From positions 1,696,001 to 1,760,000 of the forward strand of contig OZ240215.1 of NCBI GenBank assembly GCA_965197585.1: 64,000 nucleotides of DNA, written 5' to 3'. Positions 1 to 64,000 of the stretch are shown here, one piece after another. The translations under genes were made by a program, and so were the position numbers. The first letter of the stretch is position 1. Every line of letters starts with the position of its first letter. The stretch is from Dehalococcoidia bacterium. GTDB taxonomy: Bacteria; Chloroflexota; Dehalococcoidia; Plut-88900. The notes beneath the pieces were generated by a model, which was given only the letters and a program-made list of their open reading frames with translations, was not told the origin of the DNA and searched no databases.

Positions 1-1060
1 CCAGCGTCTCGATAACCTCCCCACCCCCAAGTGTCCCCTGATGCGACCGTATTACAAACAGGTCTCCCTTTACGGCGGCTATCGGATACTGAAGATGCAA
101 CTGCGCCCACCCCGACTCCCCCGCTCCCAACTCCTGTTCGTCCAGCAGCCTGACCCGCGCCAGCGTCTCGCTTGTACCCAAATGTAGCATCACTGAGGCT
201 CGGTGCTTCACCGCGACCGGCGAGTCCTGCACGACCCGAAGCCTCACGTCCAGGGCTTCACTTTCCTTCAGCCATCCACGGTCTGTCAGAATCTGTCCTC
301 TTGCTATGCTCTCGTGGCCGATCCCCGACAGATTCGCCGCCACCCGTGATCCTGGCATCCCCGACTTCACGCTCTGTTTATGTGTCTGGATCCCCCTCAC
401 CCGCCCCCTCTGCCCCCCCGGCGCCAACTCAACCTCGTCACCCACCGAGAGCCTCCCCCCGACCAACGTCCCTGTCACAACCGTCCCAAACCCCGATATC
501 GTAAAAGCCCTGTCGATTGGCAGGCGTGGGTGTCCGTTGTCGTCCTTCTCCTCCACTCCATCCAACACCGAGTCCAGAGCCCCCAGAAGCTCCGGCAACC
601 CCTCCCCCGTCACCGAGGAGACTGAGACCATGCGCGCATCCTGCAACGTAGTCCCCTTCAGCGAATCCATGATGTCGGACGTGACCAGCTCCATCCAGTC
701 TTCATCCACTAGGTCGCTCTTGGTCACTACTACCAGCCCCCTATCGATGCGCAACAGGTCTATGATCGCAAGGTGCTCTCGAGTCTGAGGCATCACTCCC
801 TCGTCCGCCGCAACAACCAGCATCGCCAGGTCTATCCCCCCGACCCCCGCCAGCATGTTCCTTATGAAACGCTCGTGGCCCGGCACGTCGACTATGCTCA
901 CCTCTCGACCGCTTGGAAGCTTAAGCCACGCAAAGCCAAGGTCGATGGTCAGACCCCGTTCCTTCTCTTCCCGCAGCCTGTCAGGGTCTATCCCGGTAAG
1001 GGCGCGTACCAATGCGGACTTACCGTGATCAACATGCCCCGCCGTCCCGATTACGTACAT
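1..1060 (-). CDS. selB: Selenocysteine-specific elongation factor SelB (5' part; runs off window start)
   Basis: Not in the ORF track; manual minus-strand translation from ATG at 1060 gives MYVIGTAGHVDHGKSALVRALTGIDPDRLREEKERGLTIDLGFA...IVDVPGHERFIRNMLAG, a typical SelB G-domain; GGGAGAG RBS upstream. Confidence 0.93.
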   Translation of the reverse strand, partial: MYVIGTAGHVDHGKSALVRALTGIDPDRLREEKERGLTIDLGFAWLKLPSGREVSIVDVPGHERFIRNMLAGVGGIDLAMLVVAADEGVMPQTREHLAIIDLLRIDRGLVVVTKSDLVDEDWMELVTSDIMDSLKGTTLQDARMVSVSSVTGEGLPELLGALDSVLDGVEEKDDNGHPRLPIDRAFTISGFGTVVTGTLVGGRLSVGDEVELAPGGQRGRVRGIQTHKQSVKSGMPGSRVAANLSGIGHESIARGQILTDRGWLKESEALDVRLRVVQDSPVAVKHRASVMLHLGTSETLARVRLLDEQELGAGESGWAQLHLQYPIAAVKGDLFVIRSHQGTLGGGEVIETL

Positions 1061-1141
1061 CTACTCTCCCACTATCTCCAGCCCAGCTTAGAATAGCACC
1101 CCAAAATCCTTGCCGCCAACGTCGCCAATTCTCTAATGCAG

Positions 1142-1190
1142 AATAAGAAAAATCCTCAATCCGTTGGGCAACCCAGTGGATTGAGGATTT
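1142..1190 (-). terminator. Probable intrinsic terminator downstream of hemW
   Basis: AAATCCTCAATCC (1150-1162) / GGATTGAGGATTT (1178-1190) stem followed on the minus strand by a T-rich run. Confidence 0.65.
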
Positions 1191-1220
1191 CACATTCCAT
1201 CGGTTGATGTGGAAGAGTGC

Positions 1221-2450
1221 CTACACCCCCACCGACACAAACCTCTGGAAAACCTCATTCCCGAGCAACCGCCCCCGACTCGTCAACCTCCACCTGTCCC
1301 CCTCTTGCTCCAGCAATCCCACCCCCTCCAACTCCTCAAGGTCCGACCCAAATACCGATTCCATAGATTTCCCAAACCGCTCTCTAAACCCCTCCCTCGA
1401 CACCCCATTCAGTAACCGGAGCCCTAGCATCATCGTCTCACCCATCTCCAGCATATCCGATATAACTTCCACCTCACTTACGAGCCCTCCACCCCCTAAT
1501 GCCTCCGACATCGCTTCCGCATCCTCTGTAGACAGTCCTCCCCACCCCCCTCTCGACCTCAATTCTCCCACTTTCGTCACATAGCGACGCGGGTTCTTCT
1601 CCTCCCAAAACCTGCACCCCCCGAGAAACGAATGCGCCCCCGCCCCGATTCCGACGTAAGACTCATTCCGCCAGTAGACCAGGTTGTGTCGGCACTCCCT
1701 CTCCGGCTTCGCCCAGTTGGAGATCTCATATTGCCCGTACCCCGACTCCCCTAACGCCCGTACCGCATATAAGTACATGTCGGCTGCCATGTCCGGGTCC
1801 GTATCGGCTGTCGCACCTCGTGCCACATCCCTCGCTAGGGGAGTGCCCTCCTCCACAGTCAGAGCATACAAGGACAGGTGCTCTGGCCCTAGAGTTCGGG
1901 CACGGTCCACGGTATCGACCCACTCATCTAGAGTGTGGTTGGGCAGCCCGAACATCAAGTCCAGGTTTACGTTATCAAATCCCGCCTCCCGAGCCATCTC
2001 GAACGCCCGCTCAGCCGCCATCGCCGAGTGCCTTCGGGTCAAGGCCACCAAGTGCACGTCATTAAAGCTCTGCACCCCGATGCTCAGCCGGTTCACTCCC
2101 GCGTCCAACAGGGCCTTGAGTCGCTCCACCGTCAGGTCTCCGGGGTTCGACTCCAACGTCACCTCAATGTCTTCGTCGCAACTGAATCCCCGATAGCAGG
2201 CTCTCAGAATCCGTTCGACGTCTTCGGCGGGCAACAGCGAAGGTGTACCGCCCCCGAAGAATATGGTCGGCACCCGGGTCTCTTTCCCCAACGCCTCCCC
2301 CCACATCCCGATCTCGTCCACCACCGCCGATACATATGCGGGCATCAGATCTTCTATCCCCGCGTACGTGTTGAAGTCGCAGTAGTTGCACTTCGTAACA
2401 CAGAACGGAATGTGCAGGTACAGGGAGACCGGAGAGCTTTGGCTAGACAT
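1221..2450 (-). CDS. hemW: Radical SAM heme chaperone HemW (HemN-like)
   Basis: LYLHIPFCVTKCNYCDFN (CxxxCxxC), FFGGGTPS, YEISNWA, HNLVYW motifs. Confidence 0.92.
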   Translation of the reverse strand: MSSQSSPVSLYLHIPFCVTKCNYCDFNTYAGIEDLMPAYVSAVVDEIGMWGEALGKETRVPTIFFGGGTPSLLPAEDVERILRACYRGFSCDEDIEVTLESNPGDLTVERLKALLDAGVNRLSIGVQSFNDVHLVALTRRHSAMAAERAFEMAREAGFDNVNLDLMFGLPNHTLDEWVDTVDRARTLGPEHLSLYALTVEEGTPLARDVARGATADTDPDMAADMYLYAVRALGESGYGQYEISNWAKPERECRHNLVYWRNESYVGIGAGAHSFLGGCRFWEEKNPRRYVTKVGELRSRGGWGGLSTEDAEAMSEALGGGGLVSEVEVISDMLEMGETMMLGLRLLNGVSREGFRERFGKSMESVFGSDLEELEGVGLLEQEGDRWRLTSRGRLLGNEVFQRFVSVGV

Positions 2451-3537
2451 TAAACAGAAAGTTGATCACATCCCCGTCTTGGACACGGTATTCCTTGCCC
2501 TCCTGCCGGATCAACCCCAGTTTACGTGCTTCCACGAGACCCCGACAATTCATCACATTCTCGTATTCAATTACTTCGGCTCGTATGAAACCCCGCTCGA
2601 TGTCTGAATGGATCTTCCCCGCCGCCTTAGCGGCAGCCGTGTCCCTTTCCACGGGCCATGCCCTGGCCTCGTCGGGGCCGCAGGTAAGAAACGATACCAG
2701 GCCCAGCAGTTCATACGACACCCGCAGCACCTTCTCCAACGCCGGCTCCCCACCATTCATTGAGGCCCTGAACTCAGCGGCCTCTTCTGCATCCAGTTGC
2801 GAAAGCTCCGCCTCTAATTTGCCGCACACCGCTGACACCGACACCCCATGTCCTCCGAACTTCTCCATGGCTTCCTGTTCAAGCGTGTCCATCTTGTTCA
2901 GGTCGTCTTCTCCAACATTCAGCAAGATAAGCTCAGGCTTGGCCGTGAGAAATTGGTAGCCGCTCAGAGTCTTCTGTTCATCGGTGTTCAAAGTCTGGGA
3001 CCGCATTGGGAAACCGTCTTCCAGCTTCGCTCTTATCTTATCTATGAGGACCTGCTCGGCCAGTAACTTGTCCCTCTCCTGGGCCCGGGCGCCCTTCAAG
3101 CTGTCCTCCAGCCGCTCCCTCTTTCGTTCCAAAATCGTCAGGTCCGAATACGTCAACTCCAGGTCCAGCACCTCGGCATCCCGATACGGGTCGACGCTTC
3201 CCTCCAAATGAGGTGTCGAGGGCTCGTCAAACCCCCGCACGACATGCAGCAAGGCATCCGCCTGCGAGAGCACATTGAGCAGCTTCCCCCCGAACCCCTC
3301 GCTCTTCCCCAGTCCCCTCGGCGTGAGAGGCACGTCAAAGTACTTAACTTCTGCCTGGACTATCTTCCGGGAGTTGAACAGATCAGAGAGAGGCTGCAGC
3401 CGGGAGTCCGGCACCTTCGCCATCCCGACCGCAGCCCTGTCGCCATGAGTGCCTTGATTATTGGCCCCTAACCCCGTGAGGGCGTTGAATATTGTCGTCT
3501 TACCGCTCTGCGGCAGTCCTATGATTCCTATTTCCAA
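2443..3537 (-). CDS. ychF: Ribosome-binding ATPase YchF
   Basis: GIIGLPQSGKTT P-loop; AAGKIHSDIERGFIRAEV; EGKEYRVQDGDVINFLFNV C-terminus. Confidence 0.93.
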   Translation of the reverse strand: MEIGIIGLPQSGKTTIFNALTGLGANNQGTHGDRAAVGMAKVPDSRLQPLSDLFNSRKIVQAEVKYFDVPLTPRGLGKSEGFGGKLLNVLSQADALLHVVRGFDEPSTPHLEGSVDPYRDAEVLDLELTYSDLTILERKRERLEDSLKGARAQERDKLLAEQVLIDKIRAKLEDGFPMRSQTLNTDEQKTLSGYQFLTAKPELILLNVGEDDLNKMDTLEQEAMEKFGGHGVSVSAVCGKLEAELSQLDAEEAAEFRASMNGGEPALEKVLRVSYELLGLVSFLTCGPDEARAWPVERDTAAAKAAGKIHSDIERGFIRAEVIEYENVMNCRGLVEARKLGLIRQEGKEYRVQDGDVINFLFNV

Positions 3538-3576
3538 GAGTCTTGTTTGGGGCCTCCCGATAAATGCATTTGTGTG

Positions 3577-3978
3577 CTAAAAGAGCACCAAACCCTCATT
3601 GGCGGCTGCTTTCGCCAGCCTTGAGTCCAGTGTCGCAATGCTGGCTTTACGCCTCATGGCCAATTCCAAGTAGATAGCATCGTAAAACGACAGTTTATGA
3701 GTCCTGGCGAGGTCGAAAACCACTTCAAGGTTCTGGCTCTCATCAGTTTGTATGGGTAGGCTCTTGAGCGCATTCAGAAGTTCATCAACCCGTGCTTCTG
3801 TTGCACGCCCCCGCCTCTCTGCAGATATCAATGCGTTACGTGTCTCTATCTGCCACAGCCAAGGTGCAAGTCCCCCAGTTTCCCCTACTTGCCTTAGGGC
3901 CTTGTCAGCAAGTGGCTGGTGCTCGTCATCAAGCAACGACGCCATGACAATAGATGCATCGATGACAAGTTCGCTCAA
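3577..3978 (-). CDS. PIN-domain toxin (VapC family)
   Basis: VIDASIV...ETRNAL...LSFYDAIYLELA...TLDSRL PIN motifs; TTG start overlaps the antitoxin stop. Confidence 0.88.
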   Translation of the reverse strand: MSELVIDASIVMASLLDDEHQPLADKALRQVGETGGLAPWLWQIETRNALISAERRGRATEARVDELLNALKSLPIQTDESQNLEVVFDLARTHKLSFYDAIYLELAMRRKASIATLDSRLAKAAANEGLVLF

Positions 3979-4226
3979 AAGCGGTGCCCCTCGTGACGCC
4001 ATTCAAGCATCTCTTGTAGAGTCGCTTTGATCTTTTCTCCCTCATCTCGACGACGAAGAAATTCCTCTACAGCCCTTTTGCGCTGTAATCTCTCCTGTGC
4101 CTCAGCTGGAATCAGGTGTGCTATAGGCTTGCCATGCCGCGTGATGGCTATGGTCTCGCCCTGCTCGACATTCCGAAGAAGTTCGGCCAGATGGATTTTG
4201 GCTTCAGTTGCTTGAATCATCCGCAT
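3975..4226 (-). CDS. Phd/YefM family antitoxin
   Basis: MRMIQATEAKIHLAELLRNVEQGETIAITRHGKPIAHL; coupled to the PIN gene; start trimmed to 4226. Confidence 0.88.
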   Translation of the reverse strand: MRMIQATEAKIHLAELLRNVEQGETIAITRHGKPIAHLIPAEAQERLQRKRAVEEFLRRRDEGEKIKATLQEMLEWRHEGHRF

Positions 4227-4402
4227 TTTGCATTTCCTAACCTGTTGTTTTAACCAGTTTATTATACGATCGAACCAGCTACTTGACAATCTGTCCCACG
4301 CCATTCCATCGCTCCCGCCCTTCCTTGACAACCGACCCCCTCCATCCTAATGTGACATCCGTCGTCACAGCTATCCCCGTCCCTGATCGTGAGCTCACGA
4401 AT

Positions 4403-5542
4403 ATGAGATTCGACAGCGGCCTATATGTTCACAGCGGCCAGCCCGAGGGCTACCCCTGGATCGAAGAGTGGCGCGCCGAGGCCCGACTCTTCGAACAGGC
4501 CGGCTTCACCACCGTCTGGAGCGCCGAGCACCATTTCTTCTGGGACGGTTGGGTCACACCCACCCCCTCCAACCCCATCCTCACCTGCGTAGATCTCGCC
4601 GCCCACACTTCCACACTTCGCCTCGGCCAATGCGGCGTATCCATCACAGACCGCCACCCAGTCCATGTCGCCGAAGACATCGCCATGCTCGACCACGTCA
4701 GCAAAGGCCGCGTGGACTTCGGTGTCATACGCGGCATTAACAACCGTGTAAACGGCAACTTCAACGTCAACGCAGACAGGCGAGACAAGAGAAAGAACTA
4801 CGCCCTATTCGAAGAGGCACTTGAGATTATTCTAAAGTGCTGGACAGAGGAAGCCTTTAGCCACACCGGGGAGTTCTATACCCTTCCCATGCCCGGCTGG
4901 CACGAAACCGTCGCTGATATTGCCCAGGACCGGCGTTATAACAACCCGGACGGTGAGCTCATCGCCCTGGGCGTCCTCCCCAAGCCGTACCAGAAGCCCC
5001 ATCCTCCTGTTTGGCAAATGGCCGACTCCGCATCTTCCCACGCCTTCGCCGCTAGCAGGGGGTTCGGGGGTATGTCCTGGGGCCGCACCCTGGAGGGAAC
5101 CCGTGAAGCCTGGACTGCCTACCGGGACGCCGCCTCCGAGGCCCAGGGCCGCGACGTTCCCATGGGCGAGGGCGTCGCCATGATGCGCCCCATCTTCGTT
5201 GCCGATACCATGGAAGAGGCCCGGCGCATCATGCGCCCGGTAATTGAAACAGCGATGACCTATGGAGCCGGCAAATGGGCCCGGCCCACGATGGTCGGCA
5301 AAAGCGAAAACGTATCCGACGATGACCAGGCCGATGATTGGCTGGACTTCCTCACGAAACGAGGCCACACCCTCGTCGGCACTCCCGAATTCGTCGCAGA
5401 GGGTATCGAAAAATGGCGTACGGAACTCGGCTGCCAGCATGTAACCATGTACTGGCCCCTGCCCCACCTCACATACACCGAGGTGATGCGCTCCATCTAC
5501 CTCTTCGCCGATAAGGTCATGCCCCAATTCGTCGGAAAATAG
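4403..5542 (+). CDS. Luciferase-like (LLM class) flavin-dependent oxidoreductase
   Basis: GFTTVWSAEHHF, HPVHVAEDIAMLDHVSKGRVDFG, PKPYQKPHPPVW; start trimmed to ATG 4403. Confidence 0.9.
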   Translation: MRFDSGLYVHSGQPEGYPWIEEWRAEARLFEQAGFTTVWSAEHHFFWDGWVTPTPSNPILTCVDLAAHTSTLRLGQCGVSITDRHPVHVAEDIAMLDHVSKGRVDFGVIRGINNRVNGNFNVNADRRDKRKNYALFEEALEIILKCWTEEAFSHTGEFYTLPMPGWHETVADIAQDRRYNNPDGELIALGVLPKPYQKPHPPVWQMADSASSHAFAASRGFGGMSWGRTLEGTREAWTAYRDAASEAQGRDVPMGEGVAMMRPIFVADTMEEARRIMRPVIETAMTYGAGKWARPTMVGKSENVSDDDQADDWLDFLTKRGHTLVGTPEFVAEGIEKWRTELGCQHVTMYWPLPHLTYTEVMRSIYLFADKVMPQFVGK

Positions 5543-5566
5543 AGACAATCAGAAAAGGATGCTCCC

Positions 5567-6307
5567 ATGTTGAAGGTAGCCCTCCTGGTCCTTTCCATGG
5601 CCCTTATAGCATCGCTCGCCCTCTCCTGCAGCGATGAACCCGAGTTAGTGCGCTTTGGCGCCGACGGAGACTATTTCCCCTACAACTTTCTGAACGACGC
5701 CGGAGATGTGGACGGCTTTGAAGCAGACTTGATCGACGAGGTCTGCCGTCGCGCCAACCTGGAATGCACCTGGGTAATCACCCCGTGGGATGGCATCATC
5801 GACAGCCTGATTGCCAAAGAATTCGACGTCATATCCGCCGGGATGAGCATTACTAACGAGCGTGACGAAGTCATAGATTTCACCCAACCCTACCTGCCTC
5901 CCACCCCCTCAATCTACGTCGCCTTGGCCACCGCGGGTGAAGACGCCTTGAACGGCAAGATCGGCGCGGGAGTCTCCACGGTGCACTCCGCCTATCTCTC
6001 GGAGTCCGGAGCCGACTTCGTCGAAATCGATGGCTCCGAAGCGCTCTTTGCGGCGCTCCTGGCCGGCGAGGTAGACGCCGTACTGGTGGATCGGGAATTC
6101 GGCCGCCAGAACATAGCTGACAGCCAAGGCAAGCTCTCAGTTCTCGGCTCTCCGATCATCCTAGAGGAAGGGATAGGCGCAGGCCTTCGCGAAGAAGACG
6201 GCGCTCTGAAGGAAAAGTTGAATGAGGCCATCAGCGCGATAAAAGCCGATGGCTCTCTCAACGACCTGATCCGCAAGTGGTTCGACGAAGACGCCGAAGT
6301 CTTCTAG
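5567..6307 (+). CDS. Polar amino-acid ABC transporter substrate-binding lipoprotein
   Basis: Signal peptide with lipobox (LALSC); YFPYNF, GFEADL, MSITNERDEVIDFTQPY. Confidence 0.88.
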   Translation: MLKVALLVLSMALIASLALSCSDEPELVRFGADGDYFPYNFLNDAGDVDGFEADLIDEVCRRANLECTWVITPWDGIIDSLIAKEFDVISAGMSITNERDEVIDFTQPYLPPTPSIYVALATAGEDALNGKIGAGVSTVHSAYLSESGADFVEIDGSEALFAALLAGEVDAVLVDREFGRQNIADSQGKLSVLGSPIILEEGIGAGLREEDGALKEKLNEAISAIKADGSLNDLIRKWFDEDAEVF

Positions 6308-6330
6308 CTCGACCCGAGGAACACTCTCCT

Positions 6331-7860
6331 CTATACCTTCAGCATGTCCAGCGTCCGGTCGAAGATCGAGCGCTCCTTGCCGCCTTCGACAACCGCCACC
6401 GACTTCACCGCGGCCACGAGGTGGTTCCACCGATACGGCTCCCGAGTTGCGTAGAACTCATCGACCAGCGCTTGGTGGTGCTTGATACCATGCAACTCCG
6501 TGAAGTCGTCACGGCAGATAATCTCGCCTATTCGTTTGAACAACGCCTCAGGATTGTACCGCCGGTCGGCATAACGCTGCGCAAGCAGCATAGCCTCTTG
6601 TATCTCGTTGCCTAGTTCGAGGTTGTCTACGCCGATCTCTCTCCAGTTAGCCCACGGCTGCCGCTCGATGCTCTCCACGATGCCGTCCAGCAACTCGGCC
6701 TGTCCCCTCTCCGGCAGTGACTCAGACTTCGCGGGATCAAACGGCTTCTCCCACAGCATCCGAGACCCGTTAAGGCACTCGGGGCCTGTGAGCGCCGTGA
6801 TCAGCGCTTCAATCTTGTGCCTAAGGCCTACACCCTCCACGTTCAGCAGGTAGCGCCGCCCGTTGGTCCCCGTGTGCAGGTGCGAGTCCATCGGGTTACC
6901 GTAGCTCGACTTCAGGTATGCCATCGACGCACCCACCGACAACGCCTCTCCCGCCCCTTCCAGGGACATCCCCTCGGACAGCGCCTTCGCAATCGGCTCC
7001 ATGCCGTCCAGGTAGTTGGTGCATTGCCCTATGGCCTCTCCCAGCCTCCCGATCGCCTCGGTCTCCCGGTCTCCTGTTCTAAGCGGTATCTCGCGTTCCA
7101 TAAGTGAGTAGTCTTCTATCAGCCGAGTCACGTCGTCGAACACCGAAGCCTCGGTCCGCGATAGGCTGAACGGGTTCCGAGCCTGGTATCGCACCACAAC
7201 TCTCATCAGAACGGGCGCCCACTCCCACCCGATAACGTCCAGTGCCCTGAACGTGAACATCGGATACACGAAGTAATGGTCGTCAATGCTGTTCCGGGAC
7301 ACGCAGGCCGGCAGAAGCAGGTCTAACGTCTCCCCCGGTATCCGGTTCTCTTCCAGCCACAGGTAATACTGCTCCGCGAGGCTCGGCTTCCGCACTTGGA
7401 TAGCCCTCAGCAGTGCGTCTTCCGTAGACCCCATTACGTCCGGATCATCCGACGCCTCCGTACCGTCCGCCAGGTGGTATGACCCGATCATCGCACCCGT
7501 GCCTTCCAGCGCATCCATCGCAGGCATGATGTACGGCCCCATCTGCGGAGAGTGAACGTGGTTGTTGCACAGTGCCACGTGCTGCACTATCGGCATAAAT
7601 GCCATCTCGCCACTTAGCCTGCGGGAAGTGTTGTACACACCGTGAATCCCGCATATCGGGTGAACTGGACCACCGTGGTGCTCTGGAGGAAGCTCGGTAG
7701 AACGGCACACCGCCAGGGCCCCTGCCCTGAGCAGGTCGACAGCCGGCGTCCCCGTCCGCAGCTTGTCCAGCGTACGCTCAATAATCTCGCTCGGGTCCGT
7801 CCCTTCCACAAATTGGACCAGTTCTTCTACTTCGTCACGAAATTCTATTCCCCTGAACAT
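6331..7860 (-). CDS. Hypothetical protein with recurring His motifs
   Basis: 509-aa ORF with normal composition and an AGGA RBS; no family confidently recognised. Confidence 0.75.
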   Translation of the reverse strand: MFRGIEFRDEVEELVQFVEGTDPSEIIERTLDKLRTGTPAVDLLRAGALAVCRSTELPPEHHGGPVHPICGIHGVYNTSRRLSGEMAFMPIVQHVALCNNHVHSPQMGPYIMPAMDALEGTGAMIGSYHLADGTEASDDPDVMGSTEDALLRAIQVRKPSLAEQYYLWLEENRIPGETLDLLLPACVSRNSIDDHYFVYPMFTFRALDVIGWEWAPVLMRVVVRYQARNPFSLSRTEASVFDDVTRLIEDYSLMEREIPLRTGDRETEAIGRLGEAIGQCTNYLDGMEPIAKALSEGMSLEGAGEALSVGASMAYLKSSYGNPMDSHLHTGTNGRRYLLNVEGVGLRHKIEALITALTGPECLNGSRMLWEKPFDPAKSESLPERGQAELLDGIVESIERQPWANWREIGVDNLELGNEIQEAMLLAQRYADRRYNPEALFKRIGEIICRDDFTELHGIKHHQALVDEFYATREPYRWNHLVAAVKSVAVVEGGKERSIFDRTLDMLKV

Positions 7861-7902
7861 TAAGTCCTCCTGCCGAGATACGGCACACTGCCAATAAAGC
7901 GC

Positions 7903-9111
7903 TTAGATTACGCCTGCGGTCTTCAATTCTTCGAACTTGGTCCCGTTTATTCCCAAAATCTCGTTTAGCACTTCCGCTGTATGCTGGCCCAGCAGCGGCG
8001 CAGGCTCCATCTCAAAAGACGAATGCGCCAGCTTTATCGGATCGGCGATGATCTTGAACTTGCCCCGCTGAGGGTGGTCCATGTCCACAATCATCCCCCG
8101 CTCGATAAGGTGTTTGTCCGTATGGATGTCCTCCGCATTGAGCATTGCTCCACACGGAATACCGGCCCCGCCTATCTTCTCCATCACCTCGTACTTCGTG
8201 TATTGCATCGTCCACTCTTCGACAAGCATGTTGACTTCCAGGCCGTTCTCGCGTCGGGCCTGGCTGGTGCTATACCTCGGGTCTCCGATCAAGTCATCCC
8301 GACCCATTACCTTCAGCAACTTGGGCCACATGCTGTCCCCGATAACCGAGCTAACATATATAAAAGCGTAGTCGTCGAAACCACCGGGCGCACACCGGAA
8401 TATGTCACCCGGAAACACGCCTGCCGTCGTTGTCCCCCGACGGTCGGGAGCCTTGCCGGTCATGTTATATGTCATCATCATCACCCGGCCCAGGTTCACC
8501 ACCGCATCCTGCATCGAGACTTCCAGTTCCTGTCCGACCCCCGTGACCTGCCTCTGCCACAGTGCCGCCATAATCCCCAGCGCCGCGTGGTAACCAGTCC
8601 CGATATCGCCAGCAGTTATACCCATCAGCGTAGGAGACCCACCCGGGTGCCCGGTCATCGCCGCCGCCCCGCCGACCATCTGCGCTATCATGTCGAAGCT
8701 CTTGAACCCGCTGTACGGCCCGTAAGTCCCGAACCCCTTCACCCGAGTCAGAATTATCTTCGGGTTGACCTCCGACAGCACGTCGAAAGTAAGTCCTAAC
8801 CGTTCCAAGGTTCCGGGGCCAAGGTTCTCGACAACTATGTCCGCTTTCCGAACGAGGTCAAGAAATATCTTCTTGCCCTCTTCGGTCTTTACATTCAGGG
8901 TCAGGCTGCGCTTGTTCGCATTCAGTAGAAGAAAATAGTAGCTGTCCAGACCGGGCACGTCCGCCGAGGCCCGCCTCCCCGGATCGCCCTTCCCCGGCGC
9001 CTCCACTTTTATGACGTCGGCGCCCAGCCACGCTAAGGCCTGGGTGCAAGTAGTACCTGCCTCGAACTGGGTTAGGTCTATTATCCTGATACCTTCGAGA
9101 GCCTTCGCCAT
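7903..9111 (-). CDS. CaiB/BaiF (class III) CoA-transferase, formyl-CoA transferase-like
   Basis: LEGIRIIDLTQFEAGTTCTQALAWLGADVIKVE, NANKRSLTLN, APLLGQHT. Confidence 0.92.
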   Translation of the reverse strand: MAKALEGIRIIDLTQFEAGTTCTQALAWLGADVIKVEAPGKGDPGRRASADVPGLDSYYFLLLNANKRSLTLNVKTEEGKKIFLDLVRKADIVVENLGPGTLERLGLTFDVLSEVNPKIILTRVKGFGTYGPYSGFKSFDMIAQMVGGAAAMTGHPGGSPTLMGITAGDIGTGYHAALGIMAALWQRQVTGVGQELEVSMQDAVVNLGRVMMMTYNMTGKAPDRRGTTTAGVFPGDIFRCAPGGFDDYAFIYVSSVIGDSMWPKLLKVMGRDDLIGDPRYSTSQARRENGLEVNMLVEEWTMQYTKYEVMEKIGGAGIPCGAMLNAEDIHTDKHLIERGMIVDMDHPQRGKFKIIADPIKLAHSSFEMEPAPLLGQHTAEVLNEILGINGTKFEELKTAGVI

Positions 9112-9295
9112 ACGCCCTCCCGATATTCGCCTACTACTGCACTAAATAATATCACACCCCTCCTATTCAACCGACAAGAACATGCAAAAACATCATTCCC
9201 GACTTTGATATGTTCTTTTTTAATGGGGTGTGGCTATTCCGTTCGCCCTGAGCGGAGTCGAAGGGTCTCAAGAACGGAATGGTAGTAAGGGGCTC

Positions 9296-9754
9296 TCACG
9301 AGTTCCTTGCAGGAAGCTTCACCACTGCCTTCCCGCTCTTCAACACCCGAGTCCCGTGCTGGTTCTCGATCCACAGCTCGCACTCCACCACCCCACCCTC
9401 ACCCTTCCCCGACACCTTGCCCTTACAAGTCAGCGTGTCTCCCGGAAACACAAAGTCTCCGTACCTGAACGAAAGCCGCTTTAAAGTCCCCCCGATGCCC
9501 GCCCAGTCCGTAACATGCTGAGCCAAGTACCCGCCCATCTGTTGCCCGTCCAGGAACTGCGTCCTCATCCCCTTCCCGTTCGCATATTCCATGTCGTGGT
9601 GATAGCGATGAAAGTCCCATGTTGACGCCGCATACATCACCATGCTGACAGTCGTTATCTCCTTAACCAACGCCGGAATCTCCTCCCCAACTTCCACATC
9701 CTCAAAATAAACCCCAGATTCCCTCGCATTCACGACTTCTAATCCGTCAGACAT
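9296..9754 (-). CDS. MaoC-like dehydratase
   Basis: YFEDVEVGEEIP, YAASTWDFHRYHHD, VFPGDTLTCKG hotdog-fold motifs. Confidence 0.85.
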   Translation of the reverse strand: MSDGLEVVNARESGVYFEDVEVGEEIPALVKEITTVSMVMYAASTWDFHRYHHDMEYANGKGMRTQFLDGQQMGGYLAQHVTDWAGIGGTLKRLSFRYGDFVFPGDTLTCKGKVSGKGEGGVVECELWIENQHGTRVLKSGKAVVKLPARNS

Positions 9755-9869
9755 CCGACTCTCACTCTCTACCTGATCCTTGTTTAAACCAAGTCAGCGA
9801 GTTGGGAGAAATGTTGATCCCTGATCCCTTGACGGGACTTTTATGTAGCTCCATTGCCTCGGGGTGAGG

Positions 9870-9902
9870 CCGCTCGTGCTGAGGCTCTCGAAGTATGAGC
9901 GG
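9870..9902 (+). repeat. Palindromic repeat family A (CCGCTC..CTGAG..TCGAAG..GAGCGG), representative copy
   Basis: Further copies at ~9239, 17482, 17585, 19548, 21225, 23068, 23145, 24997, 29188, 31949, 35717, 47138. Confidence 0.85.
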
Positions 9903-9999
9903 GGAGGGGCACAGGCCCATCCGTGCGGCAGGATGGGCGTGGCCACCAGCATTGCAAATGACCTTCGAAGGGCCGTTATACACGGGTGCCTCTCTCTCC

Positions 10000-10488
10000 C
10001 TACCCCTCCCTAAATATCATCGTCTCGTGATTCACTGCCAACAGCGCGTCCCGCTGGTTCGTATATGTTATGTCGTATTCCAGGAGATACAGCGTCCCCG
10101 ACCGGCCCTGCTTTTCACGCACATTTGTCACCTTCCAGTGAGCCGTGAGCACGTCCTCGGGGCGCATTGGTTGGAAGAACTCGTAGTCGTTCGCCGCCCG
10201 TATCTCCATCCCGACAGGCAGCCCGAACCGCCCCGCCGCCCCACCCGTTTCGTCCACCTCTCCCACCATATACTGCAAGGTCTCACACACAAGGGTGGGC
10301 GGAGCGATAATCCCGTCATGCCGTGTCCCCGACGCATATTCCTCGTCATAGTACAGAGGGTTCATGTCCCCTTGCGCCTGCGCGAAAGAACGTATCCCAG
10401 ACCTGCCGATCTCGTCGGGAGAGGTAATCTTCATCTCCCTGCCGACCATCTTCTTAAGTTCGGACAGGACCGGGCTTTCGGCGGTCAA
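10000..10488 (-). CDS. MaoC dehydratase N-terminal-type (HadA-like) subunit
   Basis: IRSFAQAQGDMNPLYYDEEYA...IIAPPT; YEFFQPMRPEDVL. Confidence 0.85.
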   Translation of the reverse strand: MTAESPVLSELKKMVGREMKITSPDEIGRSGIRSFAQAQGDMNPLYYDEEYASGTRHDGIIAPPTLVCETLQYMVGEVDETGGAAGRFGLPVGMEIRAANDYEFFQPMRPEDVLTAHWKVTNVREKQGRSGTLYLLEYDITYTNQRDALLAVNHETMIFREG

Positions 10489-10590
10489 TACAGTGCCTCC
10501 CTGAACCCCGCGAGTATATCACCACACCCCGATTGCCCTCCCCCTTGCCCCGTGTTACCTTGCACTCACACCCCTGCTGCGGAGGCTCAC

Positions 10591-11928
10591 ATGAGCGATT
10601 ACCTGGACAAGCTGTCCCAATTCGTCTCCGAGACCACCTACGATGCCCTCTCCCCCGACGCCCGAGCCGCCGCCAAGGACGTCATTATGGACACCTTGGG
10701 CGCAATGGTTGCAGGCAGTCGGCTCCCCGAGAATCGCGCCCTAGCCCAACTCGCCTCCGAGCGTTCCCACCCCGCCGTTGCCACCCTGCTGGGACACGAC
10801 CTGAAGGCCGAGCCCATGTTCGCTGCCCTATCCAATTCCGCCGCCGGTGTCGCCCTGGAGATGGACGAAGGCAACCGCTTCGGGGGTGGACATCCCGCAA
10901 TCCACTCCATTCCTGGAGCCCTGGCCGTGGCGGAAGAGAAGGCAGTCGACGGCAAAAGGTTCATCGAGAGCGTAGTAGTCGGCTACGAAATCGAGTCCCG
11001 TTTCGGCGGCGCTACCAAGCCCCGGGACAACGTCCACTCCCATGGGCACTGGGGTGCCGTAGGCACGGGTGCCGCCATTGCCAAGCTCCGTGGCTACGCT
11101 CCCGACCAAGTGCGGGCCGTCATCAACCTCGCCGCCTCCATGAGCCCCGCGAATACCTGGACTACCGCCTTCCGTGGCGCGACTATCCGCAATCTCTACC
11201 CCGCCCGATCCGGCTTCCAGGGCATTCTCGCCGCCCACCTCTATGCGTGCGGCTTCACCGGCCTCGACGATGCCCCCTCCGACGTTTTTGGCACCATCAT
11301 CGGCGATTCCTTCAGCCCTGAGGCCGCCGTCCATGGCCTCGGCGGTGAGTTGCGAATCCAGCAGAACTACTTCAAGTTCCACGCCTGCTGCCGCATCAAC
11401 CACGCCTCCATTGAGGCAGTCCTGGACGCCCGAGCACACAATGGCCTGGATCCCGACGCCATAGAGCGCATAGACCTGCGCGTCCATAGAATGCTTGATG
11501 GTATGCTCGGCCCCTACCCCAACAACGTCCTCGCCTCCAAGTTCCATGTCCCCTACGCCATTGCCGTAACCCTCGTCGAGAACAAGACCGACACCACCGT
11601 CTTCCACCCCGATGTAATCTCCAAACCCCGCATCAAGGACTTTGCATCCAGGGTAAACGTGAAGATGGACCCCGTATTAGCCACCGCTGGAGACGCTGGC
11701 CCCTTGGCCCAGGCATCCATCCTCCTGAAAGACGGCAGCACCGTCCACGGCGAGACCGGCACTCTCTGGGGAGATTACGGCAACCGAGCCCCTCGCTCCC
11801 AGCTCCTCGACAAAATCCACTTCCTCTGCGACGACATCTTGGGCGCGGACAGCGTGAACCGGCTGGTCGACTGCACCGAGAAATTGGACGAAGTATCGGA
11901 CGTCCGACAGCTTACCGCTCTGGCCTAG
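10591..11928 (+). CDS. MmgE/PrpD family protein
   Basis: ATG 10591 after GGAGG; DTLGAMVAG, LEMDEGNRFGGGHP, YFKFHACCRINH. Confidence 0.9.
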   Translation: MSDYLDKLSQFVSETTYDALSPDARAAAKDVIMDTLGAMVAGSRLPENRALAQLASERSHPAVATLLGHDLKAEPMFAALSNSAAGVALEMDEGNRFGGGHPAIHSIPGALAVAEEKAVDGKRFIESVVVGYEIESRFGGATKPRDNVHSHGHWGAVGTGAAIAKLRGYAPDQVRAVINLAASMSPANTWTTAFRGATIRNLYPARSGFQGILAAHLYACGFTGLDDAPSDVFGTIIGDSFSPEAAVHGLGGELRIQQNYFKFHACCRINHASIEAVLDARAHNGLDPDAIERIDLRVHRMLDGMLGPYPNNVLASKFHVPYAIAVTLVENKTDTTVFHPDVISKPRIKDFASRVNVKMDPVLATAGDAGPLAQASILLKDGSTVHGETGTLWGDYGNRAPRSQLLDKIHFLCDDILGADSVNRLVDCTEKLDEVSDVRQLTALA

Positions 11929-13538
11929 AAGGGCGCAGGCATCGGCCCTAGCGGCACCTCGATTAGCACAGGGCTGTCCAGTTCGATGGCCTTGTTGAGC
12001 GCCAAGCCCAGCTCTTCCGGCGACTCTGCCTTAATCCCCACCACCCCATAAGCCTCCGCCAGCTTCACAAAGTCCGGGTTCTTCAACTCGGAGCCAATTG
12101 TCCTGCCGTTGAACATCTCTTTCTGATCCCGCAGCACGTTCCCGAACGCTCCGTCATTGAACACGATGCCGATTACGTTAATCTCGTACTGCGCCGCCGT
12201 AGCCAGTTCCTGCGAGTTGTATAGGAATCCCCCATCTCCGCACGGAGACACGACCACCTTATCCGGCTGCGCCACCTTCGCCCCGAGAGCCGTCGGGTAA
12301 GCAAACCCCAGGTTCCCCGCATACGACGACGTGAAGTACGTCCGCGACTCATAAGCCTGGTAGTAGGCCCTTGAGTAATATCCGACCTGCGTCATGTCCG
12401 GCACAAGAATCCCGTCCTCCGGAATGCACTCTCTGATCGTCCGCACAAACCCACCCAGGGGCTCGACTTGGTTCGACGGATCATAGCGCTGGGCTCTGAG
12501 CGTCTCGCATTCCTCCCTCCGAGAGTCCGCCGGAGGCCCCACCTCCCGACACCCCTCCAGAATTCTTCGTAGAGCAAGTTTAGCGTCTCCGGCCACACCT
12601 ACGGTGTCGGTATGGTTACGCCCTATCTCCTGCTCATCGATGTCTATCTGCACCACCTTCTGCCCTTCCAGCGCCTCCACCCCCGCAAATCTCGTCCCTA
12701 CCGCCAGGATCACGTCCCTCTCCCAGAAATACAACCGCAATGCGTCCCGGGTCTGCCCCGTAGAACGCCCCCTCGTGACCCCTATCGAAAGAGGGTGCTT
12801 GTCAGAGATAGCCCCTTTGCCCTCCGGCGTCGTGATAACTGGCGCTTGCAAGTATTCAGCCAACGCCAGCAACTCATCACTCGCCTCCGAGGAGTGGACC
12901 CCACCCCCCGCCCAGATCACCGGCCTCTCCGCCTCCATCAATACCGCTACCGCATCCTCCACCTCGTCCTTTGTCGGCGCCGACTCAGCTTTCTTGGCGG
13001 AGCCGCACAGGTCTATATCTGCCACCTCAGCCAGCGTCTCAGGCGGTATCTCGATCTCCACCGGGCGCGGTCGACCGTTACGCAACTGCCTGAACGCCTC
13101 CTGAACTGTCCCTGGCACTTCCATCGCGTTGAGAATTCGGGCATTCCACTTCGTGACGGGGTCTATCACATCGATCTGATCGTTGACCTCGTGCAGTATT
13201 CCCACGTCCCGACCTATGTTCTTCTTGTTTATCTGCCCTGAGATCAGAAGCACCGGCGAAGAGCACGCATATGCGTTCCCCAGCCCCGCCCCCGCGTTCT
13301 GGAGCCCGGGCCCCGGAACTACCATCGCCGTCCCGATCTGTCCCCCGGCTCTTGCGTATCCGTCTGCCATATACGTCGTCGCCTGCTCGTGCCGAGTCGT
13401 GATGAAGCGGATATCCGGCATGTCGTACAGCGCATCCATCGCGTGGTACAGCTGCACCCCCGGCAACCCGAAGATTACCCGCACACCCTCGTTATAAATC
13501 GAGCGGATCAGTGCCTGTCCGCCCGTCATCTCTGCCAT
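11925..13538 (-). CDS. Thiamine pyrophosphate-binding enzyme (acetolactate synthase-like)
   Basis: MTGGQAL, RHEQATTYMADGYAR, GDGGFLYNSQEL...N TPP motif; AGGAGA RBS before 13538. Confidence 0.9.
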   Translation of the reverse strand: MAEMTGGQALIRSIYNEGVRVIFGLPGVQLYHAMDALYDMPDIRFITTRHEQATTYMADGYARAGGQIGTAMVVPGPGLQNAGAGLGNAYACSSPVLLISGQINKKNIGRDVGILHEVNDQIDVIDPVTKWNARILNAMEVPGTVQEAFRQLRNGRPRPVEIEIPPETLAEVADIDLCGSAKKAESAPTKDEVEDAVAVLMEAERPVIWAGGGVHSSEASDELLALAEYLQAPVITTPEGKGAISDKHPLSIGVTRGRSTGQTRDALRLYFWERDVILAVGTRFAGVEALEGQKVVQIDIDEQEIGRNHTDTVGVAGDAKLALRRILEGCREVGPPADSRREECETLRAQRYDPSNQVEPLGGFVRTIRECIPEDGILVPDMTQVGYYSRAYYQAYESRTYFTSSYAGNLGFAYPTALGAKVAQPDKVVVSPCGDGGFLYNSQELATAAQYEINVIGIVFNDGAFGNVLRDQKEMFNGRTIGSELKNPDFVKLAEAYGVVGIKAESPEELGLALNKAIELDSPVLIEVPLGPMPAPF

Positions 13539-13586
13539 TCGGTTTCTCCTGTTCAGTCCGTAATTTTCATGTTTGAAGCCCACCCC

Positions 13587-14744
13587 TCACCCCACCCCCT
13601 GCCTCGGAGCCAGGTTATACAACCTGGCACAGTTCTCCCACAACACCTTCCTCTTCGTCTCTTCACTCACTTTGTCATATTTCAGGAATGAATCCACCGC
13701 ATGTGGATAGCTGGAGTCGGTATGCGGATAATCGGTGGACAATACCACGTTGTCGTCTCCAATCGAATCCACAAGGTAGTGTAGCAGCTCACCGTCCGTC
13801 TCCGTCGATACATAGCACTGCCGCACGAAATACTCACTCGGCTTCATGTCCAGCTGGACTTCCTGGCTGTCACCGTAGGTCTCCCACTGATCATCTAGCC
13901 GATACAGTACCCACGGGACCCACGAGCAGTTCCCCTCCAGAAACGCCATCCTGAGCCGAGGGAATCTGTGCAACAACCCGCCTGCCGTGACACATCCTAT
14001 CGATAACATCAGGGGTATGGGAAACGAGAACGCGTGCACCAGCACCAGGTTGTTGGGATGGTCCCGAAACCAGTTGCCCGGATTTTTGGCCGCAAACCCC
14101 TGCGACGTGTCGTGAAATGTGACTGGGATATCCATCTCTTGCAGGGCGTCCCATAGCGGGTCGCATTCCATATCGTGCACCATCCGGTTATCGACCACCG
14201 TCGGCAGCAGAGTCACCGCTGCCATTCCCAACTCCCTGATGCACCTCCCCGCCTCCTCCACCGCCGCCGAGATATCTGTCAATGCCAGGATCCCCGACCC
14301 CTTCAACCGCGCCTCGTCCACCGACGCGAACTCATGTAGCCAGTTGTTGAACGCCCGACACACAGCGAAGGTGTAACCGGGGTCCTGCCCATCCACCTGT
14401 ATCGCCATTTGTGCAAACGTCCGAAACAGGATCGCTACGTCGATCCCTTCCACGTCCATCGCCCTGAGCGTTAGCGCAGCCGTATACCCGTGCTTCAGTT
14501 CCTCGGCGTACACCTCCGACTTCCGGTCGTCGAGGCGCTTCCGGGAGACCATCTCTTTCTTGGTCCACTCCTCGGACACCGGGGCATCGGTCTTCACCAC
14601 GAAGTCCTTGTGTCCGCTTTCAGGACGAGACATCCACACCGGCGCCGCCTCCCGATACCTCGGTTCGAGGTATCGCTCGTACATGTCGGGCGGCTCCATA
14701 ACGTGGAGGTCGCTGTCGGCTACAAGGAATCCGTTTTTAGACAT
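13587..14744 (-). CDS. Amidohydrolase_2 family protein
   Basis: DSDLHVMEP, FLEGNCSW, STDYPHTD. Confidence 0.88.
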   Translation of the reverse strand: MSKNGFLVADSDLHVMEPPDMYERYLEPRYREAAPVWMSRPESGHKDFVVKTDAPVSEEWTKKEMVSRKRLDDRKSEVYAEELKHGYTAALTLRAMDVEGIDVAILFRTFAQMAIQVDGQDPGYTFAVCRAFNNWLHEFASVDEARLKGSGILALTDISAAVEEAGRCIRELGMAAVTLLPTVVDNRMVHDMECDPLWDALQEMDIPVTFHDTSQGFAAKNPGNWFRDHPNNLVLVHAFSFPIPLMLSIGCVTAGGLLHRFPRLRMAFLEGNCSWVPWVLYRLDDQWETYGDSQEVQLDMKPSEYFVRQCYVSTETDGELLHYLVDSIGDDNVVLSTDYPHTDSSYPHAVDSFLKYDKVSEETKRKVLWENCARLYNLAPRQGVG

Positions 14745-14831
14745 TGTGTAATGCAGGCCCGTGCCCCAGGCCGGGAGACCCGTGCAAGCACGAGTCTCCG
14801 GCTTAGGCTCGGTAGTTCAGTTGAGACCCGG

Positions 14832-16061
14832 CTAGCTGCCGAGAATCTGCGAAGGAATAGACTTCTTAGGGTCCACGAACGGGATCGGGACGATTGCAGC
14901 GTCCACGGGCCCATCATCCGGGAGCACCGCCTTCAGCTTAGTCCCCTCCGCCGTCATGTCTATCGGCATCATCGCCAGCGCTATGTTGCAGTCTAGCCTC
15001 GGCGAGAAGAATGCGCTCGTGACATACCCTACATCGTTCTCCCCCGACTCATCTTTCACTATGAAGTAGTCCGGGTTGTACCAGGTTATCGGCGTGCCGC
15101 CCATCGCCAGGCCCACCATCCTCTGCTCTATCCCATCTTCCTTGATCTTAACCAGCGCTTCTTTGCCGATGTACCCTTCTTTGTTGAAGTCCACCTGCCA
15201 GTCCAGGTTCACCTCGAACGGGTTTGTCTCGATGTCCATGTCCTGGCCGTAGGACAGGATGGCGGCTTCCAGCCTGCGCACGTGGCTCGGAGCGATAACG
15301 TGCAGTTCGAACTCCTCGCCCGCCGCAAGGACCGTGTTCCACATCTCGTCCGAATTGTCCACGGCGTCGTGCAGGTAGATTTCAAACCCCACCTCCGCCG
15401 AGAACCCCGTCCTCGAGATGTCCACCCGAAGCCCGTTCAGGTCTGTCTGCCAGATCGTGTAGTACTTCATGTCCATGATCCCGTCACCGAACAGCTTCCT
15501 CATCAGCTGTACCGACTTCGGGCCCTGTATCTGCACCGGCGAGATGTCGACCTCGCTGATGTCCACGTTAAACTCGCCCTTGTAGTTGACCCCCTGGCAC
15601 CATAGCAGCACGTCAGAGTCCGAGATGCTGAACCGGAACTCGTCCTCAGCCGTCCTCAGCAACACCGGGTCGTTGATGATCCCGCCATTCTGGTTGCACA
15701 AGATCACATAGCGGGCCTTGTTCACCGGCAATTTCTTGTAAACGTCCCTCGTGATCACCCGGTCCACAAACGCTGCGGCGTCCGGCCCCTTCACCTGGAT
15801 CTGCCTCTCCACTGCCACGTCCCACATCGTCACGTGCTTGGTGATGTACTCGTACTCCTTCATCAACCCGCCGTCCTCGGGCTTCACGTACGCCCGAGGG
15901 TGGTAGGTGTGGTTATACGTCGCAAAAGCCCATGCGCCTGCCTTCACCGCCAGGTGCCAGTACGGGCCCTTGCGCAACCGGGTAGTGATCTTGATTTTCG
16001 CATCCACGTCGCCGCTCTGCCTCATGTTCAGGGGCAAGGAACGCTTCTTCAATCGCAGCAT
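14832..16061 (-). CDS. GcvT-like aminomethyltransferase (DmdA-like)
   Basis: MWDVAVERQIQVKGPDA, GGIINDPVLL, ISRTGFSAEVGFEIY, RRLEAAILSYGQD. Confidence 0.85.
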   Translation of the reverse strand: MLRLKKRSLPLNMRQSGDVDAKIKITTRLRKGPYWHLAVKAGAWAFATYNHTYHPRAYVKPEDGGLMKEYEYITKHVTMWDVAVERQIQVKGPDAAAFVDRVITRDVYKKLPVNKARYVILCNQNGGIINDPVLLRTAEDEFRFSISDSDVLLWCQGVNYKGEFNVDISEVDISPVQIQGPKSVQLMRKLFGDGIMDMKYYTIWQTDLNGLRVDISRTGFSAEVGFEIYLHDAVDNSDEMWNTVLAAGEEFELHVIAPSHVRRLEAAILSYGQDMDIETNPFEVNLDWQVDFNKEGYIGKEALVKIKEDGIEQRMVGLAMGGTPITWYNPDYFIVKDESGENDVGYVTSAFFSPRLDCNIALAMMPIDMTAEGTKLKAVLPDDGPVDAAIVPIPFVDPKKSIPSQILGS

Positions 16062-16121
16062 TAAACCAGCCCTCCCGGTCTCACTTGACCGTAGAATGTC
16101 CGGCCGCTCGGGCGCCGGCCC

Positions 16122-17288
16122 TTAGTTGAGGAACCCGTACAGCTTCCCGGCATTTTCATAGACCAGCTTGTGTCTCATCTCTGCGTCAAGCTTTCCAAGG
16201 TTACGCTCTATCGTTTCCATCGAGTCCGGCCACACGCTGTCAGCGTGCGGGTAGTCCGACCCCCACAGCACGTTCCCCGTCCCAACCGATTCTATGACAT
16301 CCGCGGTAAGGGGCTCATCCTGGAACGTCGAGTACCCGTGCTGTCTCCAAAGCTCGCTGGGCATGGCGCTCAGACCAAGCTGGAACAGCCGGTCTTCGTA
16401 CTCCACGTCTATTCGATGAATCACGTAGGGCAGCCATCCTATCCCGCATTCACCAAGAACGAATTTGAAGTTCGGGAACAAGTCGCATGCCCCCGACAAC
16501 AGCACGCTCGTCATGAACTCCGGCCCCGAGAGTTGGAACAACGTGTACATCAGGCCAAGGGAGATCGTTTCGTACCGTTCGCTCGCCCCCGACTCCGGCT
16601 GACGGTAGTTCAACCCGACAGTGTGAAAAGAGATTGGCATGTTGCATTCGCCCGCCGTCTCCCACAACTCGTTCCATTCTTCCTGGTAGATCGGCGACGA
16701 CGCACTGGACACGTTCATCTCCGCGCCCTTCAACCCGAGGTCCGCGGCCCGTTTCAACTGCGCGGCAGCAATCGAAGGACTGTGGCTCGATATACAGGCC
16801 AGCGCCGCTAGCCTGTCGGGGGCAGCCTTGCAAAAATCGGCAGCCCATCGATTGTAAATGTCATAGACACAGGTTAGAGCCTCCGGGCTCGATAGCCCGC
16901 CTTCTGCATCGGAAAATCCGGTGGATACCCCCAGAATTCCGTATATCACCTCGGCCATGATCCCGTCGGCGTCCTGGTCCTTGAGCCTCAGCTCCGGCGT
17001 GCTGGGATGGAACTTACCCGCATCCGCATCCGAGAAAAACCCCATCTCCTCCATCCGGTCGAGCCGCTTCGACTTCCCCGGCTGGTACGGCTCGTAGGAG
17101 CCCGTCAGCGCCCCCGCCGCCACAAACCCAAAGCTCGTATTCTCAGCCTTCCAGATGCGTCCCTCGGCGGTCTCCACCACCCTGGGCATCTTGTCCTTCA
17201 GGGAATCCGGCGCATTGGACACGAACAGGTCCTCCGGTAGCCACACTATGTCCATATGGGTGTCGGCAGAAATAACCGTCTGCTCCAC
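16122..17288 (-). CDS. Amidohydrolase_2 family protein
   Basis: ISADTHMD, VLGECGIGW, WGSDYPHADS; GTG start after a GA-rich RBS. Confidence 0.88.
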   Translation of the reverse strand: MEQTVISADTHMDIVWLPEDLFVSNAPDSLKDKMPRVVETAEGRIWKAENTSFGFVAAGALTGSYEPYQPGKSKRLDRMEEMGFFSDADAGKFHPSTPELRLKDQDADGIMAEVIYGILGVSTGFSDAEGGLSSPEALTCVYDIYNRWAADFCKAAPDRLAALACISSHSPSIAAAQLKRAADLGLKGAEMNVSSASSPIYQEEWNELWETAGECNMPISFHTVGLNYRQPESGASERYETISLGLMYTLFQLSGPEFMTSVLLSGACDLFPNFKFVLGECGIGWLPYVIHRIDVEYEDRLFQLGLSAMPSELWRQHGYSTFQDEPLTADVIESVGTGNVLWGSDYPHADSVWPDSMETIERNLGKLDAEMRHKLVYENAGKLYGFLN

Positions 17289-17547
17289 GACTGTACCCTC
17301 CTCTCCATCAGAGGTAAATTGTCCAAGACCCCGGGGCCCGACTCGACTTCTCAATTGCCCCGACTATCAGCCCTGCGCCGACAGTCGGCATATTGTATTC
17401 CCTACATTCAATTAAAGAAATACCTAACTCAAATCCATCACTCTGAAAAACCATTCACAACCCATGTACAGGGACTAGGGACCGCTCGTGCTGAGTCAAT
17501 CCATATATGAGCGGGGGGGGGCGAAGTCTTGTCCCCTCTCCCTCGAT

Positions 17548-17700
17548 GAGACCTTTGCATAATCCGTGCCGGAGGGGGCGGGGCCGCTCGTGCTGTCGTA
17601 GATCCGCCGAGGCGGGAGGCTCTCGAAGTATGAGCGGGGGAGGGAGGTAAGGTGATCTGGATGGCACCAATGGCTTGCTCTGCAATTACGCAAAGGTCCC
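17548..17700. mobile_element. ~150-bp MITE-like element (copy 1)
   Basis: Imperfect TIRs GAGACCTTTGCATAA / TTACGCAAAGGTCCC; homologous copies at 35681-35834 and 47102-47234; left end also at ~29151. Confidence 0.7.
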
Positions 17701-17785
17701 TCGACGGGCCGTAGGTTCGCCTTTGGCGTAAGAGGTCTAGGGCCATAGACTCGCTGAGGCGAGTGAGCGTGAAATCCCCACCCTC

Positions 17786-18259
17786 TCAAACTGTAGTCGC
17801 GTCCGGAGGCTGCGGCTCCCGCTCAATCAACTCCAGCATGTTCCCATCCGGGTCGTACACGTAGCAGACCTTCCCCGCCCACGGGTACACTGCGCCGGGC
17901 CGCAGGGCTGGAGGATTCACGAACTCCATCCCCCGCCCCGACAGCTCCTCATAAAACGCATCCACGTCGTCGACTATTATTCCTAAATGTGCTGTGCCCA
18001 CCCGATTCCTGGGAGGCGTCGACCCCGCAATCACCGACGGTTCCAGGAAATGCACAAGCTCGACTGCGTGCCGTAAATCATTCCCCAGATAAACGACATG
18101 CACCTTGGCGTTCTCAAACCCGGTCAGCTGCGTAACAATGTCCCCTTCCAGGACCATATTCCGCTGTTCCCTCATCCCCAACACATCTCGATAGAATTCC
18201 AGCGCCCGCTCCATGTCCGACACCACAAACCCCGTATGATTCATCCATTCAACCTTCAC
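17786..18259 (-). CDS. VOC/glyoxalase family protein
   Basis: MNHTGFVVSDMERALEFY, AHLGIIVDDVD, YDPDGNMLELIE. Confidence 0.9.
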   Translation of the reverse strand: MKVEWMNHTGFVVSDMERALEFYRDVLGMREQRNMVLEGDIVTQLTGFENAKVHVVYLGNDLRHAVELVHFLEPSVIAGSTPPRNRVGTAHLGIIVDDVDAFYEELSGRGMEFVNPPALRPGAVYPWAGKVCYVYDPDGNMLELIEREPQPPDATTV

Positions 18260-18356
18260 AGATATCCCTCCAGTCCTAGTTCAATCTTAACTGCTGGCCC
18301 ATCTGTCCCCTCCCTGTGGGGGCTGCTGGTAGCCCTACCCTCCCCTCCGTCATTCC

Positions 18357-19412
18357 TGTAAGTGTTAGGTAATTCGTTGACAGATTGGTATAAGAGGCCA
18401 ACACCAATCTGGAGGCGAGAATGCGAGACAATAGCAAGGACCTCACCCTTGAACGTAACTACATTCAGAAGTGGCGGTTCCTCATCCATGAGTATCAACT
18501 GGTCAAGGCAGGGAAGCATCCCCGTTTCCGCTTCGCCCAGGACTTCTACTCCTTCCACGGCACTAGCCGTCAGACCTTTGCCAAGTACTACAACCGGTTC
18601 CTCCTCTCCCCCTCCGACAACGCCTTCCTCCCCCGTAAGCGGGGTCCCGGGTGGAAGTCCCGCCGCACCCTGCCCTACATTGAGCAGAAGGTCATCAACG
18701 AGCGCCTTAACGGTACCAACCGTTACGAGATCTATGCCATACTCAAACCCATCCTTAAACACAACACCCCTAAGCCCTCCACCATCTACGCCATCACCAG
18801 ACGCCACGGTTTCAATAGGCTCACAAAGCCGATGCAGCAGTCGAAGCGCAAGATCATCAAGACCCGGGCAGGAGAGCTGGGCCACCTGGACAGCCACTAC
18901 CTCAGCCGGGATACCATCGTGGGCACCAAGCACCGCTACTACCTGGTGGGCCTCATCGACGCCTACACCCGTCTGGCCTGGGCCGAAGTGGTCGGAGACA
19001 TCAAGAGTCTCTCCGTTATGTTTGCTACTCTGAAGTCCATCAATTTCCTTAACGTGGAGTACGGCATCCAATTCGAGGCCATCCTCACCGACAACGGCCC
19101 CGAGATGGCCTCCCCAAGGAACACCGAGGGCCACCCCATGGAACGGATGCTCAATGAGCTGGGCATAAAGCACCGCTACACCCGCCCTTATAGGCCCCAG
19201 ACCAACGGGAAGATAGAGCGGTTCTGGAGAACCTTGAACGAGGACCTGCTGGAGGGGACAACCTTCGAATCGGTCTCGGAACTGAAGGACGAGCTTCAGC
19301 AATACCTGATCTACTACAATACTCAGAGACCCCACCAGGCAATGGACGGAAAGACCCCTTTGGAGACCCTTAAATCCATCTAATTCTGTCAACGAATTAC
19401 CTGACATCCACA
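18357..19412 (+). mobile_element. IS481-family insertion sequence
   Basis: TGT...ACA ends; IRs TGTAAGTGTTAGGTAATTCGTTGACAGA vs reverse complement TGTGGATGTCAGGTAATTCGTTGACAGA; 5-bp target duplication ATTCC (18352-18356, 19413-19417). Confidence 0.9.
18421..19383 (+). CDS. IS481-family DDE transposase (integrase core)
   Basis: GELGHLD, LTDNGPE, RPYRPQTNGKIERFWRT, YYNTQRPHQAM. Confidence 0.92.
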   Translation: MRDNSKDLTLERNYIQKWRFLIHEYQLVKAGKHPRFRFAQDFYSFHGTSRQTFAKYYNRFLLSPSDNAFLPRKRGPGWKSRRTLPYIEQKVINERLNGTNRYEIYAILKPILKHNTPKPSTIYAITRRHGFNRLTKPMQQSKRKIIKTRAGELGHLDSHYLSRDTIVGTKHRYYLVGLIDAYTRLAWAEVVGDIKSLSVMFATLKSINFLNVEYGIQFEAILTDNGPEMASPRNTEGHPMERMLNELGIKHRYTRPYRPQTNGKIERFWRTLNEDLLEGTTFESVSELKDELQQYLIYYNTQRPHQAMDGKTPLETLKSI

Positions 19413-19666
19413 ATTCCGGCCCCCGAGCCGGAATCCATCCCAGGGGCCGGGTGAGGCCGCACACCCTGTCGCAGATGGAACATCCGCCTCTAAAGGAACC
19501 GCTGAGGCAGAAGCCCAGTCGAAGCGTCAAGCGGGATGGGTGAGGGTCCGCTCACCTTAAGCCGAGTCGAAGGCTCGAGCGGGGGTGTCCTGTCCCTCCG
19601 GCCCTAATTCAGCCTTCCCTGCCAACGCCTCTACACCTAGACTCTTGGCACGGGCATTTCCTATAC

Positions 19667-19927
19667 CTAATCTAACGGCGCAATCTTGCCTGGCGGTTCC
19701 TGTTCTTGCGCTCGTTGCCACGCTTCCCTTAGCTCTTGTTGATGAAGTCTCGTCCATTCCATCACCATACTCCGGGCGCGTATGGGCATTTGCCCCTGCA
19801 GTAGGAGTGGAGGATCGATGCTAAAGACTGCTTGGTTACTAGCATATCTGGCATGGAAATGTGGTGGAGCGTGGTCATCAAAGTACATTTGGACGATTAT
19901 CCCGTAGAATCGGCAGATTTCAGGCAT
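19667..19927 (-). CDS. DUF4160-like protein (putative toxin-antitoxin component)
   Basis: MPEICRFYGIIVQMYFDDHAPPHFHARY...KIAPLD. Confidence 0.85.
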   Translation of the reverse strand: MPEICRFYGIIVQMYFDDHAPPHFHARYASNQAVFSIDPPLLLQGQMPIRARSMVMEWTRLHQQELREAWQRAQEQEPPGKIAPLD

Positions 19928-20207
19928 TTTCCAGAACCGTTTGCGCTTCCGGCATAACTTCGGCAAGAGACTTGTCCGTAACCCTCATATATAGAGCATC
20001 CGGGCACAATTCAAGCTCTTCAGTCCACGCGATGGAATCGTATTCGGTTATGTGTACTGCTTCGAAGCAGGCTCGGTCGTTCCATGCATTGAACACCCCC
20101 CGACCCGCGAGATGTGATAGGTCTACCTCGCCTTCGGCGCCGTCCGCGTACCGTATCCATATCCTGTAGCCCATTCTCGGTTCTACCGCTGTAGGTTTGG
20201 TCATCAT
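19920..20207 (-). CDS. DUF2442-like protein (putative antitoxin)
   Basis: YRIWIRYADGAEGEVDLS...GVF...IAW...ELCPDALY. Confidence 0.85.
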   Translation of the reverse strand: MMTKPTAVEPRMGYRIWIRYADGAEGEVDLSHLAGRGVFNAWNDRACFEAVHITEYDSIAWTEELELCPDALYMRVTDKSLAEVMPEAQTVLENA

Positions 20208-20219
20208 AATCCTCCTAGC

Positions 20220-21110
20220 TTACCCCACCCCCAGCACCCGCCCCGCATTCCCCCCCATCATCAACTTCACCGCCTCCTCCGATATCTCAGACCCGTACTT
20301 CTTCCCCATCGACGGCAAATCCTGGCATAGCTCAACGAATCTCTTCAACGGCATCTCTTTCCTGATCCCCGGAAAGTCACTCGCCCACATAACCCGTTCC
20401 GCTCCGAGACTTTGGATCATGTGATCGATTGCCCGCACTGTCCCCTCTTCATCGGCCTTGAACCTCGCCTGCCACTCCGAAATCTCTGGGTAGATGTTTG
20501 GGTGCGACTTCGCCACCGTCACGCAGTCTTGCCACCAGTCCCCACCCGCGTGGCCCAGGATCATATCCAATTTGGGAAAGTCCGCCGCCACCTGATCGAA
20601 CTCCAGCGGGTGCGCCGATTTCCCATACAGCAATGGATGAAAACCCGGCCCCGAGTGGAACAGCACTGGCAGTCCGTTCGCCACGCAAATTTCATAGAGG
20701 TCATAGCAAGACCGGTCGCTGGGATAGTAACCCGTCGTCGGATGCAGCTTGATCCCCGACACCGCCCCACCCTTCACCGCCGCCTCAAACTTCTCCGCCG
20801 ACCCCTCCCTCTGCGGGTCGATTCCATAGAATGCTATGAGCCGTTCCGGGTACATCTCCCGCGCCGACACCAGCATCGCATTCTCTTCCTCCACCCTCAC
20901 CTCTGTCTCCCCGAAACGCATCGCAAAGTCGGCCAGGATGACTACGCTCATGTCCACCGACGCCCCATCCATCTCCTCGACAATCTCCCGCGCCGCCCGA
21001 CGCCAATCAAAATCCGAAGGCTCCGACCCTTCCCAACGCGGGTCGCCCGCAAACAACTTCGGGTGCCGCTGGTCCGCCGACCACATATGCCGGTGTACAT
21101 CAATAATCAT
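20220..21110 (-). CDS. Amidohydrolase_2 family protein
   Basis: MIIDVHRH, GIKLHP, PVLFHSG, ILGHAG, WASDFP; start trimmed to 21110. Confidence 0.88.
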   Translation of the reverse strand: MIIDVHRHMWSADQRHPKLFAGDPRWEGSEPSDFDWRRAAREIVEEMDGASVDMSVVILADFAMRFGETEVRVEEENAMLVSAREMYPERLIAFYGIDPQREGSAEKFEAAVKGGAVSGIKLHPTTGYYPSDRSCYDLYEICVANGLPVLFHSGPGFHPLLYGKSAHPLEFDQVAADFPKLDMILGHAGGDWWQDCVTVAKSHPNIYPEISEWQARFKADEEGTVRAIDHMIQSLGAERVMWASDFPGIRKEMPLKRFVELCQDLPSMGKKYGSEISEEAVKLMMGGNAGRVLGVG

Positions 21111-21186
21111 CTTCCCTCTCCTGTTATCCCAACGCCATCTCTGCAATTCCGAGGCCCCCCGAGGAATCTGGGCCGGATCCCCTCCC

Positions 21187-21210
21187 GTAGGGGCGACCGG
21201 CTGGTCGCCC
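21187..21210 (+). repeat. GTAG-type REP (GTAGGGGCG...CGCCC), representative copy
   Basis: Further copies at 31868, 32118, 41883; GTAG tetranucleotide followed by a hairpin. Confidence 0.8.
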
Positions 21211-21300
21211 GCTCCGGTGCAGGGCCGCTCACCCTGAGGTTCTCGAAGGGTCGAGCGGGGTGTGGCTCCGCATTGCCAATCCGTCGCGTCACGCCCCCAA

Positions 21301-22806
21301 TCACCCAATAATCGCATCTATCGCCGACTCCAACTTCCCCGCCGACTCATCAAGCCTGCGTTTCCTTTCCTCTACCGACTCCTCATCTTCCCGAAGTCGC
21401 GCCTCGTACTCCACTATCCTCCTACGGCACTCCTCGGGAGCCGGGCCCCCGTACAATGTCCGACGCTCCACGAACGCCATCGGGTCCAACGCCCGAGCCA
21501 GGGCTTCCTCACTTAAACCGACACCCTCCCCCATATACTCCACGGCCGCTTCGTCCAAAAGATCCGGCGTCACGTCCCTTGGCCGGATTCCCCGCTCCTC
21601 CGTGAACCGCACCAGTATCCCGACTATCTGATGTGCAGTCCTCCACGGCAATCCCTTCTCCCTGACCAATGCACCCGCCACGTCCGTGGCCTGCGCCCAG
21701 TGCGCCCCCGCCATCTCCCTCATCCGCTCTCGTTTCACCTCCAGCGCCGGCATCAGCTCGATAAACCATCCCAGGTTCCGAATTGCCATGTCGAACGAGC
21801 GGAATAGAGCATCATCCATGTAGCGAAGGTCCATCGTCGGGTCCCCACTCGCCGCCTTCTGCACTGCGAACGAGGCCACCAGGCCACCCATGGCATCTGC
21901 CACCGCTCCACGAACGTACTCCAGGCTGTCCGGGTTCTTCTTCTGCATCATTATGCTGCTCGTCCCGCAGAACCGGTCCGGCACGTCAATGTACCCCGCC
22001 TCCGACGTAAACCAGAAGTTCAGGTCCGACGCCCATCTGGAAAGGTTCAGGTGCACCGTGGCCACCGCCATGAAGGTGTCCAATGGTGTGTCCTCGTTGA
22101 GGATTGCGTCATAGGTATTGGGTAATACACCGTCGAACCCCATCAGCTCCGCCGTCCGATGCCGGTTCAGCGGAAAGTCCGATCCCGTCATTATCGCCGA
22201 CCCCGCGGGGCTCTGGTTTGCCCAGCTATACGCAAACGCCGCCCGACCAAAGCACCGCTCCAGGCTCGACGTCCAGGCCAGCAGTTGATGGCCTAGCGTC
22301 GTAGGCTGGGCGTGCTGGCTGTGAGTATAGGCTGGCATCACCGATTCCAGGTTCTCACCCGCTACCTGCAGGAACACTGCCCGAAGCCGGTTGATTTCCC
22401 CCATTAGCGTGATCAGCCCATCCCGTTGCCGGCACCGCCGCCACACCGCGTGCAGGTCCCCGGAACTCCGGCCCAGGTGCATCCTTCCCCCCACATCCTC
22501 CCCCAACCGCCTTATTAGAAAGTACTCCCCAGAGTGCATCGCTCCCCCCGCCTCCAGCCTCGACTCCACAATCTTGTCCGGCTCCGTGCTCCTAAGCTCC
22601 TTAAGCATCAATGCCACATCGGTCTTCGGAATTAGAGCCTCCTCCGCCAGCATCACCAAGTGGGCTTTGTCGAATAGGTGATAAGGATAAAGGGCCCCCT
22701 CGTCCTGATCTTCAGAGAAAGCCGGGAGACCTGCCAGCATAGGCTCCATAAGCCGGATCCCCGCCATACGGTATCCTTTGTACTCTTCCTGTTTCTGCTT
22801 CCTCAC
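21301..22806 (-). CDS. Argininosuccinate lyase family protein
   Basis: MHLGRSSGD, MPAYTHSQHAQPTT, TSSIMMQKKNPD lyase signature; divergent, so arginine biosynthesis role is uncertain. Confidence 0.85.
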   Translation of the reverse strand: MRKQKQEEYKGYRMAGIRLMEPMLAGLPAFSEDQDEGALYPYHLFDKAHLVMLAEEALIPKTDVALMLKELRSTEPDKIVESRLEAGGAMHSGEYFLIRRLGEDVGGRMHLGRSSGDLHAVWRRCRQRDGLITLMGEINRLRAVFLQVAGENLESVMPAYTHSQHAQPTTLGHQLLAWTSSLERCFGRAAFAYSWANQSPAGSAIMTGSDFPLNRHRTAELMGFDGVLPNTYDAILNEDTPLDTFMAVATVHLNLSRWASDLNFWFTSEAGYIDVPDRFCGTSSIMMQKKNPDSLEYVRGAVADAMGGLVASFAVQKAASGDPTMDLRYMDDALFRSFDMAIRNLGWFIELMPALEVKRERMREMAGAHWAQATDVAGALVREKGLPWRTAHQIVGILVRFTEERGIRPRDVTPDLLDEAAVEYMGEGVGLSEEALARALDPMAFVERRTLYGGPAPEECRRRIVEYEARLREDEESVEERKRRLDESAGKLESAIDAIIG

Positions 22807-23298
22807 TCCGAGACTCCTTTCCCTCGACCGTTCACGATCTCCGACTCCGACGGTATCCTACATTCTAACCGCCGCCCTCTCAACAAACGCCCACCCTCAA
22901 CTCACGCCGAAACCCTCCGTCATGCAAATCGAACTACGCCCTTCCTATGTCATAGCACTCCCTTACCCCCTGACATCCACAATGCTGAGGCTCCGCGAAG
23001 AATCTAGGATTTGCCCACTCACACGTCCTTCGCCAAAACTGTGAGCCTTCAGTCCCAAGCAACCGGGCCCGCTCATGCTTTCGTAGGTGCGTCGTGCTGA
23101 AAATCCGCCTTCGTCGGAGCATAAACCCCTCCCCGGCGGCGGGGCCGCTCACCCTGAGCCGCGTCGAAGGGTCGAGCGGGGAGAGGGGCCTCGCGCTGCC
23201 AATCCGTCGCGTCCATCCAGTGATCCTATGCTTGACTCCCTCCACCCACGCGAGTAGCTTTTCACACATAACCCTTGCCAGCACCAAGGAGCCCAGCC

Positions 23299-24936
23299 AT
23301 GCCAGACCCGACCCCCTCCATCTTCAACCAAAACCTCGACTCCAATATCGCCAACCACCAGCCCCTCACCCCACTCACCTTCCTCGAATGGTCGGCCACC
23401 GTCTACCCCGACAAGGCGGCGGTTATATACGGCGATACCGAGTACACCTACCGGGAGTTCGCCCGGCGCTGCCGACTCCTCGCCTCCGCCCTCTCAAAGC
23501 GCGGCATAGGGCTCGGCGACACCGTCGCCCTCATGGCCCCCAACACCCCCCCGATGCTCGAAGCCCATTACGGCATCCCCATGACTGGCGCCGCTATCAA
23601 CGGAATCAACATTCGCCTCGACGCCACCGCCGTCGCCTTCATCCTTGAGCACGGCGAGGCCCGCGTCCTCATAACCGACCGTGAGTTCTCCCCCGTAGTC
23701 AAAGAAGCCCTCACCCAAGTCACACGCCCCATCACCGTAATTGACATCGACGATCCTCTTGCTCCCTCTGGTGACCTCATCGGCGAAAAGGATTACGAAT
23801 CCTTCCTTGAAGAGGGTGACGATAACTTCACCCCACGCCCCTTCTCCGACGAATGGGAGGCCATAGCCCTCAACTACACCTCCGGCACCACCGGAAATCC
23901 CAAGGGAGTCGTCTTCCACCATCGCGGCGCATTCCTGAATGCTATGGGCAACGCGATGATGTTTGGACTTAACAGGTACAGCATGTACTTGTGGACTCTC
24001 CCCATGTTCCATTGCAACGGCTGGACTTACACCTGGGCTGTCACCGCCGTCGCCGGAACCCACGTATGCCTCCGCAGAATCGACCCCGCAGTCATCTTTT
24101 CCATGATCAAGGAGCGCCACATAACCCACATGTGTGGTGCTCCGGTGGTTCTCGGGATGCTGATTCACGCCCCCGAGGAGGCCAAGCAAAAGTGGGACCA
24201 CACCGTCGAGATCGCCACCGGAGGCGCTGCTCCACCCAGCCCCGTTATCGCCGCAATGGAGGGCATGGGCTTCCGAGTCACCCACCTCTACGGACTCACC
24301 GAAACATACGGCCCGGCCAGCGTCTGCGCATGGCAGGACGACTGGCTGGCCATGCCCACCGACCAGAAAGCCTCCATGCTCGCCCGCCAGGGCGTTCGCT
24401 ACCCGACCCTCTCCTATCTCACAGTCGCCAACCCCGATACCCTTGCCCCCGTCCCCGAGGATGGCCAGACCATCGGTGAAATCATGATGCGCGGCAACAC
24501 CGTAATGAAGGGCTACCTGAAGAATCCGGCTGCCACCGATGAGGCCTTCGCCGGAGGATGGTTTCACTCGGGCGACTTGGCCGTCGTCCACCCAGACCAC
24601 TACATCGAGATTAAAGACCGCTCCAAAGACATCATCATCTCCGGCGGAGAAAACATATCCTCCCTGGAAGTCGAGGAGGTCTTGTACCGGCACCCCAAGG
24701 TCATGGAGGCAGCCGTCGTAGCCAAGCACGATGAAAAATGGGGCGAGACCCCCTGCGCCTTCGTCACCCCCCGCCCCGACACCCCCGACATCACCGAGGA
24801 GGAGTTAGTCCGCTGGTGCCGCGACAACCTCGCCCACTTCAAGGCCCCCAGGAGGTTTGTCTTCGGCCCCTTGCCCAAGACCTCCACCGGAAAAATCCAG
24901 AAATTCGCGCTCCGTGAGCGCGCCAACACCCTCTAG
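23299..24936 (+). CDS. Acyl-CoA synthetase (AMP-binding; DmdB/AAE-like)
   Basis: LNYTSGTTGNPKGV, YGLTETYG, WFHSGD, DRSKDIIISGGENISS, PKTSTGKIQK; AAGGAG RBS. Confidence 0.92.
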   Translation: MPDPTPSIFNQNLDSNIANHQPLTPLTFLEWSATVYPDKAAVIYGDTEYTYREFARRCRLLASALSKRGIGLGDTVALMAPNTPPMLEAHYGIPMTGAAINGINIRLDATAVAFILEHGEARVLITDREFSPVVKEALTQVTRPITVIDIDDPLAPSGDLIGEKDYESFLEEGDDNFTPRPFSDEWEAIALNYTSGTTGNPKGVVFHHRGAFLNAMGNAMMFGLNRYSMYLWTLPMFHCNGWTYTWAVTAVAGTHVCLRRIDPAVIFSMIKERHITHMCGAPVVLGMLIHAPEEAKQKWDHTVEIATGGAAPPSPVIAAMEGMGFRVTHLYGLTETYGPASVCAWQDDWLAMPTDQKASMLARQGVRYPTLSYLTVANPDTLAPVPEDGQTIGEIMMRGNTVMKGYLKNPAATDEAFAGGWFHSGDLAVVHPDHYIEIKDRSKDIIISGGENISSLEVEEVLYRHPKVMEAAVVAKHDEKWGETPCAFVTPRPDTPDITEEELVRWCRDNLAHFKAPRRFVFGPLPKTSTGKIQKFALRERANTL

Positions 24937-25107
24937 CTGAGAGAAAGGACCCTCTCACGGAGAGTCGTTTCACGAACTGCATTGGAGGGGTTGGGGCCGC
25001 TCGTGCTGAGGTTCTCGAAGTATGAGCGGGGGTGGCTGCCGTGTTACCTGGATAGTACGACATAGCCAATCTGCAGTTACACTAGGGTTCAGCGAAGGAG
25101 ACTAGGT

Positions 25108-25422
25108 ATGGTGCGCATCCCCACCAAACGGGAGCCGACACACCCCGACGAGATGTTGCTGCAAGAGTTCCTGCTGCCACTCGGCATGAGTCAGCGCGAC
25201 CTCGCCACCGCGATACGTGTGCCCTATCAGCGCGTCAATGAGGTAGTCCGCAAGAGACGTGGGGTCACGCCTAGCACTGCATTACGGCTTTCTAAATTCC
25301 TCGGCACGTCTCCCGACTTCTGGATGAGCCTACAACTCCGCTGGGACCTTTACCATGCCCAACGCGCCGAAGCAGATCAGATCGAAAACATCCGGCCGAA
25401 TGAACTGGTAAACGTACCGTAA
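25108..25422 (+). CDS. HigA-family addiction-module antitoxin
   Basis: PTHPDEMLLQEFLLPLGMSQRDLA...TPSTALRLSKFLGTSPDFWMSLQ. Confidence 0.88.
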   Translation: MVRIPTKREPTHPDEMLLQEFLLPLGMSQRDLATAIRVPYQRVNEVVRKRRGVTPSTALRLSKFLGTSPDFWMSLQLRWDLYHAQRAEADQIENIRPNELVNVP

Positions 25423-25480
25423 AGGGCTGTCGAATCTTACGCGCTCAGTCCGATTAGAGTGCATCGAGCGCTCCGAAACC

Positions 25481-26017
25481 CTACGCGCTCGAATAAATCC
25501 CCGACTCCAGGTCGAAGACGTGCTGCCGACCCCCATCGCCACCCAGGACTATCGCCAAGGAGGACGGCTCGTCTCCCTCGGCCCATTGTCGGTGTATGTT
25601 CCGCGGCGAGTCATACCAGTAACCCAGGTCTCCCCGCTCTACGTGATGGTCCGTGACAACCTGTAGAGATGCCTGCCCCGACTCATCGTCGCTCACCCGT
25701 CTCCAGACCGTGAATCTCTCTTTGCCGGCTACCCCGCACTCCAGCCCCCACCGATAATGGCTATGGATCGGGGTTGGCTCTCCGGGAGGAAAGCTCGCTA
25801 GAACAAACTTGTACCGACCCTGCGGGTCAACGTGGAGTATCCTGCTGGGAAGTCCCGTGCTCCCGACCGAGGCCTCGCCCTGCTTGGTCAGATCGCCGCC
25901 CTCTGCCACCAGCTTCTGCAGCCGAGGCCCCATCTCCCAGATCGCCTCCACCGTCGGCCCCACATCATCCAGAATGCGGTCCACCTCCGCTACGAAATCC
26001 TTTAATTCATATCCCAT
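25481..26017 (-). CDS. Cupin, cysteine/thiol dioxygenase-like
   Basis: TPIHSHYRWG and NIHRQ motifs (three-His arrangement). Confidence 0.65.
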   Translation of the reverse strand: MGYELKDFVAEVDRILDDVGPTVEAIWEMGPRLQKLVAEGGDLTKQGEASVGSTGLPSRILHVDPQGRYKFVLASFPPGEPTPIHSHYRWGLECGVAGKERFTVWRRVSDDESGQASLQVVTDHHVERGDLGYWYDSPRNIHRQWAEGDEPSSLAIVLGGDGGRQHVFDLESGIYSSA

Positions 26018-26313
26018 TTGTTCTCCCCCTCTCCTGCCTTAACAAGGTTTTGTCTATAAGAGCCCGAGGCTCGAAATATACCGACAGTCCGCCCCGAACC
26101 TGTAAAGTAAAAATCAGTCTAGGCTCGGCCCCTGGACCCGTCAAGGATTGGCCCGACCATTGCGAAGAGAGTATTATGGGTAAGCACTCCTGATCCGTCA
26201 CGGTTTTGCTTTTGGCGCAAGCTTGACCTTATGTGACATCGTGTTCGCAGGATGAGGCCCGGGCCCCGGCGGTCGCCCAGCCTCCTACGAATGAAGTCGA
26301 GGACGGGGGACAT

Positions 26314-27441
26314 ATGATCATCGGCGTGCCCAAAGAGACCAAAGACCAGGAAAACCGCGTCGCCCTGACGCCGGCCGGCGTTGCCTCTCTAACCCGCAGC
26401 TCTCACAAAGTGCTCATAGAACGCGGGGCCGGCACGGGAAGCGGCTTTTCCGACAAGGAGTATGCAGCCCAGGGCGCGACCATAGTCCGGGATGCCGAGG
26501 ACATATTCTGGTCTTCGGACATGGTGGTCAAGGTAAAGGAGCCCATCGAGCCCGAGTACGAAATGCTTAGGCCGGGCGTCATCCTATTCACCTATTTGCA
26601 CTTGGCCGCAGACCCTGACTTAGCCAAGTCGCTCCTCGAACATCGCGTCACCTCCCTCGCCTATGAGACCGTACAGGATGACTATCGTGGCCTTCCTCTC
26701 CTCGCCCCCATGAGCGAGATTGCAGGAAGGATTTCGGTGCAGATTGGTGCCCATTTCCTGGAAAAACAGCACGGCGGCATAGGGAAGCTGCTCGCCGGTG
26801 TGCCGGGCGTCTCGCCGGGTACCGTCACCGTTATCGGTGCCGGGATGGTCGGTTCAAACGCCGCCCTCATAGCCCTGGGCCTCGGAGCAAAGGTAATTCT
26901 TATCGACACCAACATAGGGCGGCTGCGTCAGATGGAGCAGGTACTGAGCGGCAATCTGATCACCGTTGCCGCTGGAATAGACGCCACCTCCCGAGCCGTA
27001 GCTGAAGCCGACCTCGTGATCGGCGGTGTCTTGATTCCCGGGGCCAAGGCCCCGAAGGTCGTCTCCCGGGACATGATAAGCCGCATGACGCCCGGCTCGG
27101 TCGTTATTGACGTCGCCGTCGACCAGGGCGGTTGTATCGAGACCTGTAAGCCGACAACCCACTCCGACCCAACCTTCCTGGTAGACGGCGTTGTCCACTA
27201 CTGTGTAACCAACATTCCCGGCGCCGTGCCCCGGACCTCCACCGAGGCCCTCTGCAACGTTTCCTTCCCCTTCATCGAGGAAATTGCCAATCTCGGTCTG
27301 TCGGAATCTCTGGGTCGGGACCCGGTCCTTGCCAAGGGACTCAACACTTACGAAGGCCAGGTCACAAACCGCGCCGTTGCCGACTCCCTCTCCCTTCCGT
27401 TCCAACCCCCCGAGACCCTCGGCGCGTTTTCATCCAACTAA
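26314..27441 (+). CDS. ald: Alanine dehydrogenase
   Basis: MIIGVPKETKDQENRVALTP, LFTYLHLA, DVAVDQGGCIET, HYCVTNIPGAVPRTST. Confidence 0.93.
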   Translation: MIIGVPKETKDQENRVALTPAGVASLTRSSHKVLIERGAGTGSGFSDKEYAAQGATIVRDAEDIFWSSDMVVKVKEPIEPEYEMLRPGVILFTYLHLAADPDLAKSLLEHRVTSLAYETVQDDYRGLPLLAPMSEIAGRISVQIGAHFLEKQHGGIGKLLAGVPGVSPGTVTVIGAGMVGSNAALIALGLGAKVILIDTNIGRLRQMEQVLSGNLITVAAGIDATSRAVAEADLVIGGVLIPGAKAPKVVSRDMISRMTPGSVVIDVAVDQGGCIETCKPTTHSDPTFLVDGVVHYCVTNIPGAVPRTSTEALCNVSFPFIEEIANLGLSESLGRDPVLAKGLNTYEGQVTNRAVADSLSLPFQPPETLGAFSSN

Positions 27442-27463
27442 ATCTGAAAGGCGGTACAACCGG

Positions 27464-27649
27464 ATGGCATCCAATTCCGAATTCGAGGCTCTGGCCCGCA
27501 ACGCAGGTCTCGACAGGTTTCCCGGTACCCTGGACATGATTGAGCAGGTTTATGTCAGCTACAGGGAACAGCTCGACCAACTTTATTCTGTCGATCTGGA
27601 TGGTGAGGAAGTTCTGACCGCCTATCAGTACCTCTACGATTCCGACTAA
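27464..27649 (+). CDS. Small acidic protein preceding an amidase (possible AtzG/GatC-like partner)
   Basis: 61-aa ORF (MASNSEFEALARNAGLDRF...) ending 15 bp before the amidase start. Confidence 0.6.
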   Translation: MASNSEFEALARNAGLDRFPGTLDMIEQVYVSYREQLDQLYSVDLDGEEVLTAYQYLYDSD

Positions 27650-27664
27650 GGAGCATTTTTATCC

Positions 27665-29065
27665 ATGCCATCTACAGAGCTGCATTACCTGACCATCGAC
27701 GAGGCCTCTAAGCTCATCCACGACCGTGAGCTCTCCTCCATCGAGCTGACTCAAGCCCATATTGACAGGATCGACGCCCTCAACGACACCCTCCACGCCT
27801 TCCTCACCCCCACCCCCGACCTCGCCCTCCAGCAATCCGAAAACGCCGACCGAGAAATCGCTGCAGGGAATTCCCGCGGCCCCCTCCACGGCATTCCCAT
27901 CGCCCTGAAGGATCTGTGCGACACCAAGGGAATCCGCACAACTTACGGCAGCCTCGGCTTCAACGACCGCGTCCCCGACTCCGACGCAACAGTCACCGAG
28001 CGCCTGCGTGAAGCCGGTACAACAATGCTCGGCAAGCTCACCATGAGCGAGCTCGCCATGATGGGCCCGCCCAGCAACGGCCCCGAGGCTCGGAACCCTT
28101 GGAACACCGCTCACGCTCCCGCCGGTTCCAGTAGTGGATCGGGCGTCGGAGTTTCCGCTGGCCTCTGCTTCGGCGCCCTCGGCTCCGACACCGGCGGCTC
28201 CATCCGATTTCCCGCTTCCTGGAACGGCATATCCGGCATCCTTCCCTCGAATGGAAGGGTCAGCCGGGCCGGTGTCATGCCCCTCAGTTGGACCATGGAC
28301 AATATTGGCCCCATGTGCCGCACGGTCGAAGATACCGCAATCATGCTGAAGGCCATCGCCGGTGCCGACCCCCGGGACCCCACCACTTCATCGGCCCCCG
28401 TCCCGGACTACCGCTCCATGCTAACCGGGGATGTGCGCGGCCTGAAAATCGGCGTCCTGCGCAGTTATTTCGATCGACACCCCGGCGCCGTCCAGCCGGA
28501 AACTCAAGCCGCCGTAGACAAGGCTATCCTCGATCTGGGCGAAATGGGTGCAGAAGTAGTAGACGTGGAGATCCCTCACCTGGAGTACACAAGTGCCGCA
28601 GGCGCCCCAATCTACATCGCCGAGGGTTACAACATCTTTCAGAAAGACTTCCATGACCGTCCCGACAAGTTCGGCGAGACCGTCAAGGCATTCCTCCTCG
28701 CTGGTGCCCTTTTCACCGCAAGCGACTTCATCCAGGCCCAGCGAATGCGCAGCCGCCTAAAGCGGGAAGTAGAAGAACTGTTCAAACAGGTTGACCTCAT
28801 CGCTGGTCCCGCCACCCTCGGTACTGCGGTCGCCATCGCAGACTTCGACCCGATGGATCTCCTCAACTCAGTCCGCGGCGACACGTCAGTTGTCTTCAAC
28901 CTCACTGGCTGCCCCTCTATTTCCGTGCCCTGCGGCTTCAGCAGCGACGGTCTCCCCATCGGCCTCCAACTCTCAGGCCGCTACCTCGACGAGCCCACCG
29001 TCCTCAACGCCGCCTACGCCTACCAGCAGTCCAACCCCCTCCACAAACAACACCCACCAGTCTAA
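27665..29065 (+). CDS. Amidase signature family protein (GatA/AtzE-like)
   Basis: LHGIPIALKD, GSSSGS, GSDTGGSIRFPA. Confidence 0.92.
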   Translation: MPSTELHYLTIDEASKLIHDRELSSIELTQAHIDRIDALNDTLHAFLTPTPDLALQQSENADREIAAGNSRGPLHGIPIALKDLCDTKGIRTTYGSLGFNDRVPDSDATVTERLREAGTTMLGKLTMSELAMMGPPSNGPEARNPWNTAHAPAGSSSGSGVGVSAGLCFGALGSDTGGSIRFPASWNGISGILPSNGRVSRAGVMPLSWTMDNIGPMCRTVEDTAIMLKAIAGADPRDPTTSSAPVPDYRSMLTGDVRGLKIGVLRSYFDRHPGAVQPETQAAVDKAILDLGEMGAEVVDVEIPHLEYTSAAGAPIYIAEGYNIFQKDFHDRPDKFGETVKAFLLAGALFTASDFIQAQRMRSRLKREVEELFKQVDLIAGPATLGTAVAIADFDPMDLLNSVRGDTSVVFNLTGCPSISVPCGFSSDGLPIGLQLSGRYLDEPTVLNAAYAYQQSNPLHKQHPPV

Positions 29066-29292
29066 ACCCTGGATGTCCCCCCTCACATGGTCAACCCCAG
29101 CGGCTGTCGGGCAGCCGCTGGGAATAGTCCTATCCCCTCTCTCCCTTGATGAGACCTTTGCATAACCTGTGTTGGGGGTGCGTGGGGCCGCTCGTGCTGA
29201 GCCCCGTCGAAGTATGAGCGGGCGGGAGGCGTCCCCTCCCCTTTCCGTCATCCTGCCCCCCGAGCCGGAATCCATCCCACCCCTATAACCCT

Positions 29293-29319
29293 GTCATCCC
29301 GAGGCTCCGCGAGGAATCT
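29293..29319 (+). repeat. Repeat family B (GTCATYCCGAGG..CCGCGAGGRATCT), representative copy
   Basis: Further copies at ~21143, 22980, 39663, 41170, 41809, 53343. Confidence 0.85.
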
Positions 29320-29422
29320 ACGGCGCACCTAACCCACTCACCCCTTGCCAACAATGCCAACATCAATTAGTCATCTTCGCCTTCTCGGGAATCCATCCCT
29401 TCCAATCGCCCATGAAACAAAG

Positions 29423-29463
29423 AAGGGCGGTGGTGTATGACACCACCGCCCTTTTCTTCTTTT
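29423..29463. terminator. Intrinsic terminator, probably bidirectional
   Basis: 14-bp stem AAGGGCGGTGGTGT / ACACCACCGCCCTT with a T-run, between convergent genes. Confidence 0.8.
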
Positions 29464-29479
29464 CGATGTCTACGAACGA

Positions 29480-31744
29480 CTAAGTCCCGTTCGACCTCCT
29501 CCCCTGAATCCCCTTCAGCACTACTCCCGGCGACATCGGCAGCTCCCTGAACCTCACCCCCGTCGCCTTGTGGATCGCATTCGCCAGGGCCGCGAGAGCC
29601 GGAACTATGTTCGCCTCACCCGCCCCCCTAACCCCAAACGGATGCCCTGGGTTTGCCTTTTCGACCATCACCGGCTCTATCATCGGTATGTCGAGAGCTG
29701 TGGGCATCCGATAGTCCAGCAGCGTGAAGTTTGCCATCTTACCGTCGTCGCCCATGAAATACTCTTCGCTGAGAGCCCAACCTATTCCTTGGGTGCTTCC
29801 ACCTTGAATCTGACCTTCCACGTAGCTCGGGTGTATCGCCTTGCCCACGTCCTGGAAGGCCGTGAACTTCAATATGGCCACTTTGCCCGTCTCGGGGTCC
29901 ACTTCCACGTCGACAATATTCGCCGAATAAGACGCCCCTGAACCGGTCGGGCTCACGTTCCCCCGACCCACAACCGGCCCACCCGTCTGCCCCAGCTTGG
30001 AAGCCATCTCCTTGAACGTCAATCGAAGCTCGGGGTCCGACTTATGCCTCACCGAGCCGTCCACGTACTCAACTTGCCCTTCCTCCACCTCCCACAATAT
30101 CGCCGCCCTCGAAATCATCTGTCGCGTCACATCCTTCGCCGCCTCATAAGCCGCGATCCCCGACTTGTATGTGACTCCGCTGCCCCCCGTCGGAGAAGTG
30201 AGCCCCACCTCATCCGTATCCCCAATGCTGGGGTTCACGTCTTCTACGGGTATCCCTAGAACTTCCGCTAGTTGCTGAGCAATCGAGGCCCGAGACCCGC
30301 CAATATCCACAGCCCCTTCAACAAGACTCACCGTTCCGTCACTCAGTACGTTGGCAATTGCGCACGCTGGACCGGTGTTGTTCCGGCAGAATCCCATGCT
30401 TATGCCGCGTCCCCGGTTTTCCCCCTCCAGCGGCTCTCTGTAGTGGGGATGGGCCACCACCGCGTCCATCACTTCCTTCGCCCCGATCACCAGGTTCTTT
30501 ACGCCGTCGGCCCGCCGAGACCCCTCCGTGGCAACATTCAGCATCCGAAGCTCCATCGGGTCCATGTCCAACACTTCGGCTATCTCGTCCATCAGGTTTT
30601 CGACTGCCCAAACGACATTCGGCGCCCCCGGCGCCCTGTAGGCCGCGGTCTTGGGCTTGTTGTCCACTATGTCATAGGCATCCACCAGTAGATTGTCGAT
30701 CACATAGGGCGAAAAGATCGCCGCAGCAGCCGCCGCCAGTGGGGCCCCGGGAAAGGCACCAGCCTCGAACAGGTATGTCGCCTTTGCCGCAGTAATTCGG
30801 CCTTCTTTTGTAACTCCTAGCTTGAGCGACACCTTGCTGCCGCAGCTCGGGCCGGTGCTCTCGAACACCTCGGCCCGACTCATGGTCATCTTTACCGACT
30901 TCCCCGATTTCCGGGACAGCACCGCGGCCACCGGCTCAAGGTACGCACTCAGCTTCCCCCCGAACCCCCCGCCGATCTCCATTGGCACTATCTTCACCTG
31001 CGAAATCGGGAGACCCAGGATTTGGGCCACCTGCTGCTGGATGAGGAAATGTCCTTGGCTGCTGCACCAGATCGTGACCCGACCGTCCGCCGACCACGAA
31101 GCCGTAGCATTCTGTGGCTCTATGTAGCCCTGGTGCACCGACTTGTTCTTGTATTCCCTCTCAATGACTAGATCCGCCTCGGCAAACCCCTTCTCAAGGT
31201 CTCCGAAAGCGTGCTGAATATGGTCCGCCACATTCGGCCCATCAATCCCGTCCCCGCTTGACCCGTTCTTCGGCCAGTGTTCGTGGAGCGCCGGGGCCTC
31301 CGCTTTCAACGCTTCCTCAATATTTGTGATCCAGGGAAGCGGTTCGTACTCTACTGCAATCAGGGCCAGTGCCTCTTCTGCGGCCAGCGCAGTTGTTGCC
31401 GCCACCGCCGCCACTGAGTGACCTTTGTACAGCGCCTTCCCCCGAGCCAATATATTGTCCGATACCCCTTTCGGGAATACGTTGTCCCGGCTCACGGGGC
31501 CCGGGTCTGGCAGGTCCACCGAGGTCGCCACGGCCCGCACCTCGGGATGCGCCTCCGCCTTGGAGGTGTCTATGGAAATAATGCGAGCGTGGGGATGGGG
31601 ACTGCGGAGAACCTTGCCGTGAAGCATTCCCGGCAATCTTATGTCGGCTCCGTACTGCGCTCTCCCGATAACCTTGTCCACGCCATCGTGCCGGATGGGG
31701 CGGGTCCCGATGACCTTGTACTCCGGCTTCGCAGTAGTTGTCAT
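29480..31744 (-). CDS. Xanthine dehydrogenase/CoxL-family molybdopterin-binding subunit
   Basis: VLRSPHPHARI, IGGGFGGK, AYRAPG, VEGQIQGGSTQGIG, GVRGAGE. Confidence 0.92.
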   Translation of the reverse strand: MTTTAKPEYKVIGTRPIRHDGVDKVIGRAQYGADIRLPGMLHGKVLRSPHPHARIISIDTSKAEAHPEVRAVATSVDLPDPGPVSRDNVFPKGVSDNILARGKALYKGHSVAAVAATTALAAEEALALIAVEYEPLPWITNIEEALKAEAPALHEHWPKNGSSGDGIDGPNVADHIQHAFGDLEKGFAEADLVIEREYKNKSVHQGYIEPQNATASWSADGRVTIWCSSQGHFLIQQQVAQILGLPISQVKIVPMEIGGGFGGKLSAYLEPVAAVLSRKSGKSVKMTMSRAEVFESTGPSCGSKVSLKLGVTKEGRITAAKATYLFEAGAFPGAPLAAAAAAIFSPYVIDNLLVDAYDIVDNKPKTAAYRAPGAPNVVWAVENLMDEIAEVLDMDPMELRMLNVATEGSRRADGVKNLVIGAKEVMDAVVAHPHYREPLEGENRGRGISMGFCRNNTGPACAIANVLSDGTVSLVEGAVDIGGSRASIAQQLAEVLGIPVEDVNPSIGDTDEVGLTSPTGGSGVTYKSGIAAYEAAKDVTRQMISRAAILWEVEEGQVEYVDGSVRHKSDPELRLTFKEMASKLGQTGGPVVGRGNVSPTGSGASYSANIVDVEVDPETGKVAILKFTAFQDVGKAIHPSYVEGQIQGGSTQGIGWALSEEYFMGDDGKMANFTLLDYRMPTALDIPMIEPVMVEKANPGHPFGVRGAGEANIVPALAALANAIHKATGVRFRELPMSPGVVLKGIQGRRSNGT

Positions 31745-32166
31745 GTAAAAACCCTCACTGAAAATTACACAAGTTGACCGGGTCGAAACAGCGTCATAAT
31801 TCTACCACGACTCGCTACCACGTCCCGTTCACGATCCCACCCCCCGATCCGGAGTCGATCCAATCCCGTAGGGGCGACCGTCTGGTCGCCTTCCCCCGGT
31901 CCCTCACGCTGTAAGGGCAAACTCTCGTGTATCCCTGGTTCCGAGGGGCCGCTCACCCTGAGCGCCGTCGAAGGGTCGAGCGTGGGGCGGCCCACCACCG
32001 CAAATCCGTCGCGTCCCTAGAAGACCCCCATCCCCGCCCCCTTATCCGTCATTCCTGCGGAGGCAGGAAACCATCCCTCCTGAAGGCGCACCTCCCGCCG
32101 AGCCGGGCCCCCTCCCCGTAGGGGTGGTTCGCGAACCGCCCTGCCGTATGGTGTGACACCAACCCC

Positions 32167-32196
32167 TTGACCCAAGCAAAACACTTGTACTATATT
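32167..32196 (+). promoter_or_regulatory. Sigma70-like promoter with overlapping LexA-like box (locus 1)
   Basis: TTGACC-N18-TATATT; AAAAC-actt-GTACT at 32178-32191. Confidence 0.6.
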
Positions 32197-32202
32197 CACT
32201 CC

Positions 32203-32800
32203 CGACCGGCCAGTCACCCACCCTAAACCCAAGGAGGAACCATAACCCAGGGGGAAACCCAGCCCCGTCCCACATAGCAGAAGACTCAACGTCCAAGCCC
32301 ATCCCAACGGCCCACGCGCCGCCCCACGGCTCAAGCGAAAGCCGCCATCTCCTCACCCCACGGGTCCCCTGTACCCTTCCCTGGTCCCTAGGCGATGGAA
32401 GGCCCATCGACTCTAAGCAGCATGTAGGCTTGCGAGACCGGCCTACTCGACGCACCTCTCACCCGGCGCGTTCGAGTCAACGCTATGCGCATAGCCCGCG
32501 AATATACGGGGCCCTCCAATGCAGGGCCCGCCAGGGGCCTTCGTGCCCCCGGCTCTGACTCCACCGTCGTTCCCTTCGGAGATTCCCACCCCCCAGCGGC
32601 GGAAGTTGAGTCGTACTCCCATCCCTCCGAGATGGTCGAGTAGCGTCTTGCGGACGAGACACCCCGCCTCTCTCGTCCGCCTCAGTAAAGACACGTGGGG
32701 TAATCGCAGGCTGGCCTCCCGCCCCTGCCCAAGAGTCCCGGACCTTCCGTCGCCTTCCCCCTCCAAAAAACAAACAACGAACCCAAACCCCACAACCGAA
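32203..32800 (+). ncRNA. Candidate large structured ncRNA, copy 1
   Basis: Paralogous to ~50991-51667; long-range helix 32391-32402/32743-32754; many internal hairpins; no credible ORF; ends approximate. Confidence 0.6.
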
Positions 32801-32845
32801 TACCCCCACCGATACGGCCCTATCCTGCTGGACAAGCGCACCGCG

Positions 32846-32875
32846 TTGACTACCCCACCCCCCACCCCCTAAAAT
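32846..32875 (+). promoter_or_regulatory. Putative promoter of the TPR gene
   Basis: TTGACT-N18-TAAAAT, 12 nt before ATG 32888; no SD, so possibly a near-leaderless transcript. Confidence 0.45.
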
Positions 32876-32887
32876 TTATCTAAGCCC

Positions 32888-34336
32888 ATGCAAGACAGAT
32901 ACGATCTCCCAATCACCACGAATTCAGCCAAGGCCGCCGACCTTTTCGTCGAGGGCATGGACCTCCTCCTTTCCATGAACGTCGGCTCCTTGGAGCGCAT
33001 TAGGGAGGCCGTCGAAGCTGACGACTCCTTCGCCACGGCCTACGCCACCCTCGCCTACCGCTACATGGTCGAAGGCAAGGTTAAGGAAGCACGAGAGAAC
33101 ATCTTACACGCCGAGTACCGCGCCTCCGGCCTCACCCGCCGAGAGCGCCTCTACGTCGCTGTAATCGATGCCTATGTCCACAGTTCCGGCCCCCGAGCCC
33201 TCAGCCTGATGAAAGAGTATCTCTGGGAGTTCCCCAGGGACATACTCATACTCTACATAGCCAACAACCTGCTCTTCTATGGATGCAGCGGTGGAGGCTC
33301 CAAGAGTTATCCGGCAGACCAGCTCGCCCTTTGTACTGAGGTGGCCCCTCACTATGGCGATGACTGGGCATTCCAGAGCCGCTATTCCTTCGCCCACCAC
33401 GAATCAGGCATTCTCGACGAGGCTCTGCGCCTCGCCGAGGCCTCTCTCAAGACCCGTCCCGACAACGCCGACGCTTCCCATTCCGTCGCTCACGTCCTAT
33501 TCGAAAGAGGCGCCTCCCCGGACGGAGCTCAATTCCTGGAAGAATGGACCAGGGACTACGACCGCCGAGCTCCCTTTTACGTCCACCTGGCCTGGCATTA
33601 CTGCCTCTTCGAGCTCTCCCAAGGCCATTACAACAAGGTCTTGGACCTCTACAACAGCCGTATTCAGCCTGCCGTTGCCGCAGGGGACGGCGGCGCCCTC
33701 GCCGACGCCGCAGCTCTCGTGTGGAGAATGATGCTCTACTCGGACACAGTGCCTCAGATCGACTGGAAGGCACTCTGTTCCCTCGCCGAGCCCTCCATCA
33801 GCACCGAGGGTACAGCCTATCGGGACGTCCACGCTGCCCTGGCATTCGCCGGAGCTAACGATTGGGAGAAAATGACCGCTCTCCTTGACCGCTTCCAGGC
33901 CCGAGCCTCTTCCGGTGACACCCTCGCCTCCGAGATTATGGTCCCTCTTATGAAGGGCCTCCAGCTCTTCGCCCACGAACGTCCTCAGGAAGCCTTGAAG
34001 TTGTTGGAGCCTCTATTTGGTCCTTCAGTAATGGACCAGCTTGCCCGCGTTGGTGGGAGCCACGCCCAGAGGGAAGTGCTTGAGGACACCCTCGTTGCCT
34101 GTTTCCTCGAAACGGAACAGTTCGACAAGGCCAAGTCGATGCTCTGCACCCGCCTCTCTCGCCGCCCCTCCCCCCGGGACCTCTTCTGGCTGGCCCGCGC
34201 GAAGACCGGTCTCGGCGACTCAGATGCCGCCCAGCGCGACCTTACACAAGCCAACCTCGAATGGACCAGCTCCAACCACGACCCCGACTCCCCGGAGTTC
34301 GCCCGTCTCCGTGCTTCTGTAGCAAACCCCCGCTAG
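32888..34336 (+). CDS. Tetratricopeptide repeat protein (TTC38-like)
   Basis: ASHSVAHV, HLAWHYCLFEL, ARVGGSHAQREVLEDT motifs. Confidence 0.82.
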   Translation: MQDRYDLPITTNSAKAADLFVEGMDLLLSMNVGSLERIREAVEADDSFATAYATLAYRYMVEGKVKEARENILHAEYRASGLTRRERLYVAVIDAYVHSSGPRALSLMKEYLWEFPRDILILYIANNLLFYGCSGGGSKSYPADQLALCTEVAPHYGDDWAFQSRYSFAHHESGILDEALRLAEASLKTRPDNADASHSVAHVLFERGASPDGAQFLEEWTRDYDRRAPFYVHLAWHYCLFELSQGHYNKVLDLYNSRIQPAVAAGDGGALADAAALVWRMMLYSDTVPQIDWKALCSLAEPSISTEGTAYRDVHAALAFAGANDWEKMTALLDRFQARASSGDTLASEIMVPLMKGLQLFAHERPQEALKLLEPLFGPSVMDQLARVGGSHAQREVLEDTLVACFLETEQFDKAKSMLCTRLSRRPSPRDLFWLARAKTGLGDSDAAQRDLTQANLEWTSSNHDPDSPEFARLRASVANPR

Positions 34337-35580
34337 GGCACCCTCTCCCCTGCCCTGAACACCCCCACAACATTCCCCAACACCTTCAGGTCCTGGGTCG
34401 GGTCGCCATCCACCAGCAGCAGGTCCGCCTCCTTGCCGGGTTCAACAGTTCCTATCTCACCCCCAAGCCCTAACGCCAGTGCCGCATCCCTGGTCCCCGA
34501 TAGAAATGCCTGCTCCGTCGGCATCCCCACGTCCACCATGGAATCTAGCTCTCTGTGGAACTGTCCGAACGGGTACGCCCCCCACCCGCAGTCCGACCCC
34601 CCGATCAACCGCGCTCCCACCGAGACCAGTTCCCGGAACACCTCTCCCCTCTGCCGGATTGTCTCCTCGTTCTCCTCCAGTTCCATCCTCTCCTCAACCG
34701 AGATCGTACCCTCGTCCCGTTTCGCCTCAAGTGCTAACGTCGCCGCCCGACGTATGTGAATAGTCGGGTTTATCCACACCCCGGACTCAGCAATCCTCTC
34801 CCCTACCCTCGGGTCCCACCTGCTCACCCCATCTTCGTCCATGAAGTTGCAGTGGATGATCATGTCGACCCCGGCGTCCAGGCAATACACAACCGCCTGC
34901 GTGGAGATAGCATGTCCCGCCACCAGTTTCCCCCGAAGATGCGCTTCCTCCACAACCGCCCGAAGCTCTTCTACCGTGTACGACGCCCGTTCAGGCATGC
35001 TTCCTCGAGTCGTACCTCCGCTCGTCATCACTTTGATGAAGCTCGCCCCATTCTTGATCATCCGACGCACTGCCGCCCTGACCCCATCCACGCCATCAGC
35101 CTCGGCCCCCATCATCCAGCAGTGACCGCCGGTCATGGTAACCGGGTTCCCGCACGCCACAATCCTCGGCCCCGGAACTATGTCCCGCCGTATCCCTTCC
35201 ATCAGCGAGAATACGACCTTGTTCCAACCTCCGTTGTCCCTCATCGTCGTCACACCGCTCTCCAGGGCCATACGTGCGCTCTTCACTGCTTCCATCAGGT
35301 GAATGTCATCCCCGTCTTCATGCACTTCATCGACCGAAAGGCCCGTGCCCGGCATATTCGTGTGCGTATGGCAGTCGATCAATCCCGGCATCAGTGTCGC
35401 CCCGGGGAAGTCCAAAGCTGTCCCTTCGATATCCCCGCACTGAGACAGCTCCGACTGTCGGGCCACCCACTCAATCCCTCCCCCCGACACCTTAACCGCC
35501 ATCCTCTCCTGCACCACGCCACTCAACCCATCCGCCAGCCTACCCACCTTGATAATCGTCGGCTCACTGTTTATGTTCAT
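34333..35580 (-). CDS. Metal-dependent amidohydrolase (prolidase-like subgroup)
   Basis: TLMPGLIDCHTH, FIKVMTSGG, GSDCG, IGTVEPGKEADLLLVDGDP. Confidence 0.9.
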   Translation of the reverse strand: MNINSEPTIIKVGRLADGLSGVVQERMAVKVSGGGIEWVARQSELSQCGDIEGTALDFPGATLMPGLIDCHTHTNMPGTGLSVDEVHEDGDDIHLMEAVKSARMALESGVTTMRDNGGWNKVVFSLMEGIRRDIVPGPRIVACGNPVTMTGGHCWMMGAEADGVDGVRAAVRRMIKNGASFIKVMTSGGTTRGSMPERASYTVEELRAVVEEAHLRGKLVAGHAISTQAVVYCLDAGVDMIIHCNFMDEDGVSRWDPRVGERIAESGVWINPTIHIRRAATLALEAKRDEGTISVEERMELEENEETIRQRGEVFRELVSVGARLIGGSDCGWGAYPFGQFHRELDSMVDVGMPTEQAFLSGTRDAALALGLGGEIGTVEPGKEADLLLVDGDPTQDLKVLGNVVGVFRAGERVP

Positions 35581-35680
35581 TGCTTCCCCTTTCTAAAACT
35601 CTCCCATCTCCCTCCATGATACCCTTCAGCGCCTCTCCCGCACGGACTTGCTGGAAGGGCTCTATCGCCTCCTCCTCGAT

Positions 35681-35834
35681 AAGACCTTTGCATAACCTGC
35701 GCTGGAGGGGACGGGGCCGCTCGTGCTGTCGTAGATCCGCCAAGGCGGGAGGCTCTCGAAGTATGAGCGGGGGGAGGGATGTAGAGTGATCTGGATCGCA
35801 CCATAGGCGTTATCTGCAGTTACGCAAAGGTCCC
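35681..35834. mobile_element. ~150-bp MITE-like element (copy 2)
   Basis: AAGACCTTTGCATAA...TTACGCAAAGGTCCC; co-linear with 17548-17700. Confidence 0.7.
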
Positions 35835-35871
35835 TTGACGGGAGAAGGCAAGAGTGAGAGTGCACCCATCC

Positions 35872-37101
35872 TCAAGGCAACTTCCGAACCCTCGGCAAAA
35901 CTATCCCCGACAAAAAATTCGCGACCGCCAGTATGCCCCCGTTTATCAACAGGGCCCGCGGCGCCCCCAACACCCCCGCCAGTGCCCCGACCTCCAGATG
36001 CCCTGACGGCGCAGTCCCTATCGCCAGCACCCAAGACCCCATCGCCCGGCCCCGATGCTCGTTGGGCACGTTCTGCTGCATCAGCGTCTTGTAAAGCGTA
36101 TCCGCCGCAGTCGCACACGCATTCACCACTGCTATCACAAACAGGTAGAAGATGAAGTTCTCATACAACGAAAATGCCGCAAGCCCAAGCCCGAATCCCC
36201 CCGCCGACAGGAACGCATACAACCCCTTCCTCCCGGAATTCCTCAACCTCGCCAAGCTCAACAACCCCGCCAGCCCTCCGACCTGACTGGTAGCCGCCAT
36301 TATCCCCAGCCCCACCTCCCCGACGCCAAGCACGTCCTTTGCAAAAACCGGTAGCACGCTCTGATGCGTGAAGCCAAAAATCTCCGTAACCGCCGCAAGG
36401 TACATCAGGGTGAGCAGCACCCTGTTTTGGCGTATGAGCCTCATCCAGCCCATCAGGTTCTCGAACACAGGCCGCGGATGCACCACAGCCGACTGTCCCA
36501 CCTCCCGGGTCCCCATCAGCACCCCCAACCCCACTATGTACGTCGCCGCTATCAGCACGTACAACCCCGCGATGCCCAACTCGTGAATCACGAATCCCGA
36601 GCCCAACGACCCAATCAGCGCCCCAATCCGGTGGCTCGAAGACATCAGCGCCAATCCATTCAGGCTTCTATCCGGCCCCACAATGTCGTATGCATACGCT
36701 TGGCTCATCGTCCCGAAGAACGCCTTCAGGCTACCCGCCACCCCCGCCAACAGGATTATCGGCCATACCCTGTCCAGATCGTTGAACATCAGCACTGCCA
36801 TGATCACTGCCACCGCGCTGCCTCCGGCGTAGACGAACCGCAGAAACACCCTCCGGTTCACCCTGTCCGCCACCGACCCCGACACTATCCCCAGAAAGAA
36901 AAATGGTGCCATCCCCGCCGCAAACGCCACCCCGATCAGGAATGGAGAATTAGTCATTTCGAAGACCAGCCACCCCAGCGCCACCATCTCCATGCCCCAG
37001 CTCAGCGCGTGGAATACTCCCCCACCCCAGAGGAAACGAAAGTCCCGGTAGGCAAAAGATGCCCATACGCCTCTTGGCGCTGCGAAAGCTGTCTGAGCCA
37101 T
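35872..37101 (-). CDS. MFS transporter
   Basis: YRDFRFLW, GSVADRVNRR motif A, many hydrophobic segments, PNEHRGRAMG. Confidence 0.9.
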   Translation of the reverse strand: MAQTAFAAPRGVWASFAYRDFRFLWGGGVFHALSWGMEMVALGWLVFEMTNSPFLIGVAFAAGMAPFFFLGIVSGSVADRVNRRVFLRFVYAGGSAVAVIMAVLMFNDLDRVWPIILLAGVAGSLKAFFGTMSQAYAYDIVGPDRSLNGLALMSSSHRIGALIGSLGSGFVIHELGIAGLYVLIAATYIVGLGVLMGTREVGQSAVVHPRPVFENLMGWMRLIRQNRVLLTLMYLAAVTEIFGFTHQSVLPVFAKDVLGVGEVGLGIMAATSQVGGLAGLLSLARLRNSGRKGLYAFLSAGGFGLGLAAFSLYENFIFYLFVIAVVNACATAADTLYKTLMQQNVPNEHRGRAMGSWVLAIGTAPSGHLEVGALAGVLGAPRALLINGGILAVANFLSGIVLPRVRKLP

Positions 37102-37158
37102 ATCAGTAAGTCCGCCTGCGACTCCCGGAGCCCAGGGAAGGAGAGTCGAGAACGAGAC

Positions 37159-39552
37159 TTATTCCGGCACGCCCACCAGGCCCGCCTTCAACATTGCCTC
37201 GATCTCTTCCGAAGAGTAACCCATCTCACCCAACAGCTCCACCGTGTGTTCACCTATCAATGCCGACGGTGGGTTGTCCACAGTCCCCGTCTCCGAAAAG
37301 TGCACCAGAACCCCCGGCTGCTTCAGCCCCGTGTAAACCGGATGATCACCCTCATAAACCATCCCTGTCTCGATGGCATGAGCGTTCTCGTAAAACCCCT
37401 CCATGTTCCCTTGCGCCACCTTCACACACGGCACCCCCTTCTCCACAAGCCGAGCCTCCCACTCCCGCGCCGTCCCTTTCGCGAAAACGGCCGCGATAAC
37501 CTCGCACAGTTCCTCGTTCCACGGGTCCATTACGGACGCCTCCTCAAATGTCAAATCCGGCTCATCCCACCCTCCACCCAAAGCCCCCTTCAGCCGATCC
37601 CACTCCTTCTCCTGCACGCAAGACAGGAACACCCACCCCTCCGCAGTCTCGTACATCCGATACAGCGCCGACATCCCGTGAACTCCCGCATCCGCCAACG
37701 CCCGAGCCTTCTTACCCTCGTATCGCATGAAGTCGTCCGATGTGGCGAGCGCCCCGGTCTTCATCAGACTCAAGTCGATCTTCTGCCCATTCCCCGTCCT
37801 GTCCCGATGATTCAACGCCATGAGCACGGCGACTGCCAGCATCAACGCATTCGTGTCGTCGCAGATCGCCGTCCGCAGAAAGATCGGCCCCCCCGACCTC
37901 CCTCCGTTCCAAGCCGTCAGCCCCGACATCGACTGAAACAGCGGATCGAATCCCGGCTTCTTAGCCTCAGGGCCCGACGGCCCGTACGCAGTGCTGTGCA
38001 CGTAGATGATATCCGGGCGAATGGCCCGCGCCGATTCATAATCGATACCCAACCGCTCCGCCACCCCGACCCTCATGTTGTGTACCAGCACGTCGCTTCG
38101 TTTAATCAGCCTTCTGATCACCTCCCGAGACTCGGGCGCCTTCAGGTCAAGTGCCAGATCCCTCTTCCCACGATTCGACCCGAGAATCAGCATGGGAATG
38201 CTGTGCGCCCCTTCTCCTTGGAGCGGCTCCACCTTTACGACGTCCGCCCCTAGGTCGCACAAAGCCATTGGCCCCAGCGGCCCCGCAATGTACGCTGAGA
38301 AATCCAGCACCCTCAGCCCCTGCAACGGCGTCCGTCCTTGGATCGAGTCGTGGCCGTCCAGACCTCCTTCATCCTCGCGTTCAGGAAATAGCCCCTCCGG
38401 CAATGACGAGCTATTTGCCTCAGCCCTATCCACCGGCGCAGGCCCGCGCACCTTCCCCGGAGTCTCCGAGAAAATTATCGGGTGTCCCACCTGCTTCATG
38501 TCGCCCAGCACCGGGTCATTCACATCCACTACCAGCCCGTTATGGTGCACCTGGGGCACGTCCATATACTCCTGCGTGGTCAATACCGGCGCCATTGGCA
38601 CGTCCCCCGCCTCCAGCACCTTCAGCCACTCCGCCCGAGGCCGCTCCCTCAACCTCCTCCCGATAATCTCAATCGCGGCGAGTCTAAACTCGTCCTCCGG
38701 CCAGCCTGTGGGGGCCGTATCAAATCGAGTGTCGACAACCAGTTCGGGAAGGTCCAGCGCGATGGCCAGCTTGTCCCAGAACCACTTCGTCAGACAGCCA
38801 ATGTGTATCCACTTGTCGTCGGCGCACGGGTACATCCGGTACGCCGGCATTCCGCCGTGGGGATGGATGTTGTTCACGATGAAGGGGGGCAACTCGTTGG
38901 ATATGGGCAGCACTGGGTACCGGATAGCTATCGCCCCCTCGTACATGCTCGTCCACACCCGCTGCCCGACCCCCGTCTCATTGCGAATGTGCAGCGCCGC
39001 CAATATCCCCTGTAACGCAAGCATCACGGTTCCCAGGCTTGCTACCGGTGACGACACGTACACCGGCCCCGGCCTTACCCCCGCCTGCTCCGTCATTATC
39101 CCTGATGCCGCCGCCGCTATCCCCTCATATCCCGGCAGGTTCTTTAGAGGCCCCTTCTCCCCGAAAGACGAGATCGAGCAGTAAATCACACCCGGGTTCC
39201 GCTCCCGCACCGCCTCATATCCAATCCCAATCCCATCCGCCACCCCCGACCTCCAGCTCTCCAGCACAACGTCCGCCCGAGACGCCAACACCAGCGCCTC
39301 CCCCACCCCCGACCTCAAATCAAGTCCTACGCTCCTCTTCCCCCTGTTCCACACCCGAAACCCGGGCTCCGCCTCCAATGGTTCGCCGCCCGGCCCCACC
39401 ACCTTGACTACGTCCGCCCCGTAGTCGGCAAGGAGCATCGTGGTCAGCGCCCCCGGATACCCCCGCGAAAAATCAACCACCCGCAACCCGACCACCGGCC
39501 CCGAGCAACCTTCGCTATACGTCCCTGCCAAAACTTCTATCCGACCTCCCAA
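37159..39552 (-). CDS. Double-domain CaiB/BaiF CoA-transferase
   Basis: Two LRV(V/L)DFS...GADVVKV...NRGKR units in one ORF; start uncertain. Confidence 0.88.
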   Translation of the reverse strand: MGGRIEVLAGTYSEGCSGPVVGLRVVDFSRGYPGALTTMLLADYGADVVKVVGPGGEPLEAEPGFRVWNRGKRSVGLDLRSGVGEALVLASRADVVLESWRSGVADGIGIGYEAVRERNPGVIYCSISSFGEKGPLKNLPGYEGIAAAASGIMTEQAGVRPGPVYVSSPVASLGTVMLALQGILAALHIRNETGVGQRVWTSMYEGAIAIRYPVLPISNELPPFIVNNIHPHGGMPAYRMYPCADDKWIHIGCLTKWFWDKLAIALDLPELVVDTRFDTAPTGWPEDEFRLAAIEIIGRRLRERPRAEWLKVLEAGDVPMAPVLTTQEYMDVPQVHHNGLVVDVNDPVLGDMKQVGHPIIFSETPGKVRGPAPVDRAEANSSSLPEGLFPEREDEGGLDGHDSIQGRTPLQGLRVLDFSAYIAGPLGPMALCDLGADVVKVEPLQGEGAHSIPMLILGSNRGKRDLALDLKAPESREVIRRLIKRSDVLVHNMRVGVAERLGIDYESARAIRPDIIYVHSTAYGPSGPEAKKPGFDPLFQSMSGLTAWNGGRSGGPIFLRTAICDDTNALMLAVAVLMALNHRDRTGNGQKIDLSLMKTGALATSDDFMRYEGKKARALADAGVHGMSALYRMYETAEGWVFLSCVQEKEWDRLKGALGGGWDEPDLTFEEASVMDPWNEELCEVIAAVFAKGTAREWEARLVEKGVPCVKVAQGNMEGFYENAHAIETGMVYEGDHPVYTGLKQPGVLVHFSETGTVDNPPSALIGEHTVELLGEMGYSSEEIEAMLKAGLVGVPE

Positions 39553-39792
39553 TCTCTAAGCGGCCCCTTCTGAAATCCGTCCTCCCGTCTCATCTCCCCT
39601 ATGCCCTTTCTTATGTCATTTCGAGGCACGTTTGCTGTGTCATCCAGAGGCGTTTTATTACTGCCATTCCGAGGCTCCGCGAGGAATCTAAGGCGTCAAT
39701 CCCACAAATCCACCCCCTTCACCACCACCCACCCCTAACCATAGACATCCCCCACCCAACACTCTCCCAAACCCCATGAGGACCCCTCCCCC

Positions 39793-41001
39793 CTACAGCA
39801 CCACCCTCTCTTCCTTCATCTCCAAAATCTCCTCCCACGTATACCCCGCCTCCAGCAGCACCTCTTCAGTGGACGCCCCGAACTCTGGGCTCGACGCCCT
39901 GGGTGTAAGTGGCGCCCCGTCTATCTGAAACGGTATGGCCGTTTCCCTCAGATGCCCGAGAACAGGGTGCTCTACCCCTATCACGTACTCATTCGCATTC
40001 ACCTGCTCCCCCGAAATTACCTCCTCGGGCTCCGTTACCAGCCCCCATGCAATGTGTTCGGCATCCAGTCGCTCTCCCCAGTCATCCAGCGTCCTTTTCC
40101 TGAACTCTACGTCGAATATCGCCACCATCGCCGCGCTGTTCTCCCTGCGCGGCTCGATTACCGAGAACCGGGCGTCCTCAGTCAAGTCTTCTCTTCCAAT
40201 GGCCCGGCAGATGTTGGGCCAGAATCGGTCTCCCTGCAGAACGGTCATGTAAATCCAGCGATTGTCCGAAGTGTTGTATATATTGACCAGCGGGTTCGGC
40301 GGGCTTTTTCTCGAATATTTCGGAGGCGTCTTACCCGTTCTCAATGGCGCCCAAAGGTTCTCCGCCGCAACCCACGTGCCGGTGGCCAGCAGGGACCCGT
40401 CCACCAATCCCCCTTCTCCCGTCCTTTCCTTCCTGAATAACGCGGCCATCATCCCCGCAAATAGAAACGTTCCTGTCGACACGTCTCCGAGTGACCCCCT
40501 CATCCTCACGGGGACCGCATCTGGGTCTCCTATCGATGCCATTATTCCCGAGCGTGCCCAGAATCCTATGGAATCAAACCCCATCCTGTCCTTCTCCGGC
40601 CCTCTGGGCCCGAATCCCGTGCCCCGCACGTACACGATGCTGGGATTAACTTCCTTGATGGATTCATAGTTCACTTTGAGTTTGTCCAGCGTTGACAGCC
40701 GAAGATTGGTGATGAAAACGTCGGCCTGCTTACACAGCGTGTATAGAACTTCACGCCCCTTCTCTTGAGACAGGTCCAGAGCAATGCCCCGCTTGCCGCG
40801 GTTCATAGTCTCGAACACGTAGTTGGGTTCTTCCTTGACGGTCGCATCGGTCGGCGTCCAGCCCCGAGCCGGGTCGCCTCCCGACTCCAAATGCTCAACC
40901 TTTATCACATCCGCGCCGCAATCGGCCATGATCACGCCGCACGCGGGACCCGCCAACCAGATCGCCAACTCCACGACCTTTACGCCCTCTAAAGGCAACA
41001 T
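39793..41001 (-). CDS. CaiB/BaiF CoA-transferase
   Basis: LEGVKVVEL, GADVIKVE, NRGKRGIALDL. Confidence 0.9.
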   Translation of the reverse strand: MLPLEGVKVVELAIWLAGPACGVIMADCGADVIKVEHLESGGDPARGWTPTDATVKEEPNYVFETMNRGKRGIALDLSQEKGREVLYTLCKQADVFITNLRLSTLDKLKVNYESIKEVNPSIVYVRGTGFGPRGPEKDRMGFDSIGFWARSGIMASIGDPDAVPVRMRGSLGDVSTGTFLFAGMMAALFRKERTGEGGLVDGSLLATGTWVAAENLWAPLRTGKTPPKYSRKSPPNPLVNIYNTSDNRWIYMTVLQGDRFWPNICRAIGREDLTEDARFSVIEPRRENSAAMVAIFDVEFRKRTLDDWGERLDAEHIAWGLVTEPEEVISGEQVNANEYVIGVEHPVLGHLRETAIPFQIDGAPLTPRASSPEFGASTEEVLLEAGYTWEEILEMKEERVVL

Positions 41002-41339
41002 AGGCCCAACTCCCTAAATCTCCGTCTAGCCTTCCGTCCCGAAAGCCCCACCCCTCCCCACCTTAGCCGCAGATTATACCAGCAGCCCCCACTACTCCCT
41101 CCCTGCCCAAAACGAAGTCCTTTGCTCCCCGCCCAGACTCCAACACTGTCACTCCGAGGCTTTTTTACTGTCATTCCGAGGCCCCGCGAGGAATCTAACG
41201 CGCTTGCAGAGTCCGAGCCTAAATCTCTGCACTACTCCATAGTTACGGCGATAATTACCAACCACAAACCATCCGCCAACTTGACAAAGACCACTTGCAC
41301 CCGTGACCATTGCCCCCACCCACACCGCCTGACAAACCC

Positions 41340-41744
41340 ATGAACGTAGAATACGCCTTCCTCTGCGACTATGCAGAATCATCCAACAAGCTCACTGCCG
41401 TAGGCATCGGCATCGACACCATCTACGCCAAAACCGTCCCCGTTGTCCACCAGCAGCTCTTCGCCGTCCTCGGCCTCAAGTTCACAATCAACGAGACCCG
41501 ACGCACTAAAGTCTTCGAGATGCGCGTACAGGACGCCGACGCCAGTGACGTCATCCCTCCCGTCACCGCCAACCGGGATATCCCCTCCCCTTCCAAAGGA
41601 CTGACGTACCGCACTTACCGCACCGTCAACGGTCTATACGGACTTCGCTTCCAAAAGTTCGGCGACTACCAGATCAGCTGGATCATAGACGGCATCGAGG
41701 TCTGCACCCGCCACTTCCGCGTCGCCGAGATGCCCCAACCCTAA
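41340..41744 (+). CDS. Hypothetical protein (DUF6941-like)
   Basis: MNVEYAFLCDYA...KLTAVGIG...FQKFGDYQI pattern. Confidence 0.65.
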   Translation: MNVEYAFLCDYAESSNKLTAVGIGIDTIYAKTVPVVHQQLFAVLGLKFTINETRRTKVFEMRVQDADASDVIPPVTANRDIPSPSKGLTYRTYRTVNGLYGLRFQKFGDYQISWIIDGIEVCTRHFRVAEMPQP

Positions 41745-41919
41745 CCCGCCCCCTCCCTTCCGCCATAACATGTGTGGGTCGTATCCCGGCCCACCCCGTT
41801 TGCGACCTGTCATCCCGAGGCCCCGCGAGGGATCTAGGACTTGCCCCACCACGCTGTCTTCCCAGCCCCTTCTCCCTCCCCCGTAGGGGCTATTCGTGAA
41901 TCGCCCTCCCGCCCACCAG

Positions 41920-42714
41920 TCACGCGGACGGCGAAGGCCTAAGCGCCCTGATCCTATCCACCATCCGAGGAAGAATTTCCCCCGAAGGCCCCCGTAATAC
42001 GACATCACACCGCGCTGATATCACCGTCTCGTAAGGATTGATCTCTATCAGCACTCCCCCAGCAGCCTTGATCATGCTGGGGAACCCGGCAGCCGGATAG
42101 ACCTCCGCAGTAGTACCCACCAATATCATGCAGTCCGACTTCCTCGACTCCTGTTCACATTCGACCATCACGTCAAACGGTATCGGCTCCCCGAACATGA
42201 CAGTGTCGGATTTGATGATTCCTCCACAGTCGACGCACAGGGGCGGGTAGTCGGTAATTTCATAGTCGGCCGCCGACCACCGGGAGTTGCACCCGACACA
42301 CCGCAGCTTGGTCGAATTCCCGTGGATTTCAGCTACGTTCTTGCTCCCTGCAACTTGGTGCAGATTGTCGACGTTCTGGGTGATGATGCACCGCAGATAC
42401 CCCATCTCCTCCATTTCGGCCATGGCCAGGTGTCCCGCATTGGGACGTGCCTGCTTGAATGTGCTGCGAAACTCCGCCATAGGCCCCTCATCGCTGTTCC
42501 GCTCCAGCCAATATCCCTCTGGGTCCCGCAACATCTTTCGGTAGCCGTCCATTTCCGGCTCGCCATACTTCGTCCAGATGCCCCCCGGCCCCCTGAACGG
42601 CGGGATTCCGCTCTCCACCGACATCCCCGCCCCGACCAACGCCGTCGCATACTCGCAACCGACGATCAACTCTGCAGCCCTGTCAATCTCCCTCTGTAAA
42701 TCGACTTCGTTCAC
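41920..42714 (-). CDS. cobB: NAD-dependent deacylase (sirtuin/CobB family)
   Basis: GAGMSVESGIPPFRG, ITQNVDNLH, EIHGN, two CxxC, VGTTAEVYPAA. Confidence 0.9.
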   Translation of the reverse strand: MNEVDLQREIDRAAELIVGCEYATALVGAGMSVESGIPPFRGPGGIWTKYGEPEMDGYRKMLRDPEGYWLERNSDEGPMAEFRSTFKQARPNAGHLAMAEMEEMGYLRCIITQNVDNLHQVAGSKNVAEIHGNSTKLRCVGCNSRWSAADYEITDYPPLCVDCGGIIKSDTVMFGEPIPFDVMVECEQESRKSDCMILVGTTAEVYPAAGFPSMIKAAGGVLIEINPYETVISARCDVVLRGPSGEILPRMVDRIRALRPSPSA

Positions 42715-42762
42715 GGTTGCCCCTCCTTCTTCTGATCAGCGCGCGCGTTGCATCTACTGGCT

Positions 42763-43932
42763 CTATGACAGAGTGCCTTCCTGCACCCTTAACAGTCTGG
42801 CTTGCGACTTAACGCTTTCGTCTATTCTGTCGAGGTCGGTAGTAGTCAGAATGGTTTGCTGACTTGCCAGCGCGGTCTTTAGCACCCGCCGACGCCTAGT
42901 CTCGTCCAATTCCGACAGGATATCATCCAGCAAAAGGATGGGGTCTTCACCGGTCTTGTCAACAAGCAGATTGACCTCAGCAAGCTTCAAAGTGGCAACG
43001 ACAGTCCGCTGCTGCCCCCGAGACCCGTACAACCCCGTGTCCCGCCCCTTGATTTCAAACTGCACGTCGTCTCGGTGAGGGCCCACCATGGTCGCCCCTT
43101 GGCCTATCTCCCTATCAACATTTGCCGAAAGTCTGGCCTGCATCACGGCCCTGACCTCCTCGGCATCTTCAAGTCGATTGTCTGAAAGCTCCTTGGGATT
43201 CGGGAGATAGTTGAGCGAAAAAGTCTCACCGCCGTCGGTCAACTCGTCATAGATAACCGACCCCAAAGCGGCCATCTCATCAATGATGCGGCTGCGAGAC
43301 AGGTGTATGAAGGCAGCCTCTTCCGTCAAAGGCTGGTCCCATTCCCTTAGGTGGCTGATTTGACTTCTCCCTTCCCTTATCGACCGGAGAAGATGGTTCC
43401 TTTGCGTAAGTATGCGTGCATAGCGCTGAAGCGCCTTAAGGTATTGCCTGTCCATCTGGGAAATCGTAACGTCCAGGTAGCGCCGCCGCACCGACGGCGG
43501 GCCGGTCACAAGGTCCACATCCTGGGGGTCGAAAAGTACAGCGTTTAGAGTCCCAACCACATCCGACGCCCGACGCGGCACCCCGTTCACCCGGGTCTGC
43601 TTGCGAAGATTAAAATTGGACTCCCCATCCACGCCCGCCTCCCCCCTCTCAGCCACCAGCCCGATCTCCAATTTAGTCGGTTCGCCTCCACTGCTCAGTT
43701 GCCCTGTGACTCGCGCCGACGGCAGCGGATCATCCAGCGCCTCCCAGTTGATCAGCTCCCGCTCATTTGAAGCCCTCGAAGACTTGGTGGTGGCCAGCAT
43801 ATACACCGCTTCGAGAATGTTCGACTTTCCTTGGGCGTTATCGCCCCACAGGATGAATGTCCCCGGACCAAGGGGCAGATTCAGGGAAACGTAGTTTCTA
43901 AAGCCCGTGAGGGCCAAGCTTTCCAGGTACAA
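42763..43932 (-). CDS. recF: DNA replication/repair protein RecF
   Basis: FRNY, GDNAQGKSNILEA, GPHRDD, GSRGQQR, LLLDDILSELD. Confidence 0.95.
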   Translation of the reverse strand: MYLESLALTGFRNYVSLNLPLGPGTFILWGDNAQGKSNILEAVYMLATTKSSRASNERELINWEALDDPLPSARVTGQLSSGGEPTKLEIGLVAERGEAGVDGESNFNLRKQTRVNGVPRRASDVVGTLNAVLFDPQDVDLVTGPPSVRRRYLDVTISQMDRQYLKALQRYARILTQRNHLLRSIREGRSQISHLREWDQPLTEEAAFIHLSRSRIIDEMAALGSVIYDELTDGGETFSLNYLPNPKELSDNRLEDAEEVRAVMQARLSANVDREIGQGATMVGPHRDDVQFEIKGRDTGLYGSRGQQRTVVATLKLAEVNLLVDKTGEDPILLLDDILSELDETRRRRVLKTALASQQTILTTTDLDRIDESVKSQARLLRVQEGTLS

Positions 43933-43938
43933 AGGCTT

Positions 43939-44889
43939 TCAACCGGCGCGGGTATACGGATCGCTACACTGTATTGTCTGGGAGGCAAGCCCGCAAGATA
44001 TAGGGCAGCTATCCGACAGGTGGAAGACTCCTTTCTTGAGAGGGGGCTTTAGTCCGAGGGCGAGGTGTGGGCGGTGGTAGTGATACCGATCCAGGAACTG
44101 CTCTACTAATCTCCGGCACTGGGGAAGGTCCTGGGCGCTGTAGCGGGTCCAGCCCAGACATTCTTTCCGCACTGTCCGGTTGAAGCTCTCGATGTAGGCC
44201 TGCTCGTTCTTCTTGTAGGGCCGAGCCACCCGGTGTCGTTGGCAGTAGGCCAACACCCGCTCTGCAAAGGCCTCTTTGAACTCACTGCCCCCGTCCGTTT
44301 GGATCAACTCCACCCTGCCATCGAAGCGCCGTGTCATCGCTTGTTCCAGGAAGGCACAGCCGTAAGCGGCGGTCAGGGAGGGGGCTAACAGGATGTCTGC
44401 CTCCCTGGTGTATATGTCGATGCCGGTGAAGGCAAACAGGCCTCCAAACATCACCGTGTCCATCTGTACCACCTGGCGAGGGCTGCTGGCCGTGGGCACC
44501 GGCCCTCTACGCCGATTCTTCTTCCACTTGGAACGGATAATGTACTTCTCCTTCAGGATCTCATATATCTTAGGCACTGACAGGCGTACCTCGTGTTCCC
44601 ACTCCAGGAAGTAGGCGATCTTCTGTCCACAGCACCCCGCCTCCCGCTCCCTAATGGCCCAAATCCATCGCTTCACCATCGGGTCGACCCGCCTCCCTAA
44701 CCTGGGCCCCTTCTTGGCTTGCTCGTATCGACCAAGGAAGGGCAGCAGCCCCTGTTCTTGGATGCCCCGAACCCACAGATGGATCGTCTCCCGGTGTTTA
44801 CCCAGCTGCCGCGCTATCTGCGCTTTTGTCATCCCTTGCTCGTACAACTCCCAGGCCAACGTTATCAGTGTGAGATTTGACATGTCCAT
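43939..44889 (-). CDS. Integrase-core (IS481/IS3-like) transposase
   Basis: N-terminal HTH; QMDT, IQTDGGSEF, EQAYIESFNRT, YHYHRPHLAL. Confidence 0.9.
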   Translation of the reverse strand: MDMSNLTLITLAWELYEQGMTKAQIARQLGKHRETIHLWVRGIQEQGLLPFLGRYEQAKKGPRLGRRVDPMVKRWIWAIREREAGCCGQKIAYFLEWEHEVRLSVPKIYEILKEKYIIRSKWKKNRRRGPVPTASSPRQVVQMDTVMFGGLFAFTGIDIYTREADILLAPSLTAAYGCAFLEQAMTRRFDGRVELIQTDGGSEFKEAFAERVLAYCQRHRVARPYKKNEQAYIESFNRTVRKECLGWTRYSAQDLPQCRRLVEQFLDRYHYHRPHLALGLKPPLKKGVFHLSDSCPISCGLASQTIQCSDPYTRAG

Positions 44890-44924
44890 GAGCTTACATG
44901 GACTGTCGGATTTCTACGGAAACA
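43998..44924 (-). mobile_element. Insertion sequence with one degenerate end
   Basis: Upstream end TGTTTCCGTAGAAATCCGACAG (minus strand, from 44924); inverted core ATCCGACAG at 44011-44019; boundaries approximate. Confidence 0.6.
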
Positions 44925-44934
44925 TCGCGGGGGA

Positions 44935-44963
44935 TTGACCGGCGTAACCTTCGCATGTAATAT
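44935..44963 (+). promoter_or_regulatory. Putative promoter of the FAH gene
   Basis: TTGACC-N17-TAATAT. Confidence 0.45.
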
Positions 44964-45043
44964 TCGTCTGCCCTTGCAGGCGCCCGAGCATTCCCAACAC
45001 CAGTCTCCGGGCGTCAATCAACAAACCCTCTGGAGTTGTAGCA

Positions 45044-45799
45044 ATGAAATTTGCGAGATATGAAGTGGGAGGCCGTACCACCTACGGCGTAGTTGGGAAT
45101 GGAACTGTCACCGACATTGATGGAGACATCTATGGCGATGTGAAAAAGACTTCTGTTCAGCACAATCTCCAGGATGTGAAGCTCCTTGTACCGTGCGAGC
45201 CCACCAAGGTCTTGGCCGTCGGCAATAACTATGCCAGCCACCTCGGCGGGGACAAGAGGCCAGAGGTCCCCGGCATCTTCTTTAAGACTCTCACCTCCCT
45301 CCTGGACCCCGAGGGCACAATTATCCTCCCCCGTGACGCGGGTCTCGTGGAGCACGAAGGCGAGTTGGTGATTGTGATAAACCGCAGGGCTAAGTCCGTC
45401 TCCAAGGAAAATGCGCTGGACTACATTCTCGGATATACCGCAGGTAACGACGTAAGCTGCAGGCCCTGGCAGCGCGACGACCTCCAGTGGTGGCGGGCCA
45501 AGGGCTCCGACACCTTCGGCCCTCTGGGGCCGTTCATCAACACTGAAGTAGACCCCTTCAACACCAACTTTGCCGTCCGCATTAACGGTGAGACAGCCCA
45601 GGAAGGCAACACCTCCGACCTCATATTCGACATCCCGACAATTGTTAGTTTCATCACTGTCTCGATGACCCTTGAGCCCGGCGACGTGATCTACACCGGC
45701 ACCCCCGGTATCGCTGGCTCTACGAAAGATGGGGATACGGTGGAAGTAGAGGTGGAGGGTGTCGGGGTGCTCCGCAACTTCGTGGCCGACGAGGGCTAA
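45044..45799 (+). CDS. Fumarylacetoacetate hydrolase family protein
   Basis: KVLAVGNNY, EHEGEL, GYTAGNDVS, KGSDTFGPLGP, GDVIYTGTP. Confidence 0.92.
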   Translation: MKFARYEVGGRTTYGVVGNGTVTDIDGDIYGDVKKTSVQHNLQDVKLLVPCEPTKVLAVGNNYASHLGGDKRPEVPGIFFKTLTSLLDPEGTIILPRDAGLVEHEGELVIVINRRAKSVSKENALDYILGYTAGNDVSCRPWQRDDLQWWRAKGSDTFGPLGPFINTEVDPFNTNFAVRINGETAQEGNTSDLIFDIPTIVSFITVSMTLEPGDVIYTGTPGIAGSTKDGDTVEVEVEGVGVLRNFVADEG

Positions 45800-45828
45800 A
45801 AGAGAGCCCCGGGGCAAGAGGCTCGGCC

Positions 45829-46986
45829 ATGATCATCGACTGCTATCCTAGCTCCTTCGCCCAATGGGATTCCGCTGCAGGTTACAAGTCCCGCGCCGAG
45901 AAGATGGAGGTCATCCATCGGGAGTTGGCTACCCATCACCAGCCCGCATGGCGCGCCCGAGACCGCGCTGGCGTCGACAACAGCTCGCTCATCAACCCCG
46001 ACACCGGCGAACTCACCAACGCCGAGTGGACCCGCCATATGGGTCAGCTTGCTTGGGCATACGAGGGCGAGACCTACGTTAAGCAGTACTTCCCGCCGAT
46101 GCTCCACAACATGGAGTGCCCTCCCGAGCTCATGATCGCCGAGATGGACTACGCAGGCATCGACGCCGGTATCCTCCATACCCACCCACACAAGGGCAGG
46201 TACACCTTCCAGAACGAGTTTCAGCGTAACGTCGTCAACCGCTACCCTGACCGACTGATGCGCCTGGTGATGGTAGAGGCCCACTCCATTCCCTCTGACC
46301 CCGAGAAGGCAGCTGAGGAAGTAGCGTGGGAGGTTTCAAACTCTAAGAGTCGCTCCGGGTTGCAGTTCATGCCTCGCTACTACTACAGCCCGCCCCTGAC
46401 AGGCCAGCAGGGCCATCGAGACCCGTGGGACGATGGAGCCATGCGGCCCTTCTGGGACGGGGTGGCCAGGCTGGGAGTCCCCGTTTTCTTCACCATGATC
46501 GGCAAGGGCCTCTCAGGCCCGAGCCCCTACGGCCAGGCCCTACTCGAAGAGTATATGGACGAACTTCGAGTGCTAACCCGATGGATGGAGCGCTACCCGG
46601 AGGTCAAGGTCGTCATAACCCACGGCCTCCCGTGGCGAGCTTTCCAGGACGGCGACCGCATCGTCTTCCCAGACGAGATTTGGTCGGTCTTCGAAAACCC
46701 TCTGTGCAACATGGAGCTTATGTTAACTATCCAGATGGGAGCCATCTGGGAGTACCCGTGGAAAGAAGCCGAGCCAACCATAGAGGAATGCGTCAAGAGA
46801 ATCGGCGCTCACAGGCTCATGTGGGGCTCAGACTGGCCTATGGTCGGCCGTTACTGCACCTACAAACAGTCCCTGAACCAGTACCGCAAACACTGCGACT
46901 TCCTCTCAGACTCTGAGAGAGCCGACATCCTAGGCGGCACCGCCGCCCGCGTCATGGGCATCGAATACCCTTACCCCGGGCGGTGA
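45829..46986 (+). CDS. Amidohydrolase_2 family protein
   Basis: VVITHG, LMWGSDWP, ILGGTAARV. Confidence 0.8.
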   Translation: MIIDCYPSSFAQWDSAAGYKSRAEKMEVIHRELATHHQPAWRARDRAGVDNSSLINPDTGELTNAEWTRHMGQLAWAYEGETYVKQYFPPMLHNMECPPELMIAEMDYAGIDAGILHTHPHKGRYTFQNEFQRNVVNRYPDRLMRLVMVEAHSIPSDPEKAAEEVAWEVSNSKSRSGLQFMPRYYYSPPLTGQQGHRDPWDDGAMRPFWDGVARLGVPVFFTMIGKGLSGPSPYGQALLEEYMDELRVLTRWMERYPEVKVVITHGLPWRAFQDGDRIVFPDEIWSVFENPLCNMELMLTIQMGAIWEYPWKEAEPTIEECVKRIGAHRLMWGSDWPMVGRYCTYKQSLNQYRKHCDFLSDSERADILGGTAARVMGIEYPYPGR

Positions 46987-47101
46987 GGGGTGCTCCAGTC
47001 CCCTCTCCCTCAATGGGTCGAAGATGCGCCGAGGCGTAAGAGAGCTAGGGTGAGGGTGATTCCTGTTCCGGGTGGAGTGGTCCAGTCCCCTTTCCCTCAA
47101 T

Positions 47102-47234
47102 AAGACCTTTGCGTGGCCGATGTTGGCGGGGTCGGGGCCGCTCGTGCTGAGGCTCTCGAAGTATGAGCGGGGAGGTGGAGCTCACATCATCTGGACAGTA
47201 CAACAGACGCAATCTGTAGTTGCACACAGGCCTC
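47102..47234. mobile_element. MITE-like element (copy 3, degenerate)
   Basis: AAGACCTTTGCGTGG...TTGCACACAGGCCTC; same internal organisation as copies 1 and 2. Confidence 0.55.
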
Positions 47235-47354
47235 TCGATGGGCCGTAGATGCGCCTCTGGCGTGATAGGGCTAGGGTCGAAGACTCGCCGAGGAGAGTGA
47301 GGGTGAATTGAGTCTATAAGAAATAGACATCTAAAGTGTCGACTCGCTGAAAGC

Positions 47355-48158
47355 TCAGGGGAGCGACAGTACCTCACCCATCCACTCCGCCAAATCCCCT
47401 TCTTCCAAAACCCTAATCCCCAACCCCCGAGCCCTCTCCACCTGCTTCTCCGTCGTGTACCCATACGCGGCGAGATAGCAATTCACCCCCAGCCCCTGCG
47501 CCGACTCCAAATGCGCCACCTGGTCGTCCACAAAGTGGATATCGGCATACGAAACGTTGGCTGCCTCAGTAACCAGCCACATATGCACGTTCTTGTCCGG
47601 TGACGCCCCGACCATGTCCTTCCCAAGAACATGCCCGTCCGGCAGAGTGAAGCCGTTGTGCTCCAGGATTCCCTTGGAAACGGTACTGGGCTTGGAGGTC
47701 GTAACGAAGACATTCCCCAAATCGCCCTGACGCTCACTAAGAGCTTGGATCATGCCCGGATACAGGGGGTTGCGGTCCATCCACCCGGCCTCATCCCGCC
47801 CCCGAAAGCCCGCCCGATACCGCTGAAACGCAGCTTCCAGTTCTGGCCCCGACTCCACGCCAAAGAGACCAAGCAGGTCCGAAAACCGAGCCTCCAACGC
47901 ATCATCGAAGTCCTTCTGGTCGGACATGGGCACCCCTAGATCGAGCAAGTACAGGATCATTAGGTAATCTCGACCGTCCCTGATTAAGGGCCTCATCCGG
48001 TAGAATCCGTCCTTGAAGTAGTCGGTAACAGGAGATGCTAGCGGATCGAATTCTTCACCCTTGGCTTCAAGGAAAGCGCCATAGGCGGACACAACGCACT
48101 CGGCGGCGCTGTCACATATCACACCGTCAAAATCTAAAGCAATGACGTTGGAGTTCAT
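47355..48158 (-). CDS. HAD-superfamily hydrolase
   Basis: ALDFDGVICDS motif I; TTSK; FVDD. Confidence 0.88.
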   Translation of the reverse strand: MNSNVIALDFDGVICDSAAECVVSAYGAFLEAKGEEFDPLASPVTDYFKDGFYRMRPLIRDGRDYLMILYLLDLGVPMSDQKDFDDALEARFSDLLGLFGVESGPELEAAFQRYRAGFRGRDEAGWMDRNPLYPGMIQALSERQGDLGNVFVTTSKPSTVSKGILEHNGFTLPDGHVLGKDMVGASPDKNVHMWLVTEAANVSYADIHFVDDQVAHLESAQGLGVNCYLAAYGYTTEKQVERARGLGIRVLEEGDLAEWMGEVLSLP

Positions 48159-48221
48159 TATTTACACCTGCATGGGAAAGCCTTCTTGCCCTTGAAATGA
48201 ATTGGGGCTAGAAGGCTTCGG

Positions 48222-48250
48222 TTGACTGAGATGGCATCGACTATTATCAT
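48222..48250 (+). promoter_or_regulatory. Putative tatA promoter
   Basis: TTGACT-N17-TATCAT. Confidence 0.55.
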
Positions 48251-48286
48251 TGAGTCTACACTACTCACCTTGAGGGGGACAAAAAC

Positions 48287-48529
48287 ATGCCCTTAGGCGG
48301 CTTCATTGGGGGCCCGGGTATAGGCCTACCCGAGATACTGGTAGTCCTGGTAATAATCGTCATCATCTTCGGCGTGGGTAAACTCCCCGAGATCGGCGGA
48401 GCGTTGGGCAAAGGCATTCGGGAGTTCAAGAAGTCCTCCACCGAGGTAGACAAGGTGATCCAGGACGTCAAGGAACCCCTTAAGGCCGAGGTTCCTAAGG
48501 CTGAGCGGAAGCCCCACATCCCCGAGTAG
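48287..48529 (+). CDS. tatA: Twin-arginine translocase TatA
   Basis: GLPEILVVLVIIVIIFGVGKLPEIGGALGKGIREFKK. Confidence 0.93.
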   Translation: MPLGGFIGGPGIGLPEILVVLVIIVIIFGVGKLPEIGGALGKGIREFKKSSTEVDKVIQDVKEPLKAEVPKAERKPHIPE

Positions 48530-48562
48530 TCTCCCTCCCGTACTCGTCCGTACCAGGCATCC

Positions 48563-49654
48563 TCAGATTGCCTGAGCGCGCGCCCGGATCGCCTCCACGT
48601 CCACCCCCACCTCCGAGGCTATCTCCAGCACCTGCTCCCAGTGCTCCTCCCGCACCGGCACCCCCTCCCGAGACCTGCGCTCATATTCCTCTTGGGCGCG
48701 CTCGCCGGGCAATACGATCTTCTCGAACCCCGATGCCAGGTTGGAGCCTTTCACATTCCTGATCATCTCGTCGACTTTTGCCTTGAAGTCATCAAGCGGT
48801 TGCAGGTTTCCAACGTTCAAGGCCATTAAGAAGAAGCCGCCGGTCCAAGGTTCATCGGGAGTGGGAAGGGATGGAATGGGCTTGGCTGTCGTCCCTCCGG
48901 ACGCAATGCCTGCTAGCACGTCAACGAAGATAAGCCACCCCATCCCTTTTGGCCCGAGCGGCAAAATTGCACCCAGTTGCTCCGAGCCCCGCTTTGATGG
49001 ATCGACAATTAGAGGCACGGGATCGCCCGTGCGTACTCCGTCAGGCCCGACAAGCGGATCGTCCGGTATCGACTCCTTGTCCCTCGCAGAAAGCACCACG
49101 TGACCGTGCGAAACCGAGCTCATCGCCCCGTCGAAGATGATGGGCCTCTCTGTACCTGCCGGTATTACAAAGGCTAAAGGGTTGGTATTGAACACTGGGT
49201 CCCGACCTCCCCACCCCGCCACCAAAGGCACCCCGTTGCTCATCGCCAACCCTATGAAATCGTGATCCAGTGCCCTCATCGCATACGCCGAAGCCATCGT
49301 GAAGTCGTTGGTGTTGCGCACCCACACGATTCCGACTGTAGACTCCCGAGCCTTTTGAATAGCCAGGTCCATACCCCTGGTAGCTACTATCTGACCCGGA
49401 CCGCCATTCCCATCTAACAGCGCATAAGATGGCCCCTCGCTGACCGTCTCCGTTGGTGTTCCAAATCGCACGGCCCCACTGCGAATCCAAGGGTAAACAA
49501 GATCGATACACGCAATGCCTTGGGTGTCCTTCCCGTGCAGGTCGCCCTGAACAAAGGGCTCAGCAAAGAGATCGGCTTCCTCCTCAGACGCCCCCAAGGC
49601 ACGCGCCAAGCCCCGATACACCTCACGAAGAAATCCCGCTCTCTCGATTCTCAA
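48563..49654 (-). CDS. Ldh_2 family oxidoreductase (malate/L-lactate/sulfolactate dehydrogenase-like)
   Basis: LDGNGGPGQ, FNTNPLAF, LPLGPKG, LPGE; TTG start after GGAG. Confidence 0.85.
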   Translation of the reverse strand: MRIERAGFLREVYRGLARALGASEEEADLFAEPFVQGDLHGKDTQGIACIDLVYPWIRSGAVRFGTPTETVSEGPSYALLDGNGGPGQIVATRGMDLAIQKARESTVGIVWVRNTNDFTMASAYAMRALDHDFIGLAMSNGVPLVAGWGGRDPVFNTNPLAFVIPAGTERPIIFDGAMSSVSHGHVVLSARDKESIPDDPLVGPDGVRTGDPVPLIVDPSKRGSEQLGAILPLGPKGMGWLIFVDVLAGIASGGTTAKPIPSLPTPDEPWTGGFFLMALNVGNLQPLDDFKAKVDEMIRNVKGSNLASGFEKIVLPGERAQEEYERRSREGVPVREEHWEQVLEIASEVGVDVEAIRARAQAI

Positions 49655-49712
49655 GCTATCTCCGGATTCCTGTCTAACCTCGGCCCAAGAGCACAAGAAA
49701 TGGTAGGCTTAT

Positions 49713-49751
49713 CCCCTCTCCCTCGATGGGAGAGGGCTAGGGTGAGGGTGA
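49713..49751 (+). repeat. Repeat family E (CCCCTCTCCC-N-GGGAGAGGG..AGGGTGAGGG), uninterrupted copy
   Basis: Interrupted copies at ~17532, 29134, 47000 and 47086. Confidence 0.7.
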
Positions 49752-49803
49752 TCCTAGTTTTGCCTGAACAGTTGCGTAAAGGGCACTACATCGCGGCCCC
49801 ACC

Positions 49804-50553
49804 TCACTGCTCCAACTCGAGCATCCGCTTCTCAGCAGCCTTAATTCTGCGCCGATTAGCGAGCTTTGAAAGCCATATCCCTATCTCGTAAAGCACGATG
49901 ATTGGGCTGGCGAGAAGCGTCTGGTTAAAAGGGTCGAACGTGGGTGTAAAGATGGCTGCCGCTATAAACGCACCGACAATCGCCAGCTTCCTCCTCTTGG
50001 CAAAACTGCCTGGCTTCACAACCCCCAGCCTGGACAACAGGGTCATGACCAGAGGCGTCTGGAACGAAAGCCCGACCCACAATGTGAGAGCGAGAATCAA
50101 GTTGATGTAGCGCCCGATTCTGATATTGGCCTCGGCTACATCCCCCCCGAAGTTTAGGAGAAAGTTGAGGGCGGGGGGAATTAGGATGAACCAGGCAAAC
50201 ACTACGCCCGCGGCAAAGGAGAGGATGATGCCGGGCACGGATACGAGCACATAGCGCTTCTCTCTGGGCGTGAGGCCCGGGGCTGCGAACATGATCATCT
50301 GGAAGAGGACTACGGGCATGGCCAGGATGAATCCACCAAGGAGCGCCACCTTGAAGTAGGTGGTTATGAATTCGGTGGGGTCGATATAGACCAGTGGGGT
50401 ATCGCCCGCGGGGCCCTTCAGGAATTCCAAAACGCGGAACGTAAACACGGCGGAAATGCCCGTGCCAACTAAAAGAGCCAGCAGGGACTTGATAAACCGG
50501 CTGCGCAGCTCGTTCAGATGCCCCAGTATGGAGATCTTGTCGGGCGCGCTCAT
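49804..50553 (-). CDS. tatC: Twin-arginine translocase TatC
   Basis: HLNELRSR, FAAPGLTPREKRY, AAIFTPTFDP, LYEIGIW. Confidence 0.95.
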   Translation of the reverse strand: MSAPDKISILGHLNELRSRFIKSLLALLVGTGISAVFTFRVLEFLKGPAGDTPLVYIDPTEFITTYFKVALLGGFILAMPVVLFQMIMFAAPGLTPREKRYVLVSVPGIILSFAAGVVFAWFILIPPALNFLLNFGGDVAEANIRIGRYINLILALTLWVGLSFQTPLVMTLLSRLGVVKPGSFAKRRKLAIVGAFIAAAIFTPTFDPFNQTLLASPIIVLYEIGIWLSKLANRRRIKAAEKRMLELEQ

Positions 50554-50843
50554 AGCTGGTGGGGGCCGGTGCGGTTTGGAGGAGGATCAACCTTGGTAGA
50601 AGGTGTCACGTCCTCTTCCCTATCCTCTGAATGGAAGCCGACCGGCTGGTCGGTCGTAACGGTAGTCTCGGCCTTTGACTCTTCCACAGCAGCCGAGGCA
50701 AGACCTTGCGCAGCGCGCTGAAACTCTTGGACCGCCCCGCGGAGGGACGTGACAAGTGAGATGAGTTTAGAAGGCCCGAAAAGCACCAAGGCTAGCGCCA
50801 GGATGACTAGGATTTCCAGGATTCCGACGTTTAGCGGGTTCAA
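50550..50843 (-). CDS. TatA/TatB family subunit (probably TatB)
   Basis: VGILEILVILALALVLFGPSKL; overlaps the tatC start. Confidence 0.82.
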   Translation of the reverse strand: MNPLNVGILEILVILALALVLFGPSKLISLVTSLRGAVQEFQRAAQGLASAAVEESKAETTVTTDQPVGFHSEDREEDVTPSTKVDPPPNRTGPHQL

Positions 50844-50954
50844 AACTGAGTATCGCCTAGTTTATCGGCCCATTTGACTGGTACCCTTGGGAGTATAGCA
50901 TGGTGTTAGATGTTCCCCCTGATCCCGTTCACATAGAGGAGTGACATTAACCTA

Positions 50955-50984
50955 TTGACAGGATAAGTACGGTTGTTCTATATT
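50955..50984 (+). promoter_or_regulatory. Sigma70-like promoter with overlapping LexA-like box (locus 2)
   Basis: TTGACA-N18-TATATT; AGTAC-ggtt-GTTCT at 50966-50979. Confidence 0.65.
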
Positions 50985-50990
50985 GGTGCC

Positions 50991-51667
50991 AGGTCTAGAC
51001 CACTACCCTCAACCACCTTAAGGAGGAACCAACACCCAGGGAAGCCCACCCGACCCACCCGAGGACTCAACGCCTCAGCCCATCCCAACGGCCCTCGCGC
51101 AGGCCCGCGGCTCAAGCGAAACGTCCCCCTACGGAGGACCGCCATCTCCTCATCCCCACCGGGTCCCGTGCACCCTTCCCTGACCCCCAGGCGATGGAAA
51201 GACGCCCTGGTTCGCTATCGTTCCATGTGAGGCTCCTAACGGAGATGCCGCTCCTTCAAGCGGAATAGCGGTCGGATAGGCCCGGCGCCGAGGCACTCTC
51301 GGTACCCCGTCCGCTTAATGAAGCCGGGAGCCGGTGGTCTACGCGCTCCGGGTCGCACCGGCAAACTTGGACACATTACGCCTGCAAGAGGCTCCACCCG
51401 GACGCTGGACGAGCCTCCTAGCCGCCCTATAGCGGTGCAGCCAACCCCCCGGAGTCAGGCTCGGACCTGCTGGCCCTGAAGGTCCCTGCCCATGTCCAGC
51501 GTATACAGGGCCACAGGCCGCAGCAGCGGCAAAAGCGGGCCGGGCACCCTTGCCTCAGGGCGTCGGAGCACCCGAGGCACAGGAACAGGGGCAGCGTCCA
51601 GCAAGCGTCTTCCATCGCCAACCCAAAACCCAACAGACAGAACGGAAACCGAAACCCCACAATCGAA
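50991..51667 (+). ncRNA. Candidate large structured ncRNA, copy 2
   Basis: Paralogous to 32203-32800; long-range helix 51190-51205/51605-51619; many hairpins; no credible ORF; ends approximate. Confidence 0.6.
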
Positions 51668-51794
51668 GATGGAACATCCGCCTTGGGTGGGTCCGCCTCT
51701 GGAGGACTGAAGAAAAGGCCAGTGTGTCACTAATCTATTGAACGAATACACCCCCTTTCCCCTCCTCCCCTAACCCTGTTAACATTCTCGGCGC

Positions 51795-52088
51795 ATGGAA
51801 CGGGAACACCTTCAGCGATTGATCCTCGAATCCGTTGAGGATTCTGCCATCGAACCATTCAAGGGCCGGGTCCCTGTCGGCCTCGGCAGGTCCACCGCCC
51901 GTGCCCTCATGTTCAAGATCACCTGCGATTGCGGCGTTACCGCCATGCTGTCGGTTGATACACCGGAAGAGGCCTCGGAAGAGAAGCTCCACGACATGGT
52001 CCCCCATCTAGCCAAAACCCTCGACAATCAGGCCTCCCAGTTCAAGCGCATCCCCTGTGATGCCCACTCCCGCATGTCTATGGGTTAG
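51795..52088 (+). CDS. Hypothetical protein with Cys motifs
   Basis: 97-aa ORF with normal composition, directly upstream of the oxidoreductase; ITCDCG and PCDAH. Confidence 0.65.
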   Translation: MEREHLQRLILESVEDSAIEPFKGRVPVGLGRSTARALMFKITCDCGVTAMLSVDTPEEASEEKLHDMVPHLAKTLDNQASQFKRIPCDAHSRMSMG

Positions 52089-52112
52089 CCTTTCCCACGC
52101 CAGGAGAAAATC

Positions 52113-53228
52113 ATGCAATCATCGGACGTTGTCATACTGGGCGGAGGAATCGCCGGCTGCCTCACCGCTTACTACTTGGCGCAGCGCGGGGTCAAAGCCA
52201 CTGTCATAGAGCGAGAGGCTATCGGAAGCCACGCCTCCGGATACGCTTTCGGGGGCCTGAGCTACCATAGCGGCTCCGGGATCCCCGGCCCGGTCTTCCC
52301 TATTGCCAAGGCCGGCTACTTCCTCCACGAAGATCTTTACGATGACCTCCTCGAAGTCACAGGTGTCGATACCCATTACCGCAAGGGCGCCAACGTCAAG
52401 ATTGCCTTCACTTCTCAGGAGGCACGAGACCTCGAGGAGGAAGTCGCCTGGCAGACCAAACTCGGCATCGATTCCAAGATCATCGACCTTGCCCAGGTCC
52501 AGCAGATCGAACCTCGCGTAAATCCCGAGGCCATCAGTTTCCGATACATCGAGGAGTCAGCTGCGGTGGAAGCTTACCGATTGTCTGTCGCTGTTATGCA
52601 GGCTGCAGAGAAGCTAGGTGCAGTCCTAAGGCACGGCAACGTCGTTGGCATAAAGCGTAACGGCTCCCGCCCAGAGGCCATATTGACTGAGAGTGGTGAG
52701 GAAATACCCTGTGACACCGTAGTCGTGGCCATGGGCCCATGGAGCACCGATGCCGCTTCCTGGCTCGATTTTCCCGTGCCCATTTGGCCCCTCAAGGGAC
52801 AGATAGTCCGACTCGAGATGCCCGGGGAGCCCTTAGCCTGCTGGTTCGGATACCACGACAGCTACTGTGGCACCAAGGCCGACGGCCTAACCTGGTGCGG
52901 CACCACCGAGGAGAACGCAGGATTCGACGTGAGTACACACGTCCAGGCCATGAATAGCGTCATTGCCGACGCCGTTAAGATGATCCCCTCCCTCGCCGAG
53001 GCCCGTCTCGCCCTACAGACCGCCTGCCTCCGACCCATGGCCTCCGACCTCTTTCCCATCGTCGGCCCCGTACCCGGATGGGAGGGCGTCTACATGTGCA
53101 CCGGAGGCGGACGTAAAGGCATACTCCTGGGCCCCGGTATGGCTAAAATAGTCGCCGACCTCATTACAACCGGCCAGTCAGACATAGAGCACTCCGGAAT
53201 CCTCCCCTCCCGATTCTCCAAAGACTAA
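52113..53228 (+). CDS. FAD-dependent oxidoreductase (glycine oxidase/DAO family)
   Basis: GGGIAG dinucleotide-binding motif; PLKGQ; CLRP; GILLGP; AGGAG RBS. Confidence 0.88.
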   Translation: MQSSDVVILGGGIAGCLTAYYLAQRGVKATVIEREAIGSHASGYAFGGLSYHSGSGIPGPVFPIAKAGYFLHEDLYDDLLEVTGVDTHYRKGANVKIAFTSQEARDLEEEVAWQTKLGIDSKIIDLAQVQQIEPRVNPEAISFRYIEESAAVEAYRLSVAVMQAAEKLGAVLRHGNVVGIKRNGSRPEAILTESGEEIPCDTVVVAMGPWSTDAASWLDFPVPIWPLKGQIVRLEMPGEPLACWFGYHDSYCGTKADGLTWCGTTEENAGFDVSTHVQAMNSVIADAVKMIPSLAEARLALQTACLRPMASDLFPIVGPVPGWEGVYMCTGGGRKGILLGPGMAKIVADLITTGQSDIEHSGILPSRFSKD

Positions 53229-53258
53229 CCTCGCTTCTACAACCAACTCGTCCCCTCC

Positions 53259-53288
53259 GTCATTCCGGCCGCCGGGAGCCGGAATCCA
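53259..53288 (+). repeat. Repeat family C (GTCATTCCGGC...CCGGAATCCA), representative copy
   Basis: Further copies at 29247, 32048, and one split by IS481 (18349/19413). Confidence 0.8.
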
Positions 53289-53462
53289 TCCCATTAGACC
53301 ACGATAGACGTAGCATCTTCCCTCGCCAGCGACCTATACCATGTCATCCCGAGGCTCCGCGAGGGATCTAAGGCATAAGCCAAGTAATCTCACTCCTCTT
53401 AGACTACCATCCGAGCCCGAGAGAACTCCCTCTCTCCTCACCATTCGATCTGCAACAAAAAG

Positions 53463-53502
53463 AACCTCCGGACTGCTCGTTTAAACGAGCAGTCCGGAGG
53501 TT
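53463..53502. terminator. Bidirectional terminator-like perfect palindrome
   Basis: AACCTCCGGACTGCTCGTTT / AAACGAGCAGTCCGGAGGTT between convergent genes, with A- and T-rich flanks. Confidence 0.75.
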
Positions 53503-53544
53503 TCTTATCTCAAATTGGCGGGAGGAGAAAGAGGAAGCGCTTAG

Positions 53545-53874
53545 CTACTTCTTCTTAGCGCTCCCTCGACGCCCCGAGCCCGCCTTGGGCTTGGCCGACG
53601 GTGTCGGGTCGCTCATCATCTTGTTAAGGCCCTTCATAAGCCTCGACGCGGTCCTGGACGCCTTGTTCGGGTGTATGTAACCCCGGGACCCGGCCTTGTC
53701 CAAAGAAGACACCGCCGCCCGCGCCGATCTCTGTGCCGCGGCCACGTCTCCCTGTTCCGCCGAAGTCCTCGCGATCTTAACTGTTGTTTTCAGGGCGCTT
53801 GTCACACGGCGGTTTATTATCGTCTTTCGTGCTGTCACCCTTGCCGATTTCTCTGCGGACTTTGAATTGGCCAA
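53545..53874 (-). CDS. rpsT: 30S ribosomal protein S20
   Basis: MANSKSAEK...LDKAGSRGYIHPNKASR. Confidence 0.93.
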   Translation of the reverse strand: MANSKSAEKSARVTARKTIINRRVTSALKTTVKIARTSAEQGDVAAAQRSARAAVSSLDKAGSRGYIHPNKASRTASRLMKGLNKMMSDPTPSAKPKAGSGRRGSAKKK

Positions 53875-53901
53875 TCTGCTAAGTTCCTCCCGACGCTACG
53901 A

Positions 53902-56085
53902 CTATCCGACCGTCTTTACGGACTGCGAAAGGTGATCGCTTCTCCTGACACGTAGCACTCCCGGCACCGTTTCCAGCCGGTTGAATATTCGGCTTAGCTG
54001 GCTGATGCCGTTCGTACCCAGACTCAAGTATTCCGTAACCGTCCCGTCCTCGTGCGCCTCAGATAATACTCCCGATATATTTACTTTTTCTGCCGAAACT
54101 ACTGTCGTAATGTCCCTCAGCAACCCCACCCTGTCCTTGCCTTCGATTTCGATTCTAACAGGGTACAGCCGTGCAGTCGAACCCCACCCTACCTCGATTA
54201 GCCTCTCCGGTTCCGTCACGTTAGTTATATTGTAACAAGACTTCCGATGGACGCTCACCCCTTGTGCCCTAGTGATGAAGCCCATAATCTCGTTGCCCGG
54301 CAGGGGTTGGCAGCACTTCGCGAGGCGGGTCAGCACATCTCCCACACCCAGTACCGTGACTCCTCCGGTAAAGCCCTTATCAATATCCGGCCCCGGACCA
54401 TAGTCGGGCGCTTGCTTCTCCGTACCCGATAGCCGAGTTGCAATCTGGTGGATGCTGATCGCTCCCGACCCGATAGCCGCGTACAGGTCCTCCCTCGTCG
54501 TGAAGCTCAGCTTGTCAGCTATTTCATCAACCGTAAATTCCAGCGCTAGCCGCTTTCGCTCTTTCTCGATAAGGTCTTGGCCGCGCTGCATGTTCTCGAC
54601 CCGTTCCTGTTTCCTGAACCATACGCGGATGGCCTGCCTTGCCCCGGCCGTGTTCACATACCCCAGGTCCGGGTTCAGCCAGTCGAGCCTCGGCCCCTGG
54701 ATTCTCTTGCTGGTCAGTATCTGTACCGTGTCCCCGTTCTCCAGCTGATAGTCCAGCGACGTGAGCTTGCCGTTTACCTTGGCCCCGCTGCACTTGTGCC
54801 CAATGTCTGTGTGGATCCGGTATGCGAAGTCTATCGGCGTGGCACCCGCCGGAAGCTCCTTGACCTCCCCTTTAGGCGTGTACACGAACACCTGGTTCGG
54901 TAGCAGGTCCGTCTTGACCGACTCCAGGAACTCCTCCGCCCCCGACACGTCCCTCTGCCATTCCAGCAGCTGTCGCACCCACGTCATTCGCTCTTCAAAG
55001 TGGCTCGTGCCCTTCGCCCCCTCCTTGTATCGCCAGTGTGCCGCTATCCCAAACTCTGACACCTGGTGCATCTCGAAGGTGCGGATCTGGACCTCCATCG
55101 GCACCCCGCCTTCGGCCATGACACTCGTGTGCAGCGACTGATAGCTGTTCTCCCTAGGATTGGCTATATAGTCGTCAAACTGACCGGGTATCGGATGCCA
55201 AAGCGCATGCGCTACTCCCAACGCGCCGTAACAGTCAGCTACTTGCTTCACCAGGACCCGTAAGGCGAACAGATCGTGAATCTGGTCGAACTCCTTGCCC
55301 TGTGCCGTATACCTAGCCATCTTCCGGTGGATGCTGTATATGTGCTTCGGCCTACCCGTCACCTCCGCCTCTATCCCGGCATCATCCAACGCCGACTTCA
55401 ACAAATAGGTGACCTGGGAGACGTAGCGTTCCCGCTTTGCCCGCTTCTGGGTCAACAAGCGGGATATCTCCCGATACCTGTCGGGCTGTAGCACGCGGAA
55501 GGCCAGGTCTTCCAGTTTCCACTTTAGATCGGCCATCCCGAGCCGGTGTGCCAAAGGAGCATAGATGTCCAATGTCTCCCGAGCAACGTTTAGCTGACGC
55601 TGTCGGGGCAGTGCCCTGAGTGTGCTCATGTTGTGCAGTCGGTCGGCCAGCTTAATCAGCACCACCCGGATGTCCTGCGCCATGGCCACCAGCATCTTGC
55701 GCAGGTTCTCGGCCTGAGTCGCCGAGTCGTCCATGTTGTGCCCGTTTGTCCTCCGGATGGCCATGAGTTCCAGCCTGGTCAGCTTGGACACCCCGTCGAC
55801 CAGCCGCGACACCTCCGGCCCGAACCGTTCGTCCAACTGCTCCGGCGTGACATCGCAGTCCTCTATCACGTCGTGAAGTAGAGCAGCAGCGATGCAGTTG
55901 GCATCCAGCTTCAAGTCCGCCAGGTGCAGTGCCGTGGATAGAGGGTGCTGAATGTACGGCTCCCCCGACATCCGTGCCTGTCCCCTATGACTCAGCTCCG
56001 CAAAATCGTACGCGTCCGACACAAACCCGACCCTGTCCTCGGGCAAATACCTCTCTAAGCTGGAAAGAAGCTTCTCTTTATTCAT
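53902..56085 (-). CDS. rel: Bifunctional (p)ppGpp synthetase/hydrolase (long RSH)
   Basis: SGEPYIQHP, LLHDVIED, IKLADRLHNM, YQSLHT, EVQIRT, TGS and ACT domains. Confidence 0.95.
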   Translation of the reverse strand: MNKEKLLSSLERYLPEDRVGFVSDAYDFAELSHRGQARMSGEPYIQHPLSTALHLADLKLDANCIAAALLHDVIEDCDVTPEQLDERFGPEVSRLVDGVSKLTRLELMAIRRTNGHNMDDSATQAENLRKMLVAMAQDIRVVLIKLADRLHNMSTLRALPRQRQLNVARETLDIYAPLAHRLGMADLKWKLEDLAFRVLQPDRYREISRLLTQKRAKRERYVSQVTYLLKSALDDAGIEAEVTGRPKHIYSIHRKMARYTAQGKEFDQIHDLFALRVLVKQVADCYGALGVAHALWHPIPGQFDDYIANPRENSYQSLHTSVMAEGGVPMEVQIRTFEMHQVSEFGIAAHWRYKEGAKGTSHFEERMTWVRQLLEWQRDVSGAEEFLESVKTDLLPNQVFVYTPKGEVKELPAGATPIDFAYRIHTDIGHKCSGAKVNGKLTSLDYQLENGDTVQILTSKRIQGPRLDWLNPDLGYVNTAGARQAIRVWFRKQERVENMQRGQDLIEKERKRLALEFTVDEIADKLSFTTREDLYAAIGSGAISIHQIATRLSGTEKQAPDYGPGPDIDKGFTGGVTVLGVGDVLTRLAKCCQPLPGNEIMGFITRAQGVSVHRKSCYNITNVTEPERLIEVGWGSTARLYPVRIEIEGKDRVGLLRDITTVVSAEKVNISGVLSEAHEDGTVTEYLSLGTNGISQLSRIFNRLETVPGVLRVRRSDHLSQSVKTVG

Positions 56086-56199
56086 CGCTTACACTTGCCG
56101 GAAATCAGCATAAGTCAGTATAGCCCACGCCAACTCACCCTTTCAATTTCACCCAGCGTCCCAGTCCCTCACAATCGACGCACTGTTCTTGTTGAGTCT

Positions 56200-57069
56200 T
56201 CATGCTTTTGGGTCTCTTCTGGAGGTCCGACGTCGGGACAATCTGCGGTTAAGGTTTGCGCGTGCGGCAACGAGATCTACCTGCGCTTTGACAACTCTGT
56301 CTAGATCAGAATCCTCCTGGTAATCGGCAGGGACAACACAGTTGACACGATTATCTTTAAGAAACTGGTTAGCCGCCATAAGTGCATTTTTGCCACGGGG
56401 TTCATAAACCGCTATGGAGAGTCCGCCAGAGTCTTTGACTAGTCTGAAGCACGGAATATCATTCGCGCTGTCCCCAACATAAATCATATTTTCAAATGGT
56501 ACCGGGCGGTCTTTCATCTCTACGAATTCGTTAATCCTCTTGTCATCTGTCAATTCGTGCGCGTCTTTGTTGATTCTGAAAAGAAACTGGGTTTTCGTAG
56601 TGTAATTAACTACCTGCGCAGGCCACGTGGCGACTTCATGTTGGTCGAACAGGAACCTGGATGCGTAGATTTCCTTGAAATGCCGCTCTATCTTAGTCCC
56701 CTCAATAATTTCTGCATTACCTGATGACACAATATAATGCTCGTTAGTGACATTCTTGCATTCGCTGTAGGCATTAATCCGGTCGAACCATTCTTCGACC
56801 CCCTCATAAAATGCAACTCTACTACCTTGCTCACGAAAGCCTTTCCGATCTACCTTTACACCTTTCTCATTCGCCTTTTTTAGCATGAGGTGCATGTACA
56901 TTAGAATCTTGTCTGCTTTATGAATTTCACAGAGGTAATTGACCTCCGACCAAAAATCTTTGGGGCTCATTCCGATATCAGGAATGAACTGGGGTTCCTG
57001 CATATTGCCGGGAGCCAATGTCCCGTCAAAGTCATAGATGATTGCTAATCGTGTGTTCTGCTTGGGCAT
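56200..57069 (-). CDS. HAD-family hydrolase (AT-richer gene)
   Basis: IYDFDGTLAPGNMQE, IVSSG, YVGDSANDIPC; start probably 57069. Confidence 0.85.
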   Translation of the reverse strand: MPKQNTRLAIIYDFDGTLAPGNMQEPQFIPDIGMSPKDFWSEVNYLCEIHKADKILMYMHLMLKKANEKGVKVDRKGFREQGSRVAFYEGVEEWFDRINAYSECKNVTNEHYIVSSGNAEIIEGTKIERHFKEIYASRFLFDQHEVATWPAQVVNYTTKTQFLFRINKDAHELTDDKRINEFVEMKDRPVPFENMIYVGDSANDIPCFRLVKDSGGLSIAVYEPRGKNALMAANQFLKDNRVNCVVPADYQEDSDLDRVVKAQVDLVAARANLNRRLSRRRTSRRDPKA

Positions 57070-57389
57070 TTCGTGTCCTAACTCATTAAGCCAACGTTTC
57101 TTGTCTTCACCCGACCCCCTCTCTCTTCTAGATTCCATGCTTCAAGAGACTGCTCCGACTCCGTACGGCTCTCCCAAAAATCTCGGAGTGTTTTCTTAGC
57201 AATTATCCACACTGCAAATCATACATGCTCCTCTTACACGACGTAATACGTTATTCCCATTTGTTGAACAAGTAGTGCATAGCAACTGAGACACACTCCA
57301 TTCCAGGCCCCCAAATCGATAGGCTCGAAGCCCCAGCCCGAACTCCGAAAATCAAAGACCAAAATCCCCCAATCCGCTAAAATCCATCC

Positions 57390-58472
57390 ATGCAACCCGA
57401 CCCTTGGCGCTATATCCTCCACGCTGACCTCGACGCCTTCTACGCCTCCGTAGAGCAGCTCGACAATCCGCGCTATCGGGGCCTACCCCTGGTCGTAGGC
57501 GGCTCTCCCACGGTTCGCGGGGTAGTGGCTGCCGCCTCCTACGAGGCCCGCGAGTTCGGCATCCGTTCCGCTATGCCCATGCGCACCGCCCTCCGGCTCC
57601 ACCCTCCCGTCATCCGAGTCCCGCCCCGCTTTGACCGCTACCGGGAGCTCTCCGAACAGGTCATGGCCGTCTACCGGGCCCTCACCCCCCTCGTCGAACC
57701 CCTCTCCCTAGATGAAGCCTACATGGACATCAGTGAGCAGGTGCCTCGCGGCTCCGTACAGCGAACGGCAGCCGAACTAAAAGCGGACATACTAAAGGCA
57801 ACTGGCCTACCTGTCACCGTCGGCGGTGGAATCTCCAAGACCGTGGCCAAGATAGCTTCCCAACTCGGAAAGCCCGACGGCCTGCTCCTCGTCAGACCCG
57901 GCGAAGAAGTGGAGTTCCTTAGACCCTTGGATGTAGGCCTTCTCTGGGGTGTCGGGGAAAAATCCGCCGAGCTTCTCCGCCGCTATGGCATCGACACCAT
58001 AGGCGACCTGGCAGACCGTAAGGACGCTTGGTTAAGCCATACCTTCGGAAAGCGCGGCCCAGAGCTCAAGGAGCGAGCCCTTGGCCTTGACCGCGAGCCC
58101 GTAGTCCCCTCCCGCGAGACCAAGTCCGTCAGTTCGGAGACTACCTTCCCAACGGACGTCGGCAGCCGAGACCGTATGGAGGCATTCCTCAAAGATCTAT
58201 CCGATGAGGTCAGCTCCCGACTCAAGAAAGAGGGGCTCCGAGGCAAGACCGTCTCCATTAAGCTCCGCCTGTCCGATTTCACCACCTTCACTCGCCAGCA
58301 GACATCTCTTTCACCCATCGACGACGCATCCGATATCTTCCGCTCAGCCCGTACTCTCCTGCGTCGGGAAATGAACCCCGGCCTGGAGTTCCGGCTATTG
58401 GGTGTCGGCGTCTCTGGATTCCAGGACTTCGGCCAGCTACCCCTGTTCTCTCTCGACGAAGAGGAATCTTAA
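57390..58472 (+). CDS. dinB: DNA polymerase IV
   Basis: ILHADLDAFYASVEQ, SYEAREFGIRSAMP, LSLDEAY, KPDG. Confidence 0.95.
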   Translation: MQPDPWRYILHADLDAFYASVEQLDNPRYRGLPLVVGGSPTVRGVVAAASYEAREFGIRSAMPMRTALRLHPPVIRVPPRFDRYRELSEQVMAVYRALTPLVEPLSLDEAYMDISEQVPRGSVQRTAAELKADILKATGLPVTVGGGISKTVAKIASQLGKPDGLLLVRPGEEVEFLRPLDVGLLWGVGEKSAELLRRYGIDTIGDLADRKDAWLSHTFGKRGPELKERALGLDREPVVPSRETKSVSSETTFPTDVGSRDRMEAFLKDLSDEVSSRLKKEGLRGKTVSIKLRLSDFTTFTRQQTSLSPIDDASDIFRSARTLLRREMNPGLEFRLLGVGVSGFQDFGQLPLFSLDEEES

Positions 58473-58551
58473 CCCGCTATCCTAATCTCGTTACACCCCC
58501 TGCGATATAATCTCCCCATCACCAACCGCCACCGCAACGGAGGAAACCGCC

Positions 58552-59496
58552 ATGCAGTTCGGATGTACCCTTCCCAACAGAGGAGACCTTACCTCAGCCG
58601 AGAACCTTAAAGTCATGGCCCAAACCGCCGAGAAAAACGACTTCGATTCCGTCTGGGTAAGCGACCACATCGTCATCCCCACCGACATCGCACCCCTCTA
58701 CCCCTACAGCGAATCCGGTGAACTCCCCTTCAACCCCGACTCCCCATACTGCGAACCCCTAACCACCCTCGCCTTCCTCTCAGGCGTCACTGGTTCCGTC
58801 CGGCTCGGCACCCACGTCCTAGTCCTGCCCTACAGGAACCCGGTGCTGGCCGCCAAGATGATATCCACCCTGGACTTCCTTTCCGGCGGAAGGGTAATCA
58901 TGGGCATCGGAGCAGGGTGGATGGAGGAGGAATTCGAAGCCCTTGACTCCCCTCCTTTCCCCCAACGAGGCCGAGTCACTGACGAATACTTAGAAATATA
59001 TAGAGAGCTCTGGACCAACCCCAACCCCGAGTTCAAGAGCGAGTTCGCCCACGCCTCTGGTTACAAATTCTCACCCAAGCCTGTCCAGCAGCCAGGGCCA
59101 CCCATCTGGGTCGGCGGCCACAGCGGTCCCGCCATCCGACGCGCCGCTCGATTCGGAGACGCTTGGCTCCCAATCGGTCTCCGTGGCACCGCCGGCCTCG
59201 AACCCGATGAGCTCAAAAGCAAAATACAGCACCTGGCCTCCCTCACCGAAAAAGCAGGCCGAGACCCGACCTCCGTCAAGACCTGCTTCAGCACCGACCT
59301 CGGCTTCGATTACGGCCCTGATAGCTCCGAGCGCAGGACCCTCTCTGGCAGCCCAGAGCAGATCGCCCAGGATATCCGCCGTTACGCAGAGGTGGGGGTA
59401 GAGTACTTCCTCTTCTCCTACAGATCAGGTTCTGTGACCGAGGTCCTCGAGTCCATGGAGCAGTTCGCCACCGAAGTCAGACCCCTCGTAGCTTGA
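58552..59496 (+). CDS. LLM class, probably F420-dependent, oxidoreductase
   Basis: FDSVWVSDHIVIP, LPYRNPVLAAK, GIGAGWMEEEF, PPIWVGG. Confidence 0.88.
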   Translation: MQFGCTLPNRGDLTSAENLKVMAQTAEKNDFDSVWVSDHIVIPTDIAPLYPYSESGELPFNPDSPYCEPLTTLAFLSGVTGSVRLGTHVLVLPYRNPVLAAKMISTLDFLSGGRVIMGIGAGWMEEEFEALDSPPFPQRGRVTDEYLEIYRELWTNPNPEFKSEFAHASGYKFSPKPVQQPGPPIWVGGHSGPAIRRAARFGDAWLPIGLRGTAGLEPDELKSKIQHLASLTEKAGRDPTSVKTCFSTDLGFDYGPDSSERRTLSGSPEQIAQDIRRYAEVGVEYFLFSYRSGSVTEVLESMEQFATEVRPLVA

Positions 59497-59530
59497 TGTC
59501 TTCAAGTCGATTCTCGAGCCTCCAGAAATA

Positions 59531-60163
59531 ATGGATCCCACCCGCTTCGATCTCCAGCACATCCACACCGCCAGTAACGTCAAGGAACTCGCCGAGCGAT
59601 ATGACCGCATGGCCGACAACTACGACGATTCCCTGGAAGGGGATTGGGGCTGGACTTCGCCCGAATACACCGCAGAAGTCCTCTCTCGATACGCGTCCCC
59701 CACCGCCCGAGTCCTCGACGCTGGCGCCGGTACCGGCCTCGTTGCCCAGGCCCTCTTCAGACGCGGCTACCGGAACTTATTCGGTATCGACATGGCCCAC
59801 GAGATGATGAGGAAAGCCTTGCCAAAGAGAGTCTATCGAGGCCTCTACCGCGTCGAGTTGGGCGAACCTCTACCCTTCCAATCAGACCAATTCGACGCCG
59901 TTATCTCCGTTGGCACTATGGCAATGGGACACGCCCCGGCCCACTGCCTTGAAGAGCTGGTGCGCGTGACCCGACCCGGAGGCCACATCGCCTACACCCT
60001 CCGACCCGTCGTCTACAAGCACATGGGCTTTGAGAAAGTCCAGGACTCCTTGGAGTCCCGAGGCCAATGGAAGTTTCTGGAAAAGACCCTCCCCTTCGCC
60101 CCGATGCCTAAGAAAGAACCCGACTTCTATTACGAGGTCTGGGTCTACCAGGTCACTCGATAG
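59531..60163 (+). CDS. Class I SAM-dependent methyltransferase
   Basis: VLDAGAGTG; FDAVISVG; ELVRVTRPGG. Confidence 0.88.
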   Translation: MDPTRFDLQHIHTASNVKELAERYDRMADNYDDSLEGDWGWTSPEYTAEVLSRYASPTARVLDAGAGTGLVAQALFRRGYRNLFGIDMAHEMMRKALPKRVYRGLYRVELGEPLPFQSDQFDAVISVGTMAMGHAPAHCLEELVRVTRPGGHIAYTLRPVVYKHMGFEKVQDSLESRGQWKFLEKTLPFAPMPKKEPDFYYEVWVYQVTR

Positions 60164-60178
60164 TCCGCCAGATAGTCC

Positions 60179-61858
60179 TTATCCCGTGACCTTCAGCGTC
60201 CTCAACCTGTTAATCGCCGCCGCCAGTTCCTGAGGCCGGAAATACGCCAAATTGCCGGGGAGGGGCCGAGGCGTCAACGCATCTAACCCCGAATCCTCAA
60301 TCACCCTCTGCACTTCATCGATGATACCCCTCACATCCGTCCCGCTGGTCCTTACCATTTCTGCCATGGCCTGACCTATAGCCTCTACCTGCCCGTGCTC
60401 CACTAGCTGTTCCACCGCCGTTAGATCGATGTCGCTCTCCCCGTAAGTCAGCGTCTTCAACCCCCGAGGCCGCGTATATGACGACCTCCGGCCCTTCACC
60501 GCGTTCAACGTTCCGGGCATGGGTTTCCTTCTCAATGATGGCTCGAACGCGCCCGCCTGCGCTCCTTTTCTCCCTGTCGGGTAGACCCGAGCCACCTCCC
60601 GAGCCTCCTTAGTCGAGTCCACCGGCACGTATTCCACCATCGATATCACCGTGTCAGCCGCCTCGAAGTAGTCCCCCGAGCCCCCCATCACCAGCACTGT
60701 CGACACCCCGTGCTCCGTGTACATCTGCCTAACCCGGTCCAGAAACGGCGTTATCGGCTCGTGCCCCTTCTCTATCAGCGCCTCCATCCTTCGGTCCCGG
60801 ATCATGAAGTTCGTCGCCGAGGAGTCCTCGTCCAACAGCAATACCCTGCACCCCGACTCCAGCGCCTCGATGATGTTAGCCGCCTGTGACGTAGCCCCGC
60901 TCGCGTTTGGCGTGCTGAACTGCCTGGTATCAAGGCCGCCCGGCAGACCCGATATGAACGGCGATATGTCCACGCCCGCCACACTTCGCCCATCTTCCGC
61001 CCTGATCTTTACCGCCGTAGGGTCCGTCACTACCAGCTCCCGACCATCCCCCGGTACGTGGTTGTATACGCCCCTTTCCAGCGACCTCAACAATGTCGAC
61101 TTCCCGTGAAACCCGCCCCCGACTATCAGCGTGACTCCCTTAGGAACCCCCATCCCCACCACCCGACCCCTATTAGGCAGCGTGAACTCCCGACGTAACG
61201 TCTCCGGCGAACGGAACGGAATTCCTCCGGCCAAAGGCCCGGCCTCCACCCCGCGCTTTCTGGGAAGTATGCTGCCATCCGCCACAAACGCCACTAACCC
61301 CGCCACGTCCAGCATGCCTCTCAGACTGTCCGCGTCCTCTGCTGCCAGCACGTGCCTCGTCACCGCATCTCCGTCTACATTCTCGTACAGCAGCGACGCG
61401 TACACTGCTTCCGGCAGCCGTCTCACCAGAATGTCCTCCGCCTCCCGACCCAGCACCCTCCTCCCCGCCGCTGGCAGCCCAACCAGGAATCGCACCTCCA
61501 CCGACTCCCCATCTACCAGCACCGCGCTCCTCTCCAAAACCTCTTGCCCTGGTAAAGTCGCCGGCCTCATCCCCCCGTCCCTCGTTGCCACCCTACCAAG
61601 AGCCCCGATCCACGATCTCAATATCCAATCCCGCAGTGCTATCTCCCGGGACCTGGACTCAAACAGATGTGCCGGGAACCGAGCCACTCTCTGCGGCACC
61701 CTAACATGAACTCTGCTCGGCGATGCGAACGGGTCTCCCTGCACGTGGTCGATGTTCAGCGTGAACACGTCGAAAGCGAACCGCTGACCGATCAGCTCCT
61801 TGTACGCCCCGTACCCCCGACCATCGATCTCCCTCAATATTGACCTGAGTCTCTCCAC
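60179..61858 (-). CDS. ABC-class ATPase domain protein
   Basis: DHVQGDPFASPS, GGGFHGKST Walker A, ASGATSQAANI, LLLDED Walker B. Confidence 0.88.
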   Translation of the reverse strand: MERLRSILREIDGRGYGAYKELIGQRFAFDVFTLNIDHVQGDPFASPSRVHVRVPQRVARFPAHLFESRSREIALRDWILRSWIGALGRVATRDGGMRPATLPGQEVLERSAVLVDGESVEVRFLVGLPAAGRRVLGREAEDILVRRLPEAVYASLLYENVDGDAVTRHVLAAEDADSLRGMLDVAGLVAFVADGSILPRKRGVEAGPLAGGIPFRSPETLRREFTLPNRGRVVGMGVPKGVTLIVGGGFHGKSTLLRSLERGVYNHVPGDGRELVVTDPTAVKIRAEDGRSVAGVDISPFISGLPGGLDTRQFSTPNASGATSQAANIIEALESGCRVLLLDEDSSATNFMIRDRRMEALIEKGHEPITPFLDRVRQMYTEHGVSTVLVMGGSGDYFEAADTVISMVEYVPVDSTKEAREVARVYPTGRKGAQAGAFEPSLRRKPMPGTLNAVKGRRSSYTRPRGLKTLTYGESDIDLTAVEQLVEHGQVEAIGQAMAEMVRTSGTDVRGIIDEVQRVIEDSGLDALTPRPLPGNLAYFRPQELAAAINRLRTLKVTG

Positions 61859-61978
61859 GTATCTCTCCGGTCCCGTCTTTTATTTCCTGCGATAATGTGA
61901 GAAAACTATATCAGCCCCTTCAACACACAGGGGCGATCTCCACAACCCTATTTCTACTGACCCCCATAAGGAGCAAAC

Positions 61979-64000
61979 ATGGCGACCGGCCCCGCCCGAC
62001 AACTACCCAACTCCGTCCTTCCCAAGAAATACCGTCTTTCCCTCACCCCCGACCTCCAGAACTTCACTTTCGAGGGCCAGCTCGACGTCGATGTGAACAT
62101 AGAAATCCCAGTCACTGACATCGTACTCAACGCCGCGGAGCTTACACTCCACGAGGCAACTCTTTCTCAGGGGGAAACCACAATCCAGGCTCGCTCAATT
62201 GCCGTCGATGGAGAAGCCGAAACGGCTACCATCACCCTGGAGGCGGAGGCCGTCCCCGGCCCCGCCACCCTGTCCATCTCCTATCGTGGCACCCTTAATG
62301 ACCAACTTAAAGGCTTTTACCGCAGCCGCTACCAGGACACCGAGGGCAACGAGCAGTACCTTGCAACCACTCAATTTGAGGCCACCGACGCCCGACGCGC
62401 GCTGCCATGCTGGGACGAACCCGCTCTCAAGGCAACTTTCCAGGTCTCCATGACTGTCCCGTCTAACCTCACCGCCGTCTCCAATACCCCTGCGGTAAGT
62501 GAGTCCGACGCGGGGAATGGCCTAAGGACAGTCTCCTTCGCAGAAACTCCTCGCATGTCCACCTATCTCCTGGCCTTCATCGTCGGTGACCTCGCCAGCG
62601 TAGAAGCCACCGCACCTAACGGTACCCTCATGCGTGTCTTCGCCACCCGAGGCAATGAGCATCTCGGCCAATTTGCCCTCGATACCGCCATTCGTCTCCT
62701 GGAGTATTACAACGACTATTTCGGCATCCCCTATCCCTTGGATAAGCTCGACCACTTCGCCATCCCCGACTTCGCCGCCGGAGCTATGGAGAACTGGGGT
62801 GCGATCACATACCGTGAGGTAGCCCTCCTCTTCGACCCCGATAACTCCGCCGCCCCGACCCGGCAGCGCATCGTCGAGATCATCGCCCACGAAATGGCCC
62901 ACATGTGGTTCGGCGACCTCGTTACCATGGACTGGTGGGACGACCTATGGCTCAACGAAAGCTTCGCCTCTTGGATGGGCAACAAAGCCACCGACGCCCT
63001 CTACCCCGAGTGGTCAATGTGGACACAGTTTTTGTATCAGGATATCGGTGAGGGCCTCCGCATTGACGCTCTTCGCAATTCGCACCCCATCGAGGCCAAC
63101 GTCAAGGATCCCGGAGAAATCCGGGAAATATTCGACGCCATTTCTTACAGCAAGGGTGCTTCCATTCTCTGGATGCTCGAGCAGTATCTTGGTGAAGACG
63201 CCTTCCGAAAAGGCCTTCACGCCTACCTCTCCCGACACATGTACGGCAACGCCCGTGGCGCCGACCTCTGGCAGGCCATGGAAGACGAGTCCGGTCAGCC
63301 CGTCATTTCGCTCATGGACTCCTGGATCAAGCAGACTGGCTTCCCCGTCCTCACCGTCGAGACCTCCACGGACGGCAAATCTTTGAATCTAACCCAAGAA
63401 CGCTTCCTGTACGACCGCCTCGCCGGTCAGGACCCCGGCCCCACCACCTGGAAGGTCCCTGTCAGTGTCATCACCTCCGATAGCGCTCCCATCCCACCTG
63501 TCCTTATGGAAAGTTCCAGTATTACAATCCCTGGAGAGCCGGAAACCGGTGAGAGTCGTTGGACTAAAGTTAACCCTGGCCAAACGGGCTTCTACCGAGT
63601 CCGCTACTCCCCCGACGCCCTCTCCCCCCTACTCGATGCTGCCTCCTCACTCGAGCTTCCTCCTATCGACCGCCTCGGCCTTCAGTCTGATCTCTTTGCC
63701 CTCGTGCGCGCCGGTATGGAGCCCGCAACCCGATACCTGGACCTCGTCGGCGCCTACAAAGCCGAGACCGACGCCACAGTATGGACCGACCTGTCCACCA
63801 ACCTCCGCGAGCTCGAAGTCCTCCTCGCCGACCACCCGTCCCTAGATCAGCTGCGGGCCTTCAATAAGTCCGTCTATGAAGACATTGCGTCACGGCTTGG
63901 CTGGGAAGAGTCTCCCGGCGAAGGCCACCTCGACGCCCTGCTCCGCACTACTGTCCTGGCCCGCGCAGGCGGCCTCGGTAACGAGTCCGTCTTGGAAGAG
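61979..64000 (+). CDS. pepN: M1 family aminopeptidase (partial; runs off window end)
   Basis: Not in the ORF track; ATG 61979 after AAGGAG; TQFEATDARR, GAMENWG, HEMAH...WLNES zinc motif. Confidence 0.93.
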   Translation, partial: MATGPARQLPNSVLPKKYRLSLTPDLQNFTFEGQLDVDVNIEIPVTDIVLNAAELTLHEATLSQGETTIQARSIAVDGEAETATITLEAEAVPGPATLSISYRGTLNDQLKGFYRSRYQDTEGNEQYLATTQFEATDARRALPCWDEPALKATFQVSMTVPSNLTAVSNTPAVSESDAGNGLRTVSFAETPRMSTYLLAFIVGDLASVEATAPNGTLMRVFATRGNEHLGQFALDTAIRLLEYYNDYFGIPYPLDKLDHFAIPDFAAGAMENWGAITYREVALLFDPDNSAAPTRQRIVEIIAHEMAHMWFGDLVTMDWWDDLWLNESFASWMGNKATDALYPEWSMWTQFLYQDIGEGLRIDALRNSHPIEANVKDPGEIREIFDAISYSKGASILWMLEQYLGEDAFRKGLHAYLSRHMYGNARGADLWQAMEDESGQPVISLMDSWIKQTGFPVLTVETSTDGKSLNLTQERFLYDRLAGQDPGPTTWKVPVSVITSDSAPIPPVLMESSSITIPGEPETGESRWTKVNPGQTGFYRVRYSPDALSPLLDAASSLELPPIDRLGLQSDLFALVRAGMEPATRYLDLVGAYKAETDATVWTDLSTNLRELEVLLADHPSLDQLRAFNKSVYEDIASRLGWEESPGEGHLDALLRTTVLARAGGLGNESVLEE

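What the first reader, a model, noticed from the sequence alone, without database searches (positions are those of the whole stretch)
32167..51667. Two paralogous ~600-680 nt structured non-coding loci: candidate new large ncRNA family
Seen: the ORF-less gaps at ~32167-32800 and ~50955-51667, about 19 kb apart with unrelated neighbours, share one architecture. (1) A TTGAC(C/A)-N18-TATATT promoter. (2) A conserved ~170-180 nt 5' domain (32231-32402 vs 51020-51201) with blocks AAGGAGGAACCA, ACCCAGGG, GACTCAACG, AGCCCATCCCAACGGCCC, CGGCTCAAGCGAAA, CCGCCATCTCCTCA, GGGTCCC, ACCCTTCCCTG and AGGCGATGGAA. (3) A 340-400 nt region that does not align between copies but is full of hairpins. (4) A conserved A/C-rich tail ending AAACCCCACAA(C/T)CGAA (32785-32800; 51652-51667). 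The aligned part has single-nucleotide indels and no shared start codon, which argues against coding. Copy 2 has an extra GTCC..cTACGg..GGAC hairpin (UNCG loop) where copy 1 has none, as expected for a variable RNA stem. Inference: an independently transcribed large RNA with a constant scaffold and a variable domain. I could not match it by eye to tmRNA, RNase P, SRP, 6S or group I/II intron motifs.
Basis: partly seen in the sequence, partly recalled or inferred. Interest (0 to 1): 0.9.

Follow-up and report, generated by a model that had tools for sequence, protein, structure and literature searches.

The report
Promoter-seeking mobile element carrying structured RNA
The two look-alike non-coding stretches belong to a family of dozens of small mobile DNA elements, each with its own promoter and a folded RNA gene, and those with intact ends sit just in front of the promoters of host genes.

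Summary
They are 2 of 58 copies in this 3.43-Mb genome. The eight other genomes of the same genus hold 23-64 copies each. None was found in 145 other sampled Dehalococcoidia genomes. Rfam has no match.

Each copy has a near-consensus sigma-70 promoter, an invariant AAGGAGG with no start codon, and a C-rich 5' domain of about 170 nt with a covarying hairpin. A 15-20-bp long-range helix then closes off a structured middle module of 330-450 nt, followed by an A/C-rich tail. The middle is not unique to each copy. It falls into about six exchangeable types.

Copies with intact ends are transposons. They have imperfect terminal inverted repeats of about 27 bp (TG...CA) and 5-bp target duplications. 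Three orthologous loci are empty in other species of the genus. These copies lie exactly 5 bp upstream of a host TTGAC -35 box, in the same orientation as the promoter.

Its reading also partly holds: a non-coding, plus-strand-structured, probably transcribed RNA. No transposase partner was found, and the RNA's function is inferred only.

The parts
32153..32159 (+). Copy 1: GTGACAC, the inner part of the left inverted repeat. The outer repeat is missing in this copy.
   Evidence: Conserved upstream of the -35 box in the 58-copy alignment. No outer repeat was found for this copy.
32167..32196 (+). Copy 1: the element's own sigma-70-type promoter, TTGACC-N18-TATATT
   Evidence: 10 of 12. TTGAC/T is present in 57 of 58 own copies and a -10 in 58 of 58.
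32204..32215 (+). Copy 1: near-palindrome GACCGGCCAGTC at the predicted 5' end of the transcript (possible 5' hairpin)
   Evidence: A perfect palindrome of 6 nt or more lies at this place in 44 of 58 copies, with different sequences. The transcription start itself is predicted, not mapped.
32231..32237 (+). Copy 1: invariant AAGGAGG with no start codon after it
   Evidence: Present in 58 of 58 copies. It is a perfect complement of the 16S rRNA 3' end CCUCCUU.
32231..32402 (+). Copy 1: conserved C-rich 5' domain
32308..32327 (+). Copy 1: segment holding hairpin P3, between CAUCCCAA and GGCUCAAG
   Evidence: There are 65 distinct variants in 119 copies, and the stems are built from different sequences.
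32391..32405 (+). Copy 1: 5' strand of the closing helix (GGCGATGGAAGGCCC)
   Evidence: It pairs with 32740-32754.
32406..32739 (+). Copy 1: structured middle module, type B
   Evidence: Cluster B, 24 of 141 copies. Fold z-score -4.35 for the whole RNA.
32740..32754 (+). Copy 1: 3' strand of the closing helix (GGACCTTCCGTCGCC)
32755..32800 (+). Copy 1: A/C-rich tail ending AAACCCCACAACCGAA. This copy has no right-end module.
32846..32875 (+). Host promoter of the downstream TPR-protein gene (32888-34336). The -10 box lies 12 nt before the ATG.
50915..50919 (.). Copy 2: left target-site duplication CCCCC
   Evidence: The site is empty in G003 and G006.
50920..50946 (+). Copy 2: left terminal inverted repeat TGATCCCGTTCACATAGAGGAGTGACA
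50955..50984 (+). Copy 2: the element's own promoter, TTGACA-N18-TATATT
   Evidence: 11 of 12
50992..51001 (+). Copy 2: perfect palindrome GGTCTAGACC at the predicted transcript 5' end
51020..51201 (+). Copy 2: AAGGAGG (51020-51026) and the conserved 5' domain, with P3 at 51089-51108
51123..51139 (+). Copy 2: optional inserted hairpin GTCCCCCTACGGAGGAC (UACG loop)
   Evidence: It is present in a minority of copies.
51190..51210 (+). Copy 2: 5' strand of the closing helix (GGCGATGGAAAGACGCCCTGG)
   Evidence: helices 1-2: 23 pairs, 99-100% of cells paired
51211..51597 (+). Copy 2: structured middle module, type F
   Evidence: Cluster F.
51598..51619 (+). Copy 2: 3' strand of the closing helix (CCAGCAAGCGTCTTCCATCGCC)
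51620..51667 (+). Copy 2: A/C-rich tail ending AAACCCCACAATCGAA
51668..51750 (+). Copy 2: right-end module with small hairpins. The right inverted repeat is at 51725-51750 (TGTCACTAATCTATTGAACGAATACA).
51751..51755 (.). Copy 2: right target-site duplication CCCCC, followed by TTTCCC and TAACAT 9 nt before the ATG at 51795

Best explanation
Both loci are members of one family of non-autonomous DNA transposons (MITE-like or mobile-cassette-like, 734-885 bp where both ends are intact), found only in one Dehalococcoidia genus among the genomes searched.

SHOWN
- The family has 58 copies here and 23-64 per congeneric genome.
- No reading frame is kept.
- Every copy has its own near-consensus sigma-70 promoter and an invariant AAGGAGG.
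- Plus-strand RNA structure is supported: hairpin P3 covaries, and a 15-20-bp helix joins the end of the 5' domain to the start of the tail and encloses the middle module.
- The middle comes in about six types that are exchanged between copies. The swap boundaries lie at that helix.
- Copies with ends have inverted repeats of about 27 bp (TG...CA) and 5-bp target duplications.
- Orthologous sites are empty in other species.
- The right end lies exactly 5 bp upstream of a host TTGAC -35 box, in the same orientation as the host promoter.

INFERRED
- The elements are moved in trans by a DDE transposase. The candidate kind is IS481-like, such as the 20-copy IS in this genome.
- The promoter makes a stable RNA of about 600-750 nt. 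Its 5' end would be protected by a terminal hairpin plus a ribosome-binding Shine-Dalgarno sequence that starts no translation, as in a STAB-SD stabiliser against RNase J.
- The closing helix insulates the module, or serves as an RNase III processing stalk that releases it.
- No terminator-like site follows. The element sits head-to-tail on a host promoter, so it probably also changes expression of the downstream gene in cis.

Copy 1 (32153-32800) has lost both ends. Copy 2 (50920-51750) is complete.
For: Copy number and range
- BLAST gives 58 hits in the genome and the covariance model gives 58.
- 8 of 8 congeners are positive and 0 of 3 other genera of the family.
- In a class sample of 151 genomes, only the 6 genomes of this genus match.

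Non-coding
- Indels of 1, 4, 8 and 16-24 nt lie inside conserved blocks.
- Copies about 95% identical differ by many 1-nt indels.

Promoter
-. TTGAC/T in 57 of 58 copies and a -10 in 58 of 58.
- AAGGAGG in 58 of 58, complementary to the 16S 3' end.

Structure
- Plus strand z -4.35 and -2.29, with 0 of 20 shuffles as good. Minus strand z +1.17, with 17 of 20 as good.
- P3 stems are built from different sequences: GGCC/GGCC, GGCCC/GGGCC, GGGCGGC/GCCGCCC, GGGCAGC/GCUGCCC, GGUCGC/GCGACC.
- The closing helix is present in 134 of 141 copies. Its distal part gives -15.1 kcal/mol with the cognate partner and -10.3 with partners from other sub-families.
- Type-F alignment: 96.8% of cells paired. Cells with a change on both sides number 11 against 3.5 in shuffles (0 of 500 reach it). 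Covariation score 0.108 against 0.094 (0 of 500).
- G.U cells 109 against A.C cells 15.

Modules
- Clusters of 24, 24, 21, 19, 14 and 14.
- An A-for-F swap at one orthologous locus, and many combinations of parts.

Mobility
- Inverted repeats and duplications. The duplication matches 5 of 5 in 12 and 4 of 5 in 8 of the 26 copies with both ends.
- Empty sites: copy-2 locus in G003 and G006; sdhA-like locus filled in 3 and empty in 6 of 9; aminotransferase locus filled in 2, a relic in 1, empty in 6 of 9.

Target
- Positions 6-10 after the right end read T47 T45 G44 A36 C34 of 51.
- A -10 box at 16-19 nt spacing in 21 of 25 own copies.
- The TTGACA-N17-TATAAT promoter at the sdhA-like locus is conserved in 9 of 9 genomes, filled or empty.

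Expression hint
- RNA-library contigs give depth 26-355 over 32288-32731 and 0 over 32732-33600. The DNA run covers all bins.

Other
- RNase J and RNase III genes are present.
- The STAB-SD concept comes from PMC4113751, section 3.2.
Against: - Only 15 of 58 own copies have a recognisable left repeat and 25 of 58 the right-end module. Copy 1 has neither, so for most copies mobility is inferred from homology.
- No autonomous element with these repeats was found. Repeat pairs are always about 710-850 bp apart.
- The link to the IS481-like IS rests on 18 of 28 shared repeat positions, counted by eye, and on the same duplication length. There is no internal homology.
- Covariation inside sub-families is thin. 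Only 5 of 120 and 2 of 118 pairs change on both sides, and 20 of 500 shuffles reach 5 pairs. RNAalifold covariation terms are small (-1.97 and -0.95).
- Apart from P3, the 5' domain shows mostly block linkage rather than base-pair covariation. It is C-rich (42% C, 23% G).
- The RNA evidence is contigs only. There is no strand, no ends, and DNA carry-over is not excluded.
- Zero depth over the downstream gene speaks against strong read-through at copy 1.
- At copy 2 the target is a poor -35 (TTTCCC), and another promoter-like site (50874-50901) lies upstream of the element.
- The terminator scan only knows hairpin-plus-T-run terminators.
Confidence: 0.62

Rival explanations
1. This is a host ncRNA gene family acting in trans, for example an abundant ribosome-, protein- or RNA-binding scaffold with several module types. 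Mobility is incidental or past. The inverted repeats only explain how the genes spread.
For: - The promoter, AAGGAGG and helix blocks stay intact in copies that have lost their transposon ends.
- Internal blocks are better kept than the repeats.
- Module types are conserved across 9 species.
- Depth in the RNA library is higher than over the neighbouring genes.
- Downstream genes have no common function, so a shared cis role is not obvious.
Against: - No target, partner protein or trans effect is known.
- Conservation among copies could come from gene conversion (module swap) or recent spread rather than host selection.
- The strict head-to-tail placement on promoters is not needed for a trans-acting RNA.
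Confidence: 0.2
2. This is a purely selfish MITE. The promoter, the Shine-Dalgarno sequence and the folded interior are leftovers of an ancestral IS (transposase promoter and leader) or neutral filler, with no RNA function.
For: - The copies have inverted repeats, duplications, empty sites and high copy number.
- A promoter plus perfect ribosome-binding site without an ORF is what an internal deletion of a transposase gene would leave.
- Within-type covariation is thin.
Against: - AAGGAGG is invariant in 58 of 58 copies that are otherwise 70-86% identical.
- P3 stems are rebuilt from different sequences.
- G.U pairs outnumber A.C pairs 109 to 15 in predicted pairs.
- The closing-helix strands co-vary between module types.
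- There is no homology to the IS elements present.
Confidence: 0.12
3. This is a protein-coding gene family, either a small proline-rich protein or a RiPP-like precursor with a conserved leader and a variable core. It would be translated from the AAGGAGG with a non-canonical start.
For: - A perfect Shine-Dalgarno sequence lies about 25-30 nt from the predicted start.
- Long stop-free frames occur on the plus strand in several copies.
Against: - No ATG/GTG/TTG lies within reach of the AAGGAGG.
- The conserved block GAGGACTCAACG is read in different frames in different copies, because indels of 1, 4 and 8 nt precede it.
- Near-identical copies differ by 1-nt indels.
- Open frames are expected by chance in T-poor sequence (15% T).
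Confidence: 0.02

Closest known systems
MITEs and mobile insertion cassettes of bacteria (non-autonomous DNA transposons). Correia elements of Neisseria, ERIC/IRU, bcr1 of the Bacillus cereus group and MIC231 are recalled examples. MITEAba12 was seen only as a search listing (PMC6382973).
   Same: - Terminal inverted repeats, a target-site duplication of fixed length, no transposase gene and dozens of copies.
- Orthologous sites are either filled or empty.
- The elements are transcribed and fold. Correia elements also bring promoters and RNase III sites (recalled).
   Different: - This element is larger (734-885 bp).
- It carries a complete consensus promoter driving a long RNA of its own, with a constant scaffold and exchangeable modules.
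- Its internal RNA features are better conserved than its ends.
- It inserts at a fixed distance (5 bp) and orientation upstream of -35 boxes. Two searches turned up nothing like this, but they were few and keyword-based.
IS481-family insertion sequences (the 20-copy IS at window 18357-19412 is the local example)
   Same: - TG...CA termini and a 5-bp duplication.
- The right repeat of the element shares 18 of 28 positions with the IS repeat (counted by eye).
- Both choose very specific targets. The IS always sits in GTCATTCC...GGAATGAC hairpin repeats.
   Different: - There is no transposase gene and no internal homology.
- The target is different (N5-TTGAC).
- The IS transposase scores 184 bits against a curated cut-off of 224 for the IS481 model.
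STAB-SD 5' mRNA stabiliser (cry3A of Bacillus thuringiensis; PMC4113751 section 3.2, passages read)
   Same: - A Shine-Dalgarno sequence near the 5' end that does not start translation and is complementary to the 16S 3' end.
- An RNase J gene is present in the genome.
   Different: - The stabilising effect is untested here.
- The organism is a Dehalococcoidia bacterium, not a Firmicute.
- The RNA downstream is non-coding.
Large structured bacterial ncRNAs in Rfam (OLE, GOLLD, HEARO, ROOL, raiA; names recalled)
   Same: - Several hundred nucleotides long and hairpin-rich.
- No coding capacity and a narrow taxonomic range.
   Different: - No Rfam model matches at gathering score, or convincingly at E up to 10.
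- The family is multi-copy and mobile.
- The architecture is modular.
Promoter-region targeting by yeast retrotransposons (Ty1 and Ty3 at RNA polymerase III genes; recalled)
   Same: Insertion lies at a fixed small distance upstream of a transcription-machinery landmark. This avoids gene disruption.
   Different: - These are a DNA transposon in a bacterium and a different enzyme class.
- Whether RNA polymerase or sigma factor is involved is unknown. The target could simply be the TTGAC sequence.

Membership tests
MITE / non-autonomous DNA transposon | Terminal inverted repeats | tested here: met
   An imperfect repeat of about 27 bp, TGATCCCGTTCACATAGAGGGGTGACA against the reverse complement of ...TGTCACTAATCTACCGAACGAGTACA. 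It is recognisable in only 15 (left) and 25 (right) of 58 own copies.
MITE / non-autonomous DNA transposon | Target-site duplication of fixed length | tested here: met
   5 bp. It matches 5 of 5 in 12 and 4 of 5 in 8 of the 26 copies with both ends. The remaining 6 match at 1-3 positions.
MITE / non-autonomous DNA transposon | Filled and empty orthologous sites | tested here: met
   Three loci. Empty in 2 (of those aligned), 6 and 6 of 9 genomes.
MITE / non-autonomous DNA transposon | No transposase gene inside | tested here: met
   No conserved frame. The only ORF with a transposase domain inside a copy is a foreign IS inserted into copy c660696.
MITE / non-autonomous DNA transposon | Autonomous partner with the same repeats | tested here: not met
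   All repeat pairs in 9 genomes are about 710-850 bp apart (exact pattern only). Extra left repeats in G000 are solo or split by insertions.
Any Rfam 15 RNA family | Covariance-model score at or above the gathering threshold | tested here: not met
   0 matches in the 64-kb window. Only a tRNA matched in 10 loci covering module types A-J. The best sub-threshold hit scored 18.9 bits against a gathering score of 49.4.
Structured ncRNA (generic) | Base pairs kept through compensatory change, on the transcribed strand | tested here: met
   P3 variants, the closing helix, counts on the type-F alignment and G.U 109 against A.C 15. The evidence is moderate. The structures were derived from the same sequences, and the copies are related.
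Structured ncRNA (generic) | Discrete transcript with defined ends and strand | tested here: inconclusive
   Only contigs of RNA libraries were available, so no strand or ends.
STAB-SD-type 5' stabiliser | Shine-Dalgarno sequence near the 5' end, complementary to the 16S 3' end, not followed by a start codon | tested here: met
   The transcription start is predicted from the -10 box only.
STAB-SD-type 5' stabiliser | 30S binding protects the RNA from a 5'-3' exonuclease | not testable with these tools
   An RNase J gene is present. No stability data exist.
IS481 family (for the 20-copy IS proposed as helper) | Transposase reaches the curated family score | tested here: not met
   184.4 bits against a cut-off of 224. 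It is the best of 6 models. The rve and rve_3 domains are present.
Protein-coding gene / RiPP precursor | Conserved reading frame and start codon | tested here: not met

The most novel reading that the evidence does not exclude
This would be a bacterial DNA transposon family that homes to sigma-70 promoters. It inserts exactly 5 bp upstream of the -35 hexamer in the promoter's orientation, either by reading TTGAC or by sensing bound RNA polymerase, as yeast Ty elements do at Pol III genes. Its cargo would be a natural RNA expression platform: a consensus promoter, a 5' hairpin plus a decoy Shine-Dalgarno sequence for stability, and a processing or insulating stalk that presents any of six or more interchangeable large structured RNAs. 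Each of those would be a new ncRNA class. The elements would then rewire host promoters across the genome while supplying abundant RNAs.
Probability: 0.3. Interest if true: 0.88.

Novelty: new variant of a known kind. Interest (0 to 1): 0.7.

Why it matters
- If the target rule holds, this is a clean natural case of a bacterial transposon that aims at promoters with base-pair precision and fixed orientation. That would be a 'safe-haven' strategy known from yeast. My few searches found no description of it for bacterial MITEs.
- It bears on how mobile DNA rewires gene expression in host-restricted symbionts. One RNA run that holds part of it is labelled sponge metagenome.
- The cargo adds an uncatalogued set of large structured RNAs with a constant scaffold and exchangeable modules. 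They are expressed from consensus promoters at 23-64 loci per genome.
- Practically, automated annotation will leave these roughly 40 kb per genome blank or fill them with spurious ORFs.
- It is also a caution. An apparent 'two-copy ncRNA' was a repeat family once the whole genome was searched.

Tried and rejected
- Rfam: no hit at gathering score on the window or on 10 loci covering the other module types (a tRNA only). E-value mode on 31900-33000 gave only far sub-threshold hits.
- Coding reading: rejected.
- Whole-5'-domain consensus fold and mutual information on 145 sequences. The fold was weak, and the top co-varying column pairs were mostly not Watson-Crick, reflecting linked sequence blocks. 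Only the local pairs at columns 166-176 and 114/127 looked like pairing. P3 emerged only when each variant was folded on its own.
- Obligatory 5' leader of one gene family: rejected. Downstream genes are unrelated. In the crude ORF map 18 of 58 copies had an opposite-strand ORF downstream, though some of these ORFs are spurious: Pfam-supported same-strand genes follow c671244, c889307 and c918813.
- Autonomous partner. The 20-copy IS481-like IS has other repeats and no internal homology. The IS inside copy c660696 is a different rve element. The other multi-copy ORFs are IS5-like, IS110, IS30-like and tyrosine integrases. None was linked to the element.
- Replication-strand explanation of orientation (40 plus, 18 minus). 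GC skew is irregular and this was not pursued. Orientation follows the host promoters.
- RNA read-through. In the RNA libraries the bins over the downstream gene of copy 1 had no or next to no cover. With contigs this is not evidence of absence.
- Literature. Searches found nothing on this element or on -35-directed MITEs. These were three keyword searches of open-access text only, so 'not in print' is not established. Supplements were not available.
- Not used: the search for homologous proteins, structure prediction, complex prediction, and the metagenome and viral collection scans.

Full report
1. THE OBSERVATION

Both gaps carry a near-consensus promoter. Copy 1 has 32167-32196, TTGACC-N18-TATATT, 10 of 12 consensus positions. 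Copy 2 has 50955-50984, TTGACA-N18-TATATT, 11 of 12. The scans found 3 and 2 promoter-like sites where shuffles give 0.1 and 0.2. The 5' domains 32231-32402 and 51020-51201 align, the middles do not, and the tails share AAACCCCACAA(C/T)CGAA. Copy 2 has the extra hairpin GTCCCCCTACGGAGGAC at 51123-51139. Rfam gives nothing at gathering score in the window, and only far sub-threshold hits around copy 1.

2. NOT TWO COPIES BUT A FAMILY

Searching the whole 3.43-Mb genome with the 5' domain gave 58 BLAST hits at 70.6-86% identity, 40 on the plus and 18 on the minus strand. An earlier call listed 41 of 78 first-look candidates. A covariance model of the 5' domain, built on 71 sequences, finds these numbers of copies:

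- G000: 58
- G001: 41
- G002: 54
- G003: 23
- G004: 64
- G005: 52
- G006: 41
- G007: 41
- G008: 39

It finds none in the 3 other genera of the family. In a class-wide sample of 151 genomes only the 6 genomes of this genus match, so 0 of 145 others. All listed ones come from 8 assemblies titled 'MAG: Dehalococcoidia bacterium'.

3. ANATOMY OF A COPY

In the 58-copy alignment every copy has the following parts.

- GTGACA(C/T), followed 7 nt later by TTGAC (57 of 58 copies).
- A -10 box 17-19 nt after that (58 of 58).
- A short palindrome at the predicted start of the transcript. It is a perfect palindrome of 6 nt or more in 44 of 58 copies, with different sequences such as GTTCGAAC, GGTCTAGACC or GACTAGCTAGTC.
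- AAGGAGG (58 of 58). This is the exact complement of the 16S rRNA 3' end ...CACCUCCUUUCU.

No start codon follows the AAGGAGG. Indels of 1, 4, 8 and 16-24 nt put conserved blocks such as GAGGACTCAACG into different frames in different copies. Copies about 95% identical differ by many single-base indels. The elements are therefore non-coding. Open frames on the plus strand are expected, because the strand has only 15% T.

4. THE 'VARIABLE' MIDDLE IS MODULAR

I assembled 141 distinct full-length copies, 58 of them from this genome and 83 from loci of the congeners. Their middles fall into clusters of 24, 24, 21, 19, 14, 14, 7, 4, 4, 3 and 2, plus 5 singletons. Copy 1 is type B and copy 2 is type F.

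Leader type, P3 type and module type occur in many combinations. At the orthologous copy-2 locus G005 carries an A-type module, 97% identical to other A copies, where G000 has type F. The switch points lie at the closing helix. None of the module types matches Rfam.

5. RNA STRUCTURE

(a) The end of the 5' domain (GGCGAUGGAAG...) pairs with the start of the tail (...CUUCCAUCGCC). This helix was found in 134 of 141 copies. Positions 1-10 are paired in 90-100% of copies. The helix extends to 15-20 bp, in some copies with one bulged A.

Its distal part differs between module types (GACGC/GCGUC against GGUCC/GGACC, with further pairs beyond) and fits its own partner better. The duplex energy is -15.1 kcal/mol with the cognate partner against -10.3 with partners from other sub-families.

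(b) The segment between CAUCCCAA and GGCUCAAG forms hairpin P3. It has 65 distinct variants in 119 copies, and the stems are rebuilt from different sequences: GGCC/GGCC, GGCCC/GGGCC, GGGCGGC/GCCGCCC, GGGCAGC/GCUGCCC, GGUCGC/GCGACC and GAGCGGC/GCCGCUC.

(c) Whole-RNA folds of the plus strand are more stable than shuffles. Copy 1 has z -4.35 and copy 2 z -2.29, with 0 of 20 shuffles as good in each case. The minus strand of copy 2 is not more stable (z +1.17, 17 of 20 shuffles as good).

(d) On an 11-sequence type-F alignment the consensus has 120 pairs.
- 96.8% of cells are paired, against 36-42% when the partners are slid.
- 5 pairs change on both sides, against 2.6 in shuffles (20 of 500 shuffles reach 5).
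- 11 cells change on both sides, against 3.5 (0 of 500).
- The covariation score is 0.108 against 0.094 (0 of 500).
- G.U cells number 109. A.C cells, which would be G.U on the other strand, number 15.

The type-A alignment has 16 sequences and 118 pairs, of which only 2 change on both sides.

Several hairpins have UACG or UCCG loops.

Against this, the rest of the 5' domain shows mostly linked blocks rather than pair covariation. The structures were also derived from the same related sequences. I rate the RNA structure as moderately well supported, and the plus strand as the structured one.

6. EXPRESSION

Only assembled contigs of RNA libraries were available. In one metatranscriptome (X18) summed depth is 355 at 32288-32361, which is a conserved block that also collects other copies. 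It is 74-100 at 32362-32509 and 26-32 at 32584-32731. It is 0-34 over the upstream gene and 0 over 32732-33600. A DNA run (X1) covers all 30 bins.

This is a hint of transcription. It gives no strand and no ends, and DNA carry-over is not excluded.

7. THE ELEMENTS ARE TRANSPOSONS

At the copy-2 locus G003 and G006 lack exactly 831 bp. The missing piece is window 50920-50946 through 51725-51750, that is 50920-51750, flanked by CCCCC on both sides.

Its ends are imperfect inverted repeats: TGATCCCGTTCACATAGAGGAGTGACA on the left and, on the right, the reverse complement of TGTCACTAATCTATTGAACGAATACA. The termini are TG...CA.

In G000, 15 copies have the left repeat and 25 have the right-end module, and complete elements are 734-885 bp. 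Over all genomes, 26 copies have both ends. The 5 bp on either side agree at 5 of 5 positions in 12 copies, 4 of 5 in 8, and 1-3 in 6.

Two more loci confirm mobility.
- The sdhA-like gene has the element in G000, G002 and G005 and an empty site in G001, G003, G004, G006, G007 and G008.
- The aminotransferase gene has it in G000 and G002. G005 keeps a relic of about 9 nt, and the other six genomes are empty.

The exact repeat pattern occurs mainly in G000 (22), G002 (21) and G005 (14). It is rare in G001 (5), G003 (3) and G008 (1), and absent as an exact match in G004, G006 and G007. Most copies, copy 1 included, therefore no longer have recognisable ends. They carry other short repeat modules upstream instead.

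8. A PROMOTER AS THE TARGET

After the right end come the 5-bp duplication and then TTGAC. Over 51 copies, positions 6-10 read T47, T45, G44, A36, C34. In 21 of 25 own copies a TANNNT box follows at 16-19 nt, and many are TATAAT, TAGAAT, TAATAT or TACAAT.

At the sdhA-like locus the promoter TTGACA-N17-TATAAT is present in all 9 genomes, and the element sits immediately before TTGACA in the three filled ones. The element therefore inserts 5 bp upstream of existing -35 boxes, always in the promoter's orientation.

Downstream genes are unrelated in function: an MFS transporter, SdhA-like, a luciferase-like monooxygenase, Lgt, peptide deformylase, amidohydrolases, amine oxidases, an aminotransferase, SulP, Lpd-like, an aldehyde dehydrogenase, an amidase and tRNA genes.

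There are exceptions. 15 of 51 copies lack TTG at that place. Copy 2 is one of them: it has TTTCCC, and a further promoter-like site at 50874-50901 lies upstream of the element.

Purifying selection alone cannot give a spacing exact to the base, so I read this as target choice.

9. WHO MOVES THEM

No copy contains a transposase, and no repeat pair is wider than about 850 bp. The genome has a 20-copy, 99%-identical IS of 1.06 kb (window 18357-19412) with an rve/rve_3 transposase. Its best model is IS481, at 184 bits against a cut-off of 224.

That IS also has TG...CA ends and a 5-bp duplication (ATTCC), and it always sits in GTCATTCC...GGAATGAC hairpin repeats. By my count, its repeat shares 18 of 28 positions with the element's right repeat, but there is no internal homology. 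A helper of this kind is therefore an inference.

Other transposases present are IS5-like (6 copies), IS110 (4), IS30-like (3) and tyrosine integrases (5).

10. HOW IT MOST LIKELY WORKS

Shown: the anatomy, the non-coding nature, the mobility and the target rule.

Inferred with moderate confidence: the promoter makes a plus-strand RNA. Its 5' hairpin and decoy Shine-Dalgarno sequence would act as a 5' stabiliser of the STAB-SD kind, in which a bound 30S subunit blocks RNase J (PMC4113751 section 3.2, passages read). An RNase J gene is present.

Inferred with low confidence: the 15-20-bp closing helix insulates the module or is cut by RNase III, whose gene is present. This would resemble the stalks that release ribosomal RNAs (recalled).

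No hairpin-plus-T-run lies between the tail and the host promoter. Read-through into the host gene is therefore possible, but the RNA contigs do not show it at copy 1. Whether the RNA serves the element, the host in trans, or the adjacent gene in cis is open.

11. COMPARISON AND NOVELTY

By its defining features the element is a non-autonomous DNA transposon, MITE-like or cassette-like. The one unmet criterion is a known autonomous partner.

Three things are unusual.
- The base-exact, oriented insertion in front of -35 boxes.
- The cargo: a promoter-driven large RNA with a constant scaffold and exchangeable modules that is absent from Rfam.
- The better conservation of the RNA features than of the transposon ends.

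Three keyword searches found no description of either the element or such targeting. An IS110 element with an attached sRNA gene (ISPpu9/Ssr9, PMC12288879, listing and abstract start only) is the nearest item that turned up, and it is a different system.

I class the finding as a new variant of a known kind.

12. VERDICT

Interest is 0.7.

Noticed in passing
window 18357-19412 (and 19 further places in the genome): A 1.06-kb IS with an rve/rve_3 transposase (best model IS481, below its cut-off). It has 20 copies at about 99% identity and 3 at about 90%. The ends are TGTAAGTGTTAGGTAATTCGTTGACAGA... and the duplication is 5 bp (ATTCC). Every copy examined sits inside a GTCATTCC...GGAATGAC hairpin repeat, so it is a repeat-targeting IS.
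   Followed up: partly
window 31918-32139: Another high-copy repeat lies just upstream of copy 1. It contains the hairpin GTCATTCCTGCGGAGGCAGGAA. Summed DNA-contig depth is 1100-1800 there against about 30-40 over the downstream gene. The same kind of unit is the target of the IS above.
   Followed up: no
G000:C1:3404962-3405000 (outside the window): A solo left inverted repeat of the element, ending in ...GTGACATCACCCCCTTG, runs directly into the -35 of the groES promoter. That promoter is followed by a CIRCE-like inverted repeat TTAGCACTC-N9-GAGTGCTAA. It is possibly a relic left by a deletion between the element's own -35 and the host -35.
   Followed up: no
window 32875-32890 and 51780-51797: The -10 boxes of the two downstream host genes lie only 9-12 nt before the ATG. 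This suggests leaderless or nearly leaderless mRNAs. About a quarter of crude gene starts have a Shine-Dalgarno core upstream.
   Followed up: no
L041, L075, L088, L097 (record OY764147.1): In one congener the conserved motif of the 5' domain occurs twice, 85-87 nt apart, in at least four copies. The covariance and HMM hits are split accordingly. This is a tandem duplication inside the 5' domain that has spread within that species.
   Followed up: no
G000:C1:659345-660665 (outside the window): A different IS (423-aa rve-domain ORF, its own inverted repeats) is inserted between the left repeat and the promoter of element copy c660696. A second copy (c936986) has about 215 bp of another G-rich repeat at the same place. 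These are nested insertions next to GTGACA.
   Followed up: partly
whole genome G000: There is a strong and irregular strand asymmetry. The plus strand is 30.8% C and 28.4% G overall. GC skew is -0.10 to -0.21 in most 50-kb bins between about 1.1 and 2.6 Mb (a few bins near 2.0 Mb are close to zero), without a simple two-arm pattern.
   Followed up: no
51123-51139 and 51682-51709; A small hairpin unit (GTCCGCCTACGGAGGAC and variants, with UACG, UCUG or UCAG loops and a G.A mismatch) occurs as an optional insertion in the 5' domain. It also occurs once or twice in the right-end module, as if it were a tiny repeat unit of its own.
   Followed up: no

Follow-up and report, generated by a model that had tools for sequence, protein, structure and literature searches.

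Related elements

In eukaryotes, non-autonomous transposons that carry gene fragments include the Pack-MULEs and Helitrons. In bacteria, the Tn3-derived TIMEs are described as non-autonomous transposons of mosaic structure that arise through miniature inverted-repeat arms (PMC4133298). Bacterial MITEs with promoters, including Correia elements, MITEAba12, BrickBuilt, QMITE1/2, and SonMITE_1, are the subject of a review (PMC10969869), according to which their transcripts fold stably and the QMITE elements yield sRNAs.

The 830-bp element described here, designated E24, resembles the promoter-bearing MITEs, as far as that review characterizes them, in being multi-copy, non-coding, and intergenic and in lying directly upstream of genes (PMC10969869). 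Terminal inverted repeats, target duplications, and sigma-70-like promoters, features named in the same source, are also shared. However, E24 is 830 bp long and GC/C-rich, whereas the MITEs described there are typically AT-rich (PMC10969869). Its stable stem is formed by internal blocks 330–550 nt apart that were inherited from a phage gene, and not by the terminal repeats as in MITEs. Also unlike the promoter-bearing MITEs, over half of the copies of the element are armless, the internal modules are re-assorted, and insertion takes place at a fixed offset from -35-like hexamers. The short transposon arms around captured foreign DNA, amplified as a unit, recall Pack-MULEs, Helitrons, and TIMEs, the latter as outlined in the source given above. 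The captured unit would in this case be a promoter with the relic of a phage packaging operon, and the arms resemble those of an rve-type insertion sequence (IS), not Tn3. Compared with the phage gene terL, the relic copies are non-coding and truncated, number in the dozens, and each possess a promoter of their own.

Large or multi-copy non-coding RNAs of bacteria include OLE, GOLLD, ROOL, and HEARO/omega RNA, as well as the msr-msd RNA of retrons. The element is similar to these in size. Its long stem joins distant segments like a1/a2 of retrons, and it is multi-copy like HEARO. In contrast to all of them, it has no match in Rfam 15, no RVT_1, and no adjoining TnpB/IscB-type gene at either copy in the window. 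A full-text literature search, mostly at the level of abstracts, returned no description of this repeat family or of terminase-derived repeats.

Overall organization

The window, i.e., the whole 64,000-nt stretch of DNA that was analysed, contains two copies of the element, E23 (copy 1) and E24 (copy 2). Table 1 lists their parts. The order of parts is the same in every copy: a promoter, a leader of ~35 nt, a 5' domain of ~170 nt, the 5' arm of the closing helix, an interior, the 3' arm, a tail of 50 nt, and optional hairpin units. The leader is of three types. The 5' domain starts with a Shine-Dalgarno-like AAGGAGG that is not followed by a start codon. An alignment of copy 1 with copy 2 shows conserved flanks around a dissimilar middle and a 16-nt indel in the 5' domain. 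Both terminal arms are present in E24 and form imperfect inverted repeats. A contig of run X19 is without 44 nt at window positions 51661–51706, a difference that corresponds to copy-number variation of the CCGCC..GGAGGA hairpin unit.

The genes neighbouring the two window copies are tatA/tatC, DAO, and those of a molybdopterin oxidoreductase and a TPR protein. The genes downstream of the family copies have no common functional theme, except for eight paralogues of one large family, which is amidohydrolase-like as judged by eye.

Table 1. Coordinates of E24 and E23 in the window
Feature	Position	Strand	Basis or remark
Left target-site duplication CCCCT, 5 bp	50916..50920	.	Word single in the G003 site, on both sides in G000
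Whole element E24, ~830 bp	50921..51750	+	Empty orthologous site in G003; contig junction; 3/9 genomes
Left terminal arm, imperfect inverted repeat of right arm, GTGACA end	50921..50952	+	16 left arms genome-wide
Own sigma-70-type promoter, TTGACA-18-TATATT, 11/12 match	50955..50984	+	Promoter match
Conserved 5' domain, opens AAGGAGGAACC	51020..51189	+	Without start codon or conserved frame
5' arm of closing helix	51190..51205	+	Homologous to terL codons for DGRFLD
Interior, type 'cluster 4'	51206..51604	+	16 members, 6 in this genome
3' arm of closing helix	51605..51619	+	Homologous to terL codons for LG(S/T)SIVK
Unstructured tail, C/A-rich, G/U-poor	51620..51669	+	Composition, MFE
Repeated small hairpin units of CCGCC..GGAGGA type, variable in number, and A-rich linker	51670..51718	+	
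Right terminal arm, holds GTGTCAC, end ..GAATACA	51719..51750	+	27 right arms genome-wide
Right copy of target-site duplication	51752..51756	.	Comparison with G003
Copy 1 = element E23, no terminal arms	32167..32803 (end about)	+	Interior in cluster 2
Copy 1 promoter	32167..32196	+	
Copy 1 helix arms	about 32391..32406 and 32740..32755	+	Tail to about 32803

Copy number and distribution

The earlier note had regarded the two window copies as a pair of paralogues, a view that the size of the family contradicts. A blastn search with the conserved 5' part identifies 57 copies in the 3.43-Mb single-contig genome, and a degenerate 58th copy with a deleted 5' domain was located after this set. The genome thus contains at least 58 copies, and a first look yielded 45–90 candidates in each of the eight sister genomes.

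The family is present in all eight other genomes of the genus, i.e., in all nine examined, and is absent from the three other genera of the same family that were searched. Twenty-nine other families of the class gave one weak match (E 4e-4). An exact-motif scan of genome contigs found at least 92 stretches, and among the matches listed only records named 'MAG: Dehalococcoidia bacterium' occur; viral contigs contain no exact match of the 5'-domain motif. The 5' domain is 73–100% identical among copies from the nine genomes. Orthologous proteins of the species that carry the family are only 77–86% identical, indicating that the family is not uniformly young. As a genus-wide repeat family of uncultured Dehalococcoidia, equipped with strong promoters, it takes up ~1% of the genome.

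Insertion sites and terminal arms

The orthologous locus in genome G003 is uninterrupted. Five nucleotides at the junction are present once in G003 and twice in the genome under study (G000), and this empty site with its single 5-nt word defines the bounds of E24. In addition, an independent 880-nt contig (run X20, record 23) joins position 50920 to 51773, skipping 852 nt. E23 and E24 are each found at their loci only in G000, G002, and G005, three of the nine genomes. In the other six, neither is detected within 1.5 kb of the orthologous gene when both strands are scanned.

Both terminal arms are present in 12 of the 57 copies, the right arm only in 14, the left arm only in 1, and no arm in 30. 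A word of 5 nt or more is common to the two flanks in 7 of the 12 two-armed copies, compared with 7.6% of non-cognate flank pairs. A sequence matching TTGACA at four or more of six positions lies 7–12 nt beyond the right arm in 18 of 26 copies (background 3.1%), while other offsets give 0–1 of 26. Insertion of the element generates a 5-bp target duplication, and most insertions lie 6 nt upstream of a -35-like hexamer. This preference for sites directly upstream of such hexamers is unusually precise.

An IS481-like IS is present in the genome in ~20 near-identical copies. It encodes a 320-aa rve/rve_3 transposase, has TGT..ACA ends, and generates 5-bp duplications within a REP-like hairpin module, GTCATTCC..GGAATC. 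One copy is located in the window (~18350–19430, gene 18421–19383 on the + strand), and several copies are located 0.1–1 kb from repeat elements. Aligned by eye, the terminal arms and the ends of this IS are alike at ~18 of 29 positions, a loose likeness. The genome yielded neither an IS carrying the arms of the element nor an autonomous partner whose ends match them. Two candidate leads to such a partner were discarded. A recurring TGAACCCGTTC.. word lies inside a repeated coding sequence, and the ends of the IS that splits E05 differ from the arms. This IS is a different rve-type one with a 438-aa open frame, inserted just past the left arm of E05 (G000:C1:659340–660640). With so many copies lacking one or both arms, and with no matching autonomous partner, the reading as a DNA transposon is incomplete.

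Relationship to a phage terminase gene

The interiors of class B copies match about a dozen other loci. Two of these are intact genes encoding a 463-aa protein and the rest constitute a second relic family. The intact protein matches PHROG 5909, terminase large subunit, with E values of 7e-6 and 8e-5, and a Bacillus phage terminase-like protein with 33.8% identity over 90% of its own length (tblastn, E 5e-55); a Pfam search with it gave no match. On these protein similarities, the source gene is that of a terminase large subunit (terL). One intact terL is located upstream of portal and major head genes. The other (L189:9830–11831, - strand; G000:C1 ~1117829–1119830) belongs to an orphan operon composed of a terS-like ORF, a small ORF, and terL. 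The orphan operon, whose upstream ORF encodes 132 aa, lies between UbiA/pckA/glmS and yidC/jag, with no phage structural genes beside it. The promoter of this operon is of the form seen in the elements, which also occurs at 13 of 22 intact terL loci across the genus.

The homologous stretch, which comprises all arms and the class B interior, corresponds to codons ~240–376 of the 463-aa TerL-like protein. Profiles built from interiors only match intact terL exactly between the arms for cluster 2 (E 1e-47) and cluster 5 (E 6e-8). The cluster 1 profile shows only a weak match, outside the arms. No profile match to the intact terS-terL loci was obtained with clusters 0, 3, and 4, nor with the tail or the 5' domain. 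A suggestion made by eye, that the 5' domain and tail stem from the terS-like gene or the 3' end of terL, is unsupported by the profile search. In a six-frame search with TerL, residues ~195–376 are detected at the relic loci as well as within the elements E15, E25, E30, E33, and E51. Copy 1 is colinear with terL in the sense orientation, and copy 2 aligns at its ends only. The copy 2 interior yields no profile match at E <= 1 against the 22 intact terL loci and no six-frame TerL match. Class B copies have an identity to terL of 0.74–0.80 in the arms, as against 0.46 in the interior. The terL ancestry of the arms and the copy 1 interior is shown by this homology. The tie of copy 2 to terL is confined to the arms and a few adjoining bases, and its origin is only partly established.

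All 22 intact terL genes from the nine genomes have the two arms at a spacing of exactly 390 nt, with pairing energies of -17 to -39 kcal/mol. The helix is contained in the RNAalifold consensus of 17 intact genes, where its positions are invariant or change on one side only (G.U); two-sided covariation of the closing helix was not seen in the intact genes. Since the arms encode conserved residues, the presence of the helix in the gene could be historical. An inner hairpin does covary in the 17 genes (alignment columns 128–142), with CG, GC, UA, and AU at two pairs. The same hairpin is retained in copy 1 with a different stem sequence (window ~32508–32530).

The second relic family (L177–L188, e.g., G000:C1:3022200–3023000 and 3061500–3063400) gives at least 14 leader-motif matches. 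The promoter form is shared with the element family, but the leader differs and includes an RBS and an ATG. The part derived from terL is longer, contains internal tandem duplications, and extends no farther than the 3' arm. The stem is longer and better than that of the terL gene. The long stop-free frames of this family are probably a by-product of the T-poor composition (15% T in the sense strand), and the R/P/S/H-rich translations look decayed.

Interior types

The 134 interiors available fall into 13 clusters. Members of cluster 4, to which the copy 2 interior belongs, are ~86% identical. Cluster 2, which holds the copy 1 interior, comprises 22 members, including 12 from this genome. Each of the three leader types combines with 5–8 interior types, documenting a modular re-assortment of the family parts. 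An invertible cassette between the inverted arms was rejected, as none of the 134 interiors has a reverse-orientation match.

It had been proposed from the two window copies that each interior holds cargo or targets specific to its paralogue. This proposal is not supported: the 13 clusters are re-assorted with three promoter/leader types, and the copy 1 interior is a decayed terL fragment. No target identified by complementarity was found, the matches of the interiors elsewhere in the genome being other relic copies, terL genes, or short C-rich stretches. There is no evidence that the interior encodes paralogue-specific targets, and it behaves as swappable, decaying filler.

The closing helix

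The 15-bp closing helix predicted for E24 is confirmed, its arms being located as listed in Table 1 and paired in the MFE fold. The fold of 51190–51619 has an energy of -207 kcal/mol, compared with -181.8 +/- 5.6 kcal/mol for 100 dinucleotide shuffles (z -4.53), none of which is as good. The opposite strand gives a z of -3.55, and copy 1 (32390–32755) a z of -5.07, against shuffles.

The arm motifs AGGCGATGGA and TCCATCGCC are found 326–554 nt apart in all 57 copies of the blastn set, allowing up to two mismatches in the former and one in the latter. The pair is also present in 77 of 79 further copies parsed from 80 related-genome loci. The 9-bp core is Watson-Crick paired in 1156 of 1206 cells over 134 copies, the remainder consisting of 30 G.U, 7 A.C, and 13 other cells; the excess of G.U over A.C shrinks to ~7 versus 4 distinct variants, making the strand test weakly informative. 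Cognate arms pair at -33.5 +/- 4.3 kcal/mol and arms combined across interior types at -27.5 +/- 6.4 kcal/mol, with the core alone contributing -16.8. At least four of the five positions next to the core are paired in 113 of 134 copies, as against 1283 of 2680 permuted pairs. Farther inward, an internal loop is followed by another short helix.

The inner pairs change while the closing helix is kept, as the comparison of the two window copies had suggested. ACGC/GCGU in class A stands against GUCC/GGAC in class B, a difference of three adjacent two-sided changes. That the arms of the non-coding copies stay complementary through these changes between interior classes favours selection on the stem. 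A GACAC/GUGUC variant of the extension is present within class A. The ends of class A resemble inverted termini (AGACGC..CTGGA), and the class A extension could represent the inverted ends of a nested insert instead of RNA-level compensation. The case for a stem at the RNA level is not decisive.

Several of the small hairpins listed for the copy 2 interior appear in the MFE fold, among them CUCC-UAAC-GGAG and GCCGCU/AGCGGU, but their support across the 16 members of the same type is thin. Among the 139 predicted pairs of the cluster-4 fold, two-sided changes are seen in 5, exclusively one-sided changes in 36, and some non-canonical cells in 44. The selection on the fold that had been suspected would hold for the closing stem alone. 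The earlier note would have taken its reading as refuted by variable regions that are fragments of known repeats or decayed genes with no conserved pairing. The copy 1 interior, as decayed terL, comes close to this, yet the closing pairing is conserved. The conserved 5' domain is nearly invariant and shows little covariation.

Promoter, transcription, and coding potential

The promoter is included upstream in every copy. It matches the consensus at 8 or more of 12 positions in all 57 copies and at 10 or more in 48, and 49 distinct spacers occur. The sense strand consists of 37.6% C and 14.9% T. The tail averages 39% C, 44% A, 9% G, and 8% U over the 57 copies and has an MFE of -0.7 kcal/mol, compared with -14.0 for 50-nt interior windows. 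Neither window copy has an intrinsic terminator on the + strand, and a Rho gene is present in the genome. Contigs from RNA libraries reach a summed depth of up to 112 on the 5' domain versus 3 on the flank, numbers to be read in view of unstranded contigs, ~57 genomic copies, and DNA carry-over that could look alike. These depths are compatible with transcription of the element, which we infer, but are not decisive for a multi-copy element.

A coding function of the 5' domain and interiors was rejected on account of indels, which measure 1, 2, 17, 19, and 20 nt within an interior type, in addition to the 16-nt indel of the 5' domain. The variable columns of the interior lack 3-nt periodicity (62/55/53), and the longest stop-free frame differs in strand and length among members of an interior type. 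Searches of Rfam 15 gave no match at the gathering score in the window, none at E <= 1 on the elements of 20 element loci, and none at E <= 0.1 on those of 12 family-2/terL loci. A tRNA or tmRNA was likewise dismissed, none being present in the window. Mobility of a retron or SINE-like kind was discarded because RVT_1 is absent from the genome, a single contig that is 91.9% complete by markers, and because each copy contains its upstream promoter.

Proposed model and alternative explanations

Our verdict is that the members of the family are MITE-like elements that bear a promoter and have been built from the relic of a phage gene. The whole explanation, in which 51190–51619 forms the middle module, clamped by the stem, of a non-autonomous mobile element of 830 bp derived from a phage packaging operon, is probably correct. 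The family would descend from such an operon and keep the promoter form of many intact terS-like/terL operons. Two complementary terL blocks 390 nt apart would have been retained by the element and, in the non-coding copies, have become the base of a 15–24-bp stem. This stem would enclose an interior that is decaying in copy 1 and is diverged or replaced past recognition in copy 2. Insertion may be carried out in trans by an rve transposase of the IS481-like type. The internal promoter would produce a C-rich RNA of ~0.7 kb, whose middle may be held as a closed domain by the closing stem, with selection maintaining the pairing. The unstructured C/A-rich tail is a candidate Rho loading site, which would end the transcript before the promoter of the neighbouring gene. 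The paired ends noticed in the earlier note are real, and we regard the locus as the mobile relic of a gene in which the stem has been preserved, rather than as one member of a pair of custom RNA genes.

Part of this evidence would also suit a neutral relic, that is, an inverted repeat inherited from terL or from the termini of a class A nested insert, with young copies that spread selfishly and no selection on the fold. The arms already exist in all 22 intact genes, in which the residues they encode are conserved and two-sided covariation is not seen, E23 and E24 are confined to the three closest genomes, members of the same type are ~86% identical, and class A ends look like inverted termini. 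We consider this explanation doubtful, for the arms of class B are far better kept than the interiors, the stem of the family-2 relics exceeds that of the gene in length and quality, class A calls for a number of coordinated changes involving the two arms together, and the family resides in species too divergent in their proteins for it to be uniformly young. Another alternative, the proposal of the earlier note extended to the entire family, is a family of trans-acting structured RNAs, in which a constant 5' handle and the closing stem would present a variable middle with its own target or ligand in each copy. A promoter kept in every copy, a stem maintained with compensated changes, folds of copies 1 and 2 that are better than shuffles, a 5' domain conserved across species, and discrete interior types re-assorted with leader types like cassettes would all be in keeping with such RNAs. 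They are nevertheless quite improbable: one large interior group is a decaying sense-oriented terL fragment, the inner covariation of cluster 4 is weak, the interior matches described above include no antisense targets, the copies are insertion polymorphisms and not stable orthologous genes, and Rfam gives no match even at E <= 1.

The derivation from a packaging operon also brings to mind a signal in cis. The helix-bounded 390-nt terL segment would then be a structured signal for packaging recognition or RNA processing, or this segment or the 5' domain a DNA-level packaging or recombination site of a resident phage or GTA-like head module. The 60–90 promoter-driven copies, inserting just upstream of host promoters, would act as packaging-initiation or terminase-decoy sites. 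One intact terL is indeed accompanied by portal and major head genes, the other belonging to the orphan terS-like/terL pair among housekeeping genes; the same terL segment is retained by two independent relic families, and a covarying hairpin lies inside it in the intact genes. However, the 5' domain is unlike the terS-like region, arms 330–550 bp apart suit RNA better than duplex DNA, the orientation of the elements has no simple relation to the replication arms defined by GC skew, and the motif is absent from the viral contigs searched. Both forms of the proposal are very improbable. With the mobile relic as the preferred explanation, a long-range 'RNA-like' intergenic stem can be the heirloom of a protein-coding phage gene, amplified by transposition and apparently kept paired. 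A stem that proves functional as RNA or DNA would connect the packaging genes of a phage with gene regulation in the host or with gene transfer. Should it have no function, the family would still serve as a negative control when covariation-style reasoning is applied to repeat families.

Other repeats and transposase genes

A second, different rve-type transposase gene is located at window positions 43939–44889 (- strand). Its 316-aa product has an HTH at the N-terminus, and this also gives a score against Terminase_5. A solitary left arm (G000:C1:3404961–3405100), identical up to the -35 box, is found directly upstream of the groES-groEL promoter and a CIRCE-like inverted repeat. Upstream of many non-armed copies (e.g., G000:C1 ~851900–852150 and window ~31900–32150) are intergenic regions composed of further repeat modules. 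Some of these modules form long perfect hairpins, whose stems differ from copy to copy yet remain complementary (TAGAGG..CCTCTA type and TAACGAYATATC.. type). Another intergenic module near the non-armed copies has the form CCGCTCACCCTGAGC..GTCGAAGGGTCGAGCGG.
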